Part shown: positions 1 through 64,000 of the stretch, piece by piece | Layout of the letters: the number at the start of each line of letters is the position of its first letter | Numbering within the stretch: the first letter of the stretch is position 1 | Source of the DNA: Vicinamibacteria bacterium | GTDB lineage: Bacteria > Acidobacteriota > Vicinamibacteria > Vicinamibacterales > JAENWD01 | NCBI GenBank assembly: GCA_016650245.1 | Contig: JAENWD010000139.1 | Coordinates: forward strand, 6,082-70,081 | Direction: 5' to 3' | DNA: 64,000 nucleotides | Program-made: the position numbers and the translations under genes | The notes under the pieces: generated by a model | Databases searched by the model: none | Told to the model about the DNA's origin: nothing | What the model saw: the letters and a program-made list of their open reading frames with translations, nothing else

Positions 1-494
1 GACAGATGCTTCCGCACGCAGTTGAGCGCCGTGATGTCGGCGCCCTCTGCGAGCAGCCGCCTGATCACGGCTTGCTTGTCGGCAAACGCGACGCCGTCGG
101 CCGCCAGCGCCATCAACGACGACGCGCCGCCCGACACCAGCACGACGAGACGGTCGTCGTCCGCGCAGCTGCCGGCCAGCGTCAGCGCGGCACGCGCGGC
201 CCGCTCGCTGCGCAGGTCGGGGACAGGATGCGCGCTTTCAACCCACTGGAGGCCCGCTGGCGCATCTCCGTGGGTGCCAATCACCAGGCCGTTGGTGAGC
301 GCGGAGTGGTGCAGCTCGGCAAACGCGTGAGCCATGGCCGAGGCGGCCTTGCCGACGGCCAGCAACGACACCGCGGTGCCGGCAAGCCACGCAGCCTCGT
401 GATAGGCCGCCGTCACGACCGCGCGCGCCGACACCGCCTGCAAGGCGGCATCGGCAATCGCCTGCAGATCGTCGGGCGGGGTCGAACCGGTCAG
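1..494 (-). CDS. Glycerate 2-kinase family (DUF4147/MOFRL), N-terminal 164 codons; 3' end lies beyond window start
   Basis: My own reverse-strand translation; it is absent from the ORF track because no stop falls in the window. It reads ...LLAVGKAASAMAHAF...RLVVLVSGGASSLMAL...ITALNCVRKHLS, matching the GKAA / SGGxSxL / LNxVRKHLS motifs of this family. There is no ATG or GTG near the 5' end. The first in-frame candidate is CTG 494-492, just after an in-frame TAA, so the start is uncertain. Confidence 0.7.
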   Translation of the reverse strand, partial: MTGSTPPDDLQAIADAALQAVSARAVVTAAYHEAAWLAGTAVSLLAVGKAASAMAHAFAELHHSALTNGLVIGTHGDAPAGLQWVESAHPVPDLRSERAARAALTLAGSCADDDRLVVLVSGGASSLMALAADGVAFADKQAVIRRLLAEGADITALNCVRKHL

Positions 495-781
495 TGGAGG
501 GTCTTAGGGTCTGACCAGGCCGACAGGCCGGTCAGGACGTCGAACTGTTTGAGGAGCTCGCTGACGACCTGGTTGCAGTCGTGGCGGCGGCAGAGCGTGT
601 CGAGCCGGCCCATGACGCGGGCCAACGCGGCATCGACCTCCTCGACCGCCACCTCGGAGAAGCAGTCGCGTTGCTGCTCCAGACAGTGGCGGTGCTTGAG
701 GAACTCGTCGCGATAGAAGTCGGTAAGGCTTGCGGGGGCGAACACGCTGGCTGGCCGCGCGTGGGTCAGAAGGCGGGACAT
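491..781 (-). CDS. Hypothetical small Cys-containing protein (96 aa)
   Basis: Frame of track ORF 491..856. I prefer the internal ATG at 781-779 (MSRLLTH...) because 782-859 is an AT-richer spacer. No family recognised. Its TGA overlaps the candidate CTG start of the downstream kinase. Confidence 0.45.
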   Translation of the reverse strand: MSRLLTHARPASVFAPASLTDFYRDEFLKHRHCLEQQRDCFSEVAVEEVDAALARVMGRLDTLCRRHDCNQVVSELLKQFDVLTGLSAWSDPKTLH

Positions 782-859
782 ACGAATCCTCGCGAAGCTG
801 ATTTGTCCGAGAGCCGTAATGAATTCAGTGTAGTGACGGCCCCGCCCCGGTGTCAACGA

Positions 860-1747
860 TTACCGGGCCGTGCGGGCGGCCAGCAGTCCGCCCACGCAAC
901 CGATGGCGGCCCCACCGCCCACCAGGCTCAACGCCACACCGAGCGGAAGGAATCGCACATCGCCCGCCGCCACCAGCCCCGCCGCCCACGCGACAATGGG
1001 GTCGCGCCCGAGCAGGTACACACCCACCAGCACGCCAAACGCCACGACCGCGCCGGTCAGCCCCAGCAGCGTGCCCTCGAGCACGAAGGGGCCCCGGATG
1101 TAGGCCAGCGGCGCACCAACCAACTGCATGATCTCGATCTCCGCACGGCGGGCGTGCAGCGCAAGGCGCACCACCCCTGCAATGGTCAGGCACGCCGCCA
1201 GCGTCAGCACCGCCACCAGCGCCAGGCCGGCGGTGCGCGCCGCGCCCACCAACCGGAGCAGCCGCTCGATCCAGCGCCGATCGTAGCGCACGTCGCTGAC
1301 GCCGGCCTGCTGGCGCAGTTGTGCGGCCAGCCGGCCTACCGACGGATCGCGGGCCAGCTCGGGCCGCAGTTGCACGTCATAGGAGGCCGGCAGGGGGTTG
1401 GCCGGCAGCGACGCCACAGCAGCGGCGAGATCGGGAAACTGGCGGGAGAACCGGCGCAGGGCTTCCTCCGCCGGCACGAAGGCCTGGCCGGCGACCAGGC
1501 CGCTGCTTCCCAAGGTGCGCTCGATGGCAGCGCGCTCGGTGGGCGTCGCGCCGTCGGCGAGGAAGACAGAGAACTCCGCCGCCGCGCTCCATCGCTCGAG
1601 CAGCCTGCTGGCCGAGGTCCCGGCCAGCAGCAGCAGTCCGAGCACGAACAGGCTGGCGCTGGCCGTGAGCACCGCCATCAGCGAGGCGCCACGCCGGCGC
1701 CACATGCTGCGCCAGGCTTCGCTGATGGCATAGACGACCGCGTTCAT
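860..1747 (-). CDS. ftsX: Cell-division protein FtsX (ABC permease-like)
   Basis: 295 aa with an N-terminal TM helix, an extracytoplasmic loop and three C-terminal TM helices (LVGAPLAYIRGPFVLEG...). It overlaps ftsE by 4 nt. Confidence 0.85.
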   Translation of the reverse strand: MNAVVYAISEAWRSMWRRRGASLMAVLTASASLFVLGLLLLAGTSASRLLERWSAAAEFSVFLADGATPTERAAIERTLGSSGLVAGQAFVPAEEALRRFSRQFPDLAAAVASLPANPLPASYDVQLRPELARDPSVGRLAAQLRQQAGVSDVRYDRRWIERLLRLVGAARTAGLALVAVLTLAACLTIAGVVRLALHARRAEIEIMQLVGAPLAYIRGPFVLEGTLLGLTGAVVAFGVLVGVYLLGRDPIVAWAAGLVAAGDVRFLPLGVALSLVGGGAAIGCVGGLLAARTAR

Positions 1748-2403
1748 GCGTCCTCCACGAGCAGCCCGTGCTCGAGGGTCACCGTCTGCTTGCCGACGCG
1801 GCGGATCAGCTCGCGATCGTGGGTCGCCACCAGCACCGTCGTGCCGCGGGCGTTGATGTCGCGAAACAGGTTCATGATCTCGAGCGCGAGATCGGGATCG
1901 AGGTTGCCCGTGGGCTCATCGGCCAACACCAGCGCCGGGTCGTTGATGAGCGCGCGTGCAACCGCCACCCGCTGCTGCTCGCCGCCGGAGAGCTCTTCGG
2001 GAAACGCGTTGAGCCGATGCTGCAGGCCCACCCATTTGAGGACCTGAAACGCCTTGCGCCGCTGCACGGCGACGGGCTGCCCCAGCACGCGCGGCACAAA
2101 CGTGATGTTCTCGTAGACGGTTCGCGTGGGGATGAGTTTGAAGTCCTGGAAGACGAACCCGACGCTGCGCCGGTAGGTCTGCACCTGGCTGGCGCTCATC
2201 TTCGACAGGCTTCGCCCGCCGACGATCAGGTGACCGGCCGAGGGCACGTCCTGCCGCAGCAGGAGCCGGAGCAGCGTCGACTTGCCCGCGCCGCTGGGCC
2301 CGGTGAGGAACACGAAGTCCCCCTTGCCGATGGTCAGCGTGAGGTCCCGCAGCGCGTACACGCCACGGGTGTACATCTTGGAAACCTGTTGGGCCTCAAT
2401 CAC
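1744..2403 (-). CDS. ftsE: Cell-division ATP-binding protein FtsE
   Basis: Walker A GPSGAGKST, ABC signature LSGGEQQR and Walker [13 protein letters not shown]. 219 aa with a GTG start, directly upstream of ftsX. Confidence 0.9.
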   Translation of the reverse strand: MIEAQQVSKMYTRGVYALRDLTLTIGKGDFVFLTGPSGAGKSTLLRLLLRQDVPSAGHLIVGGRSLSKMSASQVQTYRRSVGFVFQDFKLIPTRTVYENITFVPRVLGQPVAVQRRKAFQVLKWVGLQHRLNAFPEELSGGEQQRVAVARALINDPALVLADEPTGNLDPDLALEIMNLFRDINARGTTVLVATHDRELIRRVGKQTVTLEHGLLVEDA

Positions 2404-2490
2404 GGTTCGCTGTGGGAGCGCGCGCCAGCGCGATCGCGCCGCGAGTCTAGCACACGGACTTGGGGTCCGCCCGCCGCCTGGGCCGACGCG

Positions 2491-3933
2491 TCAGGCGCGC
2501 TCGAGGGCCCGCCGCATCAACGCGTTCACCACTGCGGGGCTCGCCTTGCCGCCGGTGGCCTTCATCACCTGGCCCACGAGAAAGCCGAGGACCTTGGTCT
2601 GGCCCGCGCGGTACTGTCGTACCGGCTCTGGATGCGCGGCCAGGACCTGGTCGACGGCGGCGGCCAGCGCGCCTTCGTCGCTGATCTGCGCGAGCCCGCC
2701 GGCGTCGACAATGGCCGTCGCTGTGGCGCCGCTGGTCCACATCTTCTCGAAGACCTCCTTGGCCGTCGACGAGTTGATCACGCGGCGCTCCACCAGATCG
2801 ATCAGCCCGGCCAGGCCCGCCGCGCTGATCGGGCTGTCGGCCAGCGACAGACCGGAGTCGTTGAGGGTGCGCGCCATCTCGCCCATCAACCAGTTGGCGG
2901 CCGCCTTCGCCGGTGCACCGGCGGCGACCACGGCCGCAAACCAGTCGCCGGTCTCGCGCGACCGCGTCAGCTCGGTCGCGTCGTACGACGACAATCCGAA
3001 CTCCACCATCAACCGGTCGCGCCGGGCGGCCGGCAACTCGGGCAGCGCCTGGCGGGCCCGCTCCACGCGTGCGGCGTCGACGTCAACCGGCGCCAGATCG
3101 GGTTCTGGGAAGTACCGGTAGTCGTGCGCGTCTTCCTTGCTGCGCATCGTGATCGTACGGCTGGTTGCCTGGTCCCACAACCGCGTGTCCTGTTCCACGC
3201 GCTGGCCGGAGTCCACCAGGTCGATCTGCCGCTCGATCTCGTATTCGAGCGCCTGACGCAGATAACGAAACGAGTTGAGGTTCTTCACCTCCACTTTGGT
3301 CCCCAGGCGCGACTCGCCCACCGGGCGCACCGAGACGTTGGCGTCACACCGCAGGCTGCCCTCGTCCATGTTGCCGTCGTTGACGCCGATCCAGACCAGC
3401 ATCGCGCGCAGTTGTTCGAAAAATGCCGACGCGTCGGCGGGCGAGCGCAGGTCGGGCTCGGTGACGATCTCGATGAGCGGCACGCCGGCCCGGTTGTAGT
3501 CGAGCGAGGTGCGGTCGGACGCGTCGGCAAGTCCTTCGTGCAGGGACTTGCCGGCGTCTTCCTCCAGGTGAATCCGGGTGATCCCGACCGCGACGGTGTG
3601 ATCGCCGCTTGCCACTCTCAACTCGCCACGCCCCACCAGCGGCTGGTCGTACTGCGAAATCTGATAGCCCTTCGGGAGGTCCGGGTAGAAGTAGTTCTTC
3701 CGCGCGAAGACCGAGCGGGCGTTGATGGCGCACCCCAGCGCCACACCTGCGCGAAGCGCCAGATCGACCGCCTGCCGGTTGAGCACTGGCAAGGCCCCGG
3801 GCAGCCCCAGACACACCGGACAGATGTGCGTGTTGGGCGGCGCGCCGAACCGCGTCGAGCAGCCACAGAAGACTTTGGTGGCGGTGAGAAGCTGGGCGTG
3901 GATTTCCAGCCCGATGACAGCTTGGTAAGGCAT
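2491..3933 (-). CDS. gatB: Asp-tRNA(Asn)/Glu-tRNA(Gln) amidotransferase subunit B
   Basis: MPYQAVIGLEIHAQL..., CPVCLGLPGALPVLN and a C-terminal GatB/YqeY tail. I chose the internal ATG at 3933. The 76 upstream codons of track ORF 2491..4161 are an Arg/Pro-rich extension. Confidence 0.92.
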   Translation of the reverse strand: MPYQAVIGLEIHAQLLTATKVFCGCSTRFGAPPNTHICPVCLGLPGALPVLNRQAVDLALRAGVALGCAINARSVFARKNYFYPDLPKGYQISQYDQPLVGRGELRVASGDHTVAVGITRIHLEEDAGKSLHEGLADASDRTSLDYNRAGVPLIEIVTEPDLRSPADASAFFEQLRAMLVWIGVNDGNMDEGSLRCDANVSVRPVGESRLGTKVEVKNLNSFRYLRQALEYEIERQIDLVDSGQRVEQDTRLWDQATSRTITMRSKEDAHDYRYFPEPDLAPVDVDAARVERARQALPELPAARRDRLMVEFGLSSYDATELTRSRETGDWFAAVVAAGAPAKAAANWLMGEMARTLNDSGLSLADSPISAAGLAGLIDLVERRVINSSTAKEVFEKMWTSGATATAIVDAGGLAQISDEGALAAAVDQVLAAHPEPVRQYRAGQTKVLGFLVGQVMKATGGKASPAVVNALMRRALERA

Positions 3934-3946
3934 CCGCGGTGAGCAA

Positions 3947-3962
3947 CGCGCCTCGAGGCGCG
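3947..3962. promoter_or_regulatory. 16-nt perfect palindrome CGCGCCTCGAGGCGCG in the gatB / sigma-factor divergent spacer
   Basis: Read directly from the sequence. It lies 14-29 nt upstream of the gatB ATG. Its function (operator or 5'-UTR hairpin) is unknown. Confidence 0.25.
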
Positions 3963-4085
3963 CCTGGGCATCATATGACGAAGGCTCGGGCCGCGTCGAT
4001 GGACGTGGGGCACGGTGCGGGCCGGCCGGGGATGCGATAAGATCCACGGGCAGTAAGTGATGCCCGGTCACCGCGCGTATACCGT

Positions 4086-4736
4086 ATGAAGAGCGCTCGA
4101 CCCATCGCCGCCGCTTCCCCGTCTGCCGCCCCCGCGGTCGCGGCTCCGTCTCTGTCTCCACACACGGTGACAGCGTCGGAGATCCGGGCGATGATGGCGC
4201 GGGGCGAACTGTCGGCCGCCCGCGAGGCGTTTGACGACATCGTCGTGCGCCATCAGCGCCGAGCCTCGCGCATCGCGCTCATGTATTTGCGCGACGCGGC
4301 GGAAGCCGACGAGGCCGTGCAGGATGCGTTTGTGCGGGCGTTCACGCGGCTCGAGACGTACCGCGACGAGCATCCGTTCGAGGTGTGGTTCACGCGGATT
4401 CTGGTGAACGCCTGTGTGGACCGCCAGCGCGCCCGTCAGCGGCGCGCCCGCCGCCTGGTCGCGCTCGAGGATCTGGCGTTCGAGCCGGCCGCCGGCCGGT
4501 CGGCCTCGCCCGAGCGGCGCGCGGTGGGTCTGGCGTGGCGCGAGGCGGTCAACGCGGCGGTGGAGCGGTTGCCGGCGCGCCAGCGCGAGGTGTTCGCGCT
4601 GTGCCACCTGGGCGATCACACGCCGCGCGACGTGAGCATGATGACGGGAATGCGGGAATCCACCGTGCGGGTACATCTGTTCCGCGCCGTACACAAACTG
4701 CGCGCGGCGCTGGGGGCCTGGCGTGATCTTCGCTGA
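4086..4736 (+). CDS. ECF-type RNA polymerase sigma-70 family factor
   Basis: Region 2 (RIALMYLRDAAEADEAVQDAFVRAF...PFEVWFTRILVNACVD) and region 4 (LPARQREVFALCHLGDHTPRDVSMMTGMRESTVRVHLFRA). The start could instead be ATG-ATG near 4191. Confidence 0.85.
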   Translation: MKSARPIAAASPSAAPAVAAPSLSPHTVTASEIRAMMARGELSAAREAFDDIVVRHQRRASRIALMYLRDAAEADEAVQDAFVRAFTRLETYRDEHPFEVWFTRILVNACVDRQRARQRRARRLVALEDLAFEPAAGRSASPERRAVGLAWREAVNAAVERLPARQREVFALCHLGDHTPRDVSMMTGMRESTVRVHLFRAVHKLRAALGAWRDLR

Positions 4737-5301
4737 GTGGCATCCCGACGACGAGCGTCTTCTGGGCCACTACGCCGATCGCACCGCGGACCAGACCCTG
4801 GACCAGCACCTGGCCTGGTGCCGGCCCTGCCACCGCCGCCTGTCCGCGATGACGCGGGATCTGGAGGGCTGGCATCTCGCGGCCGCCGAGCACGCCGACG
4901 AGGCGTTCGACCATCAGCGGCTGGCGGCGCAGCGGCGCGGCATCCAGCAGCGGCTGGGCGCCGCGGTACCGGGTCGTGTGCTGCCCTTCCCTGTTCCGGG
5001 CAGTCCCGAGCGCCACGCGCCGTTGGCCCGTGTCGCAGCCGCCGTGTTGCTGGTCGCCCTGGCGGGCGCCGGTGTGTTCCGCGTGTTGCAGATGCCCGAG
5101 CGGGTCTCGTCACCGGCGGCGTCTCGCGGGGCGCCCTCGCGGACGACCGCGGCTGTGCGCCTGGTGCGGGAAGGGGCGGATGCGGCCGACCTCGAGGACA
5201 TCGACCTGGCCTTGTTGCGGCCCCGCACGGCCGTGGCCGAACTGCGCGCGCTCGACGAGTTCACGCCGCACGTGCGCGACATCGTCGCGCCGCGCCGCTG
5301 A
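4723..5301 (+). CDS. Anti-sigma factor (zf-HC2-like, single TM)
   Basis: GTG start overlapping the sigma gene by 14 nt. It has an H-x3-C-x2-C motif (HLAWCRPCH) and a hydrophobic helix (VAAAVLLVALAGAGVF). Confidence 0.6.
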   Translation: MIFAEWHPDDERLLGHYADRTADQTLDQHLAWCRPCHRRLSAMTRDLEGWHLAAAEHADEAFDHQRLAAQRRGIQQRLGAAVPGRVLPFPVPGSPERHAPLARVAAAVLLVALAGAGVFRVLQMPERVSSPAASRGAPSRTTAAVRLVREGADAADLEDIDLALLRPRTAVAELRALDEFTPHVRDIVAPRR

Positions 5302-5328
5302 TCCCATGGGTCGAGGTTCCACGTCCTG

Positions 5329-6510
5329 ATGCCGCCGCTGATTTTTCGAAAGGGCCTCGACCTCAAGGACGCTGTCGCCGGGCAGCTTGCCCGGAACTAC
5401 CACAGCGCCCTGGTAGGGGCGATCAAAGAGGCGGGCTATCGCTATCAGGCCGGACGGCTCGAAGTGCACCTGGCGCGTGAGTTCGGGTTCTGCTACGGCG
5501 TGGATCGCGCCGTCGACTACGCCTATCAGGCGCGCACGCGGTTTCCGGACCAGACGGTCTTTCTGACCGGCGAGATCATTCACAACCCGCACGTCAACGA
5601 CAAGCTGCGCGCGCTGGGGATCCGCTTTCTCAGCGACGCAGGCCAGACGTTTGAACGCCTGACGGCCGACGACGTCGTGATTCTGCCCGCCTTTGGCGTG
5701 ACGATCGAGATGCTGGCCGCCCTGTCGGCGCGCAGCTGCACGCTGGTCGACACCACGTGCGGATCGGTGCTCAACGTCTGGAAAAACGTCAAGCGCTACG
5801 CACAGGACGGCCTGACATCGGTCATCCACGGCAAGCACTGGCACGAAGAGACGCAGGCGACGGCGTCTCAGGCCACACAGTACCCCGGTGGCCGATATCT
5901 GGTCGTCTACAACAAAGACGAAGCCACCGACGTCTGCACCTACATCCGGCACGGCGGCAACGCCCGCGCGTTTCTTGAACGATTCAACGACGCGGCGTCG
6001 CCCGGCTTCGATCCCGACATCGACCTGGGCCGCATCGGCCTGGCCAACCAGACGACGATGCTGATGTCCGAGTCGGTCGAGATCGGCGAGATGTTCCGCG
6101 AGGCGATGCGCGATCGCTTTGGCGAGCAGGACCTTGGCCATCGCTATCGCGCCTTTGACACGATCTGCAGCGCCACGCAGGATCGACAGGACGCCGTGAT
6201 TCGCCTGCTGGCCGACGAGCGCCTCGACCTGATGGTGGTCATCGGCGGCTACAACAGCAGTAACACCTGCAACCTCGCGCACATTTGCGCCGAGCACGTG
6301 CCGACCTACCACATCGCGGACCCGGCCTGTCTGGTCTCGCGCCTGCTGATTCGGCACAAACCGGTCGGTCAGCCCGATGAGATCGAAACCGGCGGCTGGC
6401 TGCCTGCCAGCGGGGCCCTGCGAATCGGACTCACCTCGGGCGCCTCCACCCCAGACAACCTGGTCGAGCGTGTCGTCCGCACGCTCGACGGCTTCGCCAA
6501 TCCCAACTGA
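5329..6510 (+). CDS. ispH: 4-hydroxy-3-methylbut-2-enyl diphosphate reductase, long (cyanobacterial/plant-like) form
   Basis: LAREFGFCYGVDRAV, TCGSVLNVWK and IGGYNSSNT motifs of LytB/IspH. 393 aa. Confidence 0.9.
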   Translation: MPPLIFRKGLDLKDAVAGQLARNYHSALVGAIKEAGYRYQAGRLEVHLAREFGFCYGVDRAVDYAYQARTRFPDQTVFLTGEIIHNPHVNDKLRALGIRFLSDAGQTFERLTADDVVILPAFGVTIEMLAALSARSCTLVDTTCGSVLNVWKNVKRYAQDGLTSVIHGKHWHEETQATASQATQYPGGRYLVVYNKDEATDVCTYIRHGGNARAFLERFNDAASPGFDPDIDLGRIGLANQTTMLMSESVEIGEMFREAMRDRFGEQDLGHRYRAFDTICSATQDRQDAVIRLLADERLDLMVVIGGYNSSNTCNLAHICAEHVPTYHIADPACLVSRLLIRHKPVGQPDEIETGGWLPASGALRIGLTSGASTPDNLVERVVRTLDGFANPN

Positions 6511-6559
6511 CCGTGGCGTCGGCGCCGTCGTCTCGCTCCTCGCGGCGCTGACCATCGCG

Positions 6560-6576
6560 CCGGCCCACAGGGCCGG
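6560..6576 (+). terminator. GC hairpin CCGGCCC-aca-GGGCCGG downstream of ispH
   Basis: 7-bp perfect stem about 50 nt after the ispH stop, with no U tract. A second small hairpin (CCCGC-tga-GCGGG) follows. Confidence 0.3.
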
Positions 6577-6631
6577 GTAAACAGCCCCCGCTGAGCGGGC
6601 GTAGCTGATAACGTCCGGGACCTGTCTGGCT

Positions 6632-7093
6632 GTGTCTTTCCTGTCGTTTCGTCGTCGTCTCCTGCCAGGGCTGCTGGCGCTTGCCAGCGTCGTGGCCGGG
6701 ACGCTGCCGGTCGGCGCCGGGCAGGGCGGCAAGTTCAAGTGGTGGCAATCCGAGCGCTTCGTGCAGGAACTGGGCCTGACGCGCGAGCAGTCGGCCCGCA
6801 TCGAAGAGGTCTTTCAGGCCAGCTGGCCGGCCCTGCACGCGGCCAAGGCCGATCTGGACCGCCTCGAGACCGATCTGTCGCATCTGATCGGAGAAGGCAC
6901 CGCCAGCGAGGCCAGGGTGCTGCAGCAGATCGACCGCGTCGAGGCGTCGAGAAGCGCGATGGGCCGTACCCGCTCCCTGATGCTGTACCGGATGCACCGG
7001 CTGCTCACATCCGATCAGCGCGTGAAACTCAAGGCGCTGTATGAGGCCGTCGAGCGCGAGAAGGCTCGGCACCAGGACGCCCGGCCGAAGTGA
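6632..7093 (+). CDS. Periplasmic Spy/CpxP-family (LTXXQ) protein
   Basis: GTG start, signal peptide, two LTxxQ motifs (LTREQ, LTSDQ) and coiled helical sequence. Confidence 0.7.
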   Translation: MSFLSFRRRLLPGLLALASVVAGTLPVGAGQGGKFKWWQSERFVQELGLTREQSARIEEVFQASWPALHAAKADLDRLETDLSHLIGEGTASEARVLQQIDRVEASRSAMGRTRSLMLYRMHRLLTSDQRVKLKALYEAVEREKARHQDARPK

Positions 7094-7097
7094 TCGG

Positions 7098-7592
7098 CTA
7101 GGACACCGCCATCGGTGGCGTCAGGCGCCTGAACAGAGCCTCGACGGTGAGCCCCGTCTCGGGATCCACCATCGTCGGCGCGATCTCGGCAAGCGGCGCC
7201 AGCACGAATCGACGATCGCGGAAGCGCGGATGCGGAATGGTCAGCGCGGGCTCGTCGAGTCTCACCTCACCGTAGAGAATCAGGTCGAGATCGATTGTGC
7301 GAGGGGCGTTGGCGTGCGGACGCACGCGCCCGAGGGTGCGCTCGACCGCGAGCAGGCGCGCCAGCAGGGCACGCGGCGCCAGCCGTGTGACACCGGTGAC
7401 CGCGGCGTTGAGGTAGTTCGGGTGTGGAAGCGGGACACCGACGGGTGCGGTGTCGTGAAACGAAGAGACGGCGATGTCGTCGAGCAGCCCTCGCAACGCT
7501 GCGACCGCCTGCTGCAGTTGGCCCTCGCGGTCGCCGAGATTCGCCCCGAGGGCGATGGCGACGCGCGTGGGCCCGGCGAGCCGATCAGTCAC
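7098..7592 (-). CDS. folK: 2-amino-4-hydroxy-6-hydroxymethyldihydropteridine diphosphokinase (HPPK)
   Basis: VAIALGANLGDR..., RTIDLDLILYG and IPHPRFRDRRFVLAPL motifs. GTG start inside the stop region of the upstream ORF. Confidence 0.88.
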   Translation of the reverse strand: MTDRLAGPTRVAIALGANLGDREGQLQQAVAALRGLLDDIAVSSFHDTAPVGVPLPHPNYLNAAVTGVTRLAPRALLARLLAVERTLGRVRPHANAPRTIDLDLILYGEVRLDEPALTIPHPRFRDRRFVLAPLAEIAPTMVDPETGLTVEALFRRLTPPMAVS

Positions 7593-8076
7593 CCATCCAG
7601 CGCGTCCCGGCTACGACGCCCCGCTGGCCGGCGCCCGTGCCGTCACGGCCGAGCAGGTTCGGCTCGCCGCTGAGCGCCTGCTCGAGCAGGCGCGTCTGCT
7701 CCTGCATCTCGCCCAGCATCAGCCGCAGCATCGTCTGGTCGCGAGCGTGACTGAGTGCCTCGACGCGCGGGCTCCAACTCGCCACAAACGCCTGGCCGCG
7801 CTTCGCGTCTTCCTGTACCAGCGGCCTCCACGCATCCTTGCCGCGCTGGATCGTCAGGGACGGCCCGTCCGGCGGAGCCGGCAGCGACGCGCCCAGGTCG
7901 GCGAGCGCAGCGGCCAGCCACTCGAGGTGCGTCTCTTCGCGGTTGATCACGTATTGATACGTGTTGTTGATGTCGTACCCGGGAACGTGGACAGCAACGG
8001 CCCGATGGTGCTCGGCAATGGCGAGACGATCTCTGTAGCACTCCTGCAGCAGAGCGACGAGGTCTGTGGGTTTCAC
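7585..8076 (-). CDS. Hypothetical helical protein (163 aa)
   Basis: Good third-position GC and tightly packed between the DksA-type gene and folK (8-nt and 4-nt overlaps). No family recognised with confidence. Confidence 0.55.
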   Translation of the reverse strand: MKPTDLVALLQECYRDRLAIAEHHRAVAVHVPGYDINNTYQYVINREETHLEWLAAALADLGASLPAPPDGPSLTIQRGKDAWRPLVQEDAKRGQAFVASWSPRVEALSHARDQTMLRLMLGEMQEQTRLLEQALSGEPNLLGRDGTGAGQRGVVAGTRWMGD

Positions 8077-8408
8077 GCCTTTTGCTTTTCCTTGCAGTTG
8101 ATGCAGACCCGTGTCCAGGGAATCGCCTTCAGCCGCGCGTCAGCGATGGGGTGACCGCAATCCCGGCAGCTGCCGTACGTCCCTTTTTCGACGCGCTGCA
8201 ACGCGTCTTCGATCGCCTGCAGAATCTTCGCGTCGGTCTGGCGCAACTTCAAGGCGATGTGTACTTCGTTGTTGCCACTGGCCTGGTCGGCCATGTCGCC
8301 CTGGCGCGAGTTATTCTCCATCGTCGCCTGCAGGGGCCGGACACCGGAGCCGCCAAGCAGCTCTTGTTTCTTGCGGAGCAGCGCCTCCCGGTAGACTTCG
8401 AGATCCAT
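8073..8408 (-). CDS. DksA/TraR-family C4 zinc-finger protein
   Basis: C-x2-C-x17-C-x2-C motif (CRDCGHPIADARLKAIPWTRVCINC) after a coiled-coil region. GGAGGA lies upstream of the ATG. Confidence 0.85.
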   Translation of the reverse strand: MDLEVYREALLRKKQELLGGSGVRPLQATMENNSRQGDMADQASGNNEVHIALKLRQTDAKILQAIEDALQRVEKGTYGSCRDCGHPIADARLKAIPWTRVCINCKEKQKA

Positions 8409-8533
8409 GTGCTGTCACTTCCTCCGCCGGCGTGTCCAGCGGACTCGACAAAACATGATCATAGCACCCGGCTGGCCCTTTTGGCCACGGAGCCGCGGAG
8501 GGGATCAGCCACAGAGAGACTACGAGGGTGGGT

Positions 8534-11074
8534 CTACTCAGCGCGCAGTGTCGCCAGTGGCTTGCGCCGAAGGACGTCGACGCTCGCGCCCAGGCCTACG
8601 ATGGCCACCAGCAGCGCCGTGCCGGCGACGCCTATGCCCACTTCACGCCAGGGCATCGACCAGGTGATCTGGATCGCCCACCGGCCAATAGCGTAGCTGA
8701 GGCCGATCCCGCCCCACGATCCCACCAGACCCGCCAGTAAACCGAGCAGGCCGTACTCGAGCAGCAACAAGCTGCCGACCGTCCGCGTGCTCGCGCCGAG
8801 GGTCTTGAGGATCGCGGCTTCGTACACGCGCCGGAACTTGGTCATCGCCACGGCGCCGGTGAGGATCAGCACGCCGGTGGCGAGCACTAGGCCGCCGACG
8901 ACGGTGACGCCGAGCGTGATGGTGCCGATGATCGACCGTGCCGTTTCAAGAACCTCGCGCAGGTCGATGACCGACACGTTGGGAAACGCCGTCACCAGGT
9001 CGCGCTGCAGCCGTGCGCGTGCCTCGAGGTCAACGGGCCCTCGCATCGACGCGATGAAGCTGTGCGGGGCCTGATCGAAGGTCCCCTGGCGGAACACGAA
9101 CATGAAGCCGCCGTTGCGGACTTCGCGCCAGTTCACGCTGCGCACGCTGGTGACACGCGCCTCGATGGGCCGGCCCAACACGTCGAAGCGCATCGTGTCG
9201 CCGATCTGAATGCGGAACCGGTCGCGAATGCTCTGCTCAATCGACACTTCGGGCTGCGCCGACGGCGAGGCGTCCCAGAAGCGCCCGTCGATGACGCGCT
9301 CGTTGGGCGAGAGTCCGCCGCGATAGGTGATGGTGTACTCGCGTGCCAGCGACCCGCGGCCCCGCACGTCCTCCACGCTGTCGAGATTCACCTCGCGCCC
9401 CCGTACGCCTGTGACGCGCGCACGCAACACAGGCAGCAGACGCGGGGAGCCGCCGCCGGCCGCGCGCGGGACCAGGAACGCCTGGAGACCGGCGGCCTGA
9501 TCCTGCTGGATGTCGATCAGGAACATGTCGGGTGTGTCGGCGGCCAGGTCGAACGAGAACTGGCCCAGCAAATTCGATTGCACCGCTCGCACCCCGACGA
9601 TGAAGAAGCAGCCGAGGCCAACTGACAGCAGCACCAGCCGCGTCTGATTGCCTGGACGATCCAGGTGCAGTGCCGCGTGGCGCAACGCGAACCACCGCGA
9701 GTACCGCAGCGGACGCATCATCTTGACCAGCAGCCAGCCGGCGCCCCAGAGCACACCGGCAATGGCGATGAAGCCCCCACACACGATGAGGCCGACGCGC
9801 CACGATCCCGCCTGCCATGCGGCGACGGCGACCAGCGCGACTCCGACCAGCGCGGCAACGCTGATACGCAGATAGTCACGCCCGCCGCCTCCATCTTCCT
9901 GCCGCAACAGCAACCAGGGCCGCACGCGGCGGACGCGCAGCAGCGGCACGATCGAGAACAGCAGCGCCACCAGCAGCCCGATGAGCACGCCCTGCCCCAC
10001 GGCCGGCCAGGTCAAACCGTAGGTCAGCGGCTCGCCAGTGGGCGACGTGCTGGCGGCATATCGGGCCACCGCCACCAGCGCCACACGCGCCAGGGCCACG
10101 CCGAGCAGGCAGCCAGCCAGACCCAGGACCAGGATCTGGAGCATGTAGACACCGAGGATCTGCACGGTGCCGGCGCCGACACACTTGAGCACCGCGATGC
10201 TCTTCAGCTTCTGCTCGACGAAGACGCGCGTGACACTGGACACGCCGATGCCACCCAGCACCAGCACGACCAGGCCCACCAGGCTCAGATAGTTCTCGGA
10301 CCGCTCCAGGTCTTCGCCGATGTCGCTCTCGGTGCTCTTCCAGGAGCGCACGCTGACGAACTGGTTGCGGAAGGCCTGCCGAAGGTCACGCGTGTAGGCG
10401 TCCAGGCGCGTCGGGTCTACACGCAGCATGATCTGGTGCCGCGCGCGGCTGCCAAAGCCCAGCAGGCCGGCGTGCTCTAGCGCTGCGCGATCGATCAACA
10501 CGCGGGGACCGAGGCTGAAGCCGCCGGCGCGGCCGCCGGGCTCGCCTTCGAGCACGCCCCGGATCGTGAAGGACTGCGAGCCGATGACCATCGCGTCGCC
10601 CACCGCGAGGTCCAGCTGCGTCAGCAGCTCCGGCCGCACGAGCGCGCCGTGGTCCTCGAGCAGTGCGTGCGAGTAGGGCTGGTTGCCGCGCATCCGGACC
10701 CGGCCATAGAGTGGAAAGGCCGCCTCGACGCCCCGCAATTCGACCATGCGCGCCGTGGCCTTCGCCCGGTCTGCAGGCCGTACCATCGTCGCGGTCTCGA
10801 GCGACGCGGTGGTGGCCTGCACGCCGCGGCCGGGAGCGAGCCAGGAGGCCAGCAGCGCGCGGTCCTGCTCGGTCCATCCCCGGCCCGTGGAAATCACCAC
10901 GTCGCCGGCGATGAGCACGCGCGCTTCGCCGGTCACCACACCCCGCACGCTCTGAATCACCGAGCGCAACGTCACGATGGCGCCGACACCAATGGCCAGA
11001 CACACAAAGAAGAACACCAGGCGCTGCCACGACGAGCGCGTCTCGCGAAGCGCCATGCGCAGGACGAAGATCAT
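8534..11074 (-). CDS. ABC transporter permease, FtsX/MacB-type with duplicated 4-TM modules (YbbP-like)
   Basis: 846 aa with two FtsX-like TM bundles, each preceded by a large extracytoplasmic domain. It overlaps the upstream ATPase gene by 4 nt. Confidence 0.85.
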   Translation of the reverse strand: MIFVLRMALRETRSSWQRLVFFFVCLAIGVGAIVTLRSVIQSVRGVVTGEARVLIAGDVVISTGRGWTEQDRALLASWLAPGRGVQATTASLETATMVRPADRAKATARMVELRGVEAAFPLYGRVRMRGNQPYSHALLEDHGALVRPELLTQLDLAVGDAMVIGSQSFTIRGVLEGEPGGRAGGFSLGPRVLIDRAALEHAGLLGFGSRARHQIMLRVDPTRLDAYTRDLRQAFRNQFVSVRSWKSTESDIGEDLERSENYLSLVGLVVLVLGGIGVSSVTRVFVEQKLKSIAVLKCVGAGTVQILGVYMLQILVLGLAGCLLGVALARVALVAVARYAASTSPTGEPLTYGLTWPAVGQGVLIGLLVALLFSIVPLLRVRRVRPWLLLRQEDGGGGRDYLRISVAALVGVALVAVAAWQAGSWRVGLIVCGGFIAIAGVLWGAGWLLVKMMRPLRYSRWFALRHAALHLDRPGNQTRLVLLSVGLGCFFIVGVRAVQSNLLGQFSFDLAADTPDMFLIDIQQDQAAGLQAFLVPRAAGGGSPRLLPVLRARVTGVRGREVNLDSVEDVRGRGSLAREYTITYRGGLSPNERVIDGRFWDASPSAQPEVSIEQSIRDRFRIQIGDTMRFDVLGRPIEARVTSVRSVNWREVRNGGFMFVFRQGTFDQAPHSFIASMRGPVDLEARARLQRDLVTAFPNVSVIDLREVLETARSIIGTITLGVTVVGGLVLATGVLILTGAVAMTKFRRVYEAAILKTLGASTRTVGSLLLLEYGLLGLLAGLVGSWGGIGLSYAIGRWAIQITWSMPWREVGIGVAGTALLVAIVGLGASVDVLRRKPLATLRAE

Positions 11075-11766
11075 GCGGGAGGCGCCAGTTGCACGAGACG
11101 CGATCGCTCGACGTCGGGCCGGCCATCCCGAAGCGCCAACTGCGCGCCGGCCTCGGCCGCCAGCGCCGCGTCGTGGGTCACCAGCACCAGCGTGGTCCTG
11201 CGCGCGCGGTTGACGTCGACGAGCAGGTCCATGACGTGACGGCCGTTGGCGCTGTCGAGGTTGCCCGTCGGCTCGTCGGCCAGCAGGATCGGCGGGTCGT
11301 TCGCCAGCGCTCGCGCGATGGCGACGCGCTGCTGCTCGCCGCCGGACAGCTGCGACGGATAGTGATGGCCGCGGTCGCGCAGGCCCACTTCATCGAGCAG
11401 CGCGTCGGCCCGGCGGGGCGCATCGCGGCGCTTCGCCAACTCCATCGGCACCAGTACGTTTTCGCGCGCGGTCAACGAAGGGATCAAGTGGAAGAACTGA
11501 AAGACGAACCCGATCTTGGCGCCCCGCAGCCGAGCCAACGCGTCCTCGCCCAGCCCCGTGATGTCGACCCCGTCGATCAGGATCGCGCCGCTGGTGGGCG
11601 CGTCGAGTCCGGCAATCAGGCCCAGCAGCGTCGACTTGCCGCTGCCCGAGGGGCCCGTGATCGCCAGGGACTGCCCCGCCGGCACGAACAGATCCAGCGG
11701 ATGCAGGATGGTCAGAGGCGCGCCGCCACTTTGGACGGTGCGCGAGACGCCGCGAAGTTCGATCAT
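11071..11766 (-). CDS. ABC transporter ATP-binding protein (YbbA/LolD-like)
   Basis: Walker [18 protein letters not shown] and [13 protein letters not shown] chose the internal ATG at 11766 (MIELRGV...), 5 nt after the upstream gene's stop. Confidence 0.9.
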
Positions 11767-11771
11767 TGCGA

Positions 11772-12467
11772 TCAGGATGACGCGCGCACGCCGACCAACG
11801 GTGCAACGGCACGCCAAATGGTCGCCGCCACGATGCGCTGGCCTTCGGCCGTCGGATGGATGCCGTCGGCCTGGTTGAGGGACGGCACGCCGGCCACACC
11901 CTCGAGGAAGAACGGGACCAACGTCACGTCGTAGGTCTGGGCCAGGTCGCGATACACGGCGCGGAAATCACGCGTGTAGGTCGCGCCGAAATTGGGCGGC
12001 GCTTCCATGCCGGCCAGCACCACGCGGACGTGCCGCGCCTGGGCAGTCTCGATGATTCGCGCCAGATTGGCGCGCAGGTCCTTGGGCGGCAGCCCACGCA
12101 GCCCGTCGTTGGCCCCCAGCGCAACAACCAGCACCTGCACGTCGCCCACCATCGACCAGTCCAGCCGTCGCAGTCCGCCCGCCGAGGTGTCTCCGGACAC
12201 GCCGGCGTTGGCGACCTCGTAATCGAACCCGGCCGCGCGCAGTCGGGCCGCAAGTTGTGCCGGATACGCCTCGTCGGACGACACGCCATAACCGGCGGTG
12301 AGGCTGTCGCCGAGACACACGATGCGGGGCCGGGCCGAAACCACCGGCGGGGCCGCCGGAGCCACAACGGCGGCCGGCACCGCCGGATCAACCGCCTGGC
12401 GGTCGGAGCAGGCCGCAGATGCCGCGGCGATCGACAGCCCCAGGCCAAGGGCGCAAGTCAGGCGCAT
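11772..12467 (-). CDS. SGNH/GDSL arylesterase-thioesterase (TesA-like), lipoprotein-type signal
   Basis: GDSLTAGYG block I, GANDGLRG block III and DGIHP block V. The N-terminal signal has a Cys (AAASAAC). TATACT lies 6 nt upstream of the ATG. Confidence 0.85.
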   Translation of the reverse strand: MRLTCALGLGLSIAAASAACSDRQAVDPAVPAAVVAPAAPPVVSARPRIVCLGDSLTAGYGVSSDEAYPAQLAARLRAAGFDYEVANAGVSGDTSAGGLRRLDWSMVGDVQVLVVALGANDGLRGLPPKDLRANLARIIETAQARHVRVVLAGMEAPPNFGATYTRDFRAVYRDLAQTYDVTLVPFFLEGVAGVPSLNQADGIHPTAEGQRIVAATIWRAVAPLVGVRASS

Positions 12468-12515
12468 GCCTACAGTATACGGAGGACGCGTGAGGACCCC
12501 TGCCGCCGCCGCGCT

Positions 12516-13280
12516 TCAGTCGACGGCGCGGACCAGGACGGCCGTGATGTTGTCGGTGCCGCCACGCTCGAGCGAGCTCGCCACCAGGCGGTCGCCCAGC
12601 TCGTCGAGCGGTCCTGGACCCGTCAACAGAATCTGGAGAGAGGCGTCGTCGAGGCCGCCGTACAGGCCGTCGCTGCAGAGCAGCAACTGCTCGCCGGCCG
12701 CGAGGGGGCGCTCACCGACTTCCACTTCGGTGTCTTCGCGGGCGCCAAGCACGTTGGTGAGCACGTGGCGCATCGGGTGAGTCGCCAGTTGGGCGCGGTC
12801 AAACTCCGGGTCGCGGGCCAGCACGGTGGCGACCCAGGAATCGTCGTGAGTGATCTGCTTTAGCGCGCCACCCGACAGGGCGTAGATCCGGCTGTCGCCG
12901 ACGCCGCAAAAGGTGAGCAAGGCGCCTTCGACCAGGGCGACGACAATGGTCGTGCCCATGCCGGCCAGGTCCGGCTTGTCTTCGCCGGCCTGATAGACCT
13001 TGCGATTGGCCAGGCGCACAGCCGTGACCAGCCGGTTGGCGTTCGTCGACAGCGTCGGATCGAAGCCAAACGGCCACGTCAGGTCGTGATCGCCCTTGCT
13101 GGACTCCAGAAAGCTCTGGACCGTCTCGACCGCCATCTTCGAGGCAACTTCGCCTGCCTGATGGCCGCCCATGCCGTCGGCAACCACAAACAGTCCCGCC
13201 GGTACATCCCACAGCAATGCGTCCTCATTATTCGGGCGGACGCGGCCCGGGTGTGTCACACCGTACGCCGTCAGCTTCAA
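12516..13280 (-). CDS. PP2C-family Ser/Thr protein phosphatase
   Basis: GRVRPNNEDAL, VADGMGGHQAGE, LCSDGLYG and GGTDNITAVLV motifs. I place the start at TTG 13280 (MKLTAYGVTH...). The longer track ORF to 13424 would overlap the divergent gene. Confidence 0.85.
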   Translation of the reverse strand: MKLTAYGVTHPGRVRPNNEDALLWDVPAGLFVVADGMGGHQAGEVASKMAVETVQSFLESSKGDHDLTWPFGFDPTLSTNANRLVTAVRLANRKVYQAGEDKPDLAGMGTTIVVALVEGALLTFCGVGDSRIYALSGGALKQITHDDSWVATVLARDPEFDRAQLATHPMRHVLTNVLGAREDTEVEVGERPLAAGEQLLLCSDGLYGGLDDASLQILLTGPGPLDELGDRLVASSLERGGTDNITAVLVRAVD

Positions 13281-13288
13281 GGCCCGCC

Positions 13289-13294
13289 ATTCTA
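13289..13294 (-). promoter_or_regulatory. -10-like TAGAAT, 8 nt upstream of the PP2C start
   Basis: Reverse complement of attcta, read directly. One of two -10-like boxes in the 63-bp divergent spacer. Confidence 0.3.
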
Positions 13295-13329
13295 ACGTAG
13301 GCTCAACCAGCCCAGCAAGGCGTAAGGCG

Positions 13330-13335
13330 TATACT
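13330..13335 (+). promoter_or_regulatory. -10-like TATACT, 8 nt upstream of the sigma-54 activator ATG
   Basis: Read directly. No Shine-Dalgarno sequence lies between the box and ATG 13344. Confidence 0.3.
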
Positions 13336-13343
13336 TCGTAGCC

Positions 13344-16289
13344 ATGGCAAGTGTGGCCCTTCAGCCCCTGCTGGCTCGCGCGCACAACGCGCTCGAGCGC
13401 GGCCGCGGTACCGACGCCACCCAATTACTCCAGCCAGCCCTTCGATCCAGCGCCCTCACCCGCGAGGACGAGCTGGCGCTCCGCGTGCTGCTCGCCGACG
13501 CCTGGCTGCTGCAAGATGACCTGACGCAAGCCAGTGCCAGCCTCGGTCGCCCCCCCGACTCCCTTCGTGAATCGTCGGTCCCGCCGACGACGCTGTCCAA
13601 CCTCTGGCGCCTGCACGGGCGCGTGGCCTCGACCCGCGGCGACCAGTCGCGCGCTGTCGCCCTGCACCTGAAGGCACTCAAGTACGCCGAGCTCGCGCAC
13701 GACCTGCGCGCCGTCGGCCTGGCCCACTTCGAGCTCGCGCGCTGCTACACGCTGGTCGGCGACAAGGCGACGGTCGCCGACCACTTCAGTGCAGCCGCCA
13801 CGGCCCTGCACGCCGTCGGCGACAAGCGCAACCTCGCCCTGGTTCACTCGCTGTCGGGCAGCGGCCTGGCCCAGCAAGGGCGATACGACGAGGCGCTGAT
13901 GGCCCTGCGGCAGGCCGAACGGCTCGCTCAGGCCGTGCAGGCTGACGACGTCGTGGCCATCGCGTGCGGCAACCAGGCCAACGTCGCGATGATCCGGCAT
14001 CGTTATGAGCAGGCGCTCACCTTGGCCGAGCGGGCCGTCGCGCTCCATCAGCAGTATCCGCCCGGGCACGGGCTGGCCGTGGCGCTTGGCACCCTGGGAC
14101 AGATCGCGATTCGCCTCGGGCAACTCTCACGCGCCGCCGAGGCGCTCACTGCCGCACTCTCCGTGCGCACGCCGCTGCTCTACCACGAGACGACGGGCGC
14201 GATTTTCGACAGTCTTGCCCAGATTCACCTGATTCGCGGCGACTACGACGCGTGTGCCGACGCGCTTGCGCAGGCCCGCGACGCGTTTGGCGTCTACGAC
14301 GCGCACACGCCGCGCTGGTACGACTGGTCGCTGCGACTCGTCCAAGCGCGACTGACATCACGTCGTGGCGACTTCGCTCGTGCCGTGGCACTGGCCGATG
14401 CGATCGCCGCCTCGCCTGGCGTGCCGCCAGCCGACCAGGTGCACGCGTACCTGATCGCGGCCGACGCCCTGGTGCACGCAGGGCAGCACGCCGAGGCGCA
14501 GCAGCGGCTGGACCGCACCGCCGCTCACGTGGACCCGCGCACGACGCCTGGCGCCTGGGGCGAGTACCTCCGGGTGCGAGGCGTGGTGGCCTCGGCGACA
14601 GGGCGCGCCACCGAGGGCTATCACGACTTGTCGCAGAGCGCGACGGTGTGCGATCTGCTCGGCGAACGCTATCAGTCGGCCCTCAGCCATTTGGCGCTCG
14701 GCCGCGTCGCCGCGCGTGCCGGCGCCCGCTCGCTGGCCGTACGTACGCTGGATCAGGCCGGCGCGATCTTCGGCGAGCTCGGTGCGGCCCGCGACGCGCG
14801 GGATGTCGAGGCGGCCCGCGCGCTGCTGGATCAGCCAGGCAGCGGGGAGTTCGTCGGCGCACCCGCGGATGCCGACGACGCGGTGGTGCGGCGCATCGTC
14901 GATGCGGCGGCGCTCCCTGAGTTGCTCGCGCGTGAGACCTCCTCCGCGCTGCTCGAGATCGCCGCGGCCGACGCGGCGGTGGTGCTGGTGCGCGACGGCC
15001 GCGACGAACCCCGCGTGGTGGCGCACGCCGGCTGCGATCTGGCGTTTGCGCGGTCGTTGGCGCGCGTGGCCGGACACAGCCAGCAGCTGGGCGACTTCCG
15101 CGTGATGGTCGAGCCGCTGGGGCACGAAGGGCCAGCCGCGCGGCTGGCCGCTCTTGCCGTGTCGCGGCCCCCCGGCCATCTGGTCGAGCGGCGCTTGCGC
15201 ATGGTGGCCGCCGTGGCGCGGCAGGGCTTCCAACTGTGTGAGGCGCGCGAGCGACCCGCGCGGGCCGCCGACGTGGTGGCGATCGAGCGGCCGCTGGAAC
15301 CGCTCATTCCCGGATTCCTCTGCGCCAGCGCCGCCATGGCACGGGTGGTCGACCAGATCAAGCGACTGCAGACCACCGCGCTGACCGTGCTGATCACCGG
15401 CGAAAGCGGCACCGGCAAGGAGCTGGTTGCGCGGGCCATCCACGCAGGCTCACCCCGGTCGAGCGCCACCTTCCTCCCCTTCAACTGCACGACCACCACG
15501 CGGGAGCTTGCCGACAGCCAGTTGTTCGGGCATCGCCGCGGCAGCTTCACCGGCGCGCACACCGACCAGCCCGGTTTAGTACGCTCGTCGGCCGGGGGCA
15601 CGCTGTTTCTGGACGAGATTGGCGACTTGCCAATTGACGTGCAGCCCAAGCTGCTGCGCTTCCTGGAGCAAGGCGAGATCATGCCGCTTGGCGAGACCCG
15701 CCCGCAGCACGTGGACGTGCGAGTCATTGCCGCCACAAACGCCGATCTCGAGCAGCGTGTCGGCGAAGGGCGGTTTCGCGAGGACCTGTTCTACCGGCTG
15801 AGCGTGATCCGGTTGCACGTGCCGCCGCTGCGCCAGCGTCGCGAGGAGATCCCGCACTTGAGCAGCTTCTTCCTGCGCGAGGCGTGTGAAGAACTCGCCA
15901 AGCCCGACGTCGAGTTGAGCCCCGACGTCCTCGATCTGTTCGCGCAGTTCCTCTGGCCAGGCAACGTCCGTCAACTCCGCAACGAAATCCGCCGCGCCGT
16001 GGCCATGAGCCTTGCCGGCACCTCCGTCACGCCCGACCTGTTGTCGCCCGAACTCGCGCGACTGGACAGCGACTCGCCCTCGCCCGGCGTGACCACAACC
16101 CGCACGACGGCGACGACCCTGGCCGTCGCCGTCGACCAACTGGAACGCGACCTGATCCGGAACGCCCTCGATCGCTCGGCGGGCAACATCTCCGAAACCG
16201 CGCGTCAGCTCGGGCTGACACGCCGTGGCCTGTATCTCAAGCTCCGGCGGCTGGGGTTCGACGCCCCTGCGCCGGTGGATATTAAGTAA
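13344..16289 (+). CDS. Sigma-54-dependent transcriptional activator with a long N-terminal TPR-like region and a GAF-like domain
   Basis: AAA+ core VLITGESGTGKELVARAIH, GSFTGA (a variant of GAFTGA), TLFLDEIGDL and WPGNVRQLRN. C-terminal Fis-type HTH (NISETARQLGLTRRGLYLKLRR). About 650 N-terminal residues are helical-repeat-like. Confidence 0.85.
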   Translation: MASVALQPLLARAHNALERGRGTDATQLLQPALRSSALTREDELALRVLLADAWLLQDDLTQASASLGRPPDSLRESSVPPTTLSNLWRLHGRVASTRGDQSRAVALHLKALKYAELAHDLRAVGLAHFELARCYTLVGDKATVADHFSAAATALHAVGDKRNLALVHSLSGSGLAQQGRYDEALMALRQAERLAQAVQADDVVAIACGNQANVAMIRHRYEQALTLAERAVALHQQYPPGHGLAVALGTLGQIAIRLGQLSRAAEALTAALSVRTPLLYHETTGAIFDSLAQIHLIRGDYDACADALAQARDAFGVYDAHTPRWYDWSLRLVQARLTSRRGDFARAVALADAIAASPGVPPADQVHAYLIAADALVHAGQHAEAQQRLDRTAAHVDPRTTPGAWGEYLRVRGVVASATGRATEGYHDLSQSATVCDLLGERYQSALSHLALGRVAARAGARSLAVRTLDQAGAIFGELGAARDARDVEAARALLDQPGSGEFVGAPADADDAVVRRIVDAAALPELLARETSSALLEIAAADAAVVLVRDGRDEPRVVAHAGCDLAFARSLARVAGHSQQLGDFRVMVEPLGHEGPAARLAALAVSRPPGHLVERRLRMVAAVARQGFQLCEARERPARAADVVAIERPLEPLIPGFLCASAAMARVVDQIKRLQTTALTVLITGESGTGKELVARAIHAGSPRSSATFLPFNCTTTTRELADSQLFGHRRGSFTGAHTDQPGLVRSSAGGTLFLDEIGDLPIDVQPKLLRFLEQGEIMPLGETRPQHVDVRVIAATNADLEQRVGEGRFREDLFYRLSVIRLHVPPLRQRREEIPHLSSFFLREACEELAKPDVELSPDVLDLFAQFLWPGNVRQLRNEIRRAVAMSLAGTSVTPDLLSPELARLDSDSPSPGVTTTRTTATTLAVAVDQLERDLIRNALDRSAGNISETARQLGLTRRGLYLKLRRLGFDAPAPVDIK

Positions 16290-16461
16290 TCAGCCAAAGC
16301 GTTGACTGGATACTTCCTATTCGTACGTCAACGAGATCTCGACGCCCGGAAACGACCGGCAACTGTCTCTAGATAAAACACTTCCGGCGATATTGCGCGG
16401 GGCCACGCGAGGGGCGGCGCAAGGGTTGATTCTCTTACGGGGTAGTTTCCGGGAGAACCTC

Positions 16462-16878
16462 GTGACGATTCGCCAAAATCAGACCGCCGCTCAGTCTCGC
16501 CGCCATCGCCGTTTGGAGCGTCAGCCGGTGAACGTCACTGGGCGCCTCACTTGGCGCGATGCGCGTGGCATTCCCCGATTTGCAACCGTCGTCACCCGCG
16601 ACGTCAGTGCTGACGGCGTCTACCTCGAATGCCGGGGCGGTGAGCCCATCCCCCTCTACCGGCTCGTGTTCCTGCAGATTGAGCGCGACGAGCGAGCGAC
16701 CACCGTCCTGCCGCCGGCGCTCAAGGATGGCCGTGTGCTTTCGGCCGTCTATCGGGTCGGCCCTTCCGAGCCGACCACCGGCATGCCGTCGGGCTACGCC
16801 CTGCGCCTGCTGGTCGACCCGCGAGCGATGGACATGGCGGCGGCTTCCGACCGGCGCGCCGCCCGTTCCATCGCCTGA
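16462..16878 (+). CDS. PilZ-domain protein
   Basis: RRHRRLER (RxxxR) and DVSADG (D/NxSxxG) motifs at PilZ spacing. GTG 16462 is preferred because GGGAG lies 6 nt upstream. The track ORF starts at TTG 16393. Confidence 0.7.
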   Translation: MTIRQNQTAAQSRRHRRLERQPVNVTGRLTWRDARGIPRFATVVTRDVSADGVYLECRGGEPIPLYRLVFLQIERDERATTVLPPALKDGRVLSAVYRVGPSEPTTGMPSGYALRLLVDPRAMDMAAASDRRAARSIA

Positions 16879-16883
16879 GCGTT

Positions 16884-17864
16884 TCAGGCCTTCCCCGGCT
16901 CGACGTGGCCGCCAAACTGCTTCCGCATCGCCGACAGCATCTTCTCGGCAAACGTGTGGCCCTGGCGGGAGCGGAAGCGGGCGTATAAGGACGCCGACAA
17001 CACATCGGCAGGCACGGCCTCTTCGATGGCGGCCAGAATCGTCCAGCGGCCCTCCCCGGAGTCCTGCACAAAGCCGGTGTACTCGGCCAAGTCTGCATCC
17101 TCGGCCAGCGCGATCGCGCTCAGATCGAGCAGCCACGACGACACGACGCTGCCGCGACGCCAGAGCTCGGCGATGTCGGCCAGGTCGAGTGTGTAGCGGT
17201 GATCCGGCGCCAGCGTCTCGTCGCCGGCGTGGCGCATGATGTCGAAGCCTTCGGCGAAGGCCTGCATCATGCCGTACTCGATCCCGTTGTGGATCATCTT
17301 CACGAAGTGGCCCGCGCCCACCGGGCCGCAGTGCAGGTACCCCAGGTGGGCGGTGCTGGTCTTGCCGTCGCGGCCGCGTGAGGGCGCGATGCCGGATTCA
17401 CCTGGCGCCAGCGTGCGCAGGATCGGCTCGATGTGCGCGACAGCCTCGGGGGTTCCGCCCACCATCAGGCAATAGCCACGGTCGGCTCCCCAGACCCCGC
17501 CGCTGGTGCCCGCATCGACATAGCGTATGCCCCGGGCGCCAAGCGCCGCGCCACGTCGCACGTCGTCTTTGAACCACGAGTTGCCGCCGTCGACGACGAC
17601 GTCGCCGGCCGACAGCAGCGCGCCCAGCGTCGCCACCGTGCGTTCGGTGGCATCGCCCGCCGGTACCATCACCCACACGACGCGTGGCTGCGCCAGGCTG
17701 CCGACCAGCGCCTCGAGCGAACCGGCGCCGGTGGCGCCATCGCGTGCCATCGCCGCCACAGCGTCGGCACTCAGGTCGGTCACGACACACGAGTGGCCGG
17801 CCTTCATCAGGCGGCGCGCCATGTTGGCGCCCATTTTTCCGAGACCGACCAGTCCAATCTGCAT
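16884..17864 (-). CDS. gnd: 6-phosphogluconate dehydrogenase, decarboxylating (short Gnd/YqeC type)
   Basis: [19 protein letters not shown] Rossmann start, [24 protein letters not shown] and DSGEGRWT. I chose the internal ATG at 17864. Confidence 0.88.
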
Positions 17865-17906
17865 GGCGTGACCTGCGGGAAGGGAAGACGCTTTCACGGG
17901 CGTGAC

Positions 17907-19622
17907 TCAGGCGCGCATGGCCTCGACGATGATCTGCTCGAGCCCCGCCAGCCCGGCGGCGACATCGCTGCCCAGATGCACACGCAGCGCGCGGCGCTGC
18001 CGATCGACGAGAACCTGGTAGTCGCCGCGCGCCTGCGCCGCCTTCACCACGCCAAAGGAATAGCGTGCGCCGGGCACCGGCAGATCCACCGCGTCCTCGC
18101 AGGTGATCTGCAGGAAGACCCCGGTGTTGGGGCCGCCTTTGTAGGCTTGCCCGGTCGAGTGCAGGAAGCGCGGCCCGAAGCCCACGCACGTGGCGACCTG
18201 CCGGCGATCGCGCACCGCGACCCGCATGCCCGTCAAGGCCTGTTCGTGCGAGTCGGTCATCGGCACGTACGCAAGCAGCGCGAGATAGTCGCCGGTCTTC
18301 AGCCGATCGAGCTGCGCGCGAATCCAGGCAGCCGGACTCGCGTCGTCGGCCAGCGCTGATAGCAACTCGGCGTTGAACGCATCGGTGAACAGGCGCATCG
18401 TCGCGTCAGCCACGATGGGCGTCTCGGCCGGCAGGTGCCCCGTCTTCTCGACGTCGTCGGTCAGCGTGCGCGTTTCGATCTTGCTGGCCTCGACGTCGGG
18501 CTGATCGAACGGGTTGATGCCCATGACCGCGCCGGCCACGGCCGTCGCGATCTCCCAGCGGAAGAACTCCCCTGCCAAGCCGTACACGTCCGGGACGTCA
18601 ATCCGCACCACGGGCCGGCCGGCCGACACCAGGGCCTGGACTGCCGCATCCTGGGCGTCGTCGGGCGCGGTTGACAGCCGGAGGTAGACAAACAAGCGAT
18701 CGGCGCCATACGCCGCTGGGGCCGCGAGGGGCTCTCGATCCACGGGAATGATCGCGTGGCCGTTCTTCCCGGTGGACTCGGCGACCAATTGCTCCAGCCA
18801 CGCGCCCAGATCGTAGATGCGCGGCGAGACGATCGCGGTGAGCTTGTCTACGCCAAGCCGGGCACTGGTCCCCATCACGAGTCCAAGCGCAACACCGGGA
18901 TTACCCTCGACGGTTGCGTGTGCACACCGCGTGGCCATGGTCGCGGCGCTCTCCACCCAGCGCGCCAGGTCGAGGCCCATCGCCGCGGCTGGCACCAGAC
19001 CGAACGGCGACAGCGCCGAGTACCGGCCGCCGATCGACGGCGCGCCCGAGAAGATGCCGCGGAAGCCGTCGCGCCTGGCCGCCGCTTCCAGCTTCGACCC
19101 CGGATCCGTGATCGCAAGGAAGTGCCGGGGCGCCTGCGCCGCGCCGACCGTGGCCACCATGCGATCGAAGAAGTAGGCGCTGAAGATGTTGGGCTCGAGC
19201 GTGGAGCCGGACTTGCTGGCGACGATGACCAGCGTCGAGGCGAGTGGGACGCGGCGGTCCAGCGATTCGACCTGCGCGGGATCGGTCGAGTCGAGCACAT
19301 GGAGCCGCGGCGAACCGGCCTGCGGCCCGAACGACTCGGCCAGGACTTCTGGGCACAGGCTCGACCCGCCCATGCCCAGCAGCAGTACATCGGTGAAGCC
19401 GTCGGCCCTCACGTGTTGGGCGAAGGCCTCGAGCGCGGGCGTGGCGGCTGCGGCATCCGCCGGCGCACTCAGCCAGCCGAGCCAGCGGTCCTCGTCCGCG
19501 CCAGTCCAGAGCGAGGCATCTCGCGCCCAAAGACGTCTGGTGCTGTCGGCGGAGGTCCAGGCCGCAGCGGCGATCTCGACGTCGCCGCGCAGCGGCTGTG
19601 GCAGTTGATCGAACACGCTCAT
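17907..19622 (-). CDS. pgi: Glucose-6-phosphate isomerase
   Basis: [22 protein letters not shown] and [10 protein letters not shown] motifs. I chose the internal ATG at 19622 (MSVFDQL...), which overlaps the rpiB stop as ATGA. The 138 upstream track codons are Arg-rich shadow. Confidence 0.88.
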
Positions 19623-20095
19623 GAAGGCTCGCCCGTGTCCGTGTGCATCAGCGCGCGGGCTTCGAGCGCCTTGACCTTGTTCAGGCGTCGCACGTGGCGT
19701 TCCGCGTTGGTGAACCGGGCGGCGAGAAACGAGGTGACCAATGCCTCGGCCAGCGCGGACCCGATCACGCGCGCACCCAGCACCAGCACGTTGACGTCGT
19801 CGTGCAGCACGCCTTGCGCGGCCGAGTAGGTGTCGTGGCAAAGCCCTGCGCGGATACCGGGCAGCTTGTTGGCGGCGACACAGGCGCCCACGCCGCTCCC
19901 GCAGACGATCAGTCCGCGCTCTGCGCGGCCGTCGAGCACCGCGCGTCCGACGGCTTCGGCGTAGTCGGGATAGTCCACCGGCTCGGTCGAGTGCGTCCCG
20001 AAGTCGATGACCTCGTGGCCCTGCCCGCGCAGCCATTCAGCCAGATGCTGCTTCAAGGCGACGCCCGCGTGATCCGCTGCTACTGCCACTCGCAT
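19619..20095 (-). CDS. rpiB: Ribose-5-phosphate isomerase B
   Basis: [11 protein letters not shown]..., [16 protein letters not shown] and [11 protein letters not shown], the typical RpiB/LacAB pattern. 158 aa. Confidence 0.9.
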
Positions 20096-20206
20096 GGCCG
20101 CGTCTGATCCTCCTCGCGCGCTTCAAGCGACGCGCGCAAACGCGAGAATAGCATACCGACTCGTGCGGCACGGGCGGCCGCACCCAGACGCGCTAGACTC
20201 GATCGC

Positions 20207-20890
20207 GTGACTCCCGAGATCGTGGCGGAACAGGTCGCCGAGGCATTTGCCGGCGCGGTGATGCGCGCCGCGACGGCCGGACGACGATTCCGGTGTGCGG
20301 TCCCCGGTGGGTCCATCGCCAGCCGCGTCTTTCCTCGAATGGCGCGTCAAGCCCTCCCGTGGTCGAGCATCGACGTCTTCCTCGCTGACGAACGGCTCGT
20401 CGCCCCCGATCACCCGGACTCGAACGCGCGCGCAGTCCGCGAGCAGTGGCTGGACCACCTCGATACGCTGCGCCCGTCGTTTCACCCGATGACGACGTCC
20501 GGCGGCAGCGCCGAAGCCGCCGCGCGGCTGGCGTCGCTCACGTTGTGCGAGGTGGCAGGGACGCCGCCGCGCCTCGATCTGGTCATGCTTGGCGTGGGGC
20601 CGGACGGCCACGTCGCATCGCTCTTCCCAGGGCTCCATGGCTGGCGCCAGTCGTCAGCGTGGGTGCTGGCGGTGCACGGCGCGCCCAAGCCGCCGCCGGA
20701 CCGACTGTCCCTGGGGCTGGCCGCACTCGCCGCCTCGCACGAGATCTGGTTTGTCGCCTTCGGAGCGGAGAAGGCGGCGGCGATTGCGGAGGCACGCGCC
20801 GTGCCGCACTCGCCGCTGCCGGTGGCCGTCGTCGCGCGCAGCGGTCCGCGCGTGCGGTGGTTTCTCGATCGGGAGGCTAGCGCGTCTTGA
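20207..20890 (+). CDS. pgl: 6-phosphogluconolactonase
   Basis: [14 protein letters not shown] and [15 protein letters not shown] motifs. GTG start with TAGACT 7 nt upstream. Confidence 0.85.
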
Positions 20891-21308
20891 GCAGGTCGCG
20901 GATCTCGGCGAGCAGCTGCTCGCTTGGCGTGGGAGCCGGCGGCGCGGCCGGCGCAGGGGTTGGTTCCCGGCGCGCGGCGTTGACGCCTTTGACGATCATG
21001 AACACCGCGAAGGCGACGATCGTGAAGCTGATGATCGCGTTGATGAAGACGCCGATGTTGAGCGTCACGGCGCTGGCGGTCTTCGCATCGGCCAGCGTCG
21101 CGTAGGGGCCCGGCCCCTTGGCCCCCTCTTTGAGCACGACGAAAAGGTTCGCGAAGTCAACGCCGCCCAACAGCAGTCCGACCGGCGGCATGATCACGTC
21201 GTTCACCAGCGAGGTCACGATGGTGCCAAATGCCGCGCCGACGATCAGGCCCACGGCCATGTCCACCACGTTGCCGCGGATGGCGAACTCTCGGAATTCC
21301 TTCAGCAT
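20877..21308 (-). CDS. mscL: Large-conductance mechanosensitive channel
   Basis: [28 protein letters not shown]...DVIMPPVG. I chose the internal ATG at 21308, with AGGAGA 4 nt upstream. The 3' end overlaps pgl convergently by 14 nt. Confidence 0.92.
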
Positions 21309-21331
21309 GCAGTCTCCTGGGAACGCGGCGA

Positions 21332-21349
21332 CCAGCGCCACCGCGCTGG
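21332..21349 (-). terminator. Hairpin CCAGCGC-cacc-GCGCTGG 2 nt after the TIM-barrel gene stop
   Basis: 7-bp perfect stem read directly, with no U tract. It separates the upstream gene from the mscL Shine-Dalgarno site. Confidence 0.35.
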
Positions 21350-21350
21350 C

Positions 21351-22286
21351 CTATGCAAATGCGTCGCGCAGCAGCGCGTAGCTCTTGGGCACCGCCGTAG
21401 CTGGGTCCTCCTTGCCCTCCATTTCGAGCGAGACCCAGCCGGAGAATCCGGCGGTACGCAGGATGCCGGCGATCCGCGTGTAGTCCAGGTCCAGTGTGTA
21501 CCACTCGCCGCCACCGTAATACGTCTTGGCCTGCACGATCGACGCGTACGGCGCCAACGTCGTGATGCCGGGGTAGGGGTCCTCAGGGTAGTTGCCCGTG
21601 TCCAGGTTCACACCCAGCCATGGCGAGTTGACCGCCTTGTGGATCCGGATGACGTTTTCCACCTTGGTCGTCAGGCCCCAGTGGTTCTCAATCATCATCG
21701 CGACGCCTTCCTTCTGCGCGGTCGGCAGGCAGGCGTTGATGGACTCGATGACCCAGTCGAAGGCGTTGTTGTCGGTGAATCCCGCGATCGGCGGCTCTTC
21801 GCCCTTGACCTTCATCAGATCGTCGAACGACGCGATGGTGTTCCAGCGGCCCGAGTTGAGCCGGATGGACGGGATGCCGAGCCGGGCGGCCAGCTCGAGG
21901 CAGCGCTTCGTGTGGTCGATGTCCTTCTGCCGTTCGGCGAGGTCTGGCGTCACGAAATCCTGATGGATGGAGAGCATCACGAGATCGACACCCGCGCGAA
22001 AGGCGCGCTGTTTGAGGCCGTTGACATAGGCCGCGCCTTCCTCGGGCATCTGGCGGTGCAGGATCTCGACGCCGTCGAATCCGACCCGCGCCGCATCGTC
22101 AATCACATGCTCGATCGGCGTGCGCTCCCCGCGGAAGTGCCAATACGAGTAGCTCGAGACCGCCAGCTTGACGGGTCGGGCCTTCGGTACGGGCCTGGGG
22201 CCGGGCGATTGTGCATGCGCGGCAACAGAACTCAGTGGCAACGCGGCAAGGCCCGCGCCGAGGAAGGAGCGTCGTGTGAGGGACAT
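21351..22286 (-). CDS. Sugar phosphate isomerase/epimerase (xylose-isomerase-like TIM barrel) with TAT-type signal
   Basis: [12 protein letters not shown] twin-arginine signal, then GFDGVEI...IRLNSG...ENHWG...NLDTGN, the pattern of AP-endonuclease-2/TIM-barrel proteins. TAAGCT lies 7 nt upstream of the ATG. Confidence 0.8.
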
Positions 22287-22319
22287 TTGCCGGAGCTTAG
22301 TCGTCCGAGCCGGCCAAGA

Positions 22320-22778
22320 TCAACCCGCGTAAGGGCTACGCCCCTTCACGCTCGCCAGATACTCGGCGAACCGCTCGTTGAAGAGCGCGCCTGGACGCCG
22401 CTCTCGCAGTCGCTCGACGGCGGCGGAGCCGTCCACCCCAAGTTCGGTGAGGATCAGCCCGGCGAGCAGGGCCGACCGGTTGAAGCCCATGCCGCAGTGC
22501 GCCAATACCTTCTGCCCGCTGCGAATCAAGTGGGCACCGAGCATGGCCAGCGCCCGCATCCGCGCAAGATCCGGCAGGTCTTCGTCGTAGATGTGATGGT
22601 AGATGTAGAGCAGGTGGCCAGGCCTGGTGGACACACCCTGGTCGAGATCGCCCTCCAAGTCGATGATGACCTCGATGCCCCGATCGTGGACGAGCGACCA
22701 GTCGCTGATGAGGGGCGAAATGAACAGCCGCTCGTCGTCGTCGATCGGAAACAATTGCGTCGGCAGCAGCGAGGTCAT
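22320..22778 (-). CDS. Dual-specificity / tyrosine protein phosphatase family protein
   Basis: P-loop HCxxGxxRS (AHCGMGFNRS). 152 aa with no signal peptide. Confidence 0.75.
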   Translation of the reverse strand: MTSLLPTQLFPIDDDERLFISPLISDWSLVHDRGIEVIIDLEGDLDQGVSTRPGHLLYIYHHIYDEDLPDLARMRALAMLGAHLIRSGQKVLAHCGMGFNRSALLAGLILTELGVDGSAAVERLRERRPGALFNERFAEYLASVKGRSPYAG

Positions 22779-22793
22779 CGCGGGTGAGCGACG

Positions 22794-22801
22794 AGTATAG
22801 T
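22794..22801. promoter_or_regulatory. AT-rich patch AGTATAGT reading as -10-like hexamers on both strands
   Basis: TATAGT on + (22796-22801) and TATACT on - (22799-22794), between divergent starts 22778(-) and 22870(+). Confidence 0.3.
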
Positions 22802-22869
22802 GGAGCCGCCCCCTCCCGGCGCCGCTGATCGCGACATGACTCGTGCAGACTTACGTACACAATAGTCCG

Positions 22870-25689
22870 ATGCTGGTCCGCCTGGGACGCCTGCTGCCGA
22901 CGCTCTGCGCGCTGGTGTTGGCCGCCCCGGCCTGGGCCGCAGCGCCCGACTGGGGGATGGTGTCGCTGCCTGGTGGCCGCGCCGGATTGCTGCCGCGACT
23001 TGGGATGGCCCCCGACGTCCCGGTCGCCATCGTCGTCGGCGAGCTCATCCGCGTCGTGCACGCCTCGAGCGAGCGCGAGAACGCGGCACTCGACACGGTT
23101 CGACGTTATTTCGCGTCTCCACCCAGAAGCCCGGCTGAACTGGTCCCAGTGCCACTGCCAGTCTCGATGTGGCGCGACCTGCTTGGCAACGCGGTCACCG
23201 ACCTGAACCTGGTCAGCGCGGTGCTGCAGGACCGGCGCGCGGCGATGCTCTGCTACGGCCTGCTCCAGCTCGATCGCGAGACGCTGGCGACTGTGGCGGG
23301 CGACCCAGGGCTGCTCCGCCGTCTCTACCAACGCCACTCCGGCGTGTTTGCGGCCTTCGCGCAGGTGCTGAAGGTCCGCGATGGCCGCTTGGAGCTGCCC
23401 GGGGGCGACGACAACGCCGCGACCTGGGCCGCGCTGGTCGGCGAGCCGCTCACCGATCCCGCTCGCGCGATGGCCGCACTCGTCGACGCCGATGACGGAC
23501 GGCTGCTCTACTTCACCGATACGGTGGCGGGACTTGACGCCGCGCGGCTCGGCCTTGTCTTCCGTGGCGCGACCTCCGACACGACGCCGCTCGATCAGGC
23601 GCGCAGCGTGTATCGCGCCTTCACGCGCATCGAGCCGAGCTGGAAGCTCGGCGACTTCCCGTTCGTGCGCCTCGGCGCCGACGCGGCGCTGCTGCTGCCA
23701 GTGCTGCGCACAGATCCGGCAACCGGGCGGCTTCGCCACTCCAAGGCATTCTGGGAGGTCGCGTTCGGCGAGCGGCGGCTGCCCGACGACGTCGCCTCGC
23801 GCGTGACTCTCGACGGGGGGGAGCGCGCCGAGCCGGGCTGGCTGCTACGGCGCTTGACCGATGCGCTCCTGCCCGTGCGCGTCGAGCGTCTGCTCGTCTA
23901 CGAATTCACCGAGCGCCTGACCGATCGGCTGGCGGGCGCATCGGCCGCCGACCTGGCGAGACTGGTTCGCGGGTACCGTCGCTATCCGGCGTTGATGCTG
24001 GCGCTCGAACGGATCGGAATCAACGACGTCGCAGTGCTTACGCGGATGGTCGCCCACGCCGAACGCGTGACCGAGGTCGCCGACGACGCCGCCGCGCTCG
24101 AAATCGGGCTGGCGCTGTATCAGGCGCCGCTGATGCTGGTCACCCGGGCGCATCAGGCACGGGCCCTCGACGATCAGGCCGGGCGGAGGCTGGTGGCATC
24201 GCTGAGTGAGATCGAGCCGTCGCGCGATGGCTACGGACGTGCGGTCGCCCGCTGGTTCGACACGGCACTTCTGCCCGCCCTCGGCCACAACCCGTCGCTT
24301 GAAGGGGCCTCGCCGGAGGCGACGGTGCTTGAAGCGGTCGCGGGACTCCGCGCGCCGGCCAGCACCACCGCACCGGGCACGGTGACCTGGGAGGCACACC
24401 CCTATCGCGTCGACGTCGCCGCGCCGGAGCTGGCGCGCCTCACGGAAGCGCGCAGGTTGCAGGGGGGCAACACGCTCGACACCGCGCTGTCTTTGTGCCG
24501 GCTCGGCGCCACACTGGCCAAAGGCGACAGCCTCGACACCGCGCGCCAGGCAGCGGCCTGGTTGGATCAGCTGCGCACCGCGCTGGCACCGATCGAGCCC
24601 AGTGAGCGCATCACCGCGTCGCCGCCGCCGGATCTGGCGTCGCTGTCCGAACAGGCCTCGCGCGACCTGGCCCGCGTCCGGGCGCGCGGTGATTTGAAGC
24701 GCCTGGGCGCCATCGCGACTCGCCTCGGGCGGGCCGAGGACGCCGCGCTGGCCGACGTGCTGACGTCGCTCCTCTACGCCATCTGGCTTGGCGACCCGCA
24801 GGGCCAGGCCTTTCTGGCGGGCAATGTCGCGCGGCGACACGACTACGGGGTGCGACTGATGAGCGGCGCAGGCCGCGAAGAAACGCCCTGGGAGCTGCCC
24901 GTCGAGACCTCGGGCGACGGCGAGCCCTGGCACCTGCGCGGCGCGCTCCTGGGCCTCGATGTCGGCCTGGCTCGCCTGGCGCTGCGTCGCACACGGTTCG
25001 ATCGGCCCGATGATCGGCCCACGCTCAACGACGGCGACCGCCGCACGTTCATGCTCGGTCTGGCGTTGACCGACGCCGCCGATCTCGATCAGGCCACCGC
25101 GACGCGCGTGGCTGCGTGGCTGCGAGACGGCCGCGCGATGGCCGAGTCGCCCGATCGGCTGGAGGGACGGCTCGACGCCCTGGACCTGGACGGCCGCCGC
25201 CGCCAGGCGATCGCCTGGGCGGGGGCGCACCTGCCCGATCAGGTTGCGCCGCTGCTCATGCGCACTGAGCTGGTCGTGCTCGGACGCCCCGCCGACGCCG
25301 AACTGCCGGCCGCGTGGGGCGCGGCCGACACGCCGCGCAGCGGTTGCCTGTGCCTCCAGTTCCCCGCCCCGCCATCGGTGCAACACTACGCGGGCCGGGC
25401 AGGCGCGGGGCTACTGGCCTCGCGCATGACGGACCTGAAGCTGCGGGTGCTCGAGGTGCTCGACGAGCGGCACCTGCCTGCAGCGCTCACGCGTGGCGTG
25501 CTGGCCTCCGCTCTTCAGGACTATCTTGATGAGGCGCGCCCGTTGCACGGCGACGACTGGTTCACGCTGGCCCGACAGGTCGACCGCGTGACCGCCGATC
25601 GCTTCGACGACTACATTGCCGCGCTGACGGCCGGCGGACCGCTGGTGCCGCTGGAGCCCGTCCAGGCACCGACCAACGGACATCCGTGA
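22870..25689 (+). CDS. Large secreted hypothetical protein (939 aa), Ala/Leu/Arg-rich and helical
   Basis: Signal peptide MLVRLGRLLPTLCALVLAAPAWA from ATG 22870 (track ORF starts at GTG 22843). Consistent third-position GC throughout. No motif recognised. Its stop overlaps the next start. Confidence 0.6.
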   Translation: MLVRLGRLLPTLCALVLAAPAWAAAPDWGMVSLPGGRAGLLPRLGMAPDVPVAIVVGELIRVVHASSERENAALDTVRRYFASPPRSPAELVPVPLPVSMWRDLLGNAVTDLNLVSAVLQDRRAAMLCYGLLQLDRETLATVAGDPGLLRRLYQRHSGVFAAFAQVLKVRDGRLELPGGDDNAATWAALVGEPLTDPARAMAALVDADDGRLLYFTDTVAGLDAARLGLVFRGATSDTTPLDQARSVYRAFTRIEPSWKLGDFPFVRLGADAALLLPVLRTDPATGRLRHSKAFWEVAFGERRLPDDVASRVTLDGGERAEPGWLLRRLTDALLPVRVERLLVYEFTERLTDRLAGASAADLARLVRGYRRYPALMLALERIGINDVAVLTRMVAHAERVTEVADDAAALEIGLALYQAPLMLVTRAHQARALDDQAGRRLVASLSEIEPSRDGYGRAVARWFDTALLPALGHNPSLEGASPEATVLEAVAGLRAPASTTAPGTVTWEAHPYRVDVAAPELARLTEARRLQGGNTLDTALSLCRLGATLAKGDSLDTARQAAAWLDQLRTALAPIEPSERITASPPPDLASLSEQASRDLARVRARGDLKRLGAIATRLGRAEDAALADVLTSLLYAIWLGDPQGQAFLAGNVARRHDYGVRLMSGAGREETPWELPVETSGDGEPWHLRGALLGLDVGLARLALRRTRFDRPDDRPTLNDGDRRTFMLGLALTDAADLDQATATRVAAWLRDGRAMAESPDRLEGRLDALDLDGRRRQAIAWAGAHLPDQVAPLLMRTELVVLGRPADAELPAAWGAADTPRSGCLCLQFPAPPSVQHYAGRAGAGLLASRMTDLKLRVLEVLDERHLPAALTRGVLASALQDYLDEARPLHGDDWFTLARQVDRVTADRFDDYIAALTAGGPLVPLEPVQAPTNGHP

Positions 25690-26849
25690 TGCTGCGACGT
25701 GTCATGCCTGCGGCCGTGCTCGCCGCAATCGTTCTGCCGGCGGCCGCCTGGGCGCAAGTGCCCGCCCTCGAACCGCTGGTGATCAGCTCGCCGGCCGAGG
25801 GCAGTTACATCACGGGGCCGGTCTTGCTGCAGGTGCGCGCCAAGGCGCCTGGCGAGGTCCGCGTGGTCACGTTTTTCGCCGACGGACGCAGCGTCTGCAC
25901 GGTGCTGCTCCCGCCGTTCGAGTGCAACTGGGACGCCGGGGCTGGACTCAAGGAGCACGTCGTGCGTGCCGTGGCGACCCTGGCCGATGGCGCCAGATTG
26001 GTGGCCACTTCACGCACGCGAAGCGCCGGCTACATCGAGGCCGTCGAGGTCGAGGTCGTGCAGGTGACGGCGACCGTTGTCGACAACCAGAGACGCTTCG
26101 TCAAGGGACTGACCAAAGATCAGTTTCGAGTGAAGGAGGACGGCGTGCTGCAACGCCTGACCGCGTTTGCCGGCGAGAACGTCCCCCTGGAAATCGTCGT
26201 GGCCGTCGACGTCAGCCACAGCATGACCGAGGCGATGCCGACGTTGAAGGCGGCCGTACGCACCTTCCTCACTGCGCTGAGGCCAGCCGACCAGGTGACC
26301 TTGCTGGCGTTCAACGACAACATCTTCACGCTGGCACGGCGGGCCACCGAGCCTGCCCTGCGCGTGCGCGCCGTCGAACGGCTGGCACCGTGGGGCGGCA
26401 CGGCCCTGTTTGACGCGATGCTCACCGCGCTCAACACCGTCGGCAAGCAGCCCGGTCGCCGCGCGCTGGTCGTCTTCAGCGACGGCGAGGACCAGAACTC
26501 CGTGGCCACCCTCACGCGCGTGGAGACGCGGCTCGAAACCAGCGACGCGACCATCTACACGATCGGTCTCGGGCGCAGCGTCAAGGACAAAGACCTCGCG
26601 CAGGTGATGGCGCGCATGTCGCAGATGAGCGGCGGACGCTCGTTTCTGCTCGACGACATCAACGAGCTCGAGAAGGTCTTCGCCGACATCGTCGAAGAGC
26701 TCTCGAATCAGTACTTGCTGTCGTACGCTTCGTCAAACGACGCGCACGACGGGAATTTGCGCAAGATCCTGGTCGAGTTGCCCGCACAGAAACACCAGGT
26801 GCGCCATCGGCAGGGCTACCGGGCGGCCGGAGGAAAGAAGAAGCCATGA
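25689..26849 (+). CDS. Secreted VWA-domain protein of the Acidobacteria-expanded VWFA-related type
   Basis: Signal peptide, an Ig-like N-terminal segment, then a VWA domain with MIDAS DVSHSM...GGTALFDA...VVFSDGEDQNS. The layout matches what I recall of TIGR03436. Start is ATG 25689 (TGATG) or GTG 25686. Confidence 0.8.
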   Translation: MLRRVMPAAVLAAIVLPAAAWAQVPALEPLVISSPAEGSYITGPVLLQVRAKAPGEVRVVTFFADGRSVCTVLLPPFECNWDAGAGLKEHVVRAVATLADGARLVATSRTRSAGYIEAVEVEVVQVTATVVDNQRRFVKGLTKDQFRVKEDGVLQRLTAFAGENVPLEIVVAVDVSHSMTEAMPTLKAAVRTFLTALRPADQVTLLAFNDNIFTLARRATEPALRVRAVERLAPWGGTALFDAMLTALNTVGKQPGRRALVVFSDGEDQNSVATLTRVETRLETSDATIYTIGLGRSVKDKDLAQVMARMSQMSGGRSFLLDDINELEKVFADIVEELSNQYLLSYASSNDAHDGNLRKILVELPAQKHQVRHRQGYRAAGGKKKP

Positions 26850-29623
26850 CGACACGAACCCTCGTCGGGCTGGCGTCGGTCTGGGTGCTGGCCGCGATCA
26901 CGCTCCGGGCACAACAGCCCCCGACGCCACCGGCACAGCCCACCTTCCGCGCGTCCACCGAGCTGATCGCGATCGATGCGACCGTCGTCACCGACCGCGG
27001 CGAGCCGGTGGCCGGCCTGACACCGGAGGACTTCGTCCTCACCATCGACGGGTCGCCGCGGCGTGTCGTGTCGGCGCAGTTCATCAAGCAGGACCCGCCG
27101 GGACCGGCGCCGACGCTGGCGGGCCGCAAGCTCCCCTTCACGACCAATGAGTCGGCTGTCGGGGGACGCCTTGTCCTGATCGTCTTCGATCTCGAGGGCA
27201 TCGGCGTCGGTGGGGGCCGCGGAGCAACCGTCGCCGCCTCTCGCTTCCTCGATCAGCTCGCCGGCGCCGATCGTGTCGGCGTGCTGGCGTTTCCCAACGG
27301 CGCCAGCGTGGACTTCACAACCGATCGCGAGAAAGTGAAGCAGACGCTGACACGCGTGGTCGGCCGGGGGTCCTTCTTCACCGACGGGATCTACAGCATC
27401 GGCATGTCCGAGGCCTTCGACATCGATCGCGGCGACTCCGGCGCGCTCGAGCGCGTCGTGCAGCGCGAATGCGTCAACGAGCGCACGGAGGAAGGCATCG
27501 CGGTCTGCCGCACCAGCCTCGAGAGCCAGGCGCGATCGACGGCGATGGTCAATCGCCAGCGCGGCATGAACTCGCTGCAGACGCTGCGCGCCCTCCTGAA
27601 CTCGTTTACGAAGATCGACGCGCCCAAGACGGTGGTGTGGATCTCCGAGGGACTGGCACTGGCAGAGGACCGCGTGGAGATCGGCGGCATGGCGGCGATG
27701 GCCGCGGCCGCGCGCACGACCATCTACAGCCTGCACCTGGATCAGTCGATCATCGCCGATGCCTCTCGCAGCCGGCAGTCGCCGTCGATGATGCAGGACC
27801 GGCAACTGGCGACCGATGGGCTGGCGATGATCGCCGGCATCACACGCGGCTCGATGTTCACGTCGATTGGCACCGGCAACGACGTCTTTCAGCGCATCGC
27901 CAAGGAGATGACCGCGTACTACCTGTTGAGCGCCGAACCTGAGCCGGAGGACCGCGATGGCAGGTCCCACCGCATCAAGGTCGCCGTCAATCGCAAAGGC
28001 CTCAACATCCGTGCGCGCCGCGAGTTCACGTTGCGCAGGGAGGCGCCTGTGCCGCCCTCGCCTGCACAGCGTGTGGCCGCTGTCCTGCAGCAGCCGCTGC
28101 TGGCGACGGAACTGCCCATCAAGGTGGCTACCTACAACATGCGCACGCCGGGTGCGCCGACCGTCAAGGTGGTGGTGACGACCGAGTTTGGCCGCAATGC
28201 CACGGTCGCCGAAGACGCCACGCTGGCGTACGTCGTGCTGACCGACAAGGGCAAGGTGGCCGGGACGTCGATCACGACAAACAAGGCGGCGCCGGTACGG
28301 ACCGCGGCGGCGGGTCCGCTCCAGGCAACGACCGTCATCGAGGTGCCACCAGGACGGTACCTGCTGCGACTGGCCGTACTCGATGCCAACGGACGCGCGG
28401 GCAGCGTCGAGCACCCGCTCGACGCCAGCCTGTCCACGGTTGGCGATGTGGAGATCGCCGACCTGCTGCTGGCGCCCGCCAACGCCGGCACCGTGGCCGG
28501 CGTGCGTCTGGTCGCAGACACGACGATCGAAGACGAGCCCTTTGGCGCGTACCTCGAGCTGTACTCCAGGTCGGCCGACCTGATGCGCCGCGCGAAAGTG
28601 ACGATCGAGATCGCCGAGGGCGAGACGGCGCCGGCCATTGCCTCGGCCGACGCGGTCCTCGGCGAGACGATGGACAAGGGCCGGTACGTCGCCCAGGCGC
28701 TGCTGCCGCTGGGCCTAGTGCCACCCGGCGAATACCTCGCGCGCGCGGTGGTCGCGATCGGCGACAACACCAGCGTGCAGATGCGCCCGTTCCGCCTGGC
28801 GCACGCCGTGCCGGCGGGTCAGATGTTCAAGACTGACCTGTCGACGCGGGTCGGCGCCTTCCAGCCTGGCCACGTACTGACGCCCGCACTGCTGGCTCCG
28901 GCCGTGGCTAGAGCGCGTGAGTTGGCCGAGACGCCGCCATCCGAGGCTGCGTCGCAACTGGCCGACGAGGTGGCCGCTGGCCGTCTCGAGACGCTCGGCC
29001 TGCCCGCGCTTGAAGACGATGCCTCTCTCACCGCCGTGTTTCTGCGTGGGCTGGCCCAATATCGGGCGGGCAAGTTCGAGGACGCGGCCAGAGAGTTCCG
29101 CGCCGCGGTGCGCCTGTCGTCGGACTTCCTGCCAGGCATCTTCTATCTCGGGGCGTGTTATGCCGCCGGTGGCCGTGGCCGCGAGGCCGTGGGCGCGTGG
29201 CAGACGTCGCTGGTCGGCGACGACTCGTCACCCGACGTCTTTCAGCTTCTCATCGACGGCTTCCTCCGTCTTGGCGACACCGACGCCGCCATCGGGACCA
29301 TCGAGGAGGCCGCCGCGAAATGGCCCGAGGACTACCGCTTCGTGGTGCGGGCGACGCTGGCGCAAGCGGCGCAGGACAAGCCGGCAGAGGCCCTGGAACG
29401 CCTGCGCCCCTGGCTTGACACACAGACCGGCGACCGGGACGCACTCGACCTGGCGTTGCGGCTCGCACTCGCGGACCTCGCCACCCGGCCCGCCGGCGAG
29501 GAGCGGGATGCCGTTGTGAGACTGAAGGACCTGACCGCGCGGTACGAAGCCAGCGGCACGCCGGTGCCGCCGGTGGCCGCGCGCTGGCTGACATACCTCG
29601 CGACGCGGGCCCCGAGCCAGTAG
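26846..29623 (+). CDS. Secreted VWFA-related protein with C-terminal TPR-like repeats (925 aa)
   Basis: ATGA overlap with the upstream gene. Signal peptide, then FRASTELIAIDATVVTDRGEPVAGLTPEDF (the typical N-terminus of this family). VWA-like core with a degenerate MIDAS (DLEGIG), and TPR-like helices near the C-terminus (AQYRAGKFEDAAREFRAAV...). Confidence 0.8.
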   Translation: MTTRTLVGLASVWVLAAITLRAQQPPTPPAQPTFRASTELIAIDATVVTDRGEPVAGLTPEDFVLTIDGSPRRVVSAQFIKQDPPGPAPTLAGRKLPFTTNESAVGGRLVLIVFDLEGIGVGGGRGATVAASRFLDQLAGADRVGVLAFPNGASVDFTTDREKVKQTLTRVVGRGSFFTDGIYSIGMSEAFDIDRGDSGALERVVQRECVNERTEEGIAVCRTSLESQARSTAMVNRQRGMNSLQTLRALLNSFTKIDAPKTVVWISEGLALAEDRVEIGGMAAMAAAARTTIYSLHLDQSIIADASRSRQSPSMMQDRQLATDGLAMIAGITRGSMFTSIGTGNDVFQRIAKEMTAYYLLSAEPEPEDRDGRSHRIKVAVNRKGLNIRARREFTLRREAPVPPSPAQRVAAVLQQPLLATELPIKVATYNMRTPGAPTVKVVVTTEFGRNATVAEDATLAYVVLTDKGKVAGTSITTNKAAPVRTAAAGPLQATTVIEVPPGRYLLRLAVLDANGRAGSVEHPLDASLSTVGDVEIADLLLAPANAGTVAGVRLVADTTIEDEPFGAYLELYSRSADLMRRAKVTIEIAEGETAPAIASADAVLGETMDKGRYVAQALLPLGLVPPGEYLARAVVAIGDNTSVQMRPFRLAHAVPAGQMFKTDLSTRVGAFQPGHVLTPALLAPAVARARELAETPPSEAASQLADEVAAGRLETLGLPALEDDASLTAVFLRGLAQYRAGKFEDAAREFRAAVRLSSDFLPGIFYLGACYAAGGRGREAVGAWQTSLVGDDSSPDVFQLLIDGFLRLGDTDAAIGTIEEAAAKWPEDYRFVVRATLAQAAQDKPAEALERLRPWLDTQTGDRDALDLALRLALADLATRPAGEERDAVVRLKDLTARYEASGTPVPPVAARWLTYLATRAPSQ

Positions 29624-29697
29624 CACGGACCTTCCGCCTTCGCGAACACTTCGGCGGACCGCCGTAGCCTTGCCGGAGGCTGGCCACGTCCGCCCTA

Positions 29698-30225
29698 TCA
29701 CGGACGCCACTGCTCGCGTACGCGTGCGTACAGCAACTGATCGATCAACGCGCCGTCCTTGAAGGCGCTGTGCCGCAAACGGCCTTCCAGGGCGAACCCT
29801 GCCTTTTCGAGCACACGAGCGGACGCGCGGTTGAACGCGAAGACGTGCGCGTGGAGTCGCGCGAGATTGAAGCGCTCCAGCGCCCACGGCACAAACGCCT
29901 GCACGGCCCCCGACATCACGCCCCGTCCCCAGTGCGCCTCTCCGAGCCAGTAGCCCACCTCGGCGTCAACCCGCTCGACGTCGGGGCGAACCACCAGGCC
30001 GATGCCCCCGACGGCCTCTCCGTTCACTTCGACCGCAAAGTCGGTCGCCGGCACGGCGCGCGCGCAGTGGCGCACCCACGCGTCTGCGTCCTCGATGGTG
30101 TAGGGCGACGGGAACCGGTCGCGCAGGTTGGCCCAGACACGGCGGTTGTTTGCGTGCCGCGCCAGCGCACTCGCATCGTCTGGACGCCAGGCGCGGACCG
30201 CGCCGCCGGGAAACGGAAGATGCAT
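29698..30225 (-). CDS. GNAT N-acetyltransferase (RimJ/RimL-like)
   Basis: GYWLGEAHWGRGVMSGAV...NRASARVLEKAGF motifs. 175 aa. Confidence 0.85.
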   Translation of the reverse strand: MHLPFPGGAVRAWRPDDASALARHANNRRVWANLRDRFPSPYTIEDADAWVRHCARAVPATDFAVEVNGEAVGGIGLVVRPDVERVDAEVGYWLGEAHWGRGVMSGAVQAFVPWALERFNLARLHAHVFAFNRASARVLEKAGFALEGRLRHSAFKDGALIDQLLYARVREQWRP

Positions 30226-30288
30226 GCGAGGTGGATTATAGGTCCGTCCAATTTTCGGGCCGAGCGAAGTGGGATAAGGTTGTCAGCC

Positions 30289-31266
30289 GTGCCCATCACA
30301 CCTTCGCAACTGCACGACCCAATTGTGGCGTTCGTGCAGCCGGCTGGCCTGACGCTGAGCCCCGCCGACACCATAGCGACCGCCCTCGAACGCGCGCGCC
30401 TGCTGCCCGCGACCCAGGTCATCCTCTATTGTTACGTCGTAGACCAGGAGAAGCGCCTGGTCGGCGTGGTGCCCATCCGGCGCCTGTTGACCACGGCCCC
30501 AGAGGGGCGCATCGACTCGATCATGATCCACGACGTCGAGGCGATCCCGTCGTGGGCGACCGTGCTGGTTGCAGCCGAGTACTTCGTGAATCGCCGTTTC
30601 CTCGCCTTCCCCGTCGTCGAACCCGGCGGCCGCCTGGTCGGCGTGGTCGACGTCAGCCTGTTCACGGATGACGTCCTGGAGCTGGCGCGGCGGTCCTTCG
30701 ACGGCATCTTCCAGATCATCGGCGTCCATGCCACCGAAGGCCGCACGGCGTGGACCAGTTTCCTCGACCGTTTCCCGTGGCTGCTGTGCAACGTCGCCGG
30801 CGGCCTGCTCTGCGCCTTGCTGGCCAGCCGATACGAGGGCCTGCTCGACCATCTCGTCGTCCTCGCATTGTTCATCCCCGTGGTGCTCACTCTGGCCGAA
30901 AGCGTGAGCATTCAGTCGGTGACGCTGACGCTGCAGAATCTGTCTGACGGCCCAATCAACTGGCGCGTCTTCGCTCGCGGCTTCAGCAAGGAGTTTCTCA
31001 CCGCCTTGATGCTGGGTCTGGGCTGCGGGACCCTTGTGGGCCTGTCGGCCTTCGTCTGGAAGGGCGCCGTAGGCGTGGGCCTCGTGCTCACGCTGGCCAT
31101 CACCGTGGCGATGATCACCGCGTGCCTGCTGGGTGTGCTGATGCCCACGGCGCTGCGCGCGCTGAAGGCTGACCCTAAGATCGCGGCTGGTCCGATCGTG
31201 CTCGCGTTGACCGACGTGGCGACCCTGCTCTTCTACTTCAACCTCGCGGGTATGCTGTTGAGGTGA
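30289..31266 (+). CDS. mgtE: Magnesium transporter MgtE-family protein (CBS pair plus TM domain, no N-domain)
   Basis: CBS-like region (VGVVPIRRLL..., FPVVEPGGRLVGVVDV) followed by the MgtE TM domain (PWLLCNVAGGLL...ESVSIQSVT...AAGPIVLALTDVATLLFYF). GTG 30289 is preferred, with in-frame ATG 30220 as an alternative. The first 173 codons of track ORF 29770..31266 are antisense to the GNAT gene. Confidence 0.8.
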   Translation: MPITPSQLHDPIVAFVQPAGLTLSPADTIATALERARLLPATQVILYCYVVDQEKRLVGVVPIRRLLTTAPEGRIDSIMIHDVEAIPSWATVLVAAEYFVNRRFLAFPVVEPGGRLVGVVDVSLFTDDVLELARRSFDGIFQIIGVHATEGRTAWTSFLDRFPWLLCNVAGGLLCALLASRYEGLLDHLVVLALFIPVVLTLAESVSIQSVTLTLQNLSDGPINWRVFARGFSKEFLTALMLGLGCGTLVGLSAFVWKGAVGVGLVLTLAITVAMITACLLGVLMPTALRALKADPKIAAGPIVLALTDVATLLFYFNLAGMLLR

Positions 31267-32831
31267 GCCCGCTGCCGCGGCCCTCCTGGCTGACCGACGC
31301 GCACTTTCCCGGATGGGCTGCCCTTGCGTCGGTGGCTGCGGCGGCGCCACACCTGCCAGTCCTGGCGCCGTTCACGGGAGGCATCCTCGCGCACCTCCCA
31401 CGAGGGAACGCTGAGGACGTCGTCAAGGCCGCCGCAACGGGCCGCGCCGCCCAACCTGCGTGGGCCGCACGGCCGGTGGCGTCGCGAGCAGCGCTGCTGC
31501 TGCGCGTGCACGACCTGCTGCTGGCGCGCCAGGAGCAGATCCTCGACCTCATCCAGCTCGAGACCGGCAAGGCGCGGCGGCACGCCTTTGAGGAGGTGGC
31601 CGACGCCGCCAATGTGCTGCGCTACTACGCGGTGCGCGCGCCGGCATGGCTGGCGCCCTCGCGCCGACGCGGCGCGCTTCCGCTGCTGACGAAGACGACC
31701 TGCGAGTCCGCGCCGGCGGGTGTCGTCGCCGTCATCGTGCCCTGGAACTACCCGCTCAACCTGTTCATCACCGACATCACGCCCGCGCTGGTCAGCGGCA
31801 ACGCCGTCGTCGCGATGCCCGACCAGCAAACGTCGTTCACAGCCCTCTGGGCCCTGGCGCTGTTGCGAGAGACAGGCGTGCCCGATGCGATCCTGCAGGT
31901 CGTCACCGGAGTGGGCGCCGAACTGGGTCCAGTACTCGTCGACCAGGCCGACGCGGTGCTCTTCACTGGAAGCACGGCCACCGGACGCATCGTCGCGGCG
32001 CAGGCCGCCGCGCGCCTGGTGCCCGCGTCGGTTGAATTGGGCGGCAAGAACGCGCTTCTGGTGCTCGATGACGCCGATCTGGACGCCGCGGTCGACGGGA
32101 TCGTACGCGGGTGCTTCGTCGGCGCCGGTCAGGTGTGCCTGTCGTACGAGCGCCTCTACATCGACCGGCGGGTGCACGACACGCTGGTTCCGCGTCTGGT
32201 CGAGCGCACACGCGCGCTGCGCCTCGCGTGCAGCTTCGATTGGGATGTCGAGGTCGGCACGCTGGGTTCGGCAAAGCAGCTGGCGCGTGTCCGCGCGCAT
32301 GTCGACGACGCCGTGGCCAGGGGCGCGCGGGTGCTGGTGGGCGGCACGGGGCGGCCCGACATCGGCCCCTTCGTCTTCGAGCCAACACTGCTGACCGGTG
32401 TCACGCCGGCGATGGCGCTGTGGGGCGACGAGACGTTTGGCCCGGTCGCGGCCGTCTACGCCGTCGACGGCGACGACGACGCGGTCGCTCGCGCCAATGA
32501 CTCGGCGTACGGCCTGACCGCGAGCGTGTGGTCGCAAGACATCGCACGCGCTGAGAGCGTCGCGCGGCGGCTGGCCGTCGGCTCGGTGAACATCAACGAA
32601 GCGTACGCCGCTGCGTGGGGGTCGGTCGACAGTCCCAGCAGCGGCTGGAAGGCGTCGGGGCCTGGCCATCGGCACGGGAGGCGCGCCTTCAACTGTGTGA
32701 CGCGACCGAAGACGATTGCAGTCCAGCGCCTGGTGCCACTGGCCTTGCCGGCCGGCGTTGCGCCAGCGACCTATCAGCGCGCGCTGACCGCGATGCTGTG
32801 GCTCATGCGGCGGATTCCGGGACTGCGATGA
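31263..32831 (+). CDS. NAD(P)-dependent aldehyde dehydrogenase (succinate-semialdehyde DH-like)
   Basis: VIVPWNYP, FTGSTATG, ELGGKN and GQVCLSYER (catalytic Cys) motifs. GTGA overlap with mgtE. Confidence 0.88.
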   Translation: MSPLPRPSWLTDAHFPGWAALASVAAAAPHLPVLAPFTGGILAHLPRGNAEDVVKAAATGRAAQPAWAARPVASRAALLLRVHDLLLARQEQILDLIQLETGKARRHAFEEVADAANVLRYYAVRAPAWLAPSRRRGALPLLTKTTCESAPAGVVAVIVPWNYPLNLFITDITPALVSGNAVVAMPDQQTSFTALWALALLRETGVPDAILQVVTGVGAELGPVLVDQADAVLFTGSTATGRIVAAQAAARLVPASVELGGKNALLVLDDADLDAAVDGIVRGCFVGAGQVCLSYERLYIDRRVHDTLVPRLVERTRALRLACSFDWDVEVGTLGSAKQLARVRAHVDDAVARGARVLVGGTGRPDIGPFVFEPTLLTGVTPAMALWGDETFGPVAAVYAVDGDDDAVARANDSAYGLTASVWSQDIARAESVARRLAVGSVNINEAYAAAWGSVDSPSSGWKASGPGHRHGRRAFNCVTRPKTIAVQRLVPLALPAGVAPATYQRALTAMLWLMRRIPGLR

Positions 32832-32833
32832 GA

Positions 32834-32892
32834 ATTGCAGATTGCAGACTGCAGATTGACGATTACGGACTATTACGGATTGACGATTGGGT
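32834..32892. repeat. Tandem heptamer array: ATTGCAG ATTGCAG ACTGCAG ATTGACG ATTACGG ... ATTGACG
   Basis: Read directly. It begins 3 nt after the aldehyde DH stop and shares ATTGCAGATTGCAGA and TGCAGATTGACGA blocks with 61260-61286. Confidence 0.85.
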
Positions 32893-33042
32893 CGGCTTCC
32901 TGCGTGCCGTCAACCCGAGCCACACCGGAGCGTTCTCTGGCAAGGGCCTGCTCTAAAGATGCTATGGACATACCTCGACACCAGGCTGGTCTTTCCAACC
33001 GCGAACACGCCGAGCATTCCGACTTATTTCTGAATCATGGGC

Positions 33043-33066
33043 GGACTACGGACTCCAGACTACGGG
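33043..33066. repeat. Tandem heptamer array: GGACTAC GGACTCC AGACTAC
   Basis: Read directly. It ends 4 nt before the stop codon complement of the 33071..36202 gene. The unit is the reverse complement (circular permutation) of the GTCCGTA units at 41338-41365. Confidence 0.8.
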
Positions 33067-33070
33067 TAAT

Positions 33071-36000
33071 TCAGTTCGCCCCCCACTTCGTTCCCTTGAG
33101 GAACGCAAGCAGGTCCGCCAGTTCCTGCCGCGATAGCTGGTCACCGTAGCCGGTGGGCATCACCGACACCGCGCCCGGCTGCATGTCGGCGACCTGCGCT
33201 CGGGGGATGCGGGCTTCCTGCGATTCTCCGATCGTCAGCACCAGTTCGTCCGGGCGTTCCGCCTTGAGCACGCCGCTGTGCACCGCACCGGCTGTGGTGG
33301 TCACCATCAGCGGCTCGTAGCCCCGCACGAAGCTGGCGTTCGGGAACACAATCGCTTCCAGGAGGTCGCGCTCGCTCCGGATCTGGCCGATTGACGTCAG
33401 GTCAGGCCCGAGCTTGCCGCCGCGATACCCGATCGCGTGGCACGACGCACACGCGCCCTTCGGGCTGTTGAAGAGCGACTGTCCGCGCCGGATGTCGCCG
33501 CCTCCGACCATGCCTGCCACGAGCTGATCGAGGCGCTGCGCCTGCTTGACCGAATCCGCTTGAAGCAATGCGAGCAAGGCCTCGCCGCTGGCCTGCACCG
33601 AGGGCGGATACTTCGCCAGACGTGGCCGCAGTACGTCGGGGCGCACATTGGACCGCCCGGGCGCCTGCTCCAGTGCCGCAAGCATCGCCAGGCCCAGGGC
33701 CTCATCGCTGCCCTGATCGAAGGCGGGCAGTATTCGCGGCAGCTCGAGCGGGCCACTGTGTCGCACCAGTTCGACCAGGGCCTGTAACTGATCGCGATCG
33801 AGCCGGGCCTTCTCGACGATGGCGGCGGCAGACGTGCGAAGGGCCACCGGCTGCGAGGGGTCGAGGCTGTCGCGCAGCAACGCGAACAGGTCGGCCTCCA
33901 CCGACGGCAGTCCCTTGCTCAACGATCCGAGCGCCTCGAGCCGGACAGAGGTGGGACGCGACGAGTCGCGTGCGACGCGAAGGAGCGCGGCCTGCAGGTC
34001 GGTTGACGCCGATGGCGACGCCGGCGCCGACCGCGCCACGGCGACGGCGAGTTGCGCGATGTCCGGCTCGCCGCCCGACATCGCGCGTACAAGCGGCGCA
34101 AGCCACGCCTCGGGCAGCTCCTTCACACGCGACGTCGCCATCGCTCGCAACGCCGTTGCGCGCACGTCGTGTGGAGTTGCCGAACCCAGTATGCCCCCAA
34201 GCTGCTGCTGAATGGCCGCGTTGGTGCCAAACTGCGCCAGCCTCTGCTGCAGTTGCTCCTGATCCTCTGCGCGCTGGCCGACTTCAGCCATCCGCTGCTG
34301 GAAGTATCCGGCAAGCGCCACGCCCCAGTCCTGATGGCGCGCGGCGATACGCCACGCCGTGTCGCGCATCTGTTGGTCGGGAGATTCGAGAAGCGCTACG
34401 ACGGTGGCCGCCTGGAGGCCGCCGTTGGGCATCTGGTCGAGCGCGAGCAGCGCCGCGCGCTGAGTCTGCAACGATGAGCTCTTCAGCCCCGCCGAGGTCG
34501 ATTCCGGATCTGCGACCTCGATGAGCGCGTAGGTCACCGAATGCTCGCCCACGCGGTCCAGCGGCAGCGCCGCTGCCGTGAGCAGCGCCGGCACCGCGCG
34601 AGGATCGCCGGTGCGGCCCAGGGCCTCGGCGGCTCCGCGGCGCACCGCGGGTAGACGGGAGCCGAGCGCGTCCAGGAGCTGCGGCGCGGCGTCGGCATCG
34701 CGCCACACACCGACCGAGTGCAACGCGGCGAGCCGAACGCTTTGATCGGCATCGCCGAGGGCGGTACGAACCGCCGCGCGCGCCTCGGTGGTGGCAATTC
34801 GGGTCAGCGCCCAGACCGCGTTGCGTCGCTGCGCAGCCGACCGCCCGGTCGCGACGACGCCATCGAGCGCTGGCACGGCATGGGCCTCGAGTTTCGCGAG
34901 CTGATGAATCGCGCGTCGCTGCACGGCCGGCCGCGCATCGTCGAGGCGCGCGGTCAGCTCGGAGGCCGTCAGTGTGGCCCACGGGATCTTCAGCCCGCGC
35001 GGATCCTGCACCGGCGCAACGCCACGGCGACGGACCCGATAGATCGCGCCGAGCACATCGGGCTTGGCCAGCTGCGAGGTGGGACAACACAGCTTGTACC
35101 ACGCGCCGGTGTCGACGACCAGGAGGCTGCCGTCGGCGTCTTCCAACACGTCGGTCGGATGGAAGTCCAGGCTGTCGGCGACGAGGAAATCGGAATCACG
35201 GCTCTTGAAGGTGGCGCCGCTCGGCTCCAGCACATGGCGGGTCACCTTCTGCATGTTGAACAGGGCCGCGAAGAAGTTGCCGCGGTAGCCCTCGCCAAAC
35301 GTGCGCGAGGCGTACGAGGTCAAGCCCGACACGGCTGCCGGCCCAAGATTGCTGACCGGCGGCATGAGGTCGCCGGTCTGTGGGTGCCCGTCAATCACGC
35401 CATGTGGCTTGCCGAACAGGCCGCCGTAGACCGCATGGATGAACGCGTCGCGCCGACCGAGCTGCGGATGCTCGAGAAACGTCGCCGTGAGCATCGCCTC
35501 GCCGCTGGGCGTGAACGCCACGTCCACCGGGTTGTCCATGCCGCCTGTGATCACCGGCTCCACCAGCGTCTCGCCCGGCCGCCTGCGGAAGATGTGCGCG
35601 GCGCGCGTCACCAGCGGAGGCTTGCCCGGCCGCTCGTACGTCTGCTCGGCAAATGCGCCCTTGGTCCAGTAAATCCACCCGTCGGGCCCGAGATACGGGC
35701 CGTGCAAGTCGTTGGCGCATCCCGTCAGCGTCTTGCCGGCAAACCATTCCTCCCGCCGATCTGCCACGCCGTCGTCGTTGGTATCGGTGAGCTTCCAGAT
35801 GCTGGGCGGAGCTCCCACATAGAGCGACCCATCGAACCACATAGCTCCCTGCGGCAGCATCATGCGGTCGGCAAAGACGACGCTGGTGTCGAAGACGCCG
35901 TCGCCGTCCTTGTCTTCGAGCCGCACAATCCGGTGCGGACGATCGGCGAGCTGCTTTTCCACCTTATCGTTCGTGCCGGACGCATCCGCCACGTACAGCC

Positions 36001-36202
36001 GCCCCTGCTCGTCGAAGTCCGCGACGATGGGCCGATCGACCAGGGGAGGGCCGGCGACGCGCACGACCTCGAAGCCGGCCGGCACGGTGAATTTCGGTTG
36101 CGACGGCGCGACGGTTTCCTGCGCCGCTGGAAGCGCCAGCGCCGACAGCGTCACCGAAAGAACCGCCGCAGCGCGCGTTGAGCGTGGGAGCCGTGAGGTC
36201 AT
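33071..36202 (-). CDS. PVC-type heme-binding CxxCH protein (membrane-bound dehydrogenase-like beta-propeller, HEAT repeats, cytochrome c)
   Basis: N-terminal FTVPAGFEVVRVAGPPLVDRPIVADFDEQGRLYVA (dehydrogenase-domain signature). Central HEAT-like repeats (DQSVRLAALHSVG..., AVRRGAAEALGRTGDPRAVPAL). C-terminal CASCH heme site followed by GPDLTSIG. Confidence 0.85.
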   Translation of the reverse strand: MTSRLPRSTRAAAVLSVTLSALALPAAQETVAPSQPKFTVPAGFEVVRVAGPPLVDRPIVADFDEQGRLYVADASGTNDKVEKQLADRPHRIVRLEDKDGDGVFDTSVVFADRMMLPQGAMWFDGSLYVGAPPSIWKLTDTNDDGVADRREEWFAGKTLTGCANDLHGPYLGPDGWIYWTKGAFAEQTYERPGKPPLVTRAAHIFRRRPGETLVEPVITGGMDNPVDVAFTPSGEAMLTATFLEHPQLGRRDAFIHAVYGGLFGKPHGVIDGHPQTGDLMPPVSNLGPAAVSGLTSYASRTFGEGYRGNFFAALFNMQKVTRHVLEPSGATFKSRDSDFLVADSLDFHPTDVLEDADGSLLVVDTGAWYKLCCPTSQLAKPDVLGAIYRVRRRGVAPVQDPRGLKIPWATLTASELTARLDDARPAVQRRAIHQLAKLEAHAVPALDGVVATGRSAAQRRNAVWALTRIATTEARAAVRTALGDADQSVRLAALHSVGVWRDADAAPQLLDALGSRLPAVRRGAAEALGRTGDPRAVPALLTAAALPLDRVGEHSVTYALIEVADPESTSAGLKSSSLQTQRAALLALDQMPNGGLQAATVVALLESPDQQMRDTAWRIAARHQDWGVALAGYFQQRMAEVGQRAEDQEQLQQRLAQFGTNAAIQQQLGGILGSATPHDVRATALRAMATSRVKELPEAWLAPLVRAMSGGEPDIAQLAVAVARSAPASPSASTDLQAALLRVARDSSRPTSVRLEALGSLSKGLPSVEADLFALLRDSLDPSQPVALRTSAAAIVEKARLDRDQLQALVELVRHSGPLELPRILPAFDQGSDEALGLAMLAALEQAPGRSNVRPDVLRPRLAKYPPSVQASGEALLALLQADSVKQAQRLDQLVAGMVGGGDIRRGQSLFNSPKGACASCHAIGYRGGKLGPDLTSIGQIRSERDLLEAIVFPNASFVRGYEPLMVTTTAGAVHSGVLKAERPDELVLTIGESQEARIPRAQVADMQPGAVSVMPTGYGDQLSRQELADLLAFLKGTKWGAN

Positions 36203-36281
36203 GGAATCCCTGGGCGCGACGACGAGTGTCGCTGATTCCGGGCATTAGATACCAATTGCACGGAGCGGGCAACGCGCCACC

Positions 36282-36650
36282 TCATGGACGTTCGCGCGTC
36301 GACCGCCCAAGGCGCTCGAATTCCGACTGCAGGCGATCGAGTTCCTCGTCGTTCAGGCCTTCCAGGCTGATGAGCTGCGTGCGTGCTCCCACGGTGCTCC
36401 GAATGAGCTCGTCCAACTTCAATTGCAGCGCCCGGCTGTCGCGATTCTGGGTGTTCTGCAGGAGGAAGGCGACCAGGAAGGTGACCTGCGACGCCACCGT
36501 GTTCATGGTGAGCTGCCAGGTATCGGAGAACTGAAAGACCGGCCCGAGGATGAGCCAGACGACCGTCAGCATGACGTTCGCGACAAACGCCCACGGCGAC
36601 CCGATCACCGAAGCGGTCACTTCTGCAACCTGCCGAAACCACGCACCCAT
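36282..36650 (-). CDS. Low-affinity iron permease family protein (PF04120-like)
   Basis: FSDTWQLTMNTVASQVTFLVAFLLQNTQNRDSRALQLKLDELI is the family signature. I chose the internal ATG at 36650, with GGAGG 5 nt upstream. Confidence 0.8.
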   Translation of the reverse strand: MGAWFRQVAEVTASVIGSPWAFVANVMLTVVWLILGPVFQFSDTWQLTMNTVASQVTFLVAFLLQNTQNRDSRALQLKLDELIRSTVGARTQLISLEGLNDEELDRLQSEFERLGRSTRERP

Positions 36651-36666
36651 CGCCACCTCCGGTGGG

Positions 36667-36674
36667 AGTATGCT
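36667..36674. promoter_or_regulatory. AT-rich patch AGTATGCT reading as -10-like hexamers on both strands
   Basis: TATGCT on + (36669-36674, 7 nt before ATG 36682) and CATACT on - (36672-36667, 16 nt before ATG 36650). The divergent starts are only 31 bp apart. Confidence 0.3.
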
Positions 36675-36681
36675 CCTCCCC

Positions 36682-37545
36682 ATGCGTCGACGCGATTTGC
36701 TTTCCAGCCTCGTTGTGCTTCCCGCGCTGGGCAGGGTCGAGCGACTCGAAAACGTCCAGGGCACGGCCAATCGCCCCGGCTTGAAGCTCGGCGCCGTCAC
36801 CTACAACATCGCGAAGGATTGGGATGTTCCGACCCTTATTGCGAACCTCGCGGACGCGCGCTTCGACGCGGTGGAGCTGAGAACGACACATCGGCATGGC
36901 GTCGAGATCTCGCTCTCACCGGCCGCGCGAGTGGACGTCCGCAGGCGGTTCGACGACTCTCCAATCAGGATTGGCGGCCTGGGTACGACCTGCGAGTACC
37001 ACTCCCCTGACCTCGCCGTCGTCCGCAAGAATGTCGATGAGACCAAGGCCTGGGTGCAGCTTGCTCACGACATCGGCTCGCCGTCGGTGAAGGTACGCCC
37101 CAATGGGCTGCCAAAGGACGTCCCGGAGGAGAAGACTCTCGAGCAGATCGGCACAGCGCTCGCCGAGTGTGGCGCGTTTGCCCGCGAGCACGGCGTGACC
37201 GTGGAGCTCGAGGTGCACGGCGAGGGCTCGTCGCGGCTGCCCCGTATCCGCAAGATCCTGGACTACGGCGGGAACCATCCCGGCGTGCGTGTGTGCTGGA
37301 ACTCGAACCCGACGGATCTGCTGGATGGCGGCTTCGACGCGAACTTCGCCCTGGTGCGCGACCAGATCGGCCAGGTCCATATGCGCGACCTGTTCGTCGA
37401 AGACTACCCGTGGCGGCGGTTACTCACATCGCTGGCAGCGATGTCGTTCGAGGGCTACTGCTTCGCGGAGATTCCCGAGTCGCCCGATCCCGTGCGAGTG
37501 TTGAAGTACTTCCGAGCCGTGTTCCGCGCGTACCAAGACTTCTGA
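36682..37545 (+). CDS. Sugar phosphate isomerase/epimerase (TIM barrel) with TAT-type signal
   Basis: MRRRDLLSSLVVLPALG, then FDAVELR...VKVRPNG...ELEVHG pattern. ATG 36682 is preferred and ATG 36670 is possible. Track ORF 36550 overlaps the divergent gene. Confidence 0.8.
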   Translation: MRRRDLLSSLVVLPALGRVERLENVQGTANRPGLKLGAVTYNIAKDWDVPTLIANLADARFDAVELRTTHRHGVEISLSPAARVDVRRRFDDSPIRIGGLGTTCEYHSPDLAVVRKNVDETKAWVQLAHDIGSPSVKVRPNGLPKDVPEEKTLEQIGTALAECGAFAREHGVTVELEVHGEGSSRLPRIRKILDYGGNHPGVRVCWNSNPTDLLDGGFDANFALVRDQIGQVHMRDLFVEDYPWRRLLTSLAAMSFEGYCFAEIPESPDPVRVLKYFRAVFRAYQDF

Positions 37546-37583
37546 ACTCCCTGATATGCGGCTGTCAGACGCTGTGCGAGGAG

Positions 37584-37673
37584 TGGTGCCGGGGGCGGGA
37601 ATCGAACCCACACGCCTCTTTGGGAGGCCGCGGATTTTAAGTCCGCTGCGTCTGCCAGTTTCGCCACCCCGGC
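37584..37673 (-). tRNA. tRNA-Leu (anticodon UAA), CCA encoded
   Basis: Folded by hand. Acceptor GCCGGGG/CCCCGGC; anticodon stem GCGGA/TCCGC with loop CTTAAAA. Long variable arm GCCTC..GAGGC; T arm GTGGG-TTCGATT-CCCGC; discriminator A plus CCA. Confidence 0.93.
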
Positions 37674-37680
37674 CAACGTC

Positions 37681-37855
37681 GTGCCTGGTGCTCAGTGCTC
37701 AGTGCCAGGTGCGGTGCTGAGTGCCACGTGGTCAGTGCCTGGTGCGCCGAGCACGCAGTCGCCTCAGGCACTCGGCACGTCGCACTCGGCACAAGGCACC
37801 AGGCACATTGGCACCGCACCCAGCACCATGCACCGAGCACTCGGCACTATCAGTG
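37681..37855. repeat. About 170-bp inverted heptamer array: (GTGCNNN) about 10 units, then (GCACNNN) about 12 units
   Basis: Read directly. GTGCCTGGTGC occurs at 37681 and 37735 and its exact complement GCACCAGGCAC at 37796. The arms are imperfectly complementary around a centre near 37755. Confidence 0.85.
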
Positions 37856-38095
37856 GTCCGAGACCTCCGTCCACCCGGCCACGACTAACGGCGACTTCAA
37901 CGCCTCCGCACGCGCCAGCGCGCCGCTCAGGTCGGCGTAGGTCTGGCTGAACAGCAGGTCCGAGCCCTTCTCGATCGCCAGCCAGTAGCCGCTGGGGGGC
38001 TCGACGATGAAGCAGTGGAGATGGTCATCGTGACGGCTGAGACGCCAGAGGGTCACGGCTTCGCCACGCAGACGGATGAGGAGCTGCTCGTTCAT
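37850..38095 (-). CDS. Hypothetical small protein (81 aa)
   Basis: Strong third-position GC. The start lies 5 nt after the upstream ORF's stop. No family recognised. Confidence 0.55.
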   Translation of the reverse strand: MNEQLLIRLRGEAVTLWRLSRHDDHLHCFIVEPPSGYWLAIEKGSDLLFSQTYADLSGALARAEALKSPLVVAGWTEVSDH

Positions 38096-38100
38096 CGGTG

Positions 38101-38469
38101 TCAGTGCACCACAGGTGACTCACGATGCGGCAACCGATCGGCCGCCATCACGCGCGTGATCGTCGCTTCCAGTTCCACTGGGTCGACGTCGAAGGGCCCG
38201 GCCGCGGCTGCGCCAATCTGAATCTCGACGGCCACCGTGAATCCGCCGCCCTCGAACGGGCTGACGATCCAATTGAAGCCGCGCAGCGCCACGGCCCGAT
38301 TGCGATCGGCAGCCGGCGACTTCGCCCGATCCACGGCGCGCAGCAGTTCCTTCAGCAACACGCGCACCTCGTCGTCGGTCCACCCGCGCGGCGGGCCCAA
38401 CGGGGCCTCCACCACGTCGGTGATAGCAAAGTCGTTGCCCTTCAGCCAGACCTCGATCTCAAGGCGCAT
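38101..38469 (-). CDS. Hypothetical protein (122 aa)
   Basis: Strong third-position GC. TACAAT (38482-38477) lies 7 nt upstream of the ATG. No family recognised. Confidence 0.6.
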   Translation of the reverse strand: MRLEIEVWLKGNDFAITDVVEAPLGPPRGWTDDEVRVLLKELLRAVDRAKSPAADRNRAVALRGFNWIVSPFEGGGFTVAVEIQIGAAAAGPFDVDPVELEATITRVMAADRLPHRESPVVH

Positions 38470-38491
38470 CCGGCCGATTGTAGCATCTGTG

Positions 38492-38509
38492 CCGGAACTA
38501 AAGTTCCGG
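38492..38509 (-). terminator. Hairpin CCGGAAC-ttta-GTTCCGG after the thioredoxin-domain gene
   Basis: 7-bp perfect stem with a 4-nt loop, 55 nt after the stop at 38564 and just upstream of the TACAAT box. Confidence 0.4.
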
Positions 38510-38563
38510 CCTACGTACGCCCTACGGACCCGCGTCGCCAGCGCTCCGCCGGGACGCGCACCT

Positions 38564-40702
38564 TCAGCGCCCGAGTTGCTCCCTCAGTGCTTCGGGCGTC
38601 GTCGCCGGCGCCCGGCACGTGAAGTCGGCGCAGAGATACGCGGCCGCCTGTCCCTCGCCAGGCCCCATCGCAGCGACCAGGGGTAACGCTGCACCGAGTG
38701 CGTGCGCGTGGGCTGGCGAGACGGGCACTTCGACCAGAAACGGTCGATAGTGCTCCGCCGCCACCTCGCGCAGTGCAGCAGCCGATTCTGCCCCACCGTC
38801 GGCCTCGACGATAACCAGTTGGCCGATGCCGGCCTCCTCGCCCACCAGCGCCGACAGCACCAGCGGCACCGCGCGCGCGTACTCGCCCAGCCGCGTGCCG
38901 AACCGCGCGATCGAATGGGTGATGCGAGCGGTGCGCTCGGCGTCCGGCGTCAGATGCGTCAGCACCTGCAGATTGAGCAGCGCCAGCGCCGTCGGCGACG
39001 GCTCGGCGCCGTCGTAATCTTCCTTCGACCGGATGAGCACCGTCGGATCTTCACCAGTCGTGCTGAACCAGCCGCCGTCGATCGGATCGTAGAACCGCTG
39101 GTCAAGGACCGACTGCAACCGATCGGCCCAGCGCAGCCACTGGGGGTCGCCGTCGGCCTGGAACAGCTCCAGAAGGCCGAACGTCAGCGCGGCGTAGTCC
39201 TCCGCATAACCGTCCACGGCGGCGTCTCCGTCCCTGAAGCGCCGTAACAGCACCGCGCGATCGTCGTCCCATAATTGGTCGCGCAGGAAACCGGCCGCGC
39301 GTTGCGCCGTCACCAGATGCGCGGCCGCAGTCTCGCGCAGGCCGAACCGGCGTGCGCGCAGCACACGCGCGGCACGCGCGAAGGCCGCGATCATCAAGCC
39401 GTTCCACGCCGCCAGCACCTTGTCATCCAGATGAGGCCGCGGGCGGTCCAGCCGCGCGGCAAACAGCGCGAGGCGCGCATGGGCAAGCGTGTCGGCGACG
39501 TCGTCGGAGGTCCGACCAGTCTGGGCGACGATATCGTCCACCGACGCGGCGGTGTAGAGCAGATTCATCCCGGTGAACTCGCCCTGCGGATCAAACGGGG
39601 CGTTGCCGCCCTCTTCCACGCCAAGGCGGGCCGCCACGACGTCGGCGTCGCTGCCCACCACCTGGCGCAGTTCGCTGGCGCTCCAGGTATAGAAGGCCCC
39701 CTCGACCTTGTGGCCGTGGGGCGGCGCGCCTGGCGGCAGGCTGTCGGCGTCCTCCGCGGAATAGAACCCGCCATCAGGATGCGTCAGCTCGCGGCCCACG
39801 TACTGCAGCGTGTCGTCGGCGACCTGCGCGAAGAACCGGTCGCCGGTGGCTTGCGCGGCTTCGAGGTACGCCAGCACGAGCTGCGCCTGGTCGTACAACA
39901 TCTTCTCGAAATGCGGGACGCGCCAGGCCTCGTCCACCGAGTAGCGGTGAAACCCGCCGCCGACGTGGTCGCGCATACCACCCAGCGCCATCGCGCGCAG
40001 GGCGTGAAGAGCCAGATCGCGAGGCACTGGCTCGTTGGTCCGGGCGTGTTCGCGCAGCAGGAACAGCAGCTCGCTGGGCCGAGGAAACTTCGGTGCGCTG
40101 CCAAAGCCGCCATGCCGTGCGTCGTAGGATTGGGCAAACGAGGCGACGCCGCGCGCCAGCACGTCGGGCGCCGGGGCGGCCGTGCCTCCGGGGCTGGCGG
40201 TCGCCGACTCGCGCATCCGGCGCACCAACTCGGTGGCCGACAGTTCGATCCGCGCGCGCTCGTCGCGCCACGCGCGCGCGATGGCCTGCAGCACTTCGAC
40301 AAACCCAGGCCGGTTGTACCGCGACTCAGGCGGAAAGTATGTGCCGCCGAAAAACGGCTTCAGCTGCGGCGTCAGCCACACGCTCATCGGCCACCCGCCG
40401 GCACCGGTGGTCGCCTGGACGAAAGACATGTAGACGCGGTCCACATCCGGACGCTCTTCGCGGTCGACCTTGATCGACACAAACGACTGGTTGAGGACGT
40501 CGGCCACCGACTCCTGCTCGAACGACTCGTGCTCCATCACGTGGCACCAGTGACAGGTCGAGTAGCCCACCGACAAAAAGATCGGTTTGTCTTCAGCACG
40601 CGCCCGCGCAAAGGCCTCGTCACCCCACGGATACCAGTCCACGGGGTTCTGCGCGTGCTGCAGCAGGTACGGGCTCTTCTCGGCGGCGAGGCGGTTGGGC
40701 AT
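38564..40702 (-). CDS. Thioredoxin-domain protein, YyaL/SPATA20-like (DUF255 plus six-hairpin glycosidase-like domain)
   Basis: [24 protein letters not shown]...[21 protein letters not shown] is the family signature. 712 aa. Confidence 0.88.
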
Positions 40703-40716
40703 GGGAGACCATTATG

Positions 40717-40792
40717 CCTTCTGACTTCTGCCCTCGGCCCTCAGACTCTGCGAATCTGCGGAATCCACCCGAAGGCTGAAGGCCGCAGGCCG
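40717..40792. repeat. Paired short tandem units in a divergent spacer: CTTCTGA CTTCTGC CCTCGGC CCTCAGA ... CTGCGAAT CTGCGGAAT ... GAAGGCT GAAGGCC GCAGGCC
   Basis: Read directly. The left CTTC-units and right GAAGG-units are roughly complementary (CTTCTGACTTC versus reverse complement CTTCAGCCTTC). Confidence 0.75.
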
Positions 40793-40815
40793 ATCCCCCG
40801 TGATATACATCTCCC

Positions 40816-41352
40816 ATGACCGACGAGCAGAAGCCGCGGCGCGTGGCCGTGCTGCTGGAGGACGAGTTCGAAGACAGCGAAGTCACCGGCCCGGTGGAGC
40901 GCCTGCGTGCTGCGGGCCTGGAGGTCGTGCTCGTGGGTCCTCTTGCCGGCCACACCTACACCGGTAAGAAAGGCACAGCCATCGTCGCCGAATTGGCCGC
41001 CGGCAAGGCTCGCGCGCGCGACTTCGATGCGGTCGTCGTGCCAGGCGGACACGCTCCCGATCGCATGCGGATGCGACACGCGATGGTCGATCTGGTGCGC
41101 GACATGATCGCCGCCAACAAGCCCGTGGCCGCGATCTGCCACGGCCCGCAGTTGCTGATCTCGGTCAACGCACTGCGGGGACGGACTGTCACCTGCTGGC
41201 CGTCGATCGCCATCGACGTCAAGAACGCCGGCGGCCTCTACGTTGACAAACCCGTCGTCGTTGACGGCCCCGTGATCACGTCCCGCAAGCCCGATGACAT
41301 CCCCTTCTTCAGCGACGCGATCATCGCCGCGCTGAAAGTCCGTAGTCCGTAG
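40816..41352 (+). CDS. DJ-1/PfpI-family protein (class I glutamine amidotransferase-like)
   Basis: VVVPGGHAP and AAICHGPQLL (nucleophile elbow Cys-His) motifs. 178 aa. Confidence 0.88.
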   Translation: MTDEQKPRRVAVLLEDEFEDSEVTGPVERLRAAGLEVVLVGPLAGHTYTGKKGTAIVAELAAGKARARDFDAVVVPGGHAPDRMRMRHAMVDLVRDMIAANKPVAAICHGPQLLISVNALRGRTVTCWPSIAIDVKNAGGLYVDKPVVVDGPVITSRKPDDIPFFSDAIIAALKVRSP

Positions 41353-41365
41353 TCCGCAGTCCGTG
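41338..41365. repeat. Tandem heptamer array: GTCCGTA GTCCGTA GTCCGCA GTCCGTG
   Basis: Read directly. It encodes the last residues (VRSP) and the TAG stop of the DJ-1/PfpI gene and fills most of the 22-nt spacer to the next ATG. Confidence 0.85.
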
Positions 41366-41374
41366 TAGCCAGCC

Positions 41375-42316
41375 ATGCGCATCGGCATCGACCTGGGCGG
41401 CACCAAGATCGAAGGGATCGTGCTCGACGACACCGGCGCGGTCCGCTTTCGGGAGCGACGCGCCACGCCCCGCGGCGACTACGACGGCACAATCGAGGCC
41501 TTGGTCGATCTGGTCGCGGCGGCGGAGATGGCCATCGGCCACACAGCCACCGTCGGCATCGGCATGCCCGGCGCGATCTCACCGGCGACTGGCATGGTGA
41601 AAAACGCGAACTCCACGTGGCTGATCGGCCGGACGCTCGACCGCGATCTGGAAGCGCGCCTCGGGCGGCCCGTGCGGCTCGCCAACGACGCCAACTGCTT
41701 CGCGCTGTCAGAGGCCAGTGACGGCGCCGCCGCGGGCGCCCCGGTGGTGTTTGGCGTGATCGTCGGCACCGGATGCGGCGGCGGCGTGGTCGTGCACGGG
41801 CACGTGCTTACCGGACCCAACGCGATCGCCGGCGAATGGGGCCACAATCCTCTGCCGTGGCCCGCGGCCGACGAGCTGCCGGGGCCAGAGTGCTACTGCG
41901 GCAAGCGCGGTTGCCTCGAGACGTACCTTTCGGGCCCGGGCCTTGCCCGCGACTACGCCGCGTGCGCCGGGGTCGACCCCACCAAAATCAAAGGCGCCAC
42001 CGTCGTCGCCTGCGCCGCCGCTGGCGACCGCCATGCCATCGCGGCCCTCGATCGCTACGCGCATCGGCTCGCGCGAGGACTGGCCACCGTTATCAACACG
42101 ATCGACCCCGACGTGATCGTGCTGGGCGGCGGTGTGTCAAACGTCACGATGCTGTACGACGCCGTGCCACGCTGGCTCGACCAGTTCGTCTTCTCTGATC
42201 ACGTCGCGACGCGGATCGTGCCCCCGATGCACGGGGATTCCAGCGGCGTCCGCGGGGCGGCGTGGCTGTGGCCCCAGGGTCATCAGGCCACAGGCCTCGA
42301 GTCGCCGGGGCGCTAG
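41375..42316 (+). CDS. ROK-family sugar kinase (fructokinase/Mak- or NagK-like)
   Basis: MRIGIDLGGTKIE, LANDANCFALSE, GTGCGGG, GEWGH and zinc motif CYCGKRGCLE. Confidence 0.88.
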   Translation: MRIGIDLGGTKIEGIVLDDTGAVRFRERRATPRGDYDGTIEALVDLVAAAEMAIGHTATVGIGMPGAISPATGMVKNANSTWLIGRTLDRDLEARLGRPVRLANDANCFALSEASDGAAAGAPVVFGVIVGTGCGGGVVVHGHVLTGPNAIAGEWGHNPLPWPAADELPGPECYCGKRGCLETYLSGPGLARDYAACAGVDPTKIKGATVVACAAAGDRHAIAALDRYAHRLARGLATVINTIDPDVIVLGGGVSNVTMLYDAVPRWLDQFVFSDHVATRIVPPMHGDSSGVRGAAWLWPQGHQATGLESPGR

Positions 42317-42340
42317 CCTCAGGCCTCAGGCGCAGCTCAG
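42316..42340. repeat. Heptamer array GCCTCAG GCCTCAG GCGCAG CTCAG between convergent stops
   Basis: Read directly. It starts at the last base of the ROK TAG and includes the TCA (TGA complement) stop of the yihY-like gene. Confidence 0.8.
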
Positions 42341-43272
42341 GGCGAAAGCGGCGGCGCTGCCGGCGCCTGGTCGGTGCGGCCGCGTCGGATACGGCTGTAG
42401 GCAGCCGTGAACTCAACGCCGTACAGCAGGATCACCGCCGACACGTACACCCACAAGAGGAAGACGATCACGGCACCGATCGATCCGTGCACGCTGAAGC
42501 GCGACATATCGCGCACATACCATGAGAAGCCCGCAAAGGCGGACCGCCACAGCAGGCCCGTCATCACCGCCCCGACCCAGACGTCGCGGAAGCGCACCTT
42601 CGCGTTGGGCACGAAGTAGAACACCAGCCCGACGGCCAGAATCAGCCCGAAGGTTGCCGCCCAGCTCACCCCGAAACCCCGCAGCTCCATCAACCACGGA
42701 AACCGCCCCGCCACCGTCGCAAACCACGAGGCGCCAACCACCTGGCTTGCGCTGAACACCACCAGCGTCAGCGCCAGCAGGCCGCACGATGCGGCCAGCA
42801 TCAGAAACGCGACGAGCTTGTGCTTGAGATAGCTCCGCTGCCGTTCGACGCGCCACGCGCTGTTGACAGTCGTGCTGACCGCGCTGAAGAAACCCAGCGA
42901 TGCCCAGGTGAGTGCCACCCCGCCCATCACGCCCAGGGGAACCTGCGTGCGCTGGATCGCGGTGATCTGGGCGCTGACGAACTCGAGGCGCGTGGGAAAG
43001 TACCGCAGCACGAAGTCCAGCGTGGCCCGCCGCGCCTGCTCGTCCTCGGTGAATGAGCCGAGCACCGACACCACGAGCAGGAGGAAGGGAAACAGCGAGA
43101 GGAGCGCGTAGTAGGCGATCGACGCCGAGTGCGTGAGGTCGTCGCTGTTGTAAAAGCTGGTGAACCCGCGCCATGCCGCCCGCGCCGACAGCGACACGAC
43201 ACGGCGCGCGCGCCCGGCCAGCGCCCCGACCCACCGGCGCTGGTGGGCTCGTCGTGGGAAATGTCCCGTCAT
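42337..43272 (-). CDS. YihY/BrkB (ribonuclease BN-like) family membrane protein
   Basis: SASIAYYALLSLFPFLLL... and six TM segments. I chose the internal ATG at 43272; the upstream track codons are Arg-rich. Confidence 0.8.
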   Translation of the reverse strand: MTGHFPRRAHQRRWVGALAGRARRVVSLSARAAWRGFTSFYNSDDLTHSASIAYYALLSLFPFLLLVVSVLGSFTEDEQARRATLDFVLRYFPTRLEFVSAQITAIQRTQVPLGVMGGVALTWASLGFFSAVSTTVNSAWRVERQRSYLKHKLVAFLMLAASCGLLALTLVVFSASQVVGASWFATVAGRFPWLMELRGFGVSWAATFGLILAVGLVFYFVPNAKVRFRDVWVGAVMTGLLWRSAFAGFSWYVRDMSRFSVHGSIGAVIVFLLWVYVSAVILLYGVEFTAAYSRIRRGRTDQAPAAPPLSP

Positions 43273-43291
43273 CCGAGCTGGCGCCACGCCC

Positions 43292-43531
43292 TCAGCGCGT
43301 GGCCGATCGCGACGCGACGTCGCGTGCCGCCTGCCCACTCTGGCGGGCGGCAGCCTGCAGGCGTCTGGCCGACGACGACAGCGCCATCGCCTGGCTGGCC
43401 AGGTCCTGCAGCCGTGGCTCGAGCCGCGCCCGCACCCGGCGACCATCATCGGTGAGCCACAGCCATCCGGCGACCCCGCCGGCGACCCCGCCGGCCACCA
43501 GGCCGATCAACACCGCCGTCCGATCACGCAC
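43292..43531 (-). CDS. YtxH-like small membrane-anchored protein (79 aa)
   Basis: My own reading of the C-terminal part of track ORF 43292..43855. GTG 43531 gives VRDRTAVLIGLVAGGVAGGVAGWLWL followed by a helical Arg/Ala/Gln tail. It overlaps the response-regulator stop by 8 nt. Confidence 0.5.
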   Translation of the reverse strand: MRDRTAVLIGLVAGGVAGGVAGWLWLTDDGRRVRARLEPRLQDLASQAMALSSSARRLQAAARQSGQAARDVASRSATR

Positions 43532-44990
43532 GACTGGCCTCCTCGTCGGGCGCCAGGGCGGCGCGCCTGGACGCGGCGCTTGTGGGCGGCGTGCGACTGG
43601 CCGATCGCCGGCCGCGGCCCTCGTCCCGAATCTTGTGCTTGCGCATCTTGCTGTACAGCGTCGGGCGATAGAGCCCGAGCTGCGCGGCCGCTTCCTGCTT
43701 GTTCCAGTTGGTCCGCTCCAGTGCCTGCAGAATCGCCATCCGCTCCAGCGCCGCCAGCGTACGATGCGGCGGCAGCACGACGTCACCGCCCGGCCCCGAC
43801 TCTTCTCGCAGCGCTTCGGGCAGGTCAGCCGGCGCGATCTCGCTGCCCTTGGCAACCAGCACTCCGCGCTCGATGGCGTTCTCCAGCTCGCGCACGTTCC
43901 CCGGCCACCGGCTGCGAATCAACAGGTGATACGCCGCCGGCGCAATGGTCCGCACGTTGCGTTGATAGCGCTGCCGAAACCGATCGAGGAAATAGTCGCA
44001 CAACAGCGGGATGTCTTCGGTGCGCTCGCGCAGTGGCGGCACCCGCAACGCGATGGTGTTGATGCGGAAGTACAGATCCTCGCGCAGCCGTCCGTCCTTG
44101 AGCGCGGCATCCAGGTCGCTGTTGGTCGCGCAAATGAGCCGGAAGTCCACCCGGACGACGCGGTCGCTGCCGACGGGACGATACTCGCGCTCCTGCAGCA
44201 CACGCAGCAGCTTGGTCTGCAGGTACGGCGGCATTTCGCCGATCTCGTCCAGCAGAAGCGACCCGCCCTGGGCCTGCTCGAGCAGCCCGCCGCGGTCCTG
44301 AATCGCGCCGGTGAAGGCCCCGCGCCGGTGGCCGAACAGCTCGGCCTCGATCAGGTCTTTCGGGATCGCCGCGCAGTTGATCTTGATGAACGGACCCTTC
44401 ACGCGCCGGCTGTTGTAGTGGATCGCATTGGCGATCAGCTCCTTGCCGGTGCCGTTCTCGCCCTGAATCAGGATGTTCGCCTCCGAATCGGCGACGGCGG
44501 CCACCAGATCGAACAGCTCGCGCATCTTGCGGCTGCGTCCGATGATGTTCTCGAACTGGTAGCGGTCCAGCAGTTGCCTGCGCAGCGCGACGTTTTCGGC
44601 TTCCAGCTCGGTGCGCTCGATCGCACGGCCCAGCATCGCCAGCACGCTCTCCGCGTCAATGGGCTTTTCGAGAAAATAGGTCGCGCCAGCCTTGATGGCC
44701 TCGACCGCGCGCGGGATGCTGCCCTGCCCGCTGATGACCAACACTTCGGTCCGAGGCTGCAGCGCCTTGAAGCGCCGCACAAGGTCGGCGCCGTTGACGT
44801 CGGGCAACACCAGGTCCACCAGCGCGGCATCGGGATGCCAGCTCGTGAAGAGCGATTCGGCGTCGGACCCGCGAGTGGCCACACGCACGTCGTACCCGGC
44901 GCCGGTCACCGTCAGCGCCAGCCACTCCGCCATGTCCGGCTCGTCGTCGATGACGAGCACCCGCCTCATCCGTTTGCCGCTCATAAACAC
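43524..44990 (-). CDS. Sigma-54-dependent response regulator (NtrC family)
   Basis: Receiver domain (VLVIDDEPDM...DLVLPD), AAA+ domain (ILIQGENGTGKELIANAIH, GAFTGA, WPGNVRELEN) and Fis HTH (NKQEAAAQLGLYRPTLYSKMRK). The start is ambiguous among 44990 GTG, 44984 ATG and 44969 ATG. Confidence 0.9.
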   Translation of the reverse strand: MFMSGKRMRRVLVIDDEPDMAEWLALTVTGAGYDVRVATRGSDAESLFTSWHPDAALVDLVLPDVNGADLVRRFKALQPRTEVLVISGQGSIPRAVEAIKAGATYFLEKPIDAESVLAMLGRAIERTELEAENVALRRQLLDRYQFENIIGRSRKMRELFDLVAAVADSEANILIQGENGTGKELIANAIHYNSRRVKGPFIKINCAAIPKDLIEAELFGHRRGAFTGAIQDRGGLLEQAQGGSLLLDEIGEMPPYLQTKLLRVLQEREYRPVGSDRVVRVDFRLICATNSDLDAALKDGRLREDLYFRINTIALRVPPLRERTEDIPLLCDYFLDRFRQRYQRNVRTIAPAAYHLLIRSRWPGNVRELENAIERGVLVAKGSEIAPADLPEALREESGPGGDVVLPPHRTLAALERMAILQALERTNWNKQEAAAQLGLYRPTLYSKMRKHKIRDEGRGRRSASRTPPTSAASRRAALAPDEEASRA

Positions 44991-45149
44991 ATCAACGTGC
45001 CGCCGCGCCTCAATGGATGAGGTTGGCGAAGCTGTCTCGACTGTAGCACGCCGGCCGACCGAAATCGATACACGTAGCCGAAATGTGTCAGCTCTACGAC
45101 CTCAACCATTCCACCCTGCGTCTTTGCCAGTTCGCCGGCGACGCGCCGG

Positions 45150-45155
45150 TATAAT
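45150..45155 (+). promoter_or_regulatory. Consensus -10 hexamer TATAAT, 7 nt upstream of ATG 45163
   Basis: Read directly. TTGCCA lies at 45124-45129, a 20-nt spacing that is longer than optimal. Confidence 0.4.
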
Positions 45156-45162
45156 GCCGCGC

Positions 45163-45345
45163 ATGCCTGACGCTCCCAAGCCTTCCCGCGTCACCACCTT
45201 GCAGCCATTGCTCACCACACGCCCGTTTTCCGACGCCAACGAGAAAGTGGTCTGCGAGCGCTGCGGCGGAGCCAACGTCTACCGGATGCACGCCGTCTGG
45301 CGGTGCTCGGATTGCGGCTTCAAGACCGACTGCTGCGGCTGGTAG
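45163..45345 (+). CDS. Small zinc-ribbon protein (60 aa) at the head of the liu/mcc cluster
   Basis: CERC-x14-CSDC plus a terminal CC. Good third-position GC. It ends 10 nt before the carboxyltransferase ATG. Confidence 0.5.
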   Translation: MPDAPKPSRVTTLQPLLTTRPFSDANEKVVCERCGGANVYRMHAVWRCSDCGFKTDCCGW

Positions 45346-45355
45346 AGCCTGAGTC

Positions 45356-46963
45356 ATGGAACGACTGCCCACCCAGGTCGACCCGCGCAGCGCGGAGTTT
45401 GCGGCCAACGCCGAGGCCAACCGCGCGGGGGTCGCTGCGTTGCGCGCGGCACGCGACGTGGCGCGGGCCGGCGGGGGCGCCCGGTCGCTCGAGCGTCACC
45501 AGGCACAGGGCAAGCTCCTGGTCCGCGACCGGCTGGCGCGGCTGCTCGATCCGGGTTCGCCGTTTCTGGAACTGTCGCCCCTGGCGGCGTATGCCGTCTA
45601 CGAAGACGACGCCCCCGGCGCGGGCCTGGTCACCGGCATCGGACGGGTCTCGGGCCGCGAGGTGCTGATCGTCGCCAACGACGCCACCGTGAAAGGGGGC
45701 ACCTACTACCCGCTGACGGTGAAGAAGCACCTGCGCGCGCAGGAAGTGGCGATGGCCAACCACCTGCCATGCGTCTACCTGGTCGACTCTGGCGGCGCGT
45801 TTCTGCCGCTGCAGGCCGAGGTCTTCCCCGATCGCGAGCACTTCGGGCGCATCTTCTACAACCAGGCGCGCATGTCGGCCGCCGGGTTGGCGCAGATTGC
45901 CGTCGTGATGGGATCGTGTACGGCCGGGGGAGCCTACGTCCCGGCGATGTCGGACCAGACGGTGATCGTCAAAGGCACCGGCACGATCTTTCTCGGCGGC
46001 CCGCCGCTGGTGAAGGCCGCCACGGGCGAGGACGTCACGCCGGAGGAACTCGGCGGCGCCGACGTCCACACGCGCCTGTCGGGCGTCGCCGACTACTTCG
46101 CCGACGACGACGCACATGCGCTCGAGATCGCCCGCACCATCGTCAGTTCGCTGACCTCGGCCAAGCACTGGCCCGACAGCGCCATCGCGGCCGAGGAACC
46201 CAGCTACGATCCCGAGGAGCTGTACGGCATCGTCCCGACGGATCTGCGCAAGGGCTACGACGTGCGCGAGGTCATCGCGCGGGTGGTGGACGGATCGCGG
46301 TTCGACGAGTTCAAGCAACGCTACGCCCCGACGCTGGTCACGGGCTTTGCGCGGGTGCACGGGATGCTGGTCGGCATCCTCGCCAATAACGGCGTGCTCT
46401 TCTCGGAATCGGCGCTCAAGGGCACGCACTTCATCGAGCTGTGCAACATGCGCGGCATCCCGCTGGTGTTCCTCCAGAACATCACGGGCTTCATCGTCGG
46501 CCGGCAGTACGAACGCGCCGGCATCGCGCGTGATGGCGCAAAGTTGGTGCACGCGGTGGCCAACAGCGTCGTGCCGAAGTTCACGGTCGTGATCGGCGGC
46601 TCGTTTGGCGCAGGTAACTACGGCATGTGCGGCCGCGCGTACGACCCGCGCTTTCTGTGGATGTGGCCCAATGCGCGCATCTCGGTGATGGGCGGCGAGC
46701 AGGCCGCCGGGGTGCTCACGACGGTCAAACGCGACCAGCTGGCGCGCGACGGCCGGACGCTCTCGGCCGACGAGCAAGCCGCCATTCGCGATCCGCTGCT
46801 GGCCAAGTACGAGACTGAAGGTTCGCCCTACTACTCCACCGCGCGCTTGTGGGACGATGGGATCCTGGATCCGCTCGACACGCGCGCCAGCCTGGCGCTT
46901 GGTCTGTCGGCGGCCTGCAACGCGCCGATTCCGGCGCCGCGCTACGGCATCTTCCGGATGTAG
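45356..46963 (+). CDS. Methylcrotonoyl-CoA carboxylase beta subunit (carboxyltransferase)
   Basis: 535 aa with [41 protein letters not shown] and GGADVH. The context (hydratase, biotin carboxylase, HMG-CoA lyase) supports the MCC assignment. Confidence 0.9.
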
Positions 46964-46975
46964 GCGTCAACTCGC

Positions 46976-47751
46976 ATGGGATTCCGCTACCTCGATGCAC
47001 GCCGAGACGGCCCCGTGGAGTACCTCACGCTGAACCGACCCGACGTCAGAAACGCGTTCAACGACGGCGTCATCACCGAGCTCACCTGGTGGGCCGACTC
47101 GGTGGCGGCCGATCGTGGAGTGCGCGCCGTCGTGTTCGCCGGCGCCGGTCCGACGTTTTGCGCAGGCGCCGATCTGGACTGGATGCGGCGCATGGCCAGC
47201 TACTCGTACCAGCAGAACCTGGACGACGCCAGCGACATGGCGCGGATGTTTCTCACGCTCGACCGGCTGCCCGTGCCGGTCATCGGACGCGTGCAGGGCG
47301 CCGCGCTCGGTGGCGGCACCGGTCTGGCCGCCATCTGCGACATCGTGGTGGCCGCCGATGACGCGGTATTCGGCCTGACCGAGGTGCGACTGGGCCTCAT
47401 CCCGGCCGTGATCGCGCCGTTTGTCATCGGCAAGATCGGAGGTTCTGCGGCGCGCGAGTTGTTCCTCACGGGGGCCCGGTTCGGCGCCGAGCGCGCGAAG
47501 GCACTGGGACTTGTGCACGCGGTCGTGCCGGAAGCAGACCTCGACCAGACGGTGGTCGGCTACGTGAAGGATCTGCTCGCCGGCGCGCCGGGGGCGATCA
47601 GCGCGGCCAAGCACCTCATCGCCGAGTGCGGCAAGCGATCGGCGACCGACGCGGCGACGTTGTGCGCGGACGCCATCGCCCGGCGTCGAGCCTCACCAGA
47701 GGGACAGGAAGGGATTCGCGCCTTTCTCGAGAAGAGAAAGCCCACCTGGTG

Positions 47752-47752
<1 letters not shown>
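46976..47752 (+). CDS. Enoyl-CoA hydratase/isomerase family (methylglutaconyl-CoA hydratase by context)
   Basis: LNRPDVRNAF, FCAGADL and GAALGGGTGLAAICDI crotonase motifs. Confidence 0.8.
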
Positions 47753-49251
<1,499 letters not shown>

Positions 49252-49252
49252 C

Positions 49253-49732
49253 ATGGCGACGCGTGCCGTCGACGTCCGCCTTGGCGACGCGGTCGTGCGC
49301 GTCGACCGGCACGCCGACGGCACGTTGCACATCGCCGGCGCGCAGGCCCTTGTCGATTCGGTTGGAGAGGGCGAATGGCGCGTCGTCGTCGACGGCCACG
49401 CGCATCGTGTGTTTGCGGCCGGCCCGAGTGATGCACCGTGGATCTGGTACGACGGGGTGGCCTATCGGCCGGAGGTCGCCGACACCCATCGCCCTGCACG
49501 CACCCGCAGCCGCGACTCCGCCGGCAACCTGTCCGCTCCCATGCCGGCCACGGTGCGCGCCATCGCGGTCGCGCCCGGCGATCGCGTCGCGCGCGGCGAC
49601 ACGCTCATCGTGCTCGAAGCGATGAAGATGGAGCTGCCGCTGAAAGCGCCGGCCGATGGCATCGTCGTCTCGGTTGCCTGCCAGGTCGGCGATCTCGTCC
49701 AGCCCGGCGTGCCGCTGGTGGAGCTGGCATGA
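49253..49732 (+). CDS. BT-like segment plus biotin carboxyl carrier domain (rest of the MCC alpha subunit)
   Basis: The ATG lies 1 nt after the previous stop, in a different frame. The C-terminus has the biotinylation motif (LIVLEAMKMELPLKAP). Confidence 0.8.
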   Translation: MATRAVDVRLGDAVVRVDRHADGTLHIAGAQALVDSVGEGEWRVVVDGHAHRVFAAGPSDAPWIWYDGVAYRPEVADTHRPARTRSRDSAGNLSAPMPATVRAIAVAPGDRVARGDTLIVLEAMKMELPLKAPADGIVVSVACQVGDLVQPGVPLVELA

Positions 49733-50646
49733 GCCGCCCGCCCCTGCCGCCGCGCGTGACCGTCGTCGAGGTGGGCCCACGCGATGGCCTGCAGAACGAG
49801 ACGGTGCAGGTCTCAACCGCGACCAAGATCGCGTTTGTCGAGGCGCTGGCCGCAGCCGGGCTCCCGGTCGTCGAGATCGCGGCTTTCGTCAATCCCGCGC
49901 GCGTGCCTCAGATGGCCGATGCCATCGACGTCGCACGCGGCATCGCGAAGCAGCCCGGGACTCGCTACACCGCGCTGGTGCCCAACCTGCGCGGCCTCGC
50001 TGCGGCGTACGACGCCGGGATGACCGAGATCGCGATCGTCGTGGCGGCGTCCGAGACGTTCAGTCAGCGCAACATCAACCAGACGGTCGACGCCTCGTTG
50101 ACGGCGTACGCGTCGGTCGTCCACGACGCGCGGGCCGAGGGGATGCGTGTCCGCGGCTACCTCTCTACCGCGTTCGGGTGCCCGTTCGAGGGCGACGTGC
50201 CGCAGGCTCGTGTCGTCGAACTGACCGAGCGTTTGCTGTCGATGGGCGTGTTCGAGGTGGCGGTCAGCGACACTATCGGGGTCGCCACGCCGGGCGAGGT
50301 GGCCGACATGGTCGAGGCGATGAGCGCACGGGTGCCGGTCGGCGCCATCGCGCTGCACCTGCACGACACGCGCGGGACGGCCCTGGCCAATGTCCTGGCG
50401 GCGCTCGAAGCCGGGGTCTCGACCTTTGACGCGTCGGCGGGAGGCCTGGGCGGTTGCCCCTTTGCGCCGGGCGCGGCGGGCAACCTGTCGACTGAAGACC
50501 TGATCTACATGCTGCAGGGCCTTGGCATCGAGACCGGCGTCGATCTTGACGCCGTTGTGCGCGCGTCACGCCTGATCGCGGCCTCGATCGGCCACCCGCT
50601 GCCGTCCCGCTATCTGAAGGCAGTATCGGGGTCAGACCCCCGGTGA
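49729..50646 (+). CDS. Hydroxymethylglutaryl-CoA lyase
   Basis: VEVGPRDGLQNE, HLHDTRGTALANVLAALEAG and GGLGGCPFAPGAAGN. ATGA overlap with the upstream gene. Confidence 0.9.
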   Translation: MSRPPLPPRVTVVEVGPRDGLQNETVQVSTATKIAFVEALAAAGLPVVEIAAFVNPARVPQMADAIDVARGIAKQPGTRYTALVPNLRGLAAAYDAGMTEIAIVVAASETFSQRNINQTVDASLTAYASVVHDARAEGMRVRGYLSTAFGCPFEGDVPQARVVELTERLLSMGVFEVAVSDTIGVATPGEVADMVEAMSARVPVGAIALHLHDTRGTALANVLAALEAGVSTFDASAGGLGGCPFAPGAAGNLSTEDLIYMLQGLGIETGVDLDAVVRASRLIAASIGHPLPSRYLKAVSGSDPR

Positions 50647-50668
50647 GATCGAGCTGGGGTCTGACCCC
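50628..50668. terminator. 13-bp perfect inverted repeat GGGGTCAGACCCC / GGGGTCTGACCCC between convergent genes
   Basis: Read directly, with a 15-nt loop. The first arm lies in the last codons of the lyase gene. The second arm ends 9 nt from the kinase stop. Confidence 0.5.
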
Positions 50669-50676
50669 AGCGTCGT

Positions 50677-52146
50677 TCACCCAAGTGTGCCGTCGGCCGA
50701 ATGACGCAGCGCCGACAGCCCGCTGGGTTGTTCGAGCCGGCCAGGCAGAGTGATCGTGAAGGTCGCGCCCTGCCCCTCGCCCGGGCTCGATGCCTCCACC
50801 GTCCCGCCGTGGGCCTCCACCAGCTCGCGCACGATCGCCAGGCCGATGCCCAGGCCGCGCACGCCGCGCGACTCCGGCGTGTCGGCCTGAGAGAAGCGAT
50901 CGAACACACGCGACAGAAAGGCCGGCGCAATGCCGCGCCCTGTGTCGGTGACCACCAGCCGCAGCGCCGTGCCGGCCGGCGCCAGCGTGAGGGTCACGCG
51001 TCCGCCGGCGGGCGTGAACTTCACGGCGTTGGACAGCAGGTTCCACGCCACCTGCCGCAATCGGTCAGCGTCGGCCGAGACCCAGCGTGCCGATGCGTCA
51101 AAGGAGGTCACCAGCTCGACGCCGCGCGCCTCGGCTGCCGGGCGCACCGCCTCCAGCGCGCTCTGGACCACGCCGGCCGCATCCATCGGCTCGACGTGCA
51201 GCCGCAACTGCCCCCTCTCGATGCGCGACAGATCGAGCAGCTCTTCCACCAGGCGCGCCTGCGCCTGCGCGTTGCGCTCGATGACCTCCATCGCGTGCTC
51301 CACGCGATGTGGTGGCACTTGCCCGCTCGACAGCATCCGCGCCCAACCCAGCACGGCGTTGAGGGGCGTCCTCAACTCGTGCGAGATCGTCGCGAGAAAA
51401 TCGTCCTTCATCCGGATGGCGTCGGCCAACGCGGACTCAGCGTCTTTCTGCCCCGTGATGTCCACCGTGATGCCGTCAAAGCGCGCCGGCCGTCCCTGCC
51501 GGTCGTAGAACCCACGCCCGAGCGCCTTGAGCCAGCGCGTCCCGCCGGTTGGCAGCATCACGCGAAAGTCGATGTCGCAACTGGTGTGGCCGAAGATGGC
51601 GCGCTCGGCGCCTTTCTGGAACCGCTCGCGATCTTCGGGGTGAATGCACCCGATGAAGACGTCAAGGTTCACACTCGCGTTGGCGGGCAGACCGAAGTGC
51701 GCCTTGCACTGCGCGTCCCAATGCATCTGCTGCGTCGGCAGGTCGCTGTACCAGTGCCCGATGCCGATCGAGTGCATGACCTCGGCAAACCGCGCGTGCT
51801 GGCCGCGCAGATCCTCGAGTTGGTGCCGCTGGCGACGCTGCCGGTCGGCCAGTGCGGCCACCACCGCGCCAACAACGGCGAACACGAGCAGCCGCACGAA
51901 CATGCTCGGCGCCGTGTTGGGCGTCCACAGTTGCTCGATCTGCGGAAGGGTGACGGCGCCGAGCACGCCCAGGCCTGTGGCGAGCAGGCCCACGGCAAGC
52001 CCGCCGACCCACGCGCTCAGGAGCGCGGCGAGCAACAGGAGGGTCAACACGGCTCCACCGCGGGGGGCGATGAGGTAGCTGAGGACAAGTCCGAGGGAAA
52101 CGGTGCCGACGGCCAGTAACGGGCCGCCCCACCACACGCGTGTCAT
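50677..52146 (-). CDS. Sensor histidine kinase (TM region, PAS-like, HisKA, HATPase_c)
   Basis: H-box FLATISHELRTPLNAVLGW, N-box LLSNAVKFTP and G-boxes DTGRGI / GLGIGLAIV. ATG 52146 is preferred because GGAG lies 5 nt upstream. Confidence 0.85.
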   Translation of the reverse strand: MTRVWWGGPLLAVGTVSLGLVLSYLIAPRGGAVLTLLLLAALLSAWVGGLAVGLLATGLGVLGAVTLPQIEQLWTPNTAPSMFVRLLVFAVVGAVVAALADRQRRQRHQLEDLRGQHARFAEVMHSIGIGHWYSDLPTQQMHWDAQCKAHFGLPANASVNLDVFIGCIHPEDRERFQKGAERAIFGHTSCDIDFRVMLPTGGTRWLKALGRGFYDRQGRPARFDGITVDITGQKDAESALADAIRMKDDFLATISHELRTPLNAVLGWARMLSSGQVPPHRVEHAMEVIERNAQAQARLVEELLDLSRIERGQLRLHVEPMDAAGVVQSALEAVRPAAEARGVELVTSFDASARWVSADADRLRQVAWNLLSNAVKFTPAGGRVTLTLAPAGTALRLVVTDTGRGIAPAFLSRVFDRFSQADTPESRGVRGLGIGLAIVRELVEAHGGTVEASSPGEGQGATFTITLPGRLEQPSGLSALRHSADGTLG

Positions 52147-52181
52147 GGATACTCCGAAGAAATGGAGCATCACGATAGGGG

Positions 52182-52195
52182 GCCCCGTGCGGGGC
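52182..52195 (-). terminator. Hairpin GCCCCG-tg-CGGGGC between a 47-aa ORF and the kinase gene
   Basis: Read directly, 3 nt after the stop at 52198. The loop is very short, so the effective stem is 5 bp. Confidence 0.25.
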
Positions 52196-52197
52196 TG

Positions 52198-52341
52198 TCA
52201 AACGACCGGCGAGGGCTCGAGTGAATCGGGAGGAGTCGTCGCGAGTGGCGAAGCCGGGCCGGACCAATCAAACGGGACGCGCCCGTGTTCGTCGTCGGCC
52301 GTGAGCAGCAGCAGGGGGAGCAACCAGTCTGCGAAAGCCAT
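52198..52341 (-). CDS. Candidate small ORF (47 aa)
   Basis: My own reading of the tail of track ORF 52198..52755 (MAFADWLLPLLLLTADDEHGRV...). Moderate third-position GC. TATACC lies 7 nt upstream of the ATG and a hairpin follows the stop. Weak call. Confidence 0.25.
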   Translation of the reverse strand: MAFADWLLPLLLLTADDEHGRVPFDWSGPASPLATTPPDSLEPSPVV

Positions 52342-52382
52342 CCGCCGGGGTATATCGGTCCCGGGAGGCCTCGGCTGTAGCG

Positions 52383-52682
52383 CTACATCTGGCCCCGACC
52401 CGTGATCCACGAATAGCGGGCAAACCGGTCTGGGGCACCGGCGAACCGGGGACGGGGTGCCTTGGTGTCGAGATGCCAGCCGGGCGATTCCACGTGGCAG
52501 TCCTGGCAGGAAAGGTACACGCGGCGGTCCTCTATGCAGAGCGCGGGCGCATGCCCCTGAAGTCGGCAGCGCAGCGCGGCCAGCGCGGTCACGGCCCGGG
52601 CGCCCAGCGAGGCGGCGGCGGTGGTGCCGTGCGGCACCAGGCCGGGCAGCGTGCGCGGGAGAGTCTGACTGGAGGTCGTCAT
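52383..52682 (-). CDS. Small Cys-rich protein (99 aa), possible zinc ribbon
   Basis: Strong third-position GC. Contains RC-x9-C...C-x2-C (LSCQDCHVESPGW). I chose the internal ATG at 52682; the track ORF starts at TTG 52700. Confidence 0.45.
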   Translation of the reverse strand: MTTSSQTLPRTLPGLVPHGTTAAASLGARAVTALAALRCRLQGHAPALCIEDRRVYLSCQDCHVESPGWHLDTKAPRPRFAGAPDRFARYSWITGRGQM

Positions 52683-52844
52683 GCCCCTTAGCCGGGGCAA
52701 GCCTCAGGCCATCGCGATTTGGGCCGGAAACCCAGGATCTTCGACGCCCGTTCACCGGCGGAGTCTGGTGCCGAGCAGACGTTTGTCGGCCAAATGGCGG
52801 AGCCGTAGGGGCGATTGGCGGCAGGGAAACGAACCCCGCACCGC

Positions 52845-52874
52845 CCGCTCAGGGAGGAGGAGCCTGAGGAGCGG
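52845..52874 (-). terminator. Hairpin CCGCTCAGG-gaggaggag-CCTGAG(gag)CGG
   Basis: Read directly. On the minus strand it lies about 30 nt after the 34-aa ORF stop and is followed by a GTTCGTTTC stretch. Confidence 0.3.
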
Positions 52875-52901
52875 TACGGGGTGACCGGACAGAGGGGGAC
52901 G

Positions 52902-53006
52902 TCAGAACTTCGGGGTGCGCTTTCCCTGCCGACTGCGACGCCGCATGATGTACAGCGTCAGAGCAATTCCAGCCAGGAGCAGTAGCGCGATGTATTGCAT
53001 GTCCAT
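52902..53006 (-). CDS. Candidate micro-ORF, 34-aa single-TM peptide (MDMQYIALLLLAGIALTLYIMRRRSRQGKRTPKF)
   Basis: My own translation; it is below the ORF-track length cutoff. AAGGGA lies 6 nt upstream of the ATG. It has a hydrophobic helix followed by a basic tail. Confidence 0.3.
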   Translation of the reverse strand: MDMQYIALLLLAGIALTLYIMRRRSRQGKRTPKF

Positions 53007-53115
53007 AGTGTCCCTTTCATCGGCCGGTCGGCGCCGGCGCTATAGCCCGGTGTCGATGTGTGCAGGCGCGGGCGACGCGCCCTCGGGAAGTATAGAGTGA
53101 AGGGGGTGGAGGTAC

Positions 53116-53811
53116 CTAGCGCAGCTGCTTGATACGGGCCACCAGATCCGCCACGCGGCGGGCCGACACCACGCCGGCAGCCGTTGCCGGCTCGCGCACG
53201 AGCCGCCCGACGTGCACCTCCCGAAGCGCTGGCACCCGCGAGAGCGCGATCAGCGCCTCCTCGGTGACGCCTCCGCCGGGCAGCAACTGCAGTCCGGCCC
53301 CGGCACGCGCGCTCCACGCCCGCAGCCGCTCGGCGCGCGCCGGCCACTCGCCGGCGCCCCCGTCGCACAGCACGCGGTCCACCGCGGGGTGCCGAACCAG
53401 CGTGGTGAGCCCCTCGTCGGGGTCGGAAAGTCCCTCGAACGCGCGATGAAACGTGATCGGACGCCCGGCGGCGCCACTGACTGCGTCGAGCAGCGCCTCG
53501 TCGACACGCCGATCGACAAGCGCGCCAAACACCAGGCCATCGACCGGGCGTTGCCCGATGGCGCGTGCCTGATCGACCAGTCGCCGGCGCACCCGGGGGT
53601 CGGGCACGTCGTGCGGCTCGGAGTCGCGCACCATCACCCGCACCGGGATGCGCACCTGCGAGAGGACGGCCTCGACCAGCGCCACCGACGGCGTCAGCCC
53701 CCCGCGTTCGAGCGACGTCACCAGCTCGATGCGCGCCGCACCGCCCTGTTCGGCCGCCAGCGCATCATTGAGCGACGTCGCGATGACTTCCAGCGCCAGC
53801 GGGCCGGTCAC
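53116..53811 (-). CDS. cutC: Copper homeostasis protein CutC family
   Basis: LALEVIATSLNDALAAEQGGAARIELVTSLERGGLTPS and ITFHRAF motifs. GTG 53811 overlaps the TGA of the upstream GNAT fragment. The rest of track ORF 53116..54144 is shadow. Confidence 0.85.
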   Translation of the reverse strand: MTGPLALEVIATSLNDALAAEQGGAARIELVTSLERGGLTPSVALVEAVLSQVRIPVRVMVRDSEPHDVPDPRVRRRLVDQARAIGQRPVDGLVFGALVDRRVDEALLDAVSGAAGRPITFHRAFEGLSDPDEGLTTLVRHPAVDRVLCDGGAGEWPARAERLRAWSARAGAGLQLLPGGGVTEEALIALSRVPALREVHVGRLVREPATAAGVVSARRVADLVARIKQLR

Positions 53812-54035
53812 AGGTACATGGGTCGGTAGCCGAGTTGCCGGGCGAGGTCGAGGCAGCGGGCGAGCATGGCGCGCCCCAGGCCGCGACCGCGCGCTTCGGG
53901 CCTCAGATACATCTTGCGCAGCTCGCAGACCTGGGGCTCTCCGCCGGCCCATGGCGTCGTGGTCCCTGCGGTATAGTGGATCGCAGGCCGGGCACGGGCC
54001 AACACGTGAGACGGCCGGCCGGCATTGGGGGACAA
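53808..54035 (-). pseudogene. GNAT acetyltransferase fragment (central about 75 aa only)
   Basis: ELRKMYLRPEARGRGLGRAMLARCLDLARQLGY is GNAT motif A. About 40 aa are missing at the N-terminus and about 35-40 aa at the C-terminus. It is boxed in by cutC and the divergent gene at 54041. Confidence 0.45.
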
Positions 54036-54040
54036 ACGGT

Positions 54041-54478
54041 ATGCAGCATGTGATTCGGTGGACGCGCGTGATCGTGGCGCTGGCGCTGGTGGCGATTGCG
54101 ACGCCGGCGATCGTGGCGCAGGAAGCGGGCAAGCTCAAGGCCACGGTGGACTACAAGGGTTCCGGCGATGTCGATGCGACCCACGAAATCTTCGTGTGGG
54201 TCTTCGACACTCCGAACATCGGCCCCGACTCGGTGCCCATCGCCAGCGACGTGGTCACGGCCAACGGCGCCTCGCTGAGCTTCAGTGGCCTGCCCAAAGA
54301 GGTCTTCATCGCGGCGGCCTACGACGAGAAGGGCGACTACGACGGCACGTCGGGTCCGCCACCCACGGGCACGCCGATCACCATCTACGGCGACATGGGT
54401 GTGGCCAAGGCTATACCCACTGGCGGCGCCGACGCCGCCGTGACCGTGACGTTTGACGGCACCGTTCGCATGCCCTGA
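54041..54478 (+). CDS. Secreted hypothetical protein (145 aa)
   Basis: Tail of track ORF 53648..54478 from ATG 54041. Signal peptide (VIVALALVAIATPAIVAQ) followed by beta-rich sequence. Confidence 0.6.
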   Translation: MQHVIRWTRVIVALALVAIATPAIVAQEAGKLKATVDYKGSGDVDATHEIFVWVFDTPNIGPDSVPIASDVVTANGASLSFSGLPKEVFIAAAYDEKGDYDGTSGPPPTGTPITIYGDMGVAKAIPTGGADAAVTVTFDGTVRMP

Positions 54479-54491
54479 ACGAGCCCTTCCA

Positions 54492-54519
54492 GCCTCAGGC
54501 CTCAGGCCTCGGGCCTCAC
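54492..54519. repeat. Tandem heptamer array GCCTCAG GCCTCAG GCCTCGG GCCTCAC between convergent stops
   Basis: Read directly. The last unit contains the TCA (TGA complement) stop of the NHL-type gene. The unit is the same as at 42316-42340. Confidence 0.85.
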
Positions 54520-55592
54520 ACCTTCCGCAGTTTCGTCACCCGTCCGACCTCGACCCATTCGACCACGAAGATGTTGCCGGCGCGATCGAAGGTCGCGCCG
54601 TGCGGGCACACGAACTTGCCGACCGGGAAGCCCTCGCGCGGCCCCGTGCGCAGCGCCTTCCACGAGTCTGGCCCGTTGTCGCCCAGCTCGGCGACAACCG
54701 CGTTCCTGCGATCCACGAGCGTGACCTTCGCAAACAGGTCGGGCACGACCATGACGCCCTGGTGCTCGCTGAAGTGGCAGGGGTGCGGAAAGCCCTCGTC
54801 AAAACCCTGATGTGTGCCGTCGAGCGAGAAGCGCTGCAGCCGGCGATTGCTGCGATCGGCGACCAGGATCACGGGCGTTGCCGTGCGCGTGTCGACGATG
54901 AGACCATGCGGGCAATCCAACTGGCCCGCCGCCGTGCCCTTGCCTCCGAACGTGCGCAGGTACTTGCCCGAGGCGTCGTACTGGTTGATATAGCTCGACC
55001 CATAGCCGTCGCCGACGTAGACATCGCCATTGGGCGCCACGGCGACGTTGGTCGGCGAGTACTTCACGCCAGGCGTCCCATCGGCGTTCACCGGATACTG
55101 CGCCGACTCTTTCGGGTAGCCGAGCTGCCAGACGACCTCACCTGCCGGGGTCACCTTTGTGACGGTGCCCCGCTTGGTGTCGCACAGGATGAGAAACTCC
55201 TGTTTCCCTTCGCGCACGATGTGGAGGCCGTGCGCGCCGCCTTCGAACTCTTTGCCCCAACTGCGCACGAAACGGCCCTTGGCATCGAAGACCACCATCG
55301 TGTCGTGCCGATCGCTTGACGCGTGCACCGTGTGATGCACGTAGATGCGGCCCTGCGCGTCTTCGGCGACCCCGTGCGTGTTGCCGTACTTGAGCCCGGC
55401 CGGCAATTCCCCCCAGTCGTGGTAGACCTCATAGGTGAACTCGCCGCTGCCGATGACGGGCCGCTTGGCGCCGGCCTTGTGGGTCGCGTGCAACAGCGTA
55501 GGACCGGCCACTGACACGGCCAGGCCGGTGCCGATCGCGCCAAAGAACTCGCGGCGGGTCGGGCGTGACGACGGATGTGACGAGCGGCTCAT
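54516..55592 (-). CDS. NHL-repeat / six-bladed beta-propeller protein with TAT-type signal
   Basis: SRPTRREFFGAIGTGLAV signal. Repeated ...G.IYV.D...G..., PHGL and VADRSNRRLQRF motifs. I chose ATG 55592, with AAGGAG 5 nt upstream. Confidence 0.8.
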   Translation of the reverse strand: MSRSSHPSSRPTRREFFGAIGTGLAVSVAGPTLLHATHKAGAKRPVIGSGEFTYEVYHDWGELPAGLKYGNTHGVAEDAQGRIYVHHTVHASSDRHDTMVVFDAKGRFVRSWGKEFEGGAHGLHIVREGKQEFLILCDTKRGTVTKVTPAGEVVWQLGYPKESAQYPVNADGTPGVKYSPTNVAVAPNGDVYVGDGYGSSYINQYDASGKYLRTFGGKGTAAGQLDCPHGLIVDTRTATPVILVADRSNRRLQRFSLDGTHQGFDEGFPHPCHFSEHQGVMVVPDLFAKVTLVDRRNAVVAELGDNGPDSWKALRTGPREGFPVGKFVCPHGATFDRAGNIFVVEWVEVGRVTKLRKV

Positions 55593-55653
55593 GAGGGCTC
55601 CTTGCGCGCTAATGTTACGGCCAAGGCGGCCGCCTATCAAGTTACGACCGACG

Positions 55654-56322
55654 ATGCCAACGATCGAACGTCTGCCCACACCTGTCGGGGTGCTCACGGT
55701 CGTCACGAACCCACACACGCTGCTGGCGATTCACTTTGGCGACGCACCTGGTCTCGCCGCCTCATCCGACACGCCGTCGCCGCTGCATGAGGACGTCCGC
55801 GTGCGGCTTGCCGCTTACTTCGACGGCGATCGGACAGCGATCGACGAGATCCCCGTCGAGCCGGGTGGCACGCCTTTCCAGCGCCAGGTGTGGCTGATGC
55901 TCCGCCGCATCCGCGCGGGCACCACGTGGAGCTACCGCCAACTGGCCGAGCGTGTGGATCGCCCCGCCGCCGTTCGCGCCGTGGGAGCGGCCAACGGCGC
56001 CAATCCGATTCCGATCGTCCTGCCCTGTCATCGTGTCGTCGGCAGCGACGGGCGGCTCGTGGGCTACGGCGGTGGGATGGAGCGCGCTCGTGGCGTGGTA
56101 GAGTCCGCGACATGTCGAGGGTTGTTGCCGCCGCGCTCTGCGTCGTGTTCGTCCCTGCGCTCGTGCATACCCAGGCACCGGCGGGAGTCACCGCCACGCC
56201 GGCGCCAGTCTTCACCGATGCGGCGCGCCGCGAAAGGCTGGCAGGCGCCTTCGCGGCAATCCGCGAGAGCATGCCCGAGGCCGCCAAACAGATCGGCGCA
56301 CCGGGCCTGGCGTGGGGAGTGA
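55654..56322 (+). CDS. ogt: Methylated-DNA--protein-cysteine methyltransferase; 3' end doubtful
   Basis: TPFQRQVW...SYRQLAE...AVRAVGAANGANPIPIVLPCHRVVGSDGRLVGYGGGMERARGVVE. After this the frame runs 66 more Arg/Pro/Ser-rich codons into the next gene. Confidence 0.8.
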   Translation: MPTIERLPTPVGVLTVVTNPHTLLAIHFGDAPGLAASSDTPSPLHEDVRVRLAAYFDGDRTAIDEIPVEPGGTPFQRQVWLMLRRIRAGTTWSYRQLAERVDRPAAVRAVGAANGANPIPIVLPCHRVVGSDGRLVGYGGGMERARGVVESATCRGLLPPRSASCSSLRSCIPRHRRESPPRRRQSSPMRRAAKGWQAPSRQSARACPRPPNRSAHRAWRGE

Positions 56323-57962
56323 TCGTCGACGGCGAGCTGGCGGCGTCAGGCGCCGTGGGGCTGCGTGACGTGGAGGCGAACCAGCCCGCCACGCCGCAGT
56401 CGATCTTCCGAATCGCCTCGATGAGCAAGAGTTTCACCGCGCTGGCGATCCTCGCGCTGCGCGACGAGGGCAAGCTGTCGCTCGACGACGCAGTCACCAG
56501 CCACATCCCCGAGTTTGCCGGCGTCGCGCTGCCAACCAAAGACGCGCCCGCCATCACCATCCGGCACCTGCTGACGCACTCGGAAGGGTTTCCCGAGGAC
56601 AACCCCTGGGGCGATCGCCAACTCGCGATCCCCGACAAGACGATGAGCGAGTGGCTGAAACAGGGGCTGCCCTTTTCGACCTCGCCGGGCACCGCGTTTG
56701 AGTACTCGAACTACGGCTTCGCGCTGCTGGGCCGCATCGTCTCCAACGTGTCGGGCATGCCGTTCGGCGACTATATCCGCAGTCGGATCCTGACCCCGCT
56801 CGGCATGCGATCCACGCACTGGGAGACCAGTCAGGTACCTGCCGATCGCATCGCGCACGGGTACCGTCGCAACGGCGAGCGCTGGATCAAGGAGGCACCG
56901 CTGGCGCACGGATCGTTTGGCTCGATGGGGGGGCTCTACACGTCGACCGAGGACCTGGCGCGCTATGTGGCGTTCATGTTGTCGGCGTGGCCGCCGCGAG
57001 ACGACGCCGAGACCGGCCCTGTGCGCCGCAGTTCGGTGCGCGAGATGCAGCAGGGCCAGCGGCATTCCGGGCTGGCCGTCTTCCGTACGGCGCCCGAGGC
57101 ACCGCTGACGGTGCGCGCCAGCGCCTATGCCTACGGGCTGGGCTCGACACAAGACTGCCGGTTCCGCATCGCGGTCGCACACGGCGGCGGCCTGCCCGGC
57201 TACGGGTCTACCATGCAATGGCTGCCGGACTACGGAATCGGTGTCATCGTCTTCGCCAACCTCACCTACGCCGGCGCGGGAGGCATCGGCCGCGCCATCC
57301 TCGAGAAGCTCGCGGCAACCGGAGCGTTGAAGCCGCGTACGTTGCCCCCTTCGGCGCCTCTGCTCGAAACGCGCGCGGCGGTGACGGCACTGGTGAATCA
57401 CTGGAGGGATGCCGGCCTGGAAGCCATCTCGGCCGACAACCTGCTGCTCGACCGACCACTCGACGCGCGGCGGCAGGAGGTGACGACGCTGCGCGAGTCG
57501 CTGGGGACCTGCGCGCCCGAAGGCGACATGGACGCCGAGAACTGGCTGCGCGGATCGTTCAAGCTGGCCTGTCAGCGGGGCTGGCTGCAGGTCGCCTTCA
57601 CGCTGGCGCCCACCACGCCACCGCGCGTGCAGTACCTGTCATTCACTGAGGGGCGTCCGCTGTCTCCGACCCTGACAACCGCTGCCCGACGGCTGGCGTC
57701 TGCCACCACCGGGCCTGATGACGACCTGGCCTCCCTGTTGGCGCCCTCGCTCGACGGCGCCGCACTGGCGCGCCAGCTTGCCGCGTTCCGATCGGACTAC
57801 GGCGCCTGCACGATCGGTGACACGTTGAGCGGCAACGGATCGACAAACGCACGCGTGCGTCTGTCGTGCGAGCGCGGAAAAGCCGATCTGGCCCTGCGCG
57901 CCGCCGCCGACGGAATGCTCGAGCGCGTGACGCTGAGCGGCGCTGAGCCGTGCGTGCCCTAA
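56112..57962 (+). CDS. Serine hydrolase (beta-lactamase/PBP4-like family) with a C-terminal extra domain
   Basis: Signal peptide, SxxK (ASMSKSF), YSNYGF and HGGGLPGY motifs. TAGAGT lies 7 nt upstream of the ATG. Confidence 0.85.
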   Translation: MSRVVAAALCVVFVPALVHTQAPAGVTATPAPVFTDAARRERLAGAFAAIRESMPEAAKQIGAPGLAWGVIVDGELAASGAVGLRDVEANQPATPQSIFRIASMSKSFTALAILALRDEGKLSLDDAVTSHIPEFAGVALPTKDAPAITIRHLLTHSEGFPEDNPWGDRQLAIPDKTMSEWLKQGLPFSTSPGTAFEYSNYGFALLGRIVSNVSGMPFGDYIRSRILTPLGMRSTHWETSQVPADRIAHGYRRNGERWIKEAPLAHGSFGSMGGLYTSTEDLARYVAFMLSAWPPRDDAETGPVRRSSVREMQQGQRHSGLAVFRTAPEAPLTVRASAYAYGLGSTQDCRFRIAVAHGGGLPGYGSTMQWLPDYGIGVIVFANLTYAGAGGIGRAILEKLAATGALKPRTLPPSAPLLETRAAVTALVNHWRDAGLEAISADNLLLDRPLDARRQEVTTLRESLGTCAPEGDMDAENWLRGSFKLACQRGWLQVAFTLAPTTPPRVQYLSFTEGRPLSPTLTTAARRLASATTGPDDDLASLLAPSLDGAALARQLAAFRSDYGACTIGDTLSGNGSTNARVRLSCERGKADLALRAAADGMLERVTLSGAEPCVP

Positions 57963-58017
57963 CTACTCGCCGGGTGCTTCAGGCGCGTCAGGTGCGTCGT
58001 GCGGTAAGATTTCCAAG

Positions 58018-58413
58018 GTGGTCACACACACGCCCGAGCAACTCAAGGCGCTTCGCGATCGGTTGCTCCAGCTTCACAAGACGCTGCTCGATTCGGATCG
58101 GGCGGCGTACGAACGCGCCTACGGGCCAGTGGGTTCTCGCGGCGAATGGCTGCAACTGGTGCTCGGCCACGAGCACTTCGCGTGGCTCCGGCCATTCTCA
58201 GGCCTCATCGTGCGCATCGACGAATGGCTGGCGGGCGACCAGCGACCGCAGGAAGAGCTGACGGCCGTGGTGAAAGAAACCGATCGGCTCACCTCGATCA
58301 GCGCGTCCACCGAGCAACGGGCGTTGCGCTACCGCAAGTCCATCGACCGGTCGGCCGACGCCGCGGTCGCACATGCGGCGGTGCGCGACGCCCTCGACCA
58401 CACGAAGAGCTGA
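58018..58413 (+). CDS. Hypothetical helical protein (131 aa)
   Basis: Good third-position GC. GTG start with TAAGAT 7 nt upstream. No family recognised. Confidence 0.6.
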   Translation: MVTHTPEQLKALRDRLLQLHKTLLDSDRAAYERAYGPVGSRGEWLQLVLGHEHFAWLRPFSGLIVRIDEWLAGDQRPQEELTAVVKETDRLTSISASTEQRALRYRKSIDRSADAAVAHAAVRDALDHTKS

Positions 58414-58414
58414 G

Positions 58415-58608
58415 CTAGTCCTGACAGCGGGTGCAGTTGGACGGGTCGCGCCTGACCCCGCTCCCAGCGCCGTGCCGCCCGCAAAGGCGAGGAGCCATCC
58501 GGCGTGGCAGGGGCATGTCAGGATGGCGAGCCACACGCCGAGCCGGTTGGTGCGGGTGACGGGACGCTGTTCGAGCTCGGAGATCCAGGCGCGCGCGCGG
58601 GACACCAT
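58415..58608 (-). pseudogene. Small CPC-motif membrane protein, MerE-like; reading frame broken at a G4 run (or an assembly indel)
   Basis: ATG 58608 gives MVSRARAWISELEQRPVTRTNRLGVWLAILTCPCHAGWLLAFAGGTALGAG (compare MerE LTCPCH). Coding-like codon bias then switches frame at 58456-58459 to ...VRRDPSNCTRCQD-TAG (58415). The span is 194 nt, and one extra G would give a 64-aa ORF. Confidence 0.4.
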
Positions 58609-58652
58609 CGAGTGATTGTACAGGCTGCGCCAATCGGATACCATCCCAGCCC

Positions 58653-60314
58653 ATGCGCGCTTGCATGTGGATAGTCGCCCTGGCCCTGGTCGCCGCGCCG
58701 TCTCGACACGTGGTCGCCCGTGAGGGCAGTACCGGTGCCGCCGCTGACCCGCGTGCTCGCGCCGAGCGCTTCGAGCGTGCCGTCGGCGCAGCCGACCGGG
58801 TGTTGCGCGCCTGGCTGGCCGAGGCCGACCCAAAGACGCTGTTGCTACCGGACCGGCTCACCGGCCCCGGTGACGGACGCGCCGTGGGCAACCGCACCCG
58901 CGAGTACACGCCGCACAACTCCGGCGCCGATCTGTATCCGTACCTTATTCTCACCGCGCACCTGACGGCGCCCGATCTGCTCGACGGCCGTCTGCTCGAG
59001 ATGCTGCGCAACGAAGTGCGCTACACGACGTCCTCCGAGCGCGGGGTGCCAGGCGCACTGAATCTGGACACGGGAGTCGCCGGCCCGCCAAGTTTGTTCG
59101 GTGCCGGCGAGTACGCCAAAGACGGGCTGATCACCGTCACCGAGTACCTGGGCCGGACCGCGTGGTACGCCCGCATGGTGGACATGATCGCCGACGCCAT
59201 GACGCTGGGCCCGGTCGATTCCCGCTTCGGCAAGCTGCCGGCGTCCGACTCGGAACTCAACGGCGACTACCTGCAAGTGCTGCCCCGCCTGGCACTGATG
59301 ACCGGCGACGACCGCTTTCTCGACTGGGGACGCCGGATCGCCGACGCGTACATCGACGAGGTGTTGCCCGGCAGCCACGGCGTGCCCAGCGGCCAGTGGA
59401 ATTTCACGACGCACAAAGGCGATGGCACGCTTCGACTCCGCGATCACGGCAACGAGCTGGTGGTCGGCCTGGTGCTCCAGTACGCGCTCGAGCACTACAA
59501 GCAGACGCCTCGCGCAGCGAAGTGGAGGCCGGTCATCGCGCGCATGCTCGACCGCATCCTCGCATCCGCCAATCCCGACGGCCTGCTCTACAACATCGTC
59601 GACACCGAGACGCTCACGCCGAAGACCGACCGGCTGTCGGACAACTGGGGCTACATCTATGGCGCCGTCTATACCTTCTATCAATGCACCGGGGAGACGC
59701 GCTACAAGGACGCGGTGGTGCGCGTGCTGCGCAACCTGCCGAAGTACCGCAACTACGTGTGGGAGCCGCGCAACATCCCCGATCTGCCGCTGGGGTCGTT
59801 TGACGGCTACGCGGACACGATCGAAAGTGCCATCTACCTGGTGAACCGCGAGCCCGTGCCCGAGGCCCTGGGCTGGATCGAATCCGAAATGGATGTGTTG
59901 CTGAACATGCAGCGTCCCGACGGGCACTTCGAGTACTGGTACGGCGAGGGCAACTTCAATCGCACCGCCCTGCTCTACGCGCTCATGCAGAGCCGAGGCG
60001 TACGCCCGGCCGTGTGGCAGCACGGCGTCGGCATCGGGGCCGTATCTGAGGGTGACGGCCTTCGGCTCCACGTGAAGGCGCCCGCCCCGTTGCGCGTGCA
60101 GTTCGACTACGCGCGGCACCGGCGTGTGATGAACTTCGATCGCAACTACGTGCGTCTCAACGAGTTTCCCGAGTGGTTCGTCGTTGACGACAACACGCGC
60201 TACGACCTGCGCCCGGAAGGCGGCGGCGCCACCATGCAGCGGCTCGGCGCGGAGTTGATCCGGGGGATCACACTGTCGCCTGGCGAGTGGATCGTGTCGC
60301 CTGTAGGCGACTGA
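58653..60314 (+). CDS. Secreted hypothetical protein (553 aa), possibly an alpha/alpha-toroid enzyme-like fold
   Basis: Signal peptide and good codon bias. The recurrent aromatic/Gly motifs (NWGYIYGAVYTFY, DGHFEYWYGEGNFNRTALLYAL) remind me of six-hairpin glycosidase-like proteins, but I cannot name a family. Confidence 0.65.
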   Translation: MRACMWIVALALVAAPSRHVVAREGSTGAAADPRARAERFERAVGAADRVLRAWLAEADPKTLLLPDRLTGPGDGRAVGNRTREYTPHNSGADLYPYLILTAHLTAPDLLDGRLLEMLRNEVRYTTSSERGVPGALNLDTGVAGPPSLFGAGEYAKDGLITVTEYLGRTAWYARMVDMIADAMTLGPVDSRFGKLPASDSELNGDYLQVLPRLALMTGDDRFLDWGRRIADAYIDEVLPGSHGVPSGQWNFTTHKGDGTLRLRDHGNELVVGLVLQYALEHYKQTPRAAKWRPVIARMLDRILASANPDGLLYNIVDTETLTPKTDRLSDNWGYIYGAVYTFYQCTGETRYKDAVVRVLRNLPKYRNYVWEPRNIPDLPLGSFDGYADTIESAIYLVNREPVPEALGWIESEMDVLLNMQRPDGHFEYWYGEGNFNRTALLYALMQSRGVRPAVWQHGVGIGAVSEGDGLRLHVKAPAPLRVQFDYARHRRVMNFDRNYVRLNEFPEWFVVDDNTRYDLRPEGGGATMQRLGAELIRGITLSPGEWIVSPVGD

Positions 60315-61230
60315 GCAGGTCGGACATGTCGGGCGGCAACGGCGACTCGAGACGGATCGTGCGTCCCGTGACCGGGTGTTCGAAAGACAGCTTCCACGCG
60401 TGCAATGCTTGTCGCGGAAACGAGATCCGCCTGGCCATCGGGGCGTCGGCGTACATCGTCTCTCCGACCAGCGGATGACCTCTCAGTTCCGCCTGCAGCC
60501 GGATCTGATTGCGCTTACCCGTTACCAGCCGTACTTCGACGAGCGAGGCGCCCCGCAGCCGCTGCACGACGCGGTACTCGCTCAGTGCCTCTTTGCCCCG
60601 GGGGTCGCGCGCGCTGGTGGCACGCTGAATCAGTTCCTCGCCATCCCAGACCAGATGGTCACGCCAGGCGCCCGCCTCCGGCGTCAGGTGTCCGTGCACG
60701 ATCGCCTGATAGACACGCTCAGGTTCGCGACGGAGAAACTGCCCTTTCAGGTGCGCCAGCGTAGCGCCGTCTTTGGCGAACATCACCAGACCTGACGTGT
60801 CCCGATCGATCCGGTGCACGACCTGTGGGCGACGCTTGCCCTGCGATCGCAGGTGAGCCTCGACCAGTTCGAGCAACGAGCTGGCCTGGCCACGCCGTCT
60901 CAGCGGCACCGCCAGCAACCCCGGCGGCTTGTCGACGACCAGCAGCGACGGGTCTTCGTACACCACGACCAGGTCGCCCTCGTGCCGGGTCCGCGCGCGC
61001 ACGGCGCGGCCGCTCCCGGGCCGATCCATCCACACACGCACGACATCACCATCGGCCAGGACCAACGCCGCGTCGGCGGTCTCGGCCTCGCGGTCGTTGA
61101 CGAAGACCTTCCCCCGGTCGATCGCAACGGTCGCCTTCGAGCGCGAGCCCAACCGGTCGGGCGCCGCCAGAAACTTGTCGAGCCGAATGCCCGAATCCTC
61201 AGTAGCGGCCGTCCAGCGTCGGTCGGACAT
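60268..61230 (-). CDS. rluD: RluA-family 23S rRNA pseudouridine synthase (RluD-like) with an S4 domain
   Basis: S4-like N-terminus (RLDKFLA), catalytic HRIDRDTSGLV and GKRNQIRLQ. The 3' end overlaps the convergent gene by 47 nt. Confidence 0.88.
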   Translation of the reverse strand: MSDRRWTAATEDSGIRLDKFLAAPDRLGSRSKATVAIDRGKVFVNDREAETADAALVLADGDVVRVWMDRPGSGRAVRARTRHEGDLVVVYEDPSLLVVDKPPGLLAVPLRRRGQASSLLELVEAHLRSQGKRRPQVVHRIDRDTSGLVMFAKDGATLAHLKGQFLRREPERVYQAIVHGHLTPEAGAWRDHLVWDGEELIQRATSARDPRGKEALSEYRVVQRLRGASLVEVRLVTGKRNQIRLQAELRGHPLVGETMYADAPMARRISFPRQALHAWKLSFEHPVTGRTIRLESPLPPDMSDLLSRLQATRSTRQATV

Positions 61231-61249
61231 GGAGGCGATTAGACAGACG

Positions 61250-61340
61250 ATTGCAGATCATTGCAGATTGCAGATTGACGACTACGAAGCGTCGGGTTGC
61301 ACCCCGGCGGTCCGTAATCGGCAATCGGCAATCGTCATTG
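61250..61340. repeat. Inverted heptamer arrays: ATTGCAG x3 plus ATTGACG, then CGGCAAT x2 (complement ATTGCCG)
   Basis: Read directly. Left arm GATTGCAGATTGCAGATT against right arm AATCGGCAATCGGCAATC (18 positions, 2 mismatches). The right end contains the stop (TCA) of the 61335..61703 gene. Confidence 0.85.
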
Positions 61341-61703
61341 GGCAGCCGCCGCCTTCTTCACGACGTACTCAACCGTGCCCCAGTCACCCGTGGCCTTGAT
61401 GGCGATCTCGTCGCCGGTGGCGTTCACTTTGGCTTCGTGGGTGATCGTGCCGCCTTCGAGCGCGACGTCAAACGTCAGCACGTCGCCCGCGACCTTGCCG
61501 TTGCTGATCTCCTGCGTGCCCATCGCGCTGGCCACGTTGCCCGTCAAGGCTTCGCCTTCGGCCTTGAACTCGAAGGTCAGCTCAATCGGGCCGTTGGGCG
61601 TGTCAACACTCCCGATCCATTTTCCCGTGACATCGCCGGCCAGGGCAACGGCCGCCATCCCAACCGTGATCACGAACGCAAGCAGGGCACGACGCAGCAT
61701 CAC
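61335..61703 (-). CDS. Small secreted hypothetical protein (about 121 aa)
   Basis: Signal peptide (ALLAFVITVGMAAVALA) followed by a beta-rich GKW... sequence. AAGGAGA lies 7 nt upstream of ATG 61700 (GTG 61703 in the track). Confidence 0.65.
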   Translation of the reverse strand: MMLRRALLAFVITVGMAAVALAGDVTGKWIGSVDTPNGPIELTFEFKAEGEALTGNVASAMGTQEISNGKVAGDVLTFDVALEGGTITHEAKVNATGDEIAIKATGDWGTVEYVVKKAAAAQ

Positions 61704-61936
61704 ATATTCTCCTTGGCGCGAGCCGCCGGCGCCTGAAGCGCCGCCAACCGACCCGCGGGCGGCATGATAGCGCGCAACGCGCTGCGGCCGGGAAGAAACG
61801 TCGGGGCCGAGGCGTGGCCCGGAGGGGACGAGCCAGGTGCGCCCCTTGATGTGTAGCTGCGCCAGCAGCGATGATGCGCGTGACGCCGCGGATCAGCCTT
61901 TGGGTCCCCGGCCTTCTGCCTTCGGAGGACTGTGTG

Positions 61937-62992
61937 ATGATCGCCCGACGCGCCCCACTCGCCCTACTCGCCCTACTCGCCCTGCCCGCCCTCGCCGTTG
62001 CGCAGGGGCCGCCGCTGGCCCTGCCTGAAGCCAGCCAGGCCGCCACGGCCTCGCAGCGCATCGGGTTGACCGACATCACGGTGAAGTACCACCGGCCCGC
62101 CGTGAAGCAGCGCACGGTCTGGGGCGCCCTGGTGCCGTACGACCAGGTGTGGCGCGCCGGCGCCAACCAGAACACCGTGCTGTCGTGTTCGACGCCATTT
62201 TCCGTCGGTGGCCAGCAGCTCCCCGCCGGCGACTACGGCCTCCACATGATCCCGACCAAGACCGAGTGGACGGTGATCCTCAACAAGGAGTCGACGGCCT
62301 GGGGCAGCTTCTTCTATGACCAGGCCAAGGATGCCGTCCGCTTCACCGCCCGCCCGCAGACGGGTGACTTTCAGGAACACCTGGCCTACACCTTTGAGTC
62401 TCCAGGGCCGTCCAGCGTGACGTTGACGCTGCACTGGGAGAACGTCGCGCTCCTGATTCCAATCGCCGTGGACACTCCCGCTGTGGTCTCGGACAACCTG
62501 CAGCAGCAACTGCACAACTTGCCTGGGTTCTTCTGGCAGGGTTTCGCGCAAGCGGCCTCGTGGAGCGCCCGCAACAACGCAAACCTCGACCGAGCGGCAA
62601 CCTGGGCCGACCGCGCCATCGCGATGAACCGCAACTACCAGACGCTGCGCGCCAAAGCGCTCGTCCTCGACCGCAAAGGTGATGCGACCGCCGCCGCCGC
62701 GCTGCGCGACGACGCCCTGAAGCTGGCGACAGAAGCCGACATCAACGCCTACGGCTACGAGTTGATGAGTGCCGGTAAGATCGACGACGCCATCGTGATC
62801 TTCCGCAGCAACGTCGCCGACCACCCGGGATCGTGGAACGCCTACGACAGCCTGGGCGAGGCGCTCGCGCAGAAAGGACAGACCGCCGACGCGGTGGCGC
62901 AATACACCAAAGCCCTGCAGATGGTCGGCGACGACACCAACAAGACAAGGATTCGAGGGATCCTGGCCACGCTAGCTGCTAACCGGAAGTAA
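61937..62992 (+). CDS. DUF2911-domain protein with C-terminal TPR repeats
   Basis: Signal peptide, then RIGLTDITVKYHRPAVKQRTVWGALVPYDQVWRAGANQNT...LPAGDYGLHMIP (DUF2911 signature as I recall it). TPR-like C-terminus. ATG 61937 has GGAGG 8 nt upstream. Confidence 0.8.
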   Translation: MIARRAPLALLALLALPALAVAQGPPLALPEASQAATASQRIGLTDITVKYHRPAVKQRTVWGALVPYDQVWRAGANQNTVLSCSTPFSVGGQQLPAGDYGLHMIPTKTEWTVILNKESTAWGSFFYDQAKDAVRFTARPQTGDFQEHLAYTFESPGPSSVTLTLHWENVALLIPIAVDTPAVVSDNLQQQLHNLPGFFWQGFAQAASWSARNNANLDRAATWADRAIAMNRNYQTLRAKALVLDRKGDATAAAALRDDALKLATEADINAYGYELMSAGKIDDAIVIFRSNVADHPGSWNAYDSLGEALAQKGQTADAVAQYTKALQMVGDDTNKTRIRGILATLAANRK

Positions 62993-63046
62993 CGGGCCCA
63001 CCGGTCTCGTCCACCGCGTGAAACCGACCGGAGAGCCGGGCGACGA

Positions 63047-63052
63047 TATACT
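63047..63052 (+). promoter_or_regulatory. -10-like TATACT, 6 nt upstream of ATG 63059
   Basis: Read directly, with no Shine-Dalgarno sequence in between. Confidence 0.3.
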
Positions 63053-63058
63053 GCGCCC

Positions 63059-64000
63059 ATGTTGCGCGCCTCCCTGCTCACGCTCACCCTGGCGGCCACC
63101 GTCGTCGCCGTGCCGACCGCCGACGACGCCACACGCGTACCCGGCATCGAAGACCTGCTGACACTGAGGACTGTTGGCGGCGTCCAGATCTCGCCAGACG
63201 GCAAGTGGGTCGTCTACGCGGTCACCGAGACGGACCTCGACCAGGACGCCTACGTCAACCAGCTGTTCGTGGTCCCTGCCGTCGGCGGCCCGTCGATCCA
63301 GCTGACGCGTGGGGCCAAGTCGGCCACCAGTGCGCAATGGTCGCCCGACAGCCAGTGGGTCGCGTTCCTCAGCCCGCGCGCCAGCGACAAGAACCAGATC
63401 TTTGCCATCCGTCCTGACGGCGGCGAAGCGGTGCAGCTGACGAAAAGCGAGACGGCCGTCAACGGCTTCGAGTGGTCAGTCGACGGCGCGCGTATCGCGT
63501 ATCTGGCCGCCGATGCCGAGTCGAAGGAGCGCAAGGCGCGCAAGGACCGCATGGGCGACTTCGAGGTCGTCCGCAGCGAGTACGTCTTCACGCACATCTG
63601 GACGTTCGACGTCGCCGAGGCGCTGAAAGTGCCGGTCGCGGGCACGCAACGCACCAAGGGCAGCACGTTCAATGTCGGCTCGCTGGCCTGGTCACCGGAC
63701 GGAGCCACGCTGGCATTCCACGCGACGAAGAACCCAGACCTGGTACAGAGTCACACAGCCGACGTGTACACCCTCGACCTGGCCTCGGACAAAGTGACGC
63801 CGCTGGTGACCCAGGCCGGTCCCGATACGGGCCCGCGATGGTCTCCCGACGGATCGACGATCGCGTTCGAGTCGGCAATGGGCCGGCCGGATTTTTTCCA
63901 CGCCAACGGACGCATTGCGGTCGTCGCCGCGTCAGGTGGCATGCCCGTGTCGGTCACCGACGCGTTCGACGAAGACCCGAACCTGATCGACTGGACCGGT
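63059..64000 (+). CDS. S9-family peptidase (prolyl oligopeptidase / acylaminoacyl-peptidase-like), N-terminal beta-propeller part; continues past window end
   Basis: My own translation; it is absent from the track because no stop falls in the window. Signal peptide, then repeated WSPDG-type PD40 motifs (ISPDGKWVVY, WSPDSQWVAF, WSVDGARIAY, WSPDGATLAF, WSPDGSTIAF). Confidence 0.75.
   Translation, partial: MLRASLLTLTLAATVVAVPTADDATRVPGIEDLLTLRTVGGVQISPDGKWVVYAVTETDLDQDAYVNQLFVVPAVGGPSIQLTRGAKSATSAQWSPDSQWVAFLSPRASDKNQIFAIRPDGGEAVQLTKSETAVNGFEWSVDGARIAYLAADAESKERKARKDRMGDFEVVRSEYVFTHIWTFDVAEALKVPVAGTQRTKGSTFNVGSLAWSPDGATLAFHATKNPDLVQSHTADVYTLDLASDKVTPLVTQAGPDTGPRWSPDGSTIAFESAMGRPDFFHANGRIAVVAASGGMPVSVTDAFDEDPNLIDWTG

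Follow-up and report, generated by a model that had tools for sequence, protein, structure and literature searches.

In the window analysed here, a 64 kb stretch of an NCBI MAG contig from soil Vicinamibacteria (Acidobacteriota), a TAnnnT hexamer recurs 6-8 nt upstream of start codons, and the best explanation, to which we give a probability of roughly 80% on the sequence evidence, is that these hexamers are -10 boxes from which leaderless or near-leaderless mRNAs arise, other genes being Shine-Dalgarno-led. A preliminary description of this DNA had listed 12 main and 4 weaker sites of this kind, and the hexamer, spacer and start codon of each were located in the window sequence as described. 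It had also called TAnnnT rare in such GC-rich DNA, and this is correct: both strands together hold 143 copies, versus ~500 expected when calculated from base composition via GC content. Within these 64 kb, hexamer use amounts to ~22-26% of genes and ~35% of transcription units. The leaderless mRNAs that had been termed widespread, an idea which geometry, conservation and statistics support, would therefore concern roughly one third of transcription units, which is short of a majority.

The spacing pattern is far from chance. For a curated list of 58 genes in the window, 44 TAnnnT are found in the 150 nt that precede a start on their own strand; 15 of these 44 occupy spacers 6-8 (4 at 6, 7 at 7 and 4 at 8), 1 lies at spacer 9 and the remaining 28 are spread over 0-150. 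When starts were picked by codon-usage likelihood alone (motif-blind starts), 5 of 51 in the window had TAnnnT at spacer 6-8 versus 0.84 expected (P=0.0017). The same was done for 80 loci covering 1.5 Mb of related genomes, with the gene used for fetching left out. There, 56 of 839 motif-blind starts bore the hexamer versus 12-13 expected (P ~1e-18 to 1e-20), in orthologous regions whose counts are partly non-independent; the corresponding 6.7% is a lower bound, the start calls being crude. A comparison of spacings with control patterns, akin to the genome-wide one with a shuffled control that had been proposed beforehand, gave a peak at spacer 6-8 and flat controls. In the related loci counts rise sharply at spacer 6, spacers 0-5 are nearly empty and a shoulder extends to ~17 nt. 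The control patterns TANNN[ACG] and [ACG]ANNNT are both flat, and T1, A2 and T6 are all needed. The TGn of an extended -10 element is weakly enriched at hexamer sites.

The hexamer and its spacing are also kept across dozens of genomes in which the flanking DNA has diverged, at nine of ten testable sites (12467, 13280, 13344, 20207, 22286, 45163, 56112, 58018 and 58608), conservation at 56112, 58018 and 58608 resting on gene calls made by others. TATACT lies 8 nt before the ATG at 13344 (13330..13346, plus strand) of a gene for a 981-aa TPR and sigma-54 activator. Of the 79 Vicinamibacteria orthologues listed, the great majority (by our reading roughly 70) have gTATACT 6-8 nt ahead of their GTG or ATG. 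The divergent PP2C phosphatase gene starts with TTG at 13280, 8 nt after TAGAAT (13278..13294, minus strand). The great majority of its ~50 orthologues (roughly 45, by our reading) have a -10-like hexamer 8-12 nt ahead of the start; the start codon is TTG in close relatives and ATG in distant ones, and a TTG -35-like element 18 nt upstream is kept in the close relatives. The 6-phosphogluconolactonase gene has TAGACT 7 nt before the GTG at 20207 (20194..20209, plus strand), with TAnnnT at spacer 7 in 8/9 orthologues. At the ATG 22286 (22284..22299, minus strand), the start of a TIM-barrel protein with a twin-arginine signal, TAAGCT at 7 nt is kept in 4/6 orthologues, with a TTGATC -35-like element 18 nt upstream. 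TATACT, 6 nt before the ATG at 12467 (12465..12479, minus strand) of a GDSL arylesterase with a signal peptide, is kept in two related loci (L050 and L001) and replaced by TAAAAT or TAAGAT at spacer 6 in three others (L010, L004 and L009). A 60-aa zinc-ribbon protein encoded upstream of a carboxyltransferase gene starts with ATG 45163, 7 nt after TATAAT (45150..45165, plus strand), and [T/G/C]ATAAT lies 5-9 nt before the start in 6/7 orthologues. For the beta-lactamase-family protein with a signal peptide that starts at ATG 56112 (TAGAGT, 7 nt; 56099..56114, plus strand), independent gene calls gave TAAAGT+7, TAGAGT+8 and TACAGT+8 in orthologues. The GTG at 58018, 7 nt after TAAGAT (58005..58020, plus strand), opens a conserved 131-aa hypothetical protein with 167 homologues, mostly of 129-131 aa, and an identical NCBI entry; its orthologues have TAGAAT+6, TATGAT+6 and TACAAT+10. 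Finally, TACAAT stands 6 nt before the ATG at 58608 (58606..58620, minus strand) of a MerE-like small membrane protein. The start is genuine, but its 136-aa ORF is an abnormal gene here: relative to L161, the frame is broken by a 70-nt deletion after 58455, whereas L163 (TACATT+6) and L165 (TACACT+8) encode an intact protein of 86-91 aa.

At the tenth site, ATG 38469 (TACAAT, 7 nt; 38467..38482, minus strand) of a 122-aa hypothetical protein, the geometry is not kept in the three orthologues found. For two further sites no orthologues were retrieved from the fetched loci: ATG 36682 (TATGCT, 7 nt; 36669..36684, plus strand), which starts a TIM-barrel protein with a twin-arginine signal and is separated by 31 nt from a divergent iron-permease gene with GGAGG and a start at 36650 on the minus strand, and ATG 63059 (TATACT, 6 nt; 63047..63061, plus strand), which starts a PD40/WD40 beta-propeller protein with a signal peptide. 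All 12 genes had been described as first in their operons; divergent orientation bears this out for 6, and for the other 6 it is not demonstrable, 12467, 22286, 38469, 58018 and 63059 each following a same-strand gene after a gap of 33-94 nt and 58608 following the convergent 58018 gene.

The weaker sites depart from the hexamer at one of its fixed positions. CACAAT, 6 nt before ATG 22870 (22858..22872, plus strand), is kept at spacer 6 in L050, and L002 has TATAGT+10. CATAAT, 8 nt before the ATG at 40702 (40700..40716, minus strand) of a DUF255/thioredoxin-like protein, corresponds to GATAAT+7, CATAAT+6 and TATCAT+7 in orthologues, and TATACA, 6 nt before the ATG at 40816 (40804..40818, plus strand) of a DJ-1/PfpI protein, to TACAAT+7 in L092. 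The fourth, TATACC 7 nt before ATG 52341 (52339..52354, minus strand), precedes a 47-aa ORF with no coding signal, no Pfam match and no homologue in the fetched loci, and this gene is doubtful. Three sites with the hexamer geometry were missing from the earlier list: ATG 30225 of a GNAT acetyltransferase (TATAAT, 9 nt; 30223..30240, minus strand), GTG 30289 of the divergent CBS/MgtE-like transporter (TAAGGT, 8 nt; 30275..30291, plus strand) and ATG 58653 of a 553-aa protein divergent from the 58608 gene (TACCAT, 8 nt; 58639..58655, plus strand), whose orthologues have TAGGAT+7 and TACCAT+6.

The leaderless reading is favoured because the geometry fits a -10 box with the start site at the start codon, because T1, A2 and T6 are all required, because hexamer and spacing persist in orthologues as the flanks diverge, because hexamer-bearing starts are richer in ATG (80% versus 49% of the remaining starts) and because Shine-Dalgarno motifs peak at spacers 5-8 in the other genes of the same genomes. 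This last result agrees with the earlier suggestion that two initiation modes are mixed, and the Shine-Dalgarno-led genes named in its support were found as reported. By analogy with work on other phyla, from which we infer both the position of transcription start and the mode of translation, the hexamers would be the -10 elements of housekeeping-sigma (sigma-70 family) promoters, and RNA polymerase would start on the start codon's first base or at most 1-3 nt away. The resulting mRNA would have neither a 5' leader nor a Shine-Dalgarno site, and the ribosome with initiator tRNA would bind its 5'-terminal AUG or GUG directly; the remaining two thirds or so of transcription units, together with operon-internal genes, would be led by GGAG-type Shine-Dalgarno sites. 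The TANNNT leaderless signature has been shown experimentally in Mycobacterium. Spacers of 8-9 nt (13280, 13344 and 30225) make a start 1-3 nt before the codon likely. Speaking against the leaderless reading are the TTG start of 13280, a codon that serves leaderless initiation poorly in model systems, the unconserved geometry at 38469 and the fact that the -35 box is mostly missing.

The most serious alternative, though an unlikely one, is that the -10 boxes are real but that a sizeable subset of the mRNAs has a leader, either because the true start lies downstream or because the leader measures 2-10 nt, the short-leader variant involving a translation route independent of both a Shine-Dalgarno site and a 5'-terminal start codon. 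The TTG at 13280, the spacers of 8-12 in many orthologues of 13280 and 58018, and the shoulder to ~17 nt in related loci would all suit such leaders, as would an in-frame alternative ATG for the 36682 gene (36670, within the hexamer) and the downstream NCBI starts of 13280 (21 codons shorter) and 56112 (a 563-aa version). Yet the proposed codons are where conserved N-termini as well as signal and twin-arginine peptides start, and where coding likelihood peaks: six hexamer sites, 12467 and 63059 among them, are the best start by codon likelihood, and the in-frame stretch upstream of 56112 is strongly non-coding (log-likelihood ratio -30). The NCBI start is identical at six sites, including 12467, 20207, 22286, 38469 and 45163, and at 13280 and 56112, where it differs, conserved N-termini and coding potential back the proposed codons; the pattern does aid the choice of start codons, as had been claimed. 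Transcription starting on the start codon also fits the abrupt rise at spacer 6 and a modal spacer of 6-7, and the enrichment of ATG points the same way.

Less probable still is that the hexamers are a non-promoter signal, for instance the operator of a regulator, or an A/U-rich element that enhances translation from inside a longer leader. Most hexamer sites lack a -35 box, none passes a scan for an E. coli-type -35 plus -10, and the pooled sites show no -35 consensus. Furthermore, ahead of the sigma-54 activator gene of distant relatives, TATACT forms part of a conserved tandem motif, TGGATACT-TGGTATACT, which is a possible binding site. Against this, the exact need for T1, A2 and T6 with a free middle is the hallmark of a sigma-70 -10 element, and the hexamers vary by gene (TATACT, TAGACT, TAAGCT, TACAAT and others). 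The same hexamer class is also paired with a proper -35 box in canonical promoters followed by a Shine-Dalgarno leader in this genome: a histidine kinase gene has TTGACA, 18 nt, TATCGT and 25 nt with GGAG before ATG 52146 (52144..52201, minus strand), and an NHL-repeat gene has TTGATA, 17 nt, TAACAT and 19 nt with AGGAG before ATG 55592 (55590..55640, minus strand). An identical motif acts experimentally as a -10 element in Deinococcus (PMC12340547). Chance, with AT-rich hexamers commoner in intergenic DNA and fitting start codons picked by the reader, is already refuted: the earlier reader did let the pattern guide the choice of some starts, TAnnnT is not matched exactly by 4 of the 16 sites, and a first-start-after-stop rule inflates spacer 6 through a stop-codon artefact, but the excess survives motif-blind start calls, separate treatment of stop-codon-containing hexamers and gene calls made by others, and the orthologues conserve the pattern.

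The leaderless idea is itself already known (PMC3160421, PMC6028130, PMC12340547). Zheng et al. 2011 used TANNNT ~10 bp upstream of the start as a computational leaderless signature and found it in 3/3 Acidobacteria genomes, in 9.7-19.4% of genes (PMC3160421); the window's share, from only 64 kb, is at or slightly above that range. Their 'TA-led' genes resemble those of the window in three respects: TANNNT stands ~10-12 bp (from its first T) ahead of the start codon, a Shine-Dalgarno site is lacking, and the middle positions of the high-GC form are uninformative (PMC3160421), although that study predates any Vicinamibacteria genome. The 'group C' genomes of GeneMarkS-2, exemplified by Mycobacterium tuberculosis, have a Pribnow box 6-8 nt from the start; most of those reported are Actinobacteria and Deinococcus-Thermus, and Acidobacteria go unmentioned in the main text (PMC6028130). 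No transcription start maps were found for any Acidobacteriota in the searchable literature. The archaeal leaderless transcription of GeneMarkS-2 'group D' is similar in that the mRNA begins at the start codon and has no Shine-Dalgarno site, but there the promoter element, a TATA box, stands ~26 nt ahead of the start, in place of a -10 hexamer at 6-8 nt. Another parallel is found in Deinococcus-Thermus, where the '-10-motif adjacent to ORFs' (also de Groot et al. 2014, as cited in PMC12340547), again TANNNT, lies 6-7 bp before the ORF in ~1/3 of Deinococcus genes, other genes have a GGAG motif, the motif is conserved in orthologues, and it was used to correct start codons (PMC12340547). In Deinococcus, dRNA-seq, reporter assays and proteogenomics support the pattern, whereas that of the window, in another phylum, is read from DNA. 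Real and conserved as it is, the pattern of the window belongs to a type of leaderless gene already well described in other GC-rich bacteria.

Exact protein matches place the window on a 74,588-nt NCBI contig of a 'Vicinamibacteria bacterium' MAG (locus tags JJE40_*, proteins MBK52968xx). It has a G+C content of 68% throughout, and TAnnnT hexamers are scarce in it: 143 occur on both strands, against roughly 500 calculated from base composition. A preliminary description had nonetheless placed such a hexamer 6-8 nt before 12 start codons, at 12467, 13280, 13344, 20207, 22286, 36682, 38469, 45163, 56112, 58018, 58608 and 63059 (sites are named by start codon position; TATACT+8 denotes the hexamer and an 8-nt spacer to the start). 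We inspected the 45 nt upstream of each of these starts, and hexamers, spacers and start codons were confirmed throughout, with T1, A2 and T6 of a -10 hexamer present at the main sites. Nine of the starts are ATG, two GTG and one TTG, 13280 being the exception to a purine-first codon. The genes behind the sites are mostly credible and include a GDSL arylesterase (12467, -; TATACT+6), a PP2C phosphatase (12516-13280, -; TAGAAT+8, TTG start), a 981-aa TPR and sigma-54 activator, referred to below as the activator (13344-16289, +; TATACT+8), a 6-phosphogluconolactonase (20207, +; TAGACT+7, GTG start), two xylose-isomerase-like TIM-barrel proteins with twin-arginine signals (22286, - and 36682, +), a 60-aa zinc-ribbon protein (45163, +), a beta-lactamase-family protein (56112-57962, +), a conserved 131-aa protein with 167 homologues (58018, +) and a PD40 beta-propeller protein (63059, +). 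Orthologues of the activator are 57-91% identical to it and come nearly all from MAGs labelled Vicinamibacteria, Vicinamibacterales or Acidobacteriota. The gap next to its gene, roughly 590 nt long (16290-16883), holds just a weak 161-aa ORF (16393-16878, +), of low coding likelihood and with no Pfam match. A single tRNA-Leu gene (anticodon TAA; 37584-37673, -) separates the 36682 gene from a small ORF at 37850-38095. Four weaker sites were also as described: 22870 (+; CACAAT+6), 40702 (CATAAT+8), 40816 (TATACA+6) and 52341 (-; TATACC+7), the 47-aa ORF at the last being doubtful as a gene. Sites not listed previously were found at 30225 (-; TATAAT+9), at 30289 (+; TAAGGT+8) and before a 553-aa gene at 58653 (+; TACCAT+8).

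The spacing between hexamer and start codon was evaluated by several counts. Firstly, in a hexamer-centred test, the starts of long GC3-rich reading frames were counted at spacers 0-60 from each TAnnnT; in the window this gave a peak at spacers 6-9 which was absent for six control hexamer patterns. Secondly, taking the first start after a stop yielded 2, 4 and 2 matches at spacers 6, 7 and 8 in the window and nearly none elsewhere. This rule was dropped, as its spacer-6 peak in the pooled relatives is partly a stop-codon artefact with a 3-nt periodicity, arising because a TAA or TAG within the hexamer is an in-frame stop. It was replaced by a motif-blind test, in which starts are picked only by maximal codon-usage log-likelihood. 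A hexamer was then observed at spacer 6-8 for 5 of 51 starts in the window versus 0.84 expected (P = 0.0017) and, with the gene used for fetching left out of the count, for 56 of 839 starts in 80 related loci (1.57 Mb) versus 12-13 expected (P ~1e-18 to 1e-20). The distribution in the related loci has a sharp onset at spacer 6, spacers 0-5 being virtually empty, and controls without T1 or without T6 are flat, indicating that both are needed. ATG is used by 45 of these 56 hexamer-bearing starts (80%), as against 49% of other starts. In a curated list of 58 genes, 44 hexamers have a same-strand start at most 150 nt downstream, 15 of them at spacer 6-8; of the 40 transcription-unit heads that the list putatively yields, about 14-15 (roughly 35%) carry the signal. 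The observation itself is confirmed.

Comparison with orthologues shows that nine of the ten testable main sites are conserved. By our reading, most of the 79 activator orthologues listed (the large majority, roughly 70) have gTATACT 6-8 nt ahead of a GTG or ATG start, in otherwise diverged surroundings, and a -10-like hexamer (TAGTAT, TAGAAT, TATAAT or TAAGAT) is found 8-12 nt before the start of the PP2C gene in the large majority (roughly 45) of about 50 genomes. About a dozen close relatives keep a TTG 8-9 nt past TAG(A/T)AT in the PP2C gene, and distant orthologues have ATG. TAnnnT is kept at spacer 7 in 8/9 orthologues at 20207 and 4/6 at 22286, and the 12467 hexamer is kept in close relatives. 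On metagenome contigs, orthologues of the 45163, 40702 and 40816 genes carry (T/G/C)ATAAT or TAnnnT 5-9 nt before the start; the geometry at 38469 is not kept in orthologues on such contigs. Syntenic contigs, taken with the gene calls of others, show TAAAGT+7, TAGAGT+8 and TACAGT+8 for the beta-lactamase gene (56112), TAGAAT+6, TATGAT+6 and TACAAT+10 for the 130-aa gene (58018), TACATT+6 and TACACT+8 for the MerE-like gene (58608), and TAGGAT+7 and TACCAT+6 for the 553-aa gene (58653). The 36682, 63059 and 52341 genes have no orthologues among the fetched loci; many of the loci fetched with the carboxyltransferase gene (L081-L160) belong to other taxa and few of them are informative.

The pattern was also said to help in choosing start codons. 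The codon it points to is the likelihood optimum at 12467, 13280, 20207, 38469, 58018 and 63059, and is 1.2-2.3 log units off the optimum at 13344, 56112 and 36682. The starts at 12467, 22286, 36682, 56112 and 63059 open with a signal or twin-arginine peptide, and the NCBI protein is identical to the one read from the hexamer-led start at 12467, 20207, 22286, 38469, 45163 and 58018. For the PP2C phosphatase, NCBI has 233 aa versus 254 aa, beginning 21 codons downstream of the conserved N-terminus; for the beta-lactamase-family protein it has 563 aa versus 616 aa, beginning 53 codons downstream with loss of the signal peptide. The in-frame DNA upstream of both 56112 and 13280 looks non-coding, and orthologue N-termini side with the hexamer-led starts. 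The two NCBI starts are probably mis-called, and the pattern does help in choosing starts.

The 136-aa ORF at 58608(-) shows next to no coding signal, and 216 nt of it overlap the 58018 gene. We rejected the reading that it is spurious after comparison with three related loci (L161, L163 and L165), which shows that a real MerE-like gene is interrupted here by a deletion: the near-identical contig L161 has 70 nt that are missing from the window between 58455 and 58456. Relatives have an intact MerE-family small membrane protein of 86-91 aa, and therefore the start and TACAAT box at 58608 are genuine, the gene being frameshifted or misassembled; the deletion could reflect a real pseudogene or an assembly error. 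This MerE-family gene, with its CPC motif, occupies 58415-58608(-), and the false 136-aa ORF is a product of the frameshift.

GGAG, GAGG and AGGA are absent at spacers 3-12 from all 12 main sites, in agreement with the reported lack of a Shine-Dalgarno sequence; at 36682 a GGGAG is present, 14 nt from the ATG, but it precedes the hexamer. Genes led by a Shine-Dalgarno sequence also occur in the window, at 1747, 36650, 52146, 55592, 61700 and 61937. Two initiation modes thus coexist, as had been proposed, since Shine-Dalgarno motifs in the related loci peak at spacers 5-8 and Vicinamibacteria have a canonical anti-Shine-Dalgarno and a Shine-Dalgarno site in 41% of mRNAs in a published survey (PMC10783764). 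Two leadered genes provide the contrast: a histidine kinase (ATG 52146; 52146-52201, -), with a near-consensus TTGACA-18-TATCGT and then 25 nt containing GGAG, and an NHL protein (ATG 55592), with TTGATA-17-TAACAT and then 19 nt containing AGGAG. No hexamer-led site passes an E. coli-type promoter scan for a TTGACA-like box 16-18 nt upstream, and the pooled sites yield no -35 consensus; partial -35 boxes were seen only at 13280 (TTGCTG) and 22286 (TTGATC), 18 nt upstream, where TTGnnn is conserved. Promoters with a -10 element only are usual among leaderless-rich GC-rich bacteria. An extended -10 (TGn) is weakly enriched in the pooled sites (T 0.38 at -3, G 0.54 at -2) and is present at 2 of the 12 sites of the window (38469 and 56112). 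As for the claim that all 12 genes are first in their operon, only six have a divergent upstream neighbour; another five come 33-94 nt after a gene on the same strand and could receive read-through from it, and 58608 lies behind a convergent gene.

In four divergent gene pairs the two genes lie just 31-63 nt apart (13281-13343, 30226-30288, 36651-36681 and 58609-58652). Three of them have back-to-back -10 boxes, each 6-9 nt from its own start codon, and therefore the upstream region of each promoter lies within the neighbouring gene; in the fourth, a -10 box serves 36682(+), and a GGAGG Shine-Dalgarno sequence leads the iron-permease gene at 36650(-). In more distant Vicinamibacterales (L012-L066 and others), a tandem motif, TGGATACT-TGGTATACT, is conserved some 10-35 nt ahead of the activator start (~9970-10000 in the locus, equivalent to 13281-13343 here), and its second copy forms the -10 box of the activator. 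About 6-10 nt further upstream comes ATTATA, which is the TATAAT belonging to the divergent PP2C gene. One copy only is present in the window. The arrangement could represent either -10 elements in tandem or the binding site of a regulator.

Together, the statistics and comparative genomics make a leaderless or near-leaderless interpretation well supported. A sigma-70-family -10 element fits because T1, A2 and T6 are invariant and the middle free, the distance is 6-8 nt, TGn is weak and ATG is favoured. Such an element would set the transcription start on the start codon and the ribosome would bind the 5'-terminal AUG of the leaderless mRNA, as argued by analogy with work in Mycobacterium and Deinococcus. 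The pattern adds one more case to a well-known class; it had been predicted for the phylum before, and the annotation pipeline makes implicit use of it. Its least ordinary residue is the conserved TTG 8-9 nt past the PP2C -10 box, together with evidence of switching between leadered and leaderless arrangements. The latter concerns the histidine kinase: the orthologue in locus L165 (1952-1995, -) has the same promoter with an ATG 8 nt past the hexamer, and the 52146 gene is leadered, so that orthologues apparently switch through an indel. Under the current rule a leaderless mRNA requires AUG or GUG at its 5' end; a translated UUG at, or at most 3 nt from, the 5' end would exceed it. That Vicinamibacteria are a leaderless-rich Acidobacteriota lineage whose leaderless or near-leaderless initiation also tolerates UUG, with orthologues also switching modes by small indels, is a tentative proposal to which we give about one chance in four.

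Vicinamibacteria are abundant in soil and known almost wholly from MAGs, with start codons set by automatic callers. The value of the pattern is practical, not conceptual, and it opens no new question: it corrects start calls (the PP2C and beta-lactamase-family entries appear to lack 21 and 53 codons), locates the promoters of about one third of transcription units without experiment and is relevant to expressing Vicinamibacteria genes in other hosts. It also adds a data point on the phylogenetic spread of leaderless initiation beyond Actinobacteria and Deinococcus-Thermus. In our literature search, neither a transcription-start map of any Acidobacteriota nor a paper about leaderless genes of Vicinamibacteria came to light; searches on Acidobacteria transcription starts and leaderless genes returned just a 2011 survey (PMC3160421).

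Compared with the canonical E. coli sigma-70 promoter, the sites share the -10 hexamer but have no good -35 hexamer. The 2011 survey (Zheng et al. 2011, PMC3160421) defined TANNNT some 10-12 bp before the start codon, read it as a leaderless mark and detected it in 3/3 Acidobacteria genomes, in 9.7-19.4% of genes; it is exactly the signal of the window. 'Group C' of GeneMarkS-2 comprises genomes in which a Pribnow box lies 6-8 nt before gene starts and 25-50% of transcripts are leaderless (PMC6028130), and the window shows these features of the TA-led group: the promoter-box spacing, no Shine-Dalgarno sequence, ATG or GTG starts (bar 13280) and Shine-Dalgarno-led genes alongside. Finally, in Deinococcus, TANNNT at 6-7 bp and GGAG are kept in orthologues, correct start codons and have been experimentally validated (Zhong et al. 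2025, PMC12340547), and these are the same two motifs as those in the window.

Follow-up and report, generated by a model that had tools for sequence, protein, structure and literature searches.

Tandem heptanucleotide arrays at gene ends in a Vicinamibacterales genome and the hairpins that some of them are predicted to form

Spacers in the second half of the window, the whole 64-kb stretch of DNA that we analyzed, carry tandem copies of 7-nt units close to the ends of genes. What are these arrays, how did they arise, and do they serve the genes that they abut? The best matches of the window genome were Vicinamibacterales (Acidobacteriota), in agreement with the Acidobacteria-like host of the preliminary description, and the lineage has been recovered from soil and environmental metagenomes. 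Using Tandem Repeats Finder and our own lag scan, we confirmed period-7 tandem arrays at all the loci named there. The unit sequences were correct as first read, including GCCTCAG at 37758 and TACGGAC at 32865 within the 32.8-kb array. Gene boundaries were taken from our own codon-usage caller, and the start codons are approximate. The features are listed below, with the period-7 intervals as given by Tandem Repeats Finder and the lag scan.

32832..32890, plus strand: ATTGCAG x3, ATTGACG, ATTACGG, ACT, ATTACGG, ATTGACG, ATTGGG (AYTRCRG family); period-7 array at 32834-32858, extending to ~32890
33030..33074, minus strand: GGACTAC x3.4 at 33042-33065 (GTAGTCC on the gene strand); period-7 array at 33042-33065
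37584..37673, minus strand: tRNA-Leu(UAA), given as context; its 5' end is 7 nt from the large hairpin
37681..37848, minus strand: paired array, ~11 GTGCNNN facing ~12 GCACNNN (plus-strand reading), with GCCTCAG at the centre; period-7 array at 37688-37848
40712..40800, minus strand: CTTCTGA CTTCTGC CCTCGGC CCTCAGA (40717-40744) facing CCGAAGG CTGAAGG CCGCAGG (40769-40793); weak period-7 array at 40717-40793, 2-3.6 copies per unit type
41337..41364, plus strand: AGTCCGT x4, overlapping the last five codons of the DJ-1/PfpI gene and supplying its TAG stop; period-7 array at 41337-41364
42316..42342, no strand assigned: GCCTCAG x2.3 plus a degenerate GCTCAGG unit, in a convergent spacer; period-7 array at 42316-42331, just 2.3 copies
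54492..54518, no strand assigned: GCCTCAG x3.9, in a 37-nt convergent spacer; period-7 array at 54492-54518
61250..61334, minus strand: three-part hairpin (arm, GC-rich core stem-loop, arm); period-7 arrays at 61250-61277 and 61316-61334

The arrays form a real family with recurring and intermixed units. At a score of at least 12, the window held three period-7 arrays, compared with 0.0 in shuffles (n=20) that approximately kept the dinucleotide frequencies; other periods not divisible by three gave no array each. The unit heptamers were 30-100 times denser within arrays than outside, where they were equally rare in coding and non-coding sequence and showed no enrichment. All arrays lay in spacers or in the final codons (last five) of genes, and a stop codon was 0-5 nt from, or contained in, seven array ends, as expected of arrays said to hug gene ends. 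The neighboring genes were housekeeping or metabolic. The extent of the family had been overstated: the arrays occupy seven spacers rather than eight, since 32834 and 33043 share one, and about 7/24 of the second-half spacers rather than most. The claim that 1-32.8 kb is free of arrays held in the 16 spacers of 25 nt or more, none of which gave a period-7 signal, but the contrast with the second part is weak (0/16 vs 5/20 spacers; one-sided Fisher ~0.04, computed by hand).

We compared the 64-kb window with 20-kb pieces of relatives. Across the related loci (n=160; individual ones carry the prefix L), period 7 was the only non-triplet period enriched, giving 22 and 27 arrays compared with 1-7 for periods 4, 5, 8, 10, 11 and 13. 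The unit families of the window also occurred in L166 and L165, in the same and in other spacers, so the window is not a local oddity. The families AYTRCRG, GTGCNNN and CYTCNGN recurred across loci and genomes, and at least three unrelated families coexist in one genome. Within the window, an identical unit was found in three pairs of unlinked arrays against ~0.09 expected, and GTCCGTA, once rotated, matches the complement of GGACTAC. Gene order was common to the window and ten related genomes. Despite this, the arrays were hypervariable: an orthologous spacer held an array, no array or an array of another unit, although the flanking genes were ~85-90% identical. The units of L005 and L001 were wholly different from those of the window. 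In L005 (Vicinamibacterales), three elements were ordered as stop codon, array, loop and inverted array. Contig L145 held several ~80-nt copies of (GGGATCN)4 - loop - (GATCCCN)4 with similar loops, and GGGATCN-type units occurred in both L001 and L145.

Folding was significant at three of the eight loci, those with inverted pairs; the other five had neither an inverted partner nor a significant fold. The successions of GTGCNNN then GCACNNN and of ATTGCAG then CGGCAAT had been recorded in the preliminary description but not read as hairpins. On the minus strand, presumably the transcribed one, 37681..37848 is predicted to fold into a 65-bp hairpin (MFE -116.9 kcal/mol, z -8.3 against shuffles; antisense -107.8), which fills the spacer between tRNA-Leu and the stop of an 81-aa ORF (37850-38095, minus strand). 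The hairpin at 61250..61334 (MFE -44.2 kcal/mol, z -4.8; 0/200 shuffles as stable) consists of the arm 61250-61286, ATTGCAG(ATC)ATTGCAG ATTGCAG ATTGACG ACTACGA, the GC-rich core stem-loop 61290-61309, CGTCGGG-TTGCAC-CCCGGCG, and the arm 61310-61334, GTCCGTA ATCGGCA ATCGGCA ATCG. The hairpin directly follows the stop of a 122-aa ORF (61335-61703, minus strand), and 19 nt lie between its far end and the start of a pseudouridine synthase gene (60268-61230, minus strand). The third, 40712..40800, is an imperfect hairpin (MFE -48.1, z -2.6, on the minus strand vs -34.8 on the plus strand). It lies in the spacer of two divergent genes, one for a DUF255 thioredoxin-domain protein (38564-40702, minus) and the other the DJ-1/PfpI gene (40816-41352, plus). 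On the minus strand it would fall in the DUF255 5' leader and is the sole array in such a position. The three hairpins have no sequence in common. Of eight hairpins at the 3' ends of genes, seven folded better on the sense than on the antisense strand, a bias that comes from few independent cases (5/6) and includes one strongly opposite element (L005, 7199). An Rfam search matched tRNA only. A pattern scan found no canonical U-tract terminator in 32-44 kb or at any array; the sequences 3' of the stems are GACGUUGGCC and UCUGUCUAAUCG, with no U-tract. Short GC hairpins were also seen at some gene ends without arrays.

The site beside tRNA-Leu could be followed in relatives. The gene is also present in L161, L165, L166, L168 and L169. 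All of these but L169 have it on the minus strand beside an 81-82-aa ORF, like the window; in L169 it is ~1.9 kb from the ORF and on the opposite strand. L168 had an ordinary GC-rich hairpin at the site, L161 a 44-nt spacer with ~2 GTGC units, L165 arms of ~5-6 units (-111 kcal/mol, z -6.9) and L166 ~13 units per arm (-180.5 kcal/mol, z -15.7). The hairpin is the conserved feature of this site, and the number of units in its arms varies. The unit order common to the window and L166 arms scored 33, compared with 20.1 +/- 3.2 for permuted orders (0/200 permutations as high). Therefore, we conclude that the array at the tRNA-Leu site was inherited.

The remaining loci differ in setting. The array at 32832..32890 begins directly past the TGA stop of an aldehyde dehydrogenase gene (31263-32831) and has no inverted partner or significant fold (z -1.05). 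The units at 33042-33065 are enclosed by a basal stem of 8 bp (33030-33037 with 33067-33074), and the TGA stop of a DUF7133/HEAT/cytochrome c gene (33071-36154, minus strand) is part of this stem. The array at 41337..41364 ends 10 nt ahead of the start codon of a ROK kinase gene, shows no significant fold (z 0.34) and was not found in relatives; the KVRSP tail of the DJ-1/PfpI protein is confined to the window. The array at 42316..42342 is unstructured and absent in L081, L161 and L165. It takes up the whole of a 20-nt convergent spacer, where the ROK gene ends in TAG and a BrkB-like gene in TGA. In 54492..54518, also without significant fold, an NHL-repeat gene (54516-55718, minus strand) has its stop within the final, degenerate unit. 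The DUF255 spacer array is missing from L081, L161 and L170, is replaced by another unit in L166 and consists of direct GCACNNN units in L165.

The best explanation, which we hold with roughly even confidence, is that the arrays are heptanucleotide simple sequence repeats (SSRs) grown by slippage and that the paired ones act as transcribed 3'-end hairpins. It is supported by the size series at the tRNA-Leu site, the enrichment of period 7, the spacer location and the turnover, as well as by the properties shared with published Xanthomonas arrays (PMC4692102). We infer that the arrays gain, lose and exchange units one at a time in non-coding DNA, for the most part just past stops. The likely cause is replication slippage with a 7-nt preference as in other bacteria, an idea put forward for 7-nt units in PMC4679880 and PMC4692102. 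Opposed arrays that flank a small GC-rich stem-loop would lengthen its stem, and the arms may stay complementary through template switching across the hairpin. The paired arrays would be transcribed as the 3' end of the upstream gene, where the hairpin would terminate transcription with no U-tract and/or bar 3' exonucleases. Once RNase P had removed tRNA-Leu at 37.7 kb, the hairpin would remain as the mRNA 3' end. The unpaired arrays (32834, 33043, 41337, 42316 and 54492) are most likely tolerated by-products or half-elements. Several observations stand against parts of this explanation. The shared unit repertoire, the GTGC core that stays intact while positions 5-7 vary, and a variant-unit order common to two unlinked arrays do not follow from neutral slippage. 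The hairpin role has to face the five of eight loci that are unpaired and without significant fold, and the arms of the large window hairpin are no more complementary than permuted unit orders (z -1.2; z -0.8). We found no strain-level copy-number variants of the arrays. The conserved core and the shared repertoire leave room for a sequence-specific factor.

The arrays might be periodic binding sites, a reading that we consider doubtful. A protein or complex covering ~7 nt per subunit or domain would read the core every 7 nt, and selection for binding would keep the cores and the limited set of units. Such a reader could be a cold-shock-domain, S1 or KH protein if it acts on RNA, or a nucleoid protein if it acts on DNA. 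The spacing of GTGC/GCAC was exactly 7 nt in 34/45 gaps, and the GTGC core was intact in ~48/52 unit slots while positions 5-7 were nearly random (0.2-0.7 bits), although this statistic is partly circular because the units were anchored on the core. The core is kept even in an array old enough to be common to the window and L166, the AYTRCRG family has fixed and free positions too, and the Xanthomonas units have conserved positions 1-4 and 6 (PMC4692102). The recurrence of unit families at unlinked loci and in different genomes also fits, and Csp, S1 and CsrA have been proposed as binders of TAACTGA repeats (PMC4679880). However, three or more unrelated families per genome would require several factors or a very loose specificity, and the wholly different units of L005 and L001 speak against this reading. 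The orientation of arrays to the adjacent gene is inconsistent as well (TACGGAC sense at 32865, GTCCGTA sense at 33043 and 41337), and no candidate protein was identified. It is improbable that the arrays are dispersed mobile or recombining palindromes (REP/BIME- or MITE-like) copied by a RAYT-type transposase or by ectopic gene conversion. Such copying would account for the same variant-unit order (ATTGCAG, ATTGCAG, AYTGCAG, ATTGACG, AYTACGR) over ~40 nt at 32834-32870 and 61250-61286, for the ~80-nt copies in L145, and for a cassette at the DUF7133 stop, where the same conserved flanks enclose GGACTAC units in the window and the complement of (ATTGCAG)n in L166. The L165 DUF255-spacer array also weakly resembles an arm of the tRNA-Leu hairpin in unit order (1/200 permutations as high). 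Yet the likeness between loci was confined to the heptamer units and did not extend into the flanks, we saw no target-site duplications or terminal inverted repeats besides the arrays themselves, and the three window hairpin loops are unrelated. None of the 30 window proteins scanned was a transposase, though a RAYT could sit elsewhere in the genome, and the graded arm lengths beside tRNA-Leu suggest an array that grew where it sits.

Two further readings have little in their favor. We consider it very unlikely that the arrays are contingency loci, like the short SSRs of host-adapted pathogens, in which copy number switches expression of the neighboring gene on and off (phase variation). The array at 40712-40800 does lie in a divergent promoter or 5' leader, that at 41337-41364 alters a protein C-terminus, and SSR-driven phase variation is well established (PMC4679880). 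Most arrays, however, lie past stops or between convergent genes, where their length cannot shift a frame or promoter spacing, next to housekeeping or metabolic genes and in a soil and environmental lineage. We give hardly any credence to action through non-B DNA or to an assembly artefact. Related Xanthomonas heptamer arrays form G-quadruplexes (G4) in vitro (PMC4692102), a role for which has been proposed in Xanthomonas and Nostoc, and long palindromes could extrude cruciforms; G4 formation by the window units is ruled out since they have no GGG tracts. Similar arrays in independent JGI, ENA and NCBI assemblies argue against an artefact.

Rather than being passive products of slippage, the arrays might be written or read by a sequence-specific process common to Acidobacteriota, Verrucomicrobiota, Xanthomonas and cyanobacteria; we offer this as a speculative and rather improbable proposal. 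One candidate is a factor that measures 7 nt and recognizes a 4-nt core (GUGC/GCAC), and another is a copying mechanism that installs units of a genome-wide repertoire at stop-proximal hairpins. If such a process exists, transcript 3'-end hairpins would be length-tunable and fast-evolving.

Among known systems, the REP/BIME elements and the U-tract-less ('I-shaped') terminators of GC-rich bacteria sit at the 3' ends of genes as imperfect palindromes outside coding sequence. They are hypervariable between relatives, and roles in transcription termination or mRNA stabilization have been proposed for them. The window hairpins share the position and the variability. Each REP family has a single conserved sequence of 20-40 nt and comes with a RAYT transposase. 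A REP/BIME palindrome was rejected because the window hairpins show no consensus; their stems are made of tandem heptamers, and no transposase was among the 30 window proteins scanned. As in a canonical intrinsic terminator, 37681-37848 and 61250-61334 place a GC-rich stem-loop directly downstream of a gene, but no U-tract follows the stem and five other arrays have no significant fold. A CRISPR array (24-48-nt repeats, unique spacers) was discarded because the units are 7 nt and contiguous and Rfam matched tRNA only. The STRR sequences, reportedly described by Mazel et al. in 1990 in heterocystous cyanobacteria, likewise comprise several tandem heptanucleotide units per genome, dispersed in non-coding DNA. 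Their units differ (CCCCAGT, TTGGTCA, CAACAGT), they belong to another phylum with AT-richer genomes, and inverted pairing and stop abutment are not among their defining features.

An excess of heptanucleotide repeats in bacteria goes back in the literature to Mrazek 2007 (cited in PMC4679880). As summarized in PMC4679880 and PMC4692102, the long SSRs of Mrazek, Guo and Shah (2007) have 5-11-nt units with 7 nt dominant and lie chiefly between genes. Their hosts belong to scattered lineages, GC-rich soil and plant bacteria among them, and the repeats are put down to polymerase slippage. The window arrays agree in being head-to-tail copies beyond composition, with 7 nt the dominant non-triplet period and mostly in non-coding DNA. 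The lineages that the survey names, as cited there, are Burkholderia, cyanobacteria, Actinobacteria and Xanthomonas, and Acidobacteriota is not among them. Our literature search found no paper linking heptanucleotide repeats with Acidobacteriota, in line with the preliminary description, which knew of none. TAACTGA direct repeats, mostly placed a short way before start codons and with one inverted example, occur in marine Beggiatoaceae, cyanobacteria and Bacteroidetes (MacGregor 2015, PMC4679880). Geobacter metallireducens has the elements GGACCGG, found within genes too, and MTYCTGA (PMC2700814). Like the window arrays, both form short arrays between genes, with 2-6 copies of a heptamer that is specific to the genome, and the CYTCTGA-like units (CTTCTGA in the window, TTCTGAA in L005) resemble MTYCTGA and TAACTGA. 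Membership of the TAACTGA type was rejected: the window has no TAACTGA arrays, and its arrays abut stops, with only 40712-40800 in a 5' leader.

The preliminary description had named STRR as the closest system. This is a fair analogy, but the Xanthomonas GGGAATC arrays share more features (Rehm et al. 2015, PMC4692102). These and the Nostoc GGGGA(C/T)T arrays typically have 2-4 or more units. In Xanthomonas, 70-75 of ~185 arrays are in inverted pairs capable of forming stem-loops, and arrays lie at most 50 bp from, or overlap, a stop codon and are rare between divergent genes; they are transcribed, and their length and presence differ between sister species (PMC4692102). The window shares the GC-rich genome, the inverted pairs, the stop proximity, the variation between relatives and the mixture of conserved and free positions. 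The Xanthomonas and Nostoc units (GGGNATC or GGGGAYT) are G-tract quadruplex formers of essentially one dominant family per genome, whereas the window has at least three G4-incapable families and a hairpin that reaches ~65 bp. Our best reading is that the window arrays belong to the kind known from Xanthomonas, Nostoc, Calothrix (STRR), Beggiatoaceae and Geobacter.

Period-7 arrays in the window are real and statistically sound. Tandem Repeats Finder recovered them at all loci named in the preliminary description, with the sequences given there. In our own lag scan, three period-7 arrays scored at least 12, compared with 0.0 in 20 shuffles that approximately kept the dinucleotide frequencies; no other period indivisible by three gave an array at this score. 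At a score of at least 10, there were six period-7 arrays, every one in a spacer or at a gene 3' end, with spacers defined by a codon-usage gene call built for the window. Of the 20 second-half spacers that reach 25 nt, 5 had a strong lag-7 signal, as did two shorter ones. The claim that arrays occupy most second-half spacers was too broad (about 7 of 24), and seven spacers carry arrays rather than eight. The first half was correctly described as free of them (0 of 16 spacers of at least 25 nt), and we place no reading on the contrast between the halves, which is marginal (Fisher ~0.04).

With all rotations and both strands counted, the density of unit heptamers was 30-100 times higher in the arrays than in the remaining sequence, where they were as rare in coding as in non-coding DNA, indicating that the signal is the tandem order and not the words. 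The recurrence of units at unlinked loci also held, with three identical-unit pairs against about 0.09 expected from the null rate:

32834 and 61260, ATTGCAG
33043 and 41337, GGACTAC/GTCCGTA
42316 and 54492, GCCTCAG

Sharing between loci was judged on identical units only. Clustering of units at up to one mismatch (75 observed, 42 expected, null maximum 72) was dropped: with rotation and both strands allowed, the null is too high for the result to be informative. The excess in cross-locus sharing, 16 vs. 2.3, is inflated by three related metagenome contigs (L145, L150 and L156).

The window is ordinary chromosome with a GC content of 65-72%, and its nearest relatives are Vicinamibacterales, phylum Acidobacteriota. 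It holds one tRNA-Leu(UAA), and a tRNA was the sole Rfam match at gathering thresholds. The genes around the arrays include those for an aldehyde dehydrogenase, a DUF7133/HEAT/cytochrome c protein, a DUF255 thioredoxin-domain protein, DJ-1/PfpI, a ROK kinase, a BrkB-like protein, a sigma-54 activator, a leucine-catabolism cluster and a pseudouridine synthase. Two other tandem repeats were observed. A 9-nt repeat, TCGCCCTAC x5.8 (61941-61992), runs in frame through the signal-peptide region (..APLALLALLALPALA..) of a DUF2911/TPR protein. A 12-nt repeat, CCGGCGACCCCG x2.8 with 95% matches (43467-43499), precedes the BrkB-like gene, lying either in the spacer or in the N-terminal region, and is outside the heptamer family.

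The array-bearing spacers were convergent, co-directional and divergent. The arrays do hug gene ends, as first described: a stop codon falls within, or 0-5 nt from, seven array ends. In the convergent spacer 32832-33070 (239 nt), arrays stand at both ends against both stop codons and leave the middle free. Opposed arrays fold into hairpins at three loci:

37681-37848, 65 base pairs, filling the gap from an 81-aa ORF to tRNA-Leu; -116.9 kcal/mol, z -8.3
61250-61334, heptamer arms lengthening a GC-rich core stem-loop; -44.2 kcal/mol, z -4.8
40712-40800, minus strand; z -2.6

The remaining five arrays in the window have no inverted partner, and their fold is not significant. No U-tract follows any array in the window. 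In a pattern scan of 32-44 kb, terminator-like matches were at chance level, with no canonical terminator at any array, and a promoter scan of the same region gave no sigma-70-like site. The sense strand folded better than the antisense strand in 7 of 8 gene-3'-end hairpins (5 of 6 independent cases allowing for kinship), a bias in predicted folding that weakly suggests structure at the RNA level. Some gene ends without arrays bear ordinary short GC hairpins. The spacer that follows the DUF255 gene has no array; in it, GGGTCCGTAGGGCGTACGTAGG (38520-38545, minus strand) lies beside the ordinary hairpin GCCGGAACTTTAGTTCCGGC and is possibly a decayed trace of the GTCCGTA unit.

We compared the window with ten related loci sharing the gene order of 33-50 kb (L081, L161-L166, L167-L169 and L170, with L005 more distant), whose flanking genes are ~81-92% identical at the protein level. 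At the tRNA-Leu site, the relatives conserve the hairpin and differ in the number of units per arm:

L168, plain GC-rich hairpin
L161, 44-nt spacer with ~2 GTGC/GCAC units
L165, arms of ~5-6 units; -111 kcal/mol, z -6.9
Window, ~11-12 units
L166, ~13 units; -180.5 kcal/mol, z -15.7

The window and L166 have a unit order in common (score 33 vs. 20.1 +/- 3.2 when permuted; 0 of 200 permutations as high), indicating that this array was inherited and did not arise convergently. The odd 5-nt unit GCACC occurs in the arms of both. In two permutation tests, the arms of the L166 hairpin were colinear (z -4.0 and 5.5); the same tests gave no significant result for the arms of the large window hairpin, which pair through family-level GTGCNNN/GCACNNN complementarity only. 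Within this family, 34 of 45 gaps between successive 4-nt cores measure exactly 7 nt. The core is intact in about 48 of 52 cases and positions 5-7 carry only 0.2-0.7 bits, figures that include an ascertainment bias since units were anchored on the core. Even the array that the window and L166 have both inherited shows this split between core and free positions.

The surroundings of this site also differ. MgtE and tRNA-Leu, side by side in L168 (5672-6867), are separated by ~6.3 kb in the window (31263-37545), where the intervening stretch holds the aldehyde dehydrogenase, DUF7133/HEAT/cytochrome c, small ORFs and an AP-endonuclease-2-fold protein. The gap is only ~100 nt in L169, with the tRNA on the opposite strand, and the DUF7133 block is found in L165 too. 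The region looks like variable gene content beside a tRNA gene.

Other orthologous spacers showed turnover of the arrays themselves. The spacer between the DUF255 and DJ-1 genes contained:

Window, CTTCTGA.../...GAAGGCY
L166, GGACTGC.../...GCAGTCT
L165, eleven direct GCACNNN units
L081, L161, L170, L167, L168 and L169, no array

At the DUF7133 stop codon, conserved flanks forming an 8-bp stem enclose (GGACTAC)n in the window and the complement of (ATTGCAG)n in L166. The arrays at the DJ-1/ROK spacer and the ROK end are essentially window-specific among the relatives. L170, the closest DJ-1 relative (92% identity), has no arrays, and no copy-number variants within a species were seen among L161-L164, which belong to one species and have no arrays in the shared part. 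Three elements in L005 are ordered stop codon, array, loop, inverted array. The arrays are thus hypervariable 7-nt simple-sequence repeats, often sitting on and lengthening 3'-end hairpins, and are gained and lost on the time scale of ~10% protein divergence.

In practice, the arrays shift annotated gene starts and ends. DJ-1/PfpI takes its final five codons (KVRSP) and its TAG stop (41335-41352) from the 41337 array. KVRSP is unique among the homologues, which end in AALARA, AALAG, AALAR or AALNRE, indicating that a non-coding repeat, (AGTCCGT)n, rewrote the C-terminus of the protein. In L165 (9900-9982), the automatic call stretches the DUF255 protein to 749 aa, compared with 712 aa in the window, by traversing the direct (GCACNNN)11 array. 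This array is almost certainly 5' leader and not coding, so heptamer arrays can mislead gene annotation. A conserved motif, CGTGATATACATC (or GTGATATACAY), precedes the DJ-1/PfpI start codon by 3-8 nt in the window and at least six relatives; the remaining spacer is not alignable among relatives. Its positions include:

Window, 40798-40810
L081, ~683-695
L170, 606-617
L161, L165 and L166, ~9982-9996

The motif is probably a -10-like promoter element of a leaderless or nearly leaderless mRNA, and it may be bidirectional, also serving the divergent DUF255 gene.

Among 160 loci from many phyla, period 7 led all non-triplet periods, and the arrays were concentrated in Acidobacteriota and Verrucomicrobiota. 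The window's own units, searched as arrays in these 160 loci, gave no real matches, indicating that the units are lineage-specific. L006, an Acidobacteria MAG, carries a perfect (AGTTGTC)12 array (809-895); its complement is a CAACTGA-type unit, one base off the TAACTGA repeats of Beggiatoaceae, cyanobacteria and Bacteroidetes. The 3' end of ROK in L168 (11410-11530) has a hairpin with arms of 8-10-nt repeats (CACAGAG/CTCTGTG; MFE -70.7 kcal/mol), which resembles the window hairpins in its repeat-built arms but not in period. The L002 MAG contig, labelled 'uncultured Bifidobacteriaceae', has a GC content of 0.68, a GGAGTTG x3 array and a DUF255 protein 58% identical to that of the window; it is apparently a contig of Vicinamibacterales that was mis-binned or mislabelled.

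We infer slippage, transcription and function of the arrays as follows, and give the combined account about an even chance. The arrays would grow by slippage, with template switching keeping the arms complementary in some cases (cf. the colinear arms of L166); paired arrays would either terminate transcription without a U-tract or stabilise 3' ends, and the single ones would be by-products. The arrays likely mark transcript ends in genomes without U-tract terminators. Four findings fall outside this account: a limited unit repertoire (AYTRCRG, GTGCNNN and CYTCNGN) is common to loci and genomes, two unlinked arrays have an identical order of variant units over ~40 nt, the GTGCNNN core stays intact beside free positions, and the large window hairpin pairs at family level only.

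Given these four findings, we keep two rivals in consideration. That the arrays are periodic binding sites of a sequence-specific factor is doubtful, and spread by REP- or MITE-like copying seems slightly less probable still. L145, a metagenome contig (GC 0.64), is packed with ~80-nt elements of the form (GGGATCN)4, ~25-nt loop, (GATCCCN)4 (265-344, 2550-2631 and 3532-3614), as are L150 and L156; the loops are mutually similar, indicating a REP-like dispersed palindrome with heptamer arms. Phase variation is unlikely, as are G-quadruplex formation and an assembly artefact, the latter two being rejected on anatomy. CRISPR and integron attC readings were also ruled out on anatomy.

Heptanucleotide repeats in bacteria have reportedly been noted since 1990 (STRR). 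We know of no established reason for the 7-nt unit and no established function. A literature search gave no paper linking 'heptanucleotide' to Acidobacteria, in keeping with the preliminary description, and a 2025 tree-of-life STR survey mentions neither heptamers nor Acidobacteriota. The window arrays therefore belong to an already known, functionally unexplained kind, for which we found no earlier Acidobacteriota report. The main points of interest are the tRNA-Leu length series, one orthologous hairpin with ~2 to ~13 units per arm across related genomes, and the 4+3 architecture of the unit, in which an invariant 4-nt core stands clearly apart from three free positions.

The initial interpretation was right in part. 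It named STRR as the nearest analogy; STRR in Calothrix are another instance, and it is the Xanthomonas GGGAATC arrays that match the window arrays in almost every structural property. These form inverted pairs, lie near or overlap stop codons, are rare between divergent genes, are transcribed and vary between sister species (PMC4692102). The L145 unit, GGGATCN, is close to GGGAATC. Further instances are TAACTGA in Beggiatoaceae (PMC4679880) and the heptanucleotide elements of Geobacter metallireducens (PMC2700814). Heptanucleotide SSRs, the dominant long SSR class of bacteria, were described as over-represented in 2007, and the excess was ascribed to polymerase slippage, according to passages citing that work (PMC4679880, PMC4692102). 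The Xanthomonas units are G-tracts able to form quadruplexes; the window units are not. Several unit families incapable of G-quadruplexes in a GC-rich soil phylum, Acidobacteriota, indicate that quadruplexes fail as a general explanation of heptamer repeats. Together with the length series and the core/free split, they make the origin of the period testable, as replication slippage vs. a sequence reader.

Follow-up and report, generated by a model that had tools for sequence, protein, structure and literature searches.

Inverted heptamer repeat arrays between a conserved small-ORF pair and tRNA-Leu(UAA) in a Vicinamibacteria genome

In our study, the spacer between an 81-aa open reading frame (ORF) and the tRNA-Leu(UAA) gene of a Vicinamibacteria (Acidobacteriota) MAG was found to contain two opposed arrays of GTGC/GCAC heptamers, at positions 37681-37847 of the window (the whole stretch of DNA analysed, 64 kb long). 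We read the element as an inverted pair of heptamer simple-sequence repeats (SSRs) that evolves fast and would form a hairpin in an ORF-ORF-tRNA co-transcript, possibly guarding the 3' end of the mRNA; the probability of this reading is put at about 0.5. The element is not dedicated to the tRNA, and similar repeats are typical of the source clade. The class of repeat has already been described in Xanthomonas, and the element found here extends it to soil Acidobacteriota.

Layout of the locus and composition of the arrays

The features of the locus, all on the minus strand, are as follows.

38477..38485, minus strand: extended -10-like motif TGCTACAAT, lying 7 nt before the start codon (ATG) of the 122-aa ORF
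38101..38469, minus strand: 122-aa ORF, conserved partner of the 81-aa ORF; the gap between the two ORFs is 5 nt
37850..38095, minus strand: 81-aa ORF, with 74 homologues and GC3 0.89; TGA stop at 37850-37852
37886..37888, minus strand: rare TTA (Leu70) codon of the 81-aa ORF, 11 codons before the stop
37768..37847, minus strand: 5' hairpin arm of the sense transcript, 12 GUGCNNN units; the plus strand reads NNNGCAC
37747..37767, minus strand: central non-repetitive part, plus strand CCGAGCACGCAGTCGCCTCAG
37681..37746, minus strand: 3' hairpin arm of the sense transcript, 8-9 GCACNNN units, one 5-nt unit and one 14-nt unit included; the plus strand reads GTGCNNN
37674..37680, minus strand: single-stranded linker GACGUUG, 7 nt, from the hairpin foot to the mature tRNA 5' end
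37584..37673, minus strand: tRNA-Leu, anticodon UAA (ARAGORN; Rfam RF00005, 55.2 bits)

The tRNA gene was the only one in the 64-kb window, and the only match of an Rfam 15 gathering search over the whole window. The 81-aa ORF is a real conserved gene of unknown function, and tRNA-Leu(UAA) was found on the same strand downstream of it in all 26 loci with enough flanking sequence. Neither the 81-aa nor the 122-aa ORF matched a family in Pfam, NCBIfam or PADLOC. For the 81-aa protein, AlphaFold predicted four strands and one helix (pLDDT 76), and the best match of this model in the PDB had an E-value of 0.086 and a TM-score below 0.5. The 122-aa ORF was 100% identical to the hypothetical protein JJE40_06830 of a Vicinamibacteria bacterium MAG.

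On the plus strand, the palindrome began with about 10 GTGCNNN units and continued with 12-13 NNNGCAC units. The GTGC cores started at 37681, 37688, 37695, 37702, 37709, 37714, 37721, 37735, and 37742, with a GTGG variant of the core at 37728. The GCAC cores started at 37751, 37768, 37775, 37782, 37789, 37796, 37803, 37811, 37816, 37823, 37830, 37837, and 37844. The cores were spaced by 7 nt in most units and TRF gave a period of 7 in both arms; the units were heterogeneous, consisting of the GTGC core and three variable bases. The left arm was free of GCAC and the right arm free of GTGC, where window-wide frequencies would give about 0.5-0.6 per arm. The pattern GTGCNNNGTGCNNNGTGC, with at most one mismatch, had 14 matches in the 64 kb and all 14 were inside 37681-37847; dinucleotide shuffles gave 1.95 +/- 1.53 matches and none of 100 shuffles reached 14. 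This bears out the 170-base palindrome of GTGC/GCAC heptamers that a first-pass annotation had described. The sequence which it had reported twice in the left arm, GTGCCTGGTGC, was found at 37681 and 37735, and its exact complement was present in the right arm at 37796-37806. The opposed arrays gave rise to several inverted repeats (I1-I5 and I8-I10). In the transcript sense the arms were unequal, with 12 units on the 5' side and 8-9 units on the 3' side.

The position of the element was also as described, apart from two details. It follows the stop of the 81-aa ORF on the minus strand, although 2 nt separate the TGA from the first core, and the gap to the tRNA 5' end at 37673 is 7 nt (37674-37680) instead of the 8 nt given in the earlier description.

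Predicted folding and turnover of the spacer

The RNA of the minus (gene-sense) strand was predicted to fold at -117 kcal/mol (-116.9; z -7.8), that of the plus strand at -107.8 kcal/mol (z -7.0), and the sequence folded with DNA parameters gave -55.8 kcal/mol (z -4.65); in none of these cases did a shuffle reach the native energy. The minus-strand fold contained 65 pairs, with 37847/37681 as the outermost pair, and the apical loop of the minimum-energy structure was at 37764-37773, displaced from the centre by the unequal length of the arms. The minus-strand fold contained 10 G.U pairs, the plus-strand fold 5. The long bulged hairpin that had been proposed was thus predicted on both strands at energies far better than composition allows, and the minus strand was the better of the two.

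The specificity of this fold was small. The first-pass annotation had named, as an outcome that would speak against the hairpin, a folding energy no better than that of shuffled sequence with the same heptamer composition, and the result came close to it. When the heptamer units were shuffled within each arm (n=300), the mean energy was -109.0 kcal/mol (sd 4.4), 18 of the 300 versions folded as well as the native sequence, and the native order had an edge of only z -1.8. The weak effect of unit order means that the hairpin is register-degenerate and is owed to the opposed arrays, not to a specific palindrome. A control in which one half was flipped still folded at -91 kcal/mol. Dinucleotide-preserving shuffles therefore overstate the specificity of folds that are formed by register-degenerate repeats.

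In every repeat-type spacer at the tRNA-Leu locus, the better fold was that of the sense strand. The sense and antisense energies (kcal/mol) were -116.9 vs -107.8 in the window (WIN), -145.8 vs -142.7 in L001, -89.4 vs -75.4 in L003, -79.2 vs -76.9 in L169, -100.1 vs -75.1 in L174, -60.9 vs -36.1 in L005, and -61.1 vs -43.9 in L173. A mutation bias, such as C->T on the non-template strand, could explain this asymmetry; so could the pairing of GUGC with itself through G.U, which lets direct arrays fold as well.

The arrays were found to turn over fast at the orthologous site. We compared more than 20 orthologous ORF-tRNA spacers. In relatives with the ORF and the tRNA adjacent, the spacer ranged from 34 nt (L170) to 196 nt, and the arrays differed. 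The window, L001, and L003 had a GTGC/GCAC palindrome in common, including an irregular 'GTGCG GTGC' unit, and the spacers of L169 and L174 contained heptamer palindromes of different sequence. About 10 direct octamers were present in L005, degenerate arrays in L002, L006, L167, and L173, and short hairpins in L007, L008, and L170. L173 and L174 contained inverted heptamer arrays around a unique centre of about 250 nt, which in L173 contained a long perfect palindrome. No significant structure was found in the spacer between the 81-aa ORF and the tRNA in L002, L006, L172, L171, and L007, where the tRNA was intact, nor upstream of the tRNA in L014, L021, and L035.

A hairpin conserved at the orthologous spacer was therefore rejected, with z near 0 in several relatives. 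The proposal that the hairpin insulates or processes the tRNA transcript is not supported as a conserved role, with spacers of 34-196 nt that are unstructured in several relatives. The lack of a hairpin in these relatives means that any function is dispensable or lineage-specific. RNAalifold gave a covariation term of -0.94 kcal/mol for four orthologous palindromes, which is uninformative because the register of the repeats in the alignment is ambiguous. Some differences between the window and L001 look compensatory, and template switching at the DNA level would explain them equally well.

Heptamer repeats in the clade, in other phyla, and in known systems

The heptanucleotide is the dominant non-triplet tandem repeat in the window and in a 250-kb sample of the clade. 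In the window, six tandem arrays had period 7, and periods 5, 6, 8, 10, and 11 were represented by 0-2 arrays each. The 250-kb Vicinamibacteria sample contained 20 arrays of period 7 against 3, 1, and 1 of periods 8, 10, and 11. The remaining arrays of the window adjoin stop codons or occupy short intergenic gaps, and their cores differ; no GTGC array was found in the 64 kb outside 37681-37847. A second hairpin with heptamer-array flanks was present at 61246-61336 (z -4.5 on the plus strand and -5.1 on the minus strand).

GTGC arrays were surveyed at 120 loci of other genomes from many phyla, a sample that contained 11 tRNAs in 890 kb. At two of the 120 loci (L127 and L161), the array was 7-9 nt upstream of a tRNA 5' end; the next-nearest array was 84 nt from a tRNA and the others were further away. 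Arrays beside other tRNA genes, which the first-pass annotation had suggested looking for in the genome, were thus encountered twice in other genomes; since both kinds of feature are restricted to intergenic DNA, this proximity does not clearly exceed chance. With crude gene calling, the orientation of the arrays relative to the flanking genes showed no polarity over the 120 loci (16 vs 12). Two-armed GTGC arrays were far commoner than independent arrays would allow, and in all seven strict two-armed cases, from several phyla, the GTGC array preceded the GCAC array. Taken together, the fixed arm order and the two tRNA-proximal arrays could reflect a recognised RNA or DNA element and not passive repeats.

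Among the closest known systems is that of Xanthomonas. The GGGAATC/GGGANTN arrays of this genus are 2-26 units long, and each unit has 4-5 positions that are conserved and 2-3 that vary (Rehm et al. 2015, PLoS One, PMC4692102). The GGGANTN heptamer repeats are 89-93% intergenic, lie at a mean of 28 nt after the upstream ORF, form an inverted pair in 70-75 cases per genome, and vary in length between species (PMC4692102). The arrays of our study resemble them in their heterogeneous 7-nt units, their intergenic position near the 3' end of the upstream ORF, their inverted pairing with stem-loop potential, and the variation of the locus between related species. They differ in the GTGC core, which has no G-tract and so no potential for a G-quadruplex, in their Acidobacteriota host, in the greater length of the pair (about 22 units), and in the position of the pair inside a probable ORF-tRNA transcript. 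All six features of an inverted-pair intergenic heptanucleotide SSR were found, period 7 being judged on the window and the 250-kb sample. Heptanucleotide repeats are the commonest longer-unit SSR class in many bacteria and are mostly intergenic, with polymerase slippage as their proposed origin (Mrazek et al. 2007, as cited in PMC4679880). Further examples are the STRR and TAACTGA repeats of cyanobacteria and the heptanucleotide elements of Geobacter (PMC2700814). Most of those arrays repeat a single heptamer in direct orientation, whereas here heterogeneous units are arranged in a palindrome. The literature searched contained no paper that deals with heptamer repeats in Acidobacteria or Vicinamibacteria.

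The REP/BIME elements of enterobacteria are intergenic imperfect palindromes, often located just after stop codons within operons, whose RNA stem-loops shield the mRNA upstream of them against 3' exonucleases. The REP unit has a fixed sequence of 20-40 nt with a conserved GTAG at one end, is present in hundreds of copies, and has a RAYT transposase as its cognate enzyme. The functional analogy that we propose for the present element is the protection of mRNA by a stem-loop; here the units are 7 nt long, no GTAG end is present, and no other GTGC array occurs in the 64 kb.

An element that acts at the DNA level beside the tRNA gene, as a cruciform, a protein-bound array, or a mobile element of the REP/BIME or MITE kind, is a scarcely credible alternative. 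The sequence does fold as single-stranded DNA with the energy given above, the inverted arrays around a centre of about 250 nt in L173 and L174 look MITE-like, and the fixed arm order of the seven strict arrays hints at a directional process or a protein. However, the window holds no second copy of the array, neither a conserved terminal sequence nor a target-site duplication was found, the orthologous arrays vary continuously and not by presence or absence, and a strand asymmetry that depends on G.U pairs is not expected of a DNA structure. A MITE was rejected on the lack of a flanking direct repeat and on orthologous sites that are graded variants, not empty sites. CRISPR, REP, and an assembly artefact were rejected as well; similar arrays are present in independent assemblies from different projects.

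The arrays may also be a neutral by-product, that is, selfish or neutral simple-sequence DNA in an unconstrained spacer with an incidental hairpin and no effect on the ORFs or the tRNA. We hold this to be rather unlikely, but it draws on several of the observations. The length and content of the orthologous spacer vary greatly and some relatives have no structure in it, the order of the units is irrelevant to the fold, arrays with other cores occupy many intergenic gaps of the window, and the 120 loci of the crude survey had no consistent gene orientation. Such DNA would not be expected to fold better on the sense strand in all repeat-type spacers of the locus, or to give an excess of two-armed arrays with one arm order, and a hairpin of -117 kcal/mol in a transcript is unlikely to be without consequence.

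The probable transcript, the TTA codon, and tRNA-Leu(UAA)

The 122-aa ORF, the 81-aa ORF, and tRNA-Leu(UAA) are probably co-transcribed. The ORFs and the tRNA are on one strand, and no -10-like hexamer was found in the 330 nt upstream of the tRNA, either in the window or in 20 of 23 relatives. By contrast with the sequence further upstream, TG[CT]TACAAT at the beginning of the 122-aa ORF was kept in 11 of 12 relatives; consensus and conservation mark TGCTACAAT as the probable promoter from which a leaderless ORF-ORF-tRNA transcript would start. A scan of 37400-38700 for sigma-70 promoters and intrinsic terminators found nothing. The hairpin has no U-tract, being followed by GACGUUG and then by the tRNA; lying between the ORF and the tRNA, it could itself terminate transcription.

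It is improbable, in our view, that the hairpin serves as a terminator or insulator which ends transcription of the small-ORF operon, with the tRNA expressed from its own promoter; this corresponds to the insulating role suggested by the first-pass annotation. A very stable hairpin directly after a stop codon would suit this role, and the DUF255 gene upstream is likewise followed by an ordinary hairpin without a U-tract (38491-38511), so terminators of this kind may be usual in the genome. But the hairpin foot is only 7 nt away from the tRNA 5' end, which leaves no room for a promoter, and neither the spacer nor the 81-aa ORF contains a -10-like hexamer, whereas TAnAAT motifs are clearly recognisable upstream of the neighbouring genes. 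The missing U-tract, the empty terminator scan, and the spacers of relatives, which are as short as 34 nt, also argue against it.

In the preferred reading, that of a fast-evolving inverted SSR pair inside the co-transcript, the spacer would be free of coding constraint, so that the repeats expand and contract. Slipped-strand mispairing would be the likely process of array change, and copying from arm to arm by template switching may contribute. The transcript would run from the extended -10 promoter through the leaderless 122-aa ORF, the 81-aa ORF, and the repeat spacer to tRNA-Leu(UAA). Since the spacer lies within this probable co-transcript, both arrays would be transcribed and would fold into a register-degenerate hairpin of about 65 bp. 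RNase P is expected to cut at the tRNA 5' end next to the linker, a site placed from the tRNA boundary. Its cleavage would free the tRNA and leave the upstream mRNA with a very stable 3' stem-loop, which would delay 3'->5' exonucleases. A further effect of the hairpin may be to attenuate read-through into the tRNA.

In Escherichia coli, the secG-leuU co-transcript is split by RNase P at the tRNA 5' end and the secG mRNA then decays in <30 s (Mohanty & Kushner 2008, PMC2241853). The present locus is similar in that a protein gene is followed by a tRNA-Leu gene on the same strand, with co-transcription probable here, but in E. coli the two are not separated by a long hairpin.

TTA accounted for 0.077% of the codons in the window. 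Among 34 distinct orthologues of the 81-aa protein, TTA was found at Leu70 in 6 of 34 and at Leu71 in 8 of 18, as against 2 of 340 at the remaining 13 leucine columns (Fisher p 9.5e-12, phylogeny ignored). The TTA codons of the DUF255 gene, conserved in 0 of 4 orthologues at each of three sites, were dropped as a further link to the tRNA and served as a control only. All five strong heptamer palindromes were preceded by an ORF in which codon 70 or 78 is TTA. Many relatives had the TTA without a palindrome, and some adjacent loci had neither.

The UUA near the end of the 81-aa ORF can be read by the tRNA whose gene lies directly downstream, so that its translation might depend on that tRNA. A ribosome that stalls at the UUA, or terminates 2 nt from the hairpin, might change how the slippery hairpin folds and, through this, alter the read-through, processing, or stability of the tRNA precursor. 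Such UUA-sensing autoregulation is quite doubtful. It would account for a rare TTA concentrated at codons 70/71 in contrast to the unconserved DUF255 codons, for the ORF-tRNA synteny in all 26 informative loci, and for the five palindromes that follow a TTA-bearing ORF; in Streptomyces, positional conservation of rare UUA codons has been read as a sign of regulation (PMC10732093). However, the association of TTA and palindrome rests on phylogenetically clustered cases, and the TTA often occurs without the palindrome. By eye, no plausible antiterminator pairing was seen between the 3' end of the ORF and the hairpin (about 5 bp at most), and the 187-nt fold showed none, which speaks against classical attenuation. 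The ORF encodes a conserved 81-aa protein with one conserved rare TTA and not a short leader peptide.

The situation resembles that of bldA, the tRNA-Leu(UAA) of Streptomyces, in the GC-rich genome and in a UUA codon that is very rare and positionally conserved (PMC2000904, PMC10732093). The targets of bldA are not linked to it in cis, whereas here the TTA-bearing ORF is directly upstream of the tRNA gene. That the ORF pair, the slippery hairpin, and tRNA-Leu(UAA) make up one cis-acting feedback unit in GC-rich Vicinamibacteria, a bldA-like switch in cis, is a speculation with long odds against it. In such a unit, the passage of the ribosome over the UUA would decide the fold of the register-degenerate hairpin and thereby the amount of tRNA precursor that is made, processed, or kept.

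By itself the palindrome is ordinary, and it shows how rapidly arrays turn over at one orthologous site. In genome scans, such inverted heptamer repeats will pass for structured RNAs or terminators. The genomic context is worth more than the repeat, and the TTA side finding is more interesting than the palindrome: the conserved unit of small ORFs and tRNA-Leu(UAA), with its positionally conserved rare TTA, offers a testable lead to rare-codon/tRNA feedback outside the actinomycetes.

Structure and predicted fold of the heptamer palindrome

The repeat element was found between the stop codon of an 81-aa ORF and the gene for tRNA-Leu(UAA), in the following order.

37584-37673, minus strand: tRNA-Leu(UAA)
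37681-37847: heptamer-repeat element, between the 81-aa ORF stop and tRNA-Leu(UAA)
37850-38095, minus strand: 81-aa ORF
37886-37888, minus strand: TTA codon, Leu70 of the 81-aa ORF, 11 codons before the stop
38101-38469, minus strand: 122-aa ORF, with more than 300 homologues

The plus strand of the element contained 9 exact GTGC cores and one GTGG variant, followed by 13 GCAC cores, and the spacing was 7 nt for most cores. Neither arm contained the core of the opposite arm (0 found; chance expectation about 0.5-0.6 per arm). With up to one mismatch allowed, a three-unit pattern matched 14 times in 64 kb, always within the element, as against 1.95 in shuffles. Repeat-finding tools, which recover direct and inverted repeats, returned GTGCCTGGTGC twice in the element together with its exact complement. 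The palindrome of opposed heptamers described in the first-pass annotation was borne out by the core counts, the excess over shuffles and the predicted folds; its position beside the tRNA also stood, while the unit counts and the 8-nt distance to the tRNA were corrected, the gap being 7 nt. The element is genuine, and the statistics behind it are robust.

Predicted folds of the element (z scores against dinucleotide shuffles)
Minus-strand RNA: -117 kcal/mol (-116.9 in the unit-shuffle comparison), z -7.8
Plus-strand RNA: -107.8 kcal/mol, z -7.0
Single-stranded DNA: -55.8 kcal/mol, z -4.65
Units shuffled within arms: mean -109.0 kcal/mol, sd 4.4
3' half reverse-complemented (direct arrays): -91.0 kcal/mol
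Dinucleotide shuffles: about -83 kcal/mol

The minus-strand fold contained 65 pairs spanning 37847 to 37681; the hairpin begins 2 nt past the stop codon, and 7 nt separate it from the tRNA. The proposal of a long hairpin had been tied to a comparison with shuffles of the same heptamer composition, and to this end whole units were permuted within each arm. The native fold was better than these shuffles, but only at z -1.8, and 18 of 300 were equally stable. The palindromes of L003 and L169 (loci from other genomes) behaved in the same way, whereas that of a third locus, L001, reached z -5.0 because it holds a separate palindrome in its centre. That the flipped control still folds is due to the self-pairing of GUGC via two G.U pairs. 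Since the native sequence barely beats the unit shuffles and the flipped control folds, the hairpin is real yet register-degenerate; it stems from the opposition of two arrays whose cores are compatible, and not from a precisely matched palindrome.

Heptamer arrays as a repeat class

Among SSRs with long units, heptanucleotide repeats are the most frequent in many bacteria, according to the summary of Mrazek (2007) in PMC4679880. The heterogeneous GGGANTN heptamer repeats of Xanthomonas are intergenic in about 90% of cases, and on average the upstream ORF ends 28 nt before them; their length differs among species but their type does not, and 70-75 times per genome two sites make up an inverted pair with stem-loop potential (PMC4692102). 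Every feature of that description was found in the window element, which differs in its core and its phylum. The literature search found no paper on such heptamer repeats in Acidobacteriota. The element is an inverted heptanucleotide SSR pair of an already known class. It evolves rapidly, is dispensable and probably folds into a slippery RNA hairpin in a transcript shared by the ORFs and the tRNA. When tested, it did not qualify as a REP/BIME, a MITE, an intrinsic terminator or a member of any Rfam family.

Other heptamer arrays were found in the window, whose G+C content is 68.5%.

32833 (32833-32890): ATTGCAG-type array, intergenic
33042 (33042-33065) and 41335 (41335-41364): AGTCCGT-type arrays, intergenic
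40771 (40771-40792): heptamer array, intergenic
42316 (42316-42331) and 54488 (54488-54518): GCCTCAG arrays, intergenic
61250: ATTGCAG-type array, intergenic, part of a second hairpin (61246-61336)

These short arrays were all intergenic, most of them touching or overlapping stop codons, and the ATTGCAG, AGTCCGT and GCCTCAG families each recurred at two separate loci. The second hairpin, with inverted heptamer arrays, gave z -4.5 for the plus strand and -5.1 for the minus. A GC-rich stem forms its centre, with ATTGCAG/ATTGACG units on one side facing CGGCAAT/CGTCATT on the other, and the hairpin extends into the stop codon of a minus-strand gene (61335-61703). A 250-kb sample of Vicinamibacteria DNA had 20 arrays with period 7, against 3, 1 and 1 for periods 8, 10 and 11; the remaining frequent periods were multiples of three. 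Two further contigs, L173 (~5710-6105) and L174 (~6048-6280), carried inverted GATTACG/CAGATTA-type arrays around a unique centre of ~250 nt, 3' of a ROK kinase gene, an arrangement that looks MITE-like or structured-RNA-like. The L173 centre contains a long perfect palindrome, and the orthologous window site holds two GCCTCAG units only.

A scan for four consecutive GTGCNNN units, with one genome per species, returned at least 120 loci in many phyla. Among the matches listed, most arrays were one-armed, and at least 7 were strictly two-armed (L058, L090, L127, L140, L145, L156, L157), from Acidobacteriota, Anaerolineales and an uncultured rumen bacterium; looser cases exist, one in a Hymenobacter. 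All 7 strict cases listed ran GTGC array, loop, GCAC array, and none the reverse, although neither order has a thermodynamic advantage. Relative to the genes beside them, the arrays among the matches listed showed no polarity (16 vs 12). Two arrays were placed before a tRNA as in the window, 7-9 nt upstream of its 5' end: a two-armed one at tRNA-Trp in Anaerolineales (L127, ~6322-6400) and a direct one at tRNA-Glu in an uncultured bacterium (L161, ~6781-6815). Enrichment of GTGC arrays at tRNAs is not established by these two cases.

The spacer in relatives

The 81-aa ORF locus was taken from more than 40 contigs. tRNA-Leu(UAA) was found 3' of the ORF, on the same strand and 34-1632 nt off, in 26 of 26 loci with enough downstream sequence. 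Judged by sequence comparison, the spacer between them is hypervariable.

Spacer content in the window and related loci
Window, L001 (196 nt), L003 (130 nt): GTGC/GCAC palindromes
L169, L174: other heptamer palindromes, z -7.8 and -8.1
L005: about 10 direct GTGCNNNN octamers, without an inverted arm
L002, L006, L167, L173: degenerate arrays
L007, L008, L170-L172: short hairpins or nothing significant
L004 (the same as L157; contig labelled Vicinamibacteria in GTDB), L011, L013, L044: extra gene and an ordinary hairpin

The first three palindromes are homologous, because an irregular 'GTGCG GTGC' unit is common to them. With spacer content so variable, a strong hairpin is no conserved requirement for tRNA-Leu(UAA). 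The sense strand folded better than the antisense in 7 of 7 repeat-type spacers, by 2 to 25 kcal/mol and with more G.U pairs. This is what a structure that acts as RNA, in the orientation of the ORF and tRNA, would be expected to show; mutation bias, or the G.U self-complementarity of GUGC, may instead give the same advantage, and covariation analysis of the orthologous palindromes was uninformative.

Partial duplicates of the tRNA-Leu 3' end were present 3' of the tRNA in L001 (3593-3700), L002 (4311-4420), L169 (~1975-2085) and L173 (10869-11666), the last with a phage-type integrase gene also 3' of tRNA-Leu; tRNA-Leu(UAA) therefore serves as a mobile-element integration site in the clade. 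The window contained no such duplicate.

The ORF pair, its probable transcript and the TTA codon

The 81-aa ORF, with 74 homologues, is a real conserved gene, and the 122-aa and 81-aa ORFs were conserved as a pair, always adjacent. The 122-aa ORF was 100% identical to hypothetical protein JJE40_06830 of a Vicinamibacteria bacterium MAG. Neither ORF had a family match in Pfam, NCBIfam or PADLOC, and the 81-aa protein, modelled as four strands and a helix, had no significant PDB match.

An extended -10-like motif, TGCTACAAT (38477-38485, minus strand), precedes the ATG of the 122-aa ORF by 7 nt. TG[CT]TACAAT was found at this distance in 11 of 12 relatives, with unconserved sequence farther upstream, and looks like the extended -10 promoter of a leaderless mRNA. 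TAnAAT-like hexamers (CATAAT / ATATAC, ~40800-40812, ~40703-40716) precede the DUF255 and DJ-1 gene starts by 6-9 nt; sigma-70-type -10 elements are therefore recognisable in the lineage, and such placement suggests that leaderless mRNAs are common in it. Over the 330 nt that precede the tRNA, no -10-like hexamer turned up in the window or in 20 of 23 relatives, and the shortest spacer among relatives was 34 nt. The simplest reading would be a single transcript of the 122-aa ORF, the 81-aa ORF, the repeat hairpin and tRNA-Leu. RNase P would free the tRNA from it, as happens with E. coli secG-leuU, whose mRNA, once released, decays within 30 s (PMC2241853). With the hairpin foot 7 nt short of the RNase P cut, the 3' end of the mRNA in the window would be protected. 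A conserved GC-rich hairpin without a U-tract, GGCCGGAAC-TTT-AGTTCCGGC (38491-38511, minus strand), lies past the DUF255 gene; this may be the usual terminator form in the source genome.

TTA accounted for 14 of 18,115 window codons (0.077%), and the 81-aa ORF that contains one lies directly upstream of tRNA-Leu(UAA), the decoder of UUA. Among orthologues (L001-L046, L167-L174), TTA was found at Leu70 in 6/34 and at Leu71 in 8/18, together in 14 of 34 distinct orthologues, against 2/340 at 13 other Leu columns (Fisher p 9.5e-12, phylogeny ignored). The codons next to the conserved TTA varied synonymously, and none of the three TTA codons in DUF255, the adjacent gene, was conserved. Each of the five strong heptamer palindromes comes after an ORF that has TTA as codon 70 or 78. 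No attenuator-like alternative structure was seen by eye. The codon pattern suggests a cis-linked rare-codon/tRNA relationship at the 81-aa ORF, reminiscent of the bldA-dependent TTA genes of Streptomyces (PMC10732093). The repeat itself is of modest interest, and the greater interest lies in the conserved ORF/TTA/tRNA-Leu(UAA) unit that holds it.
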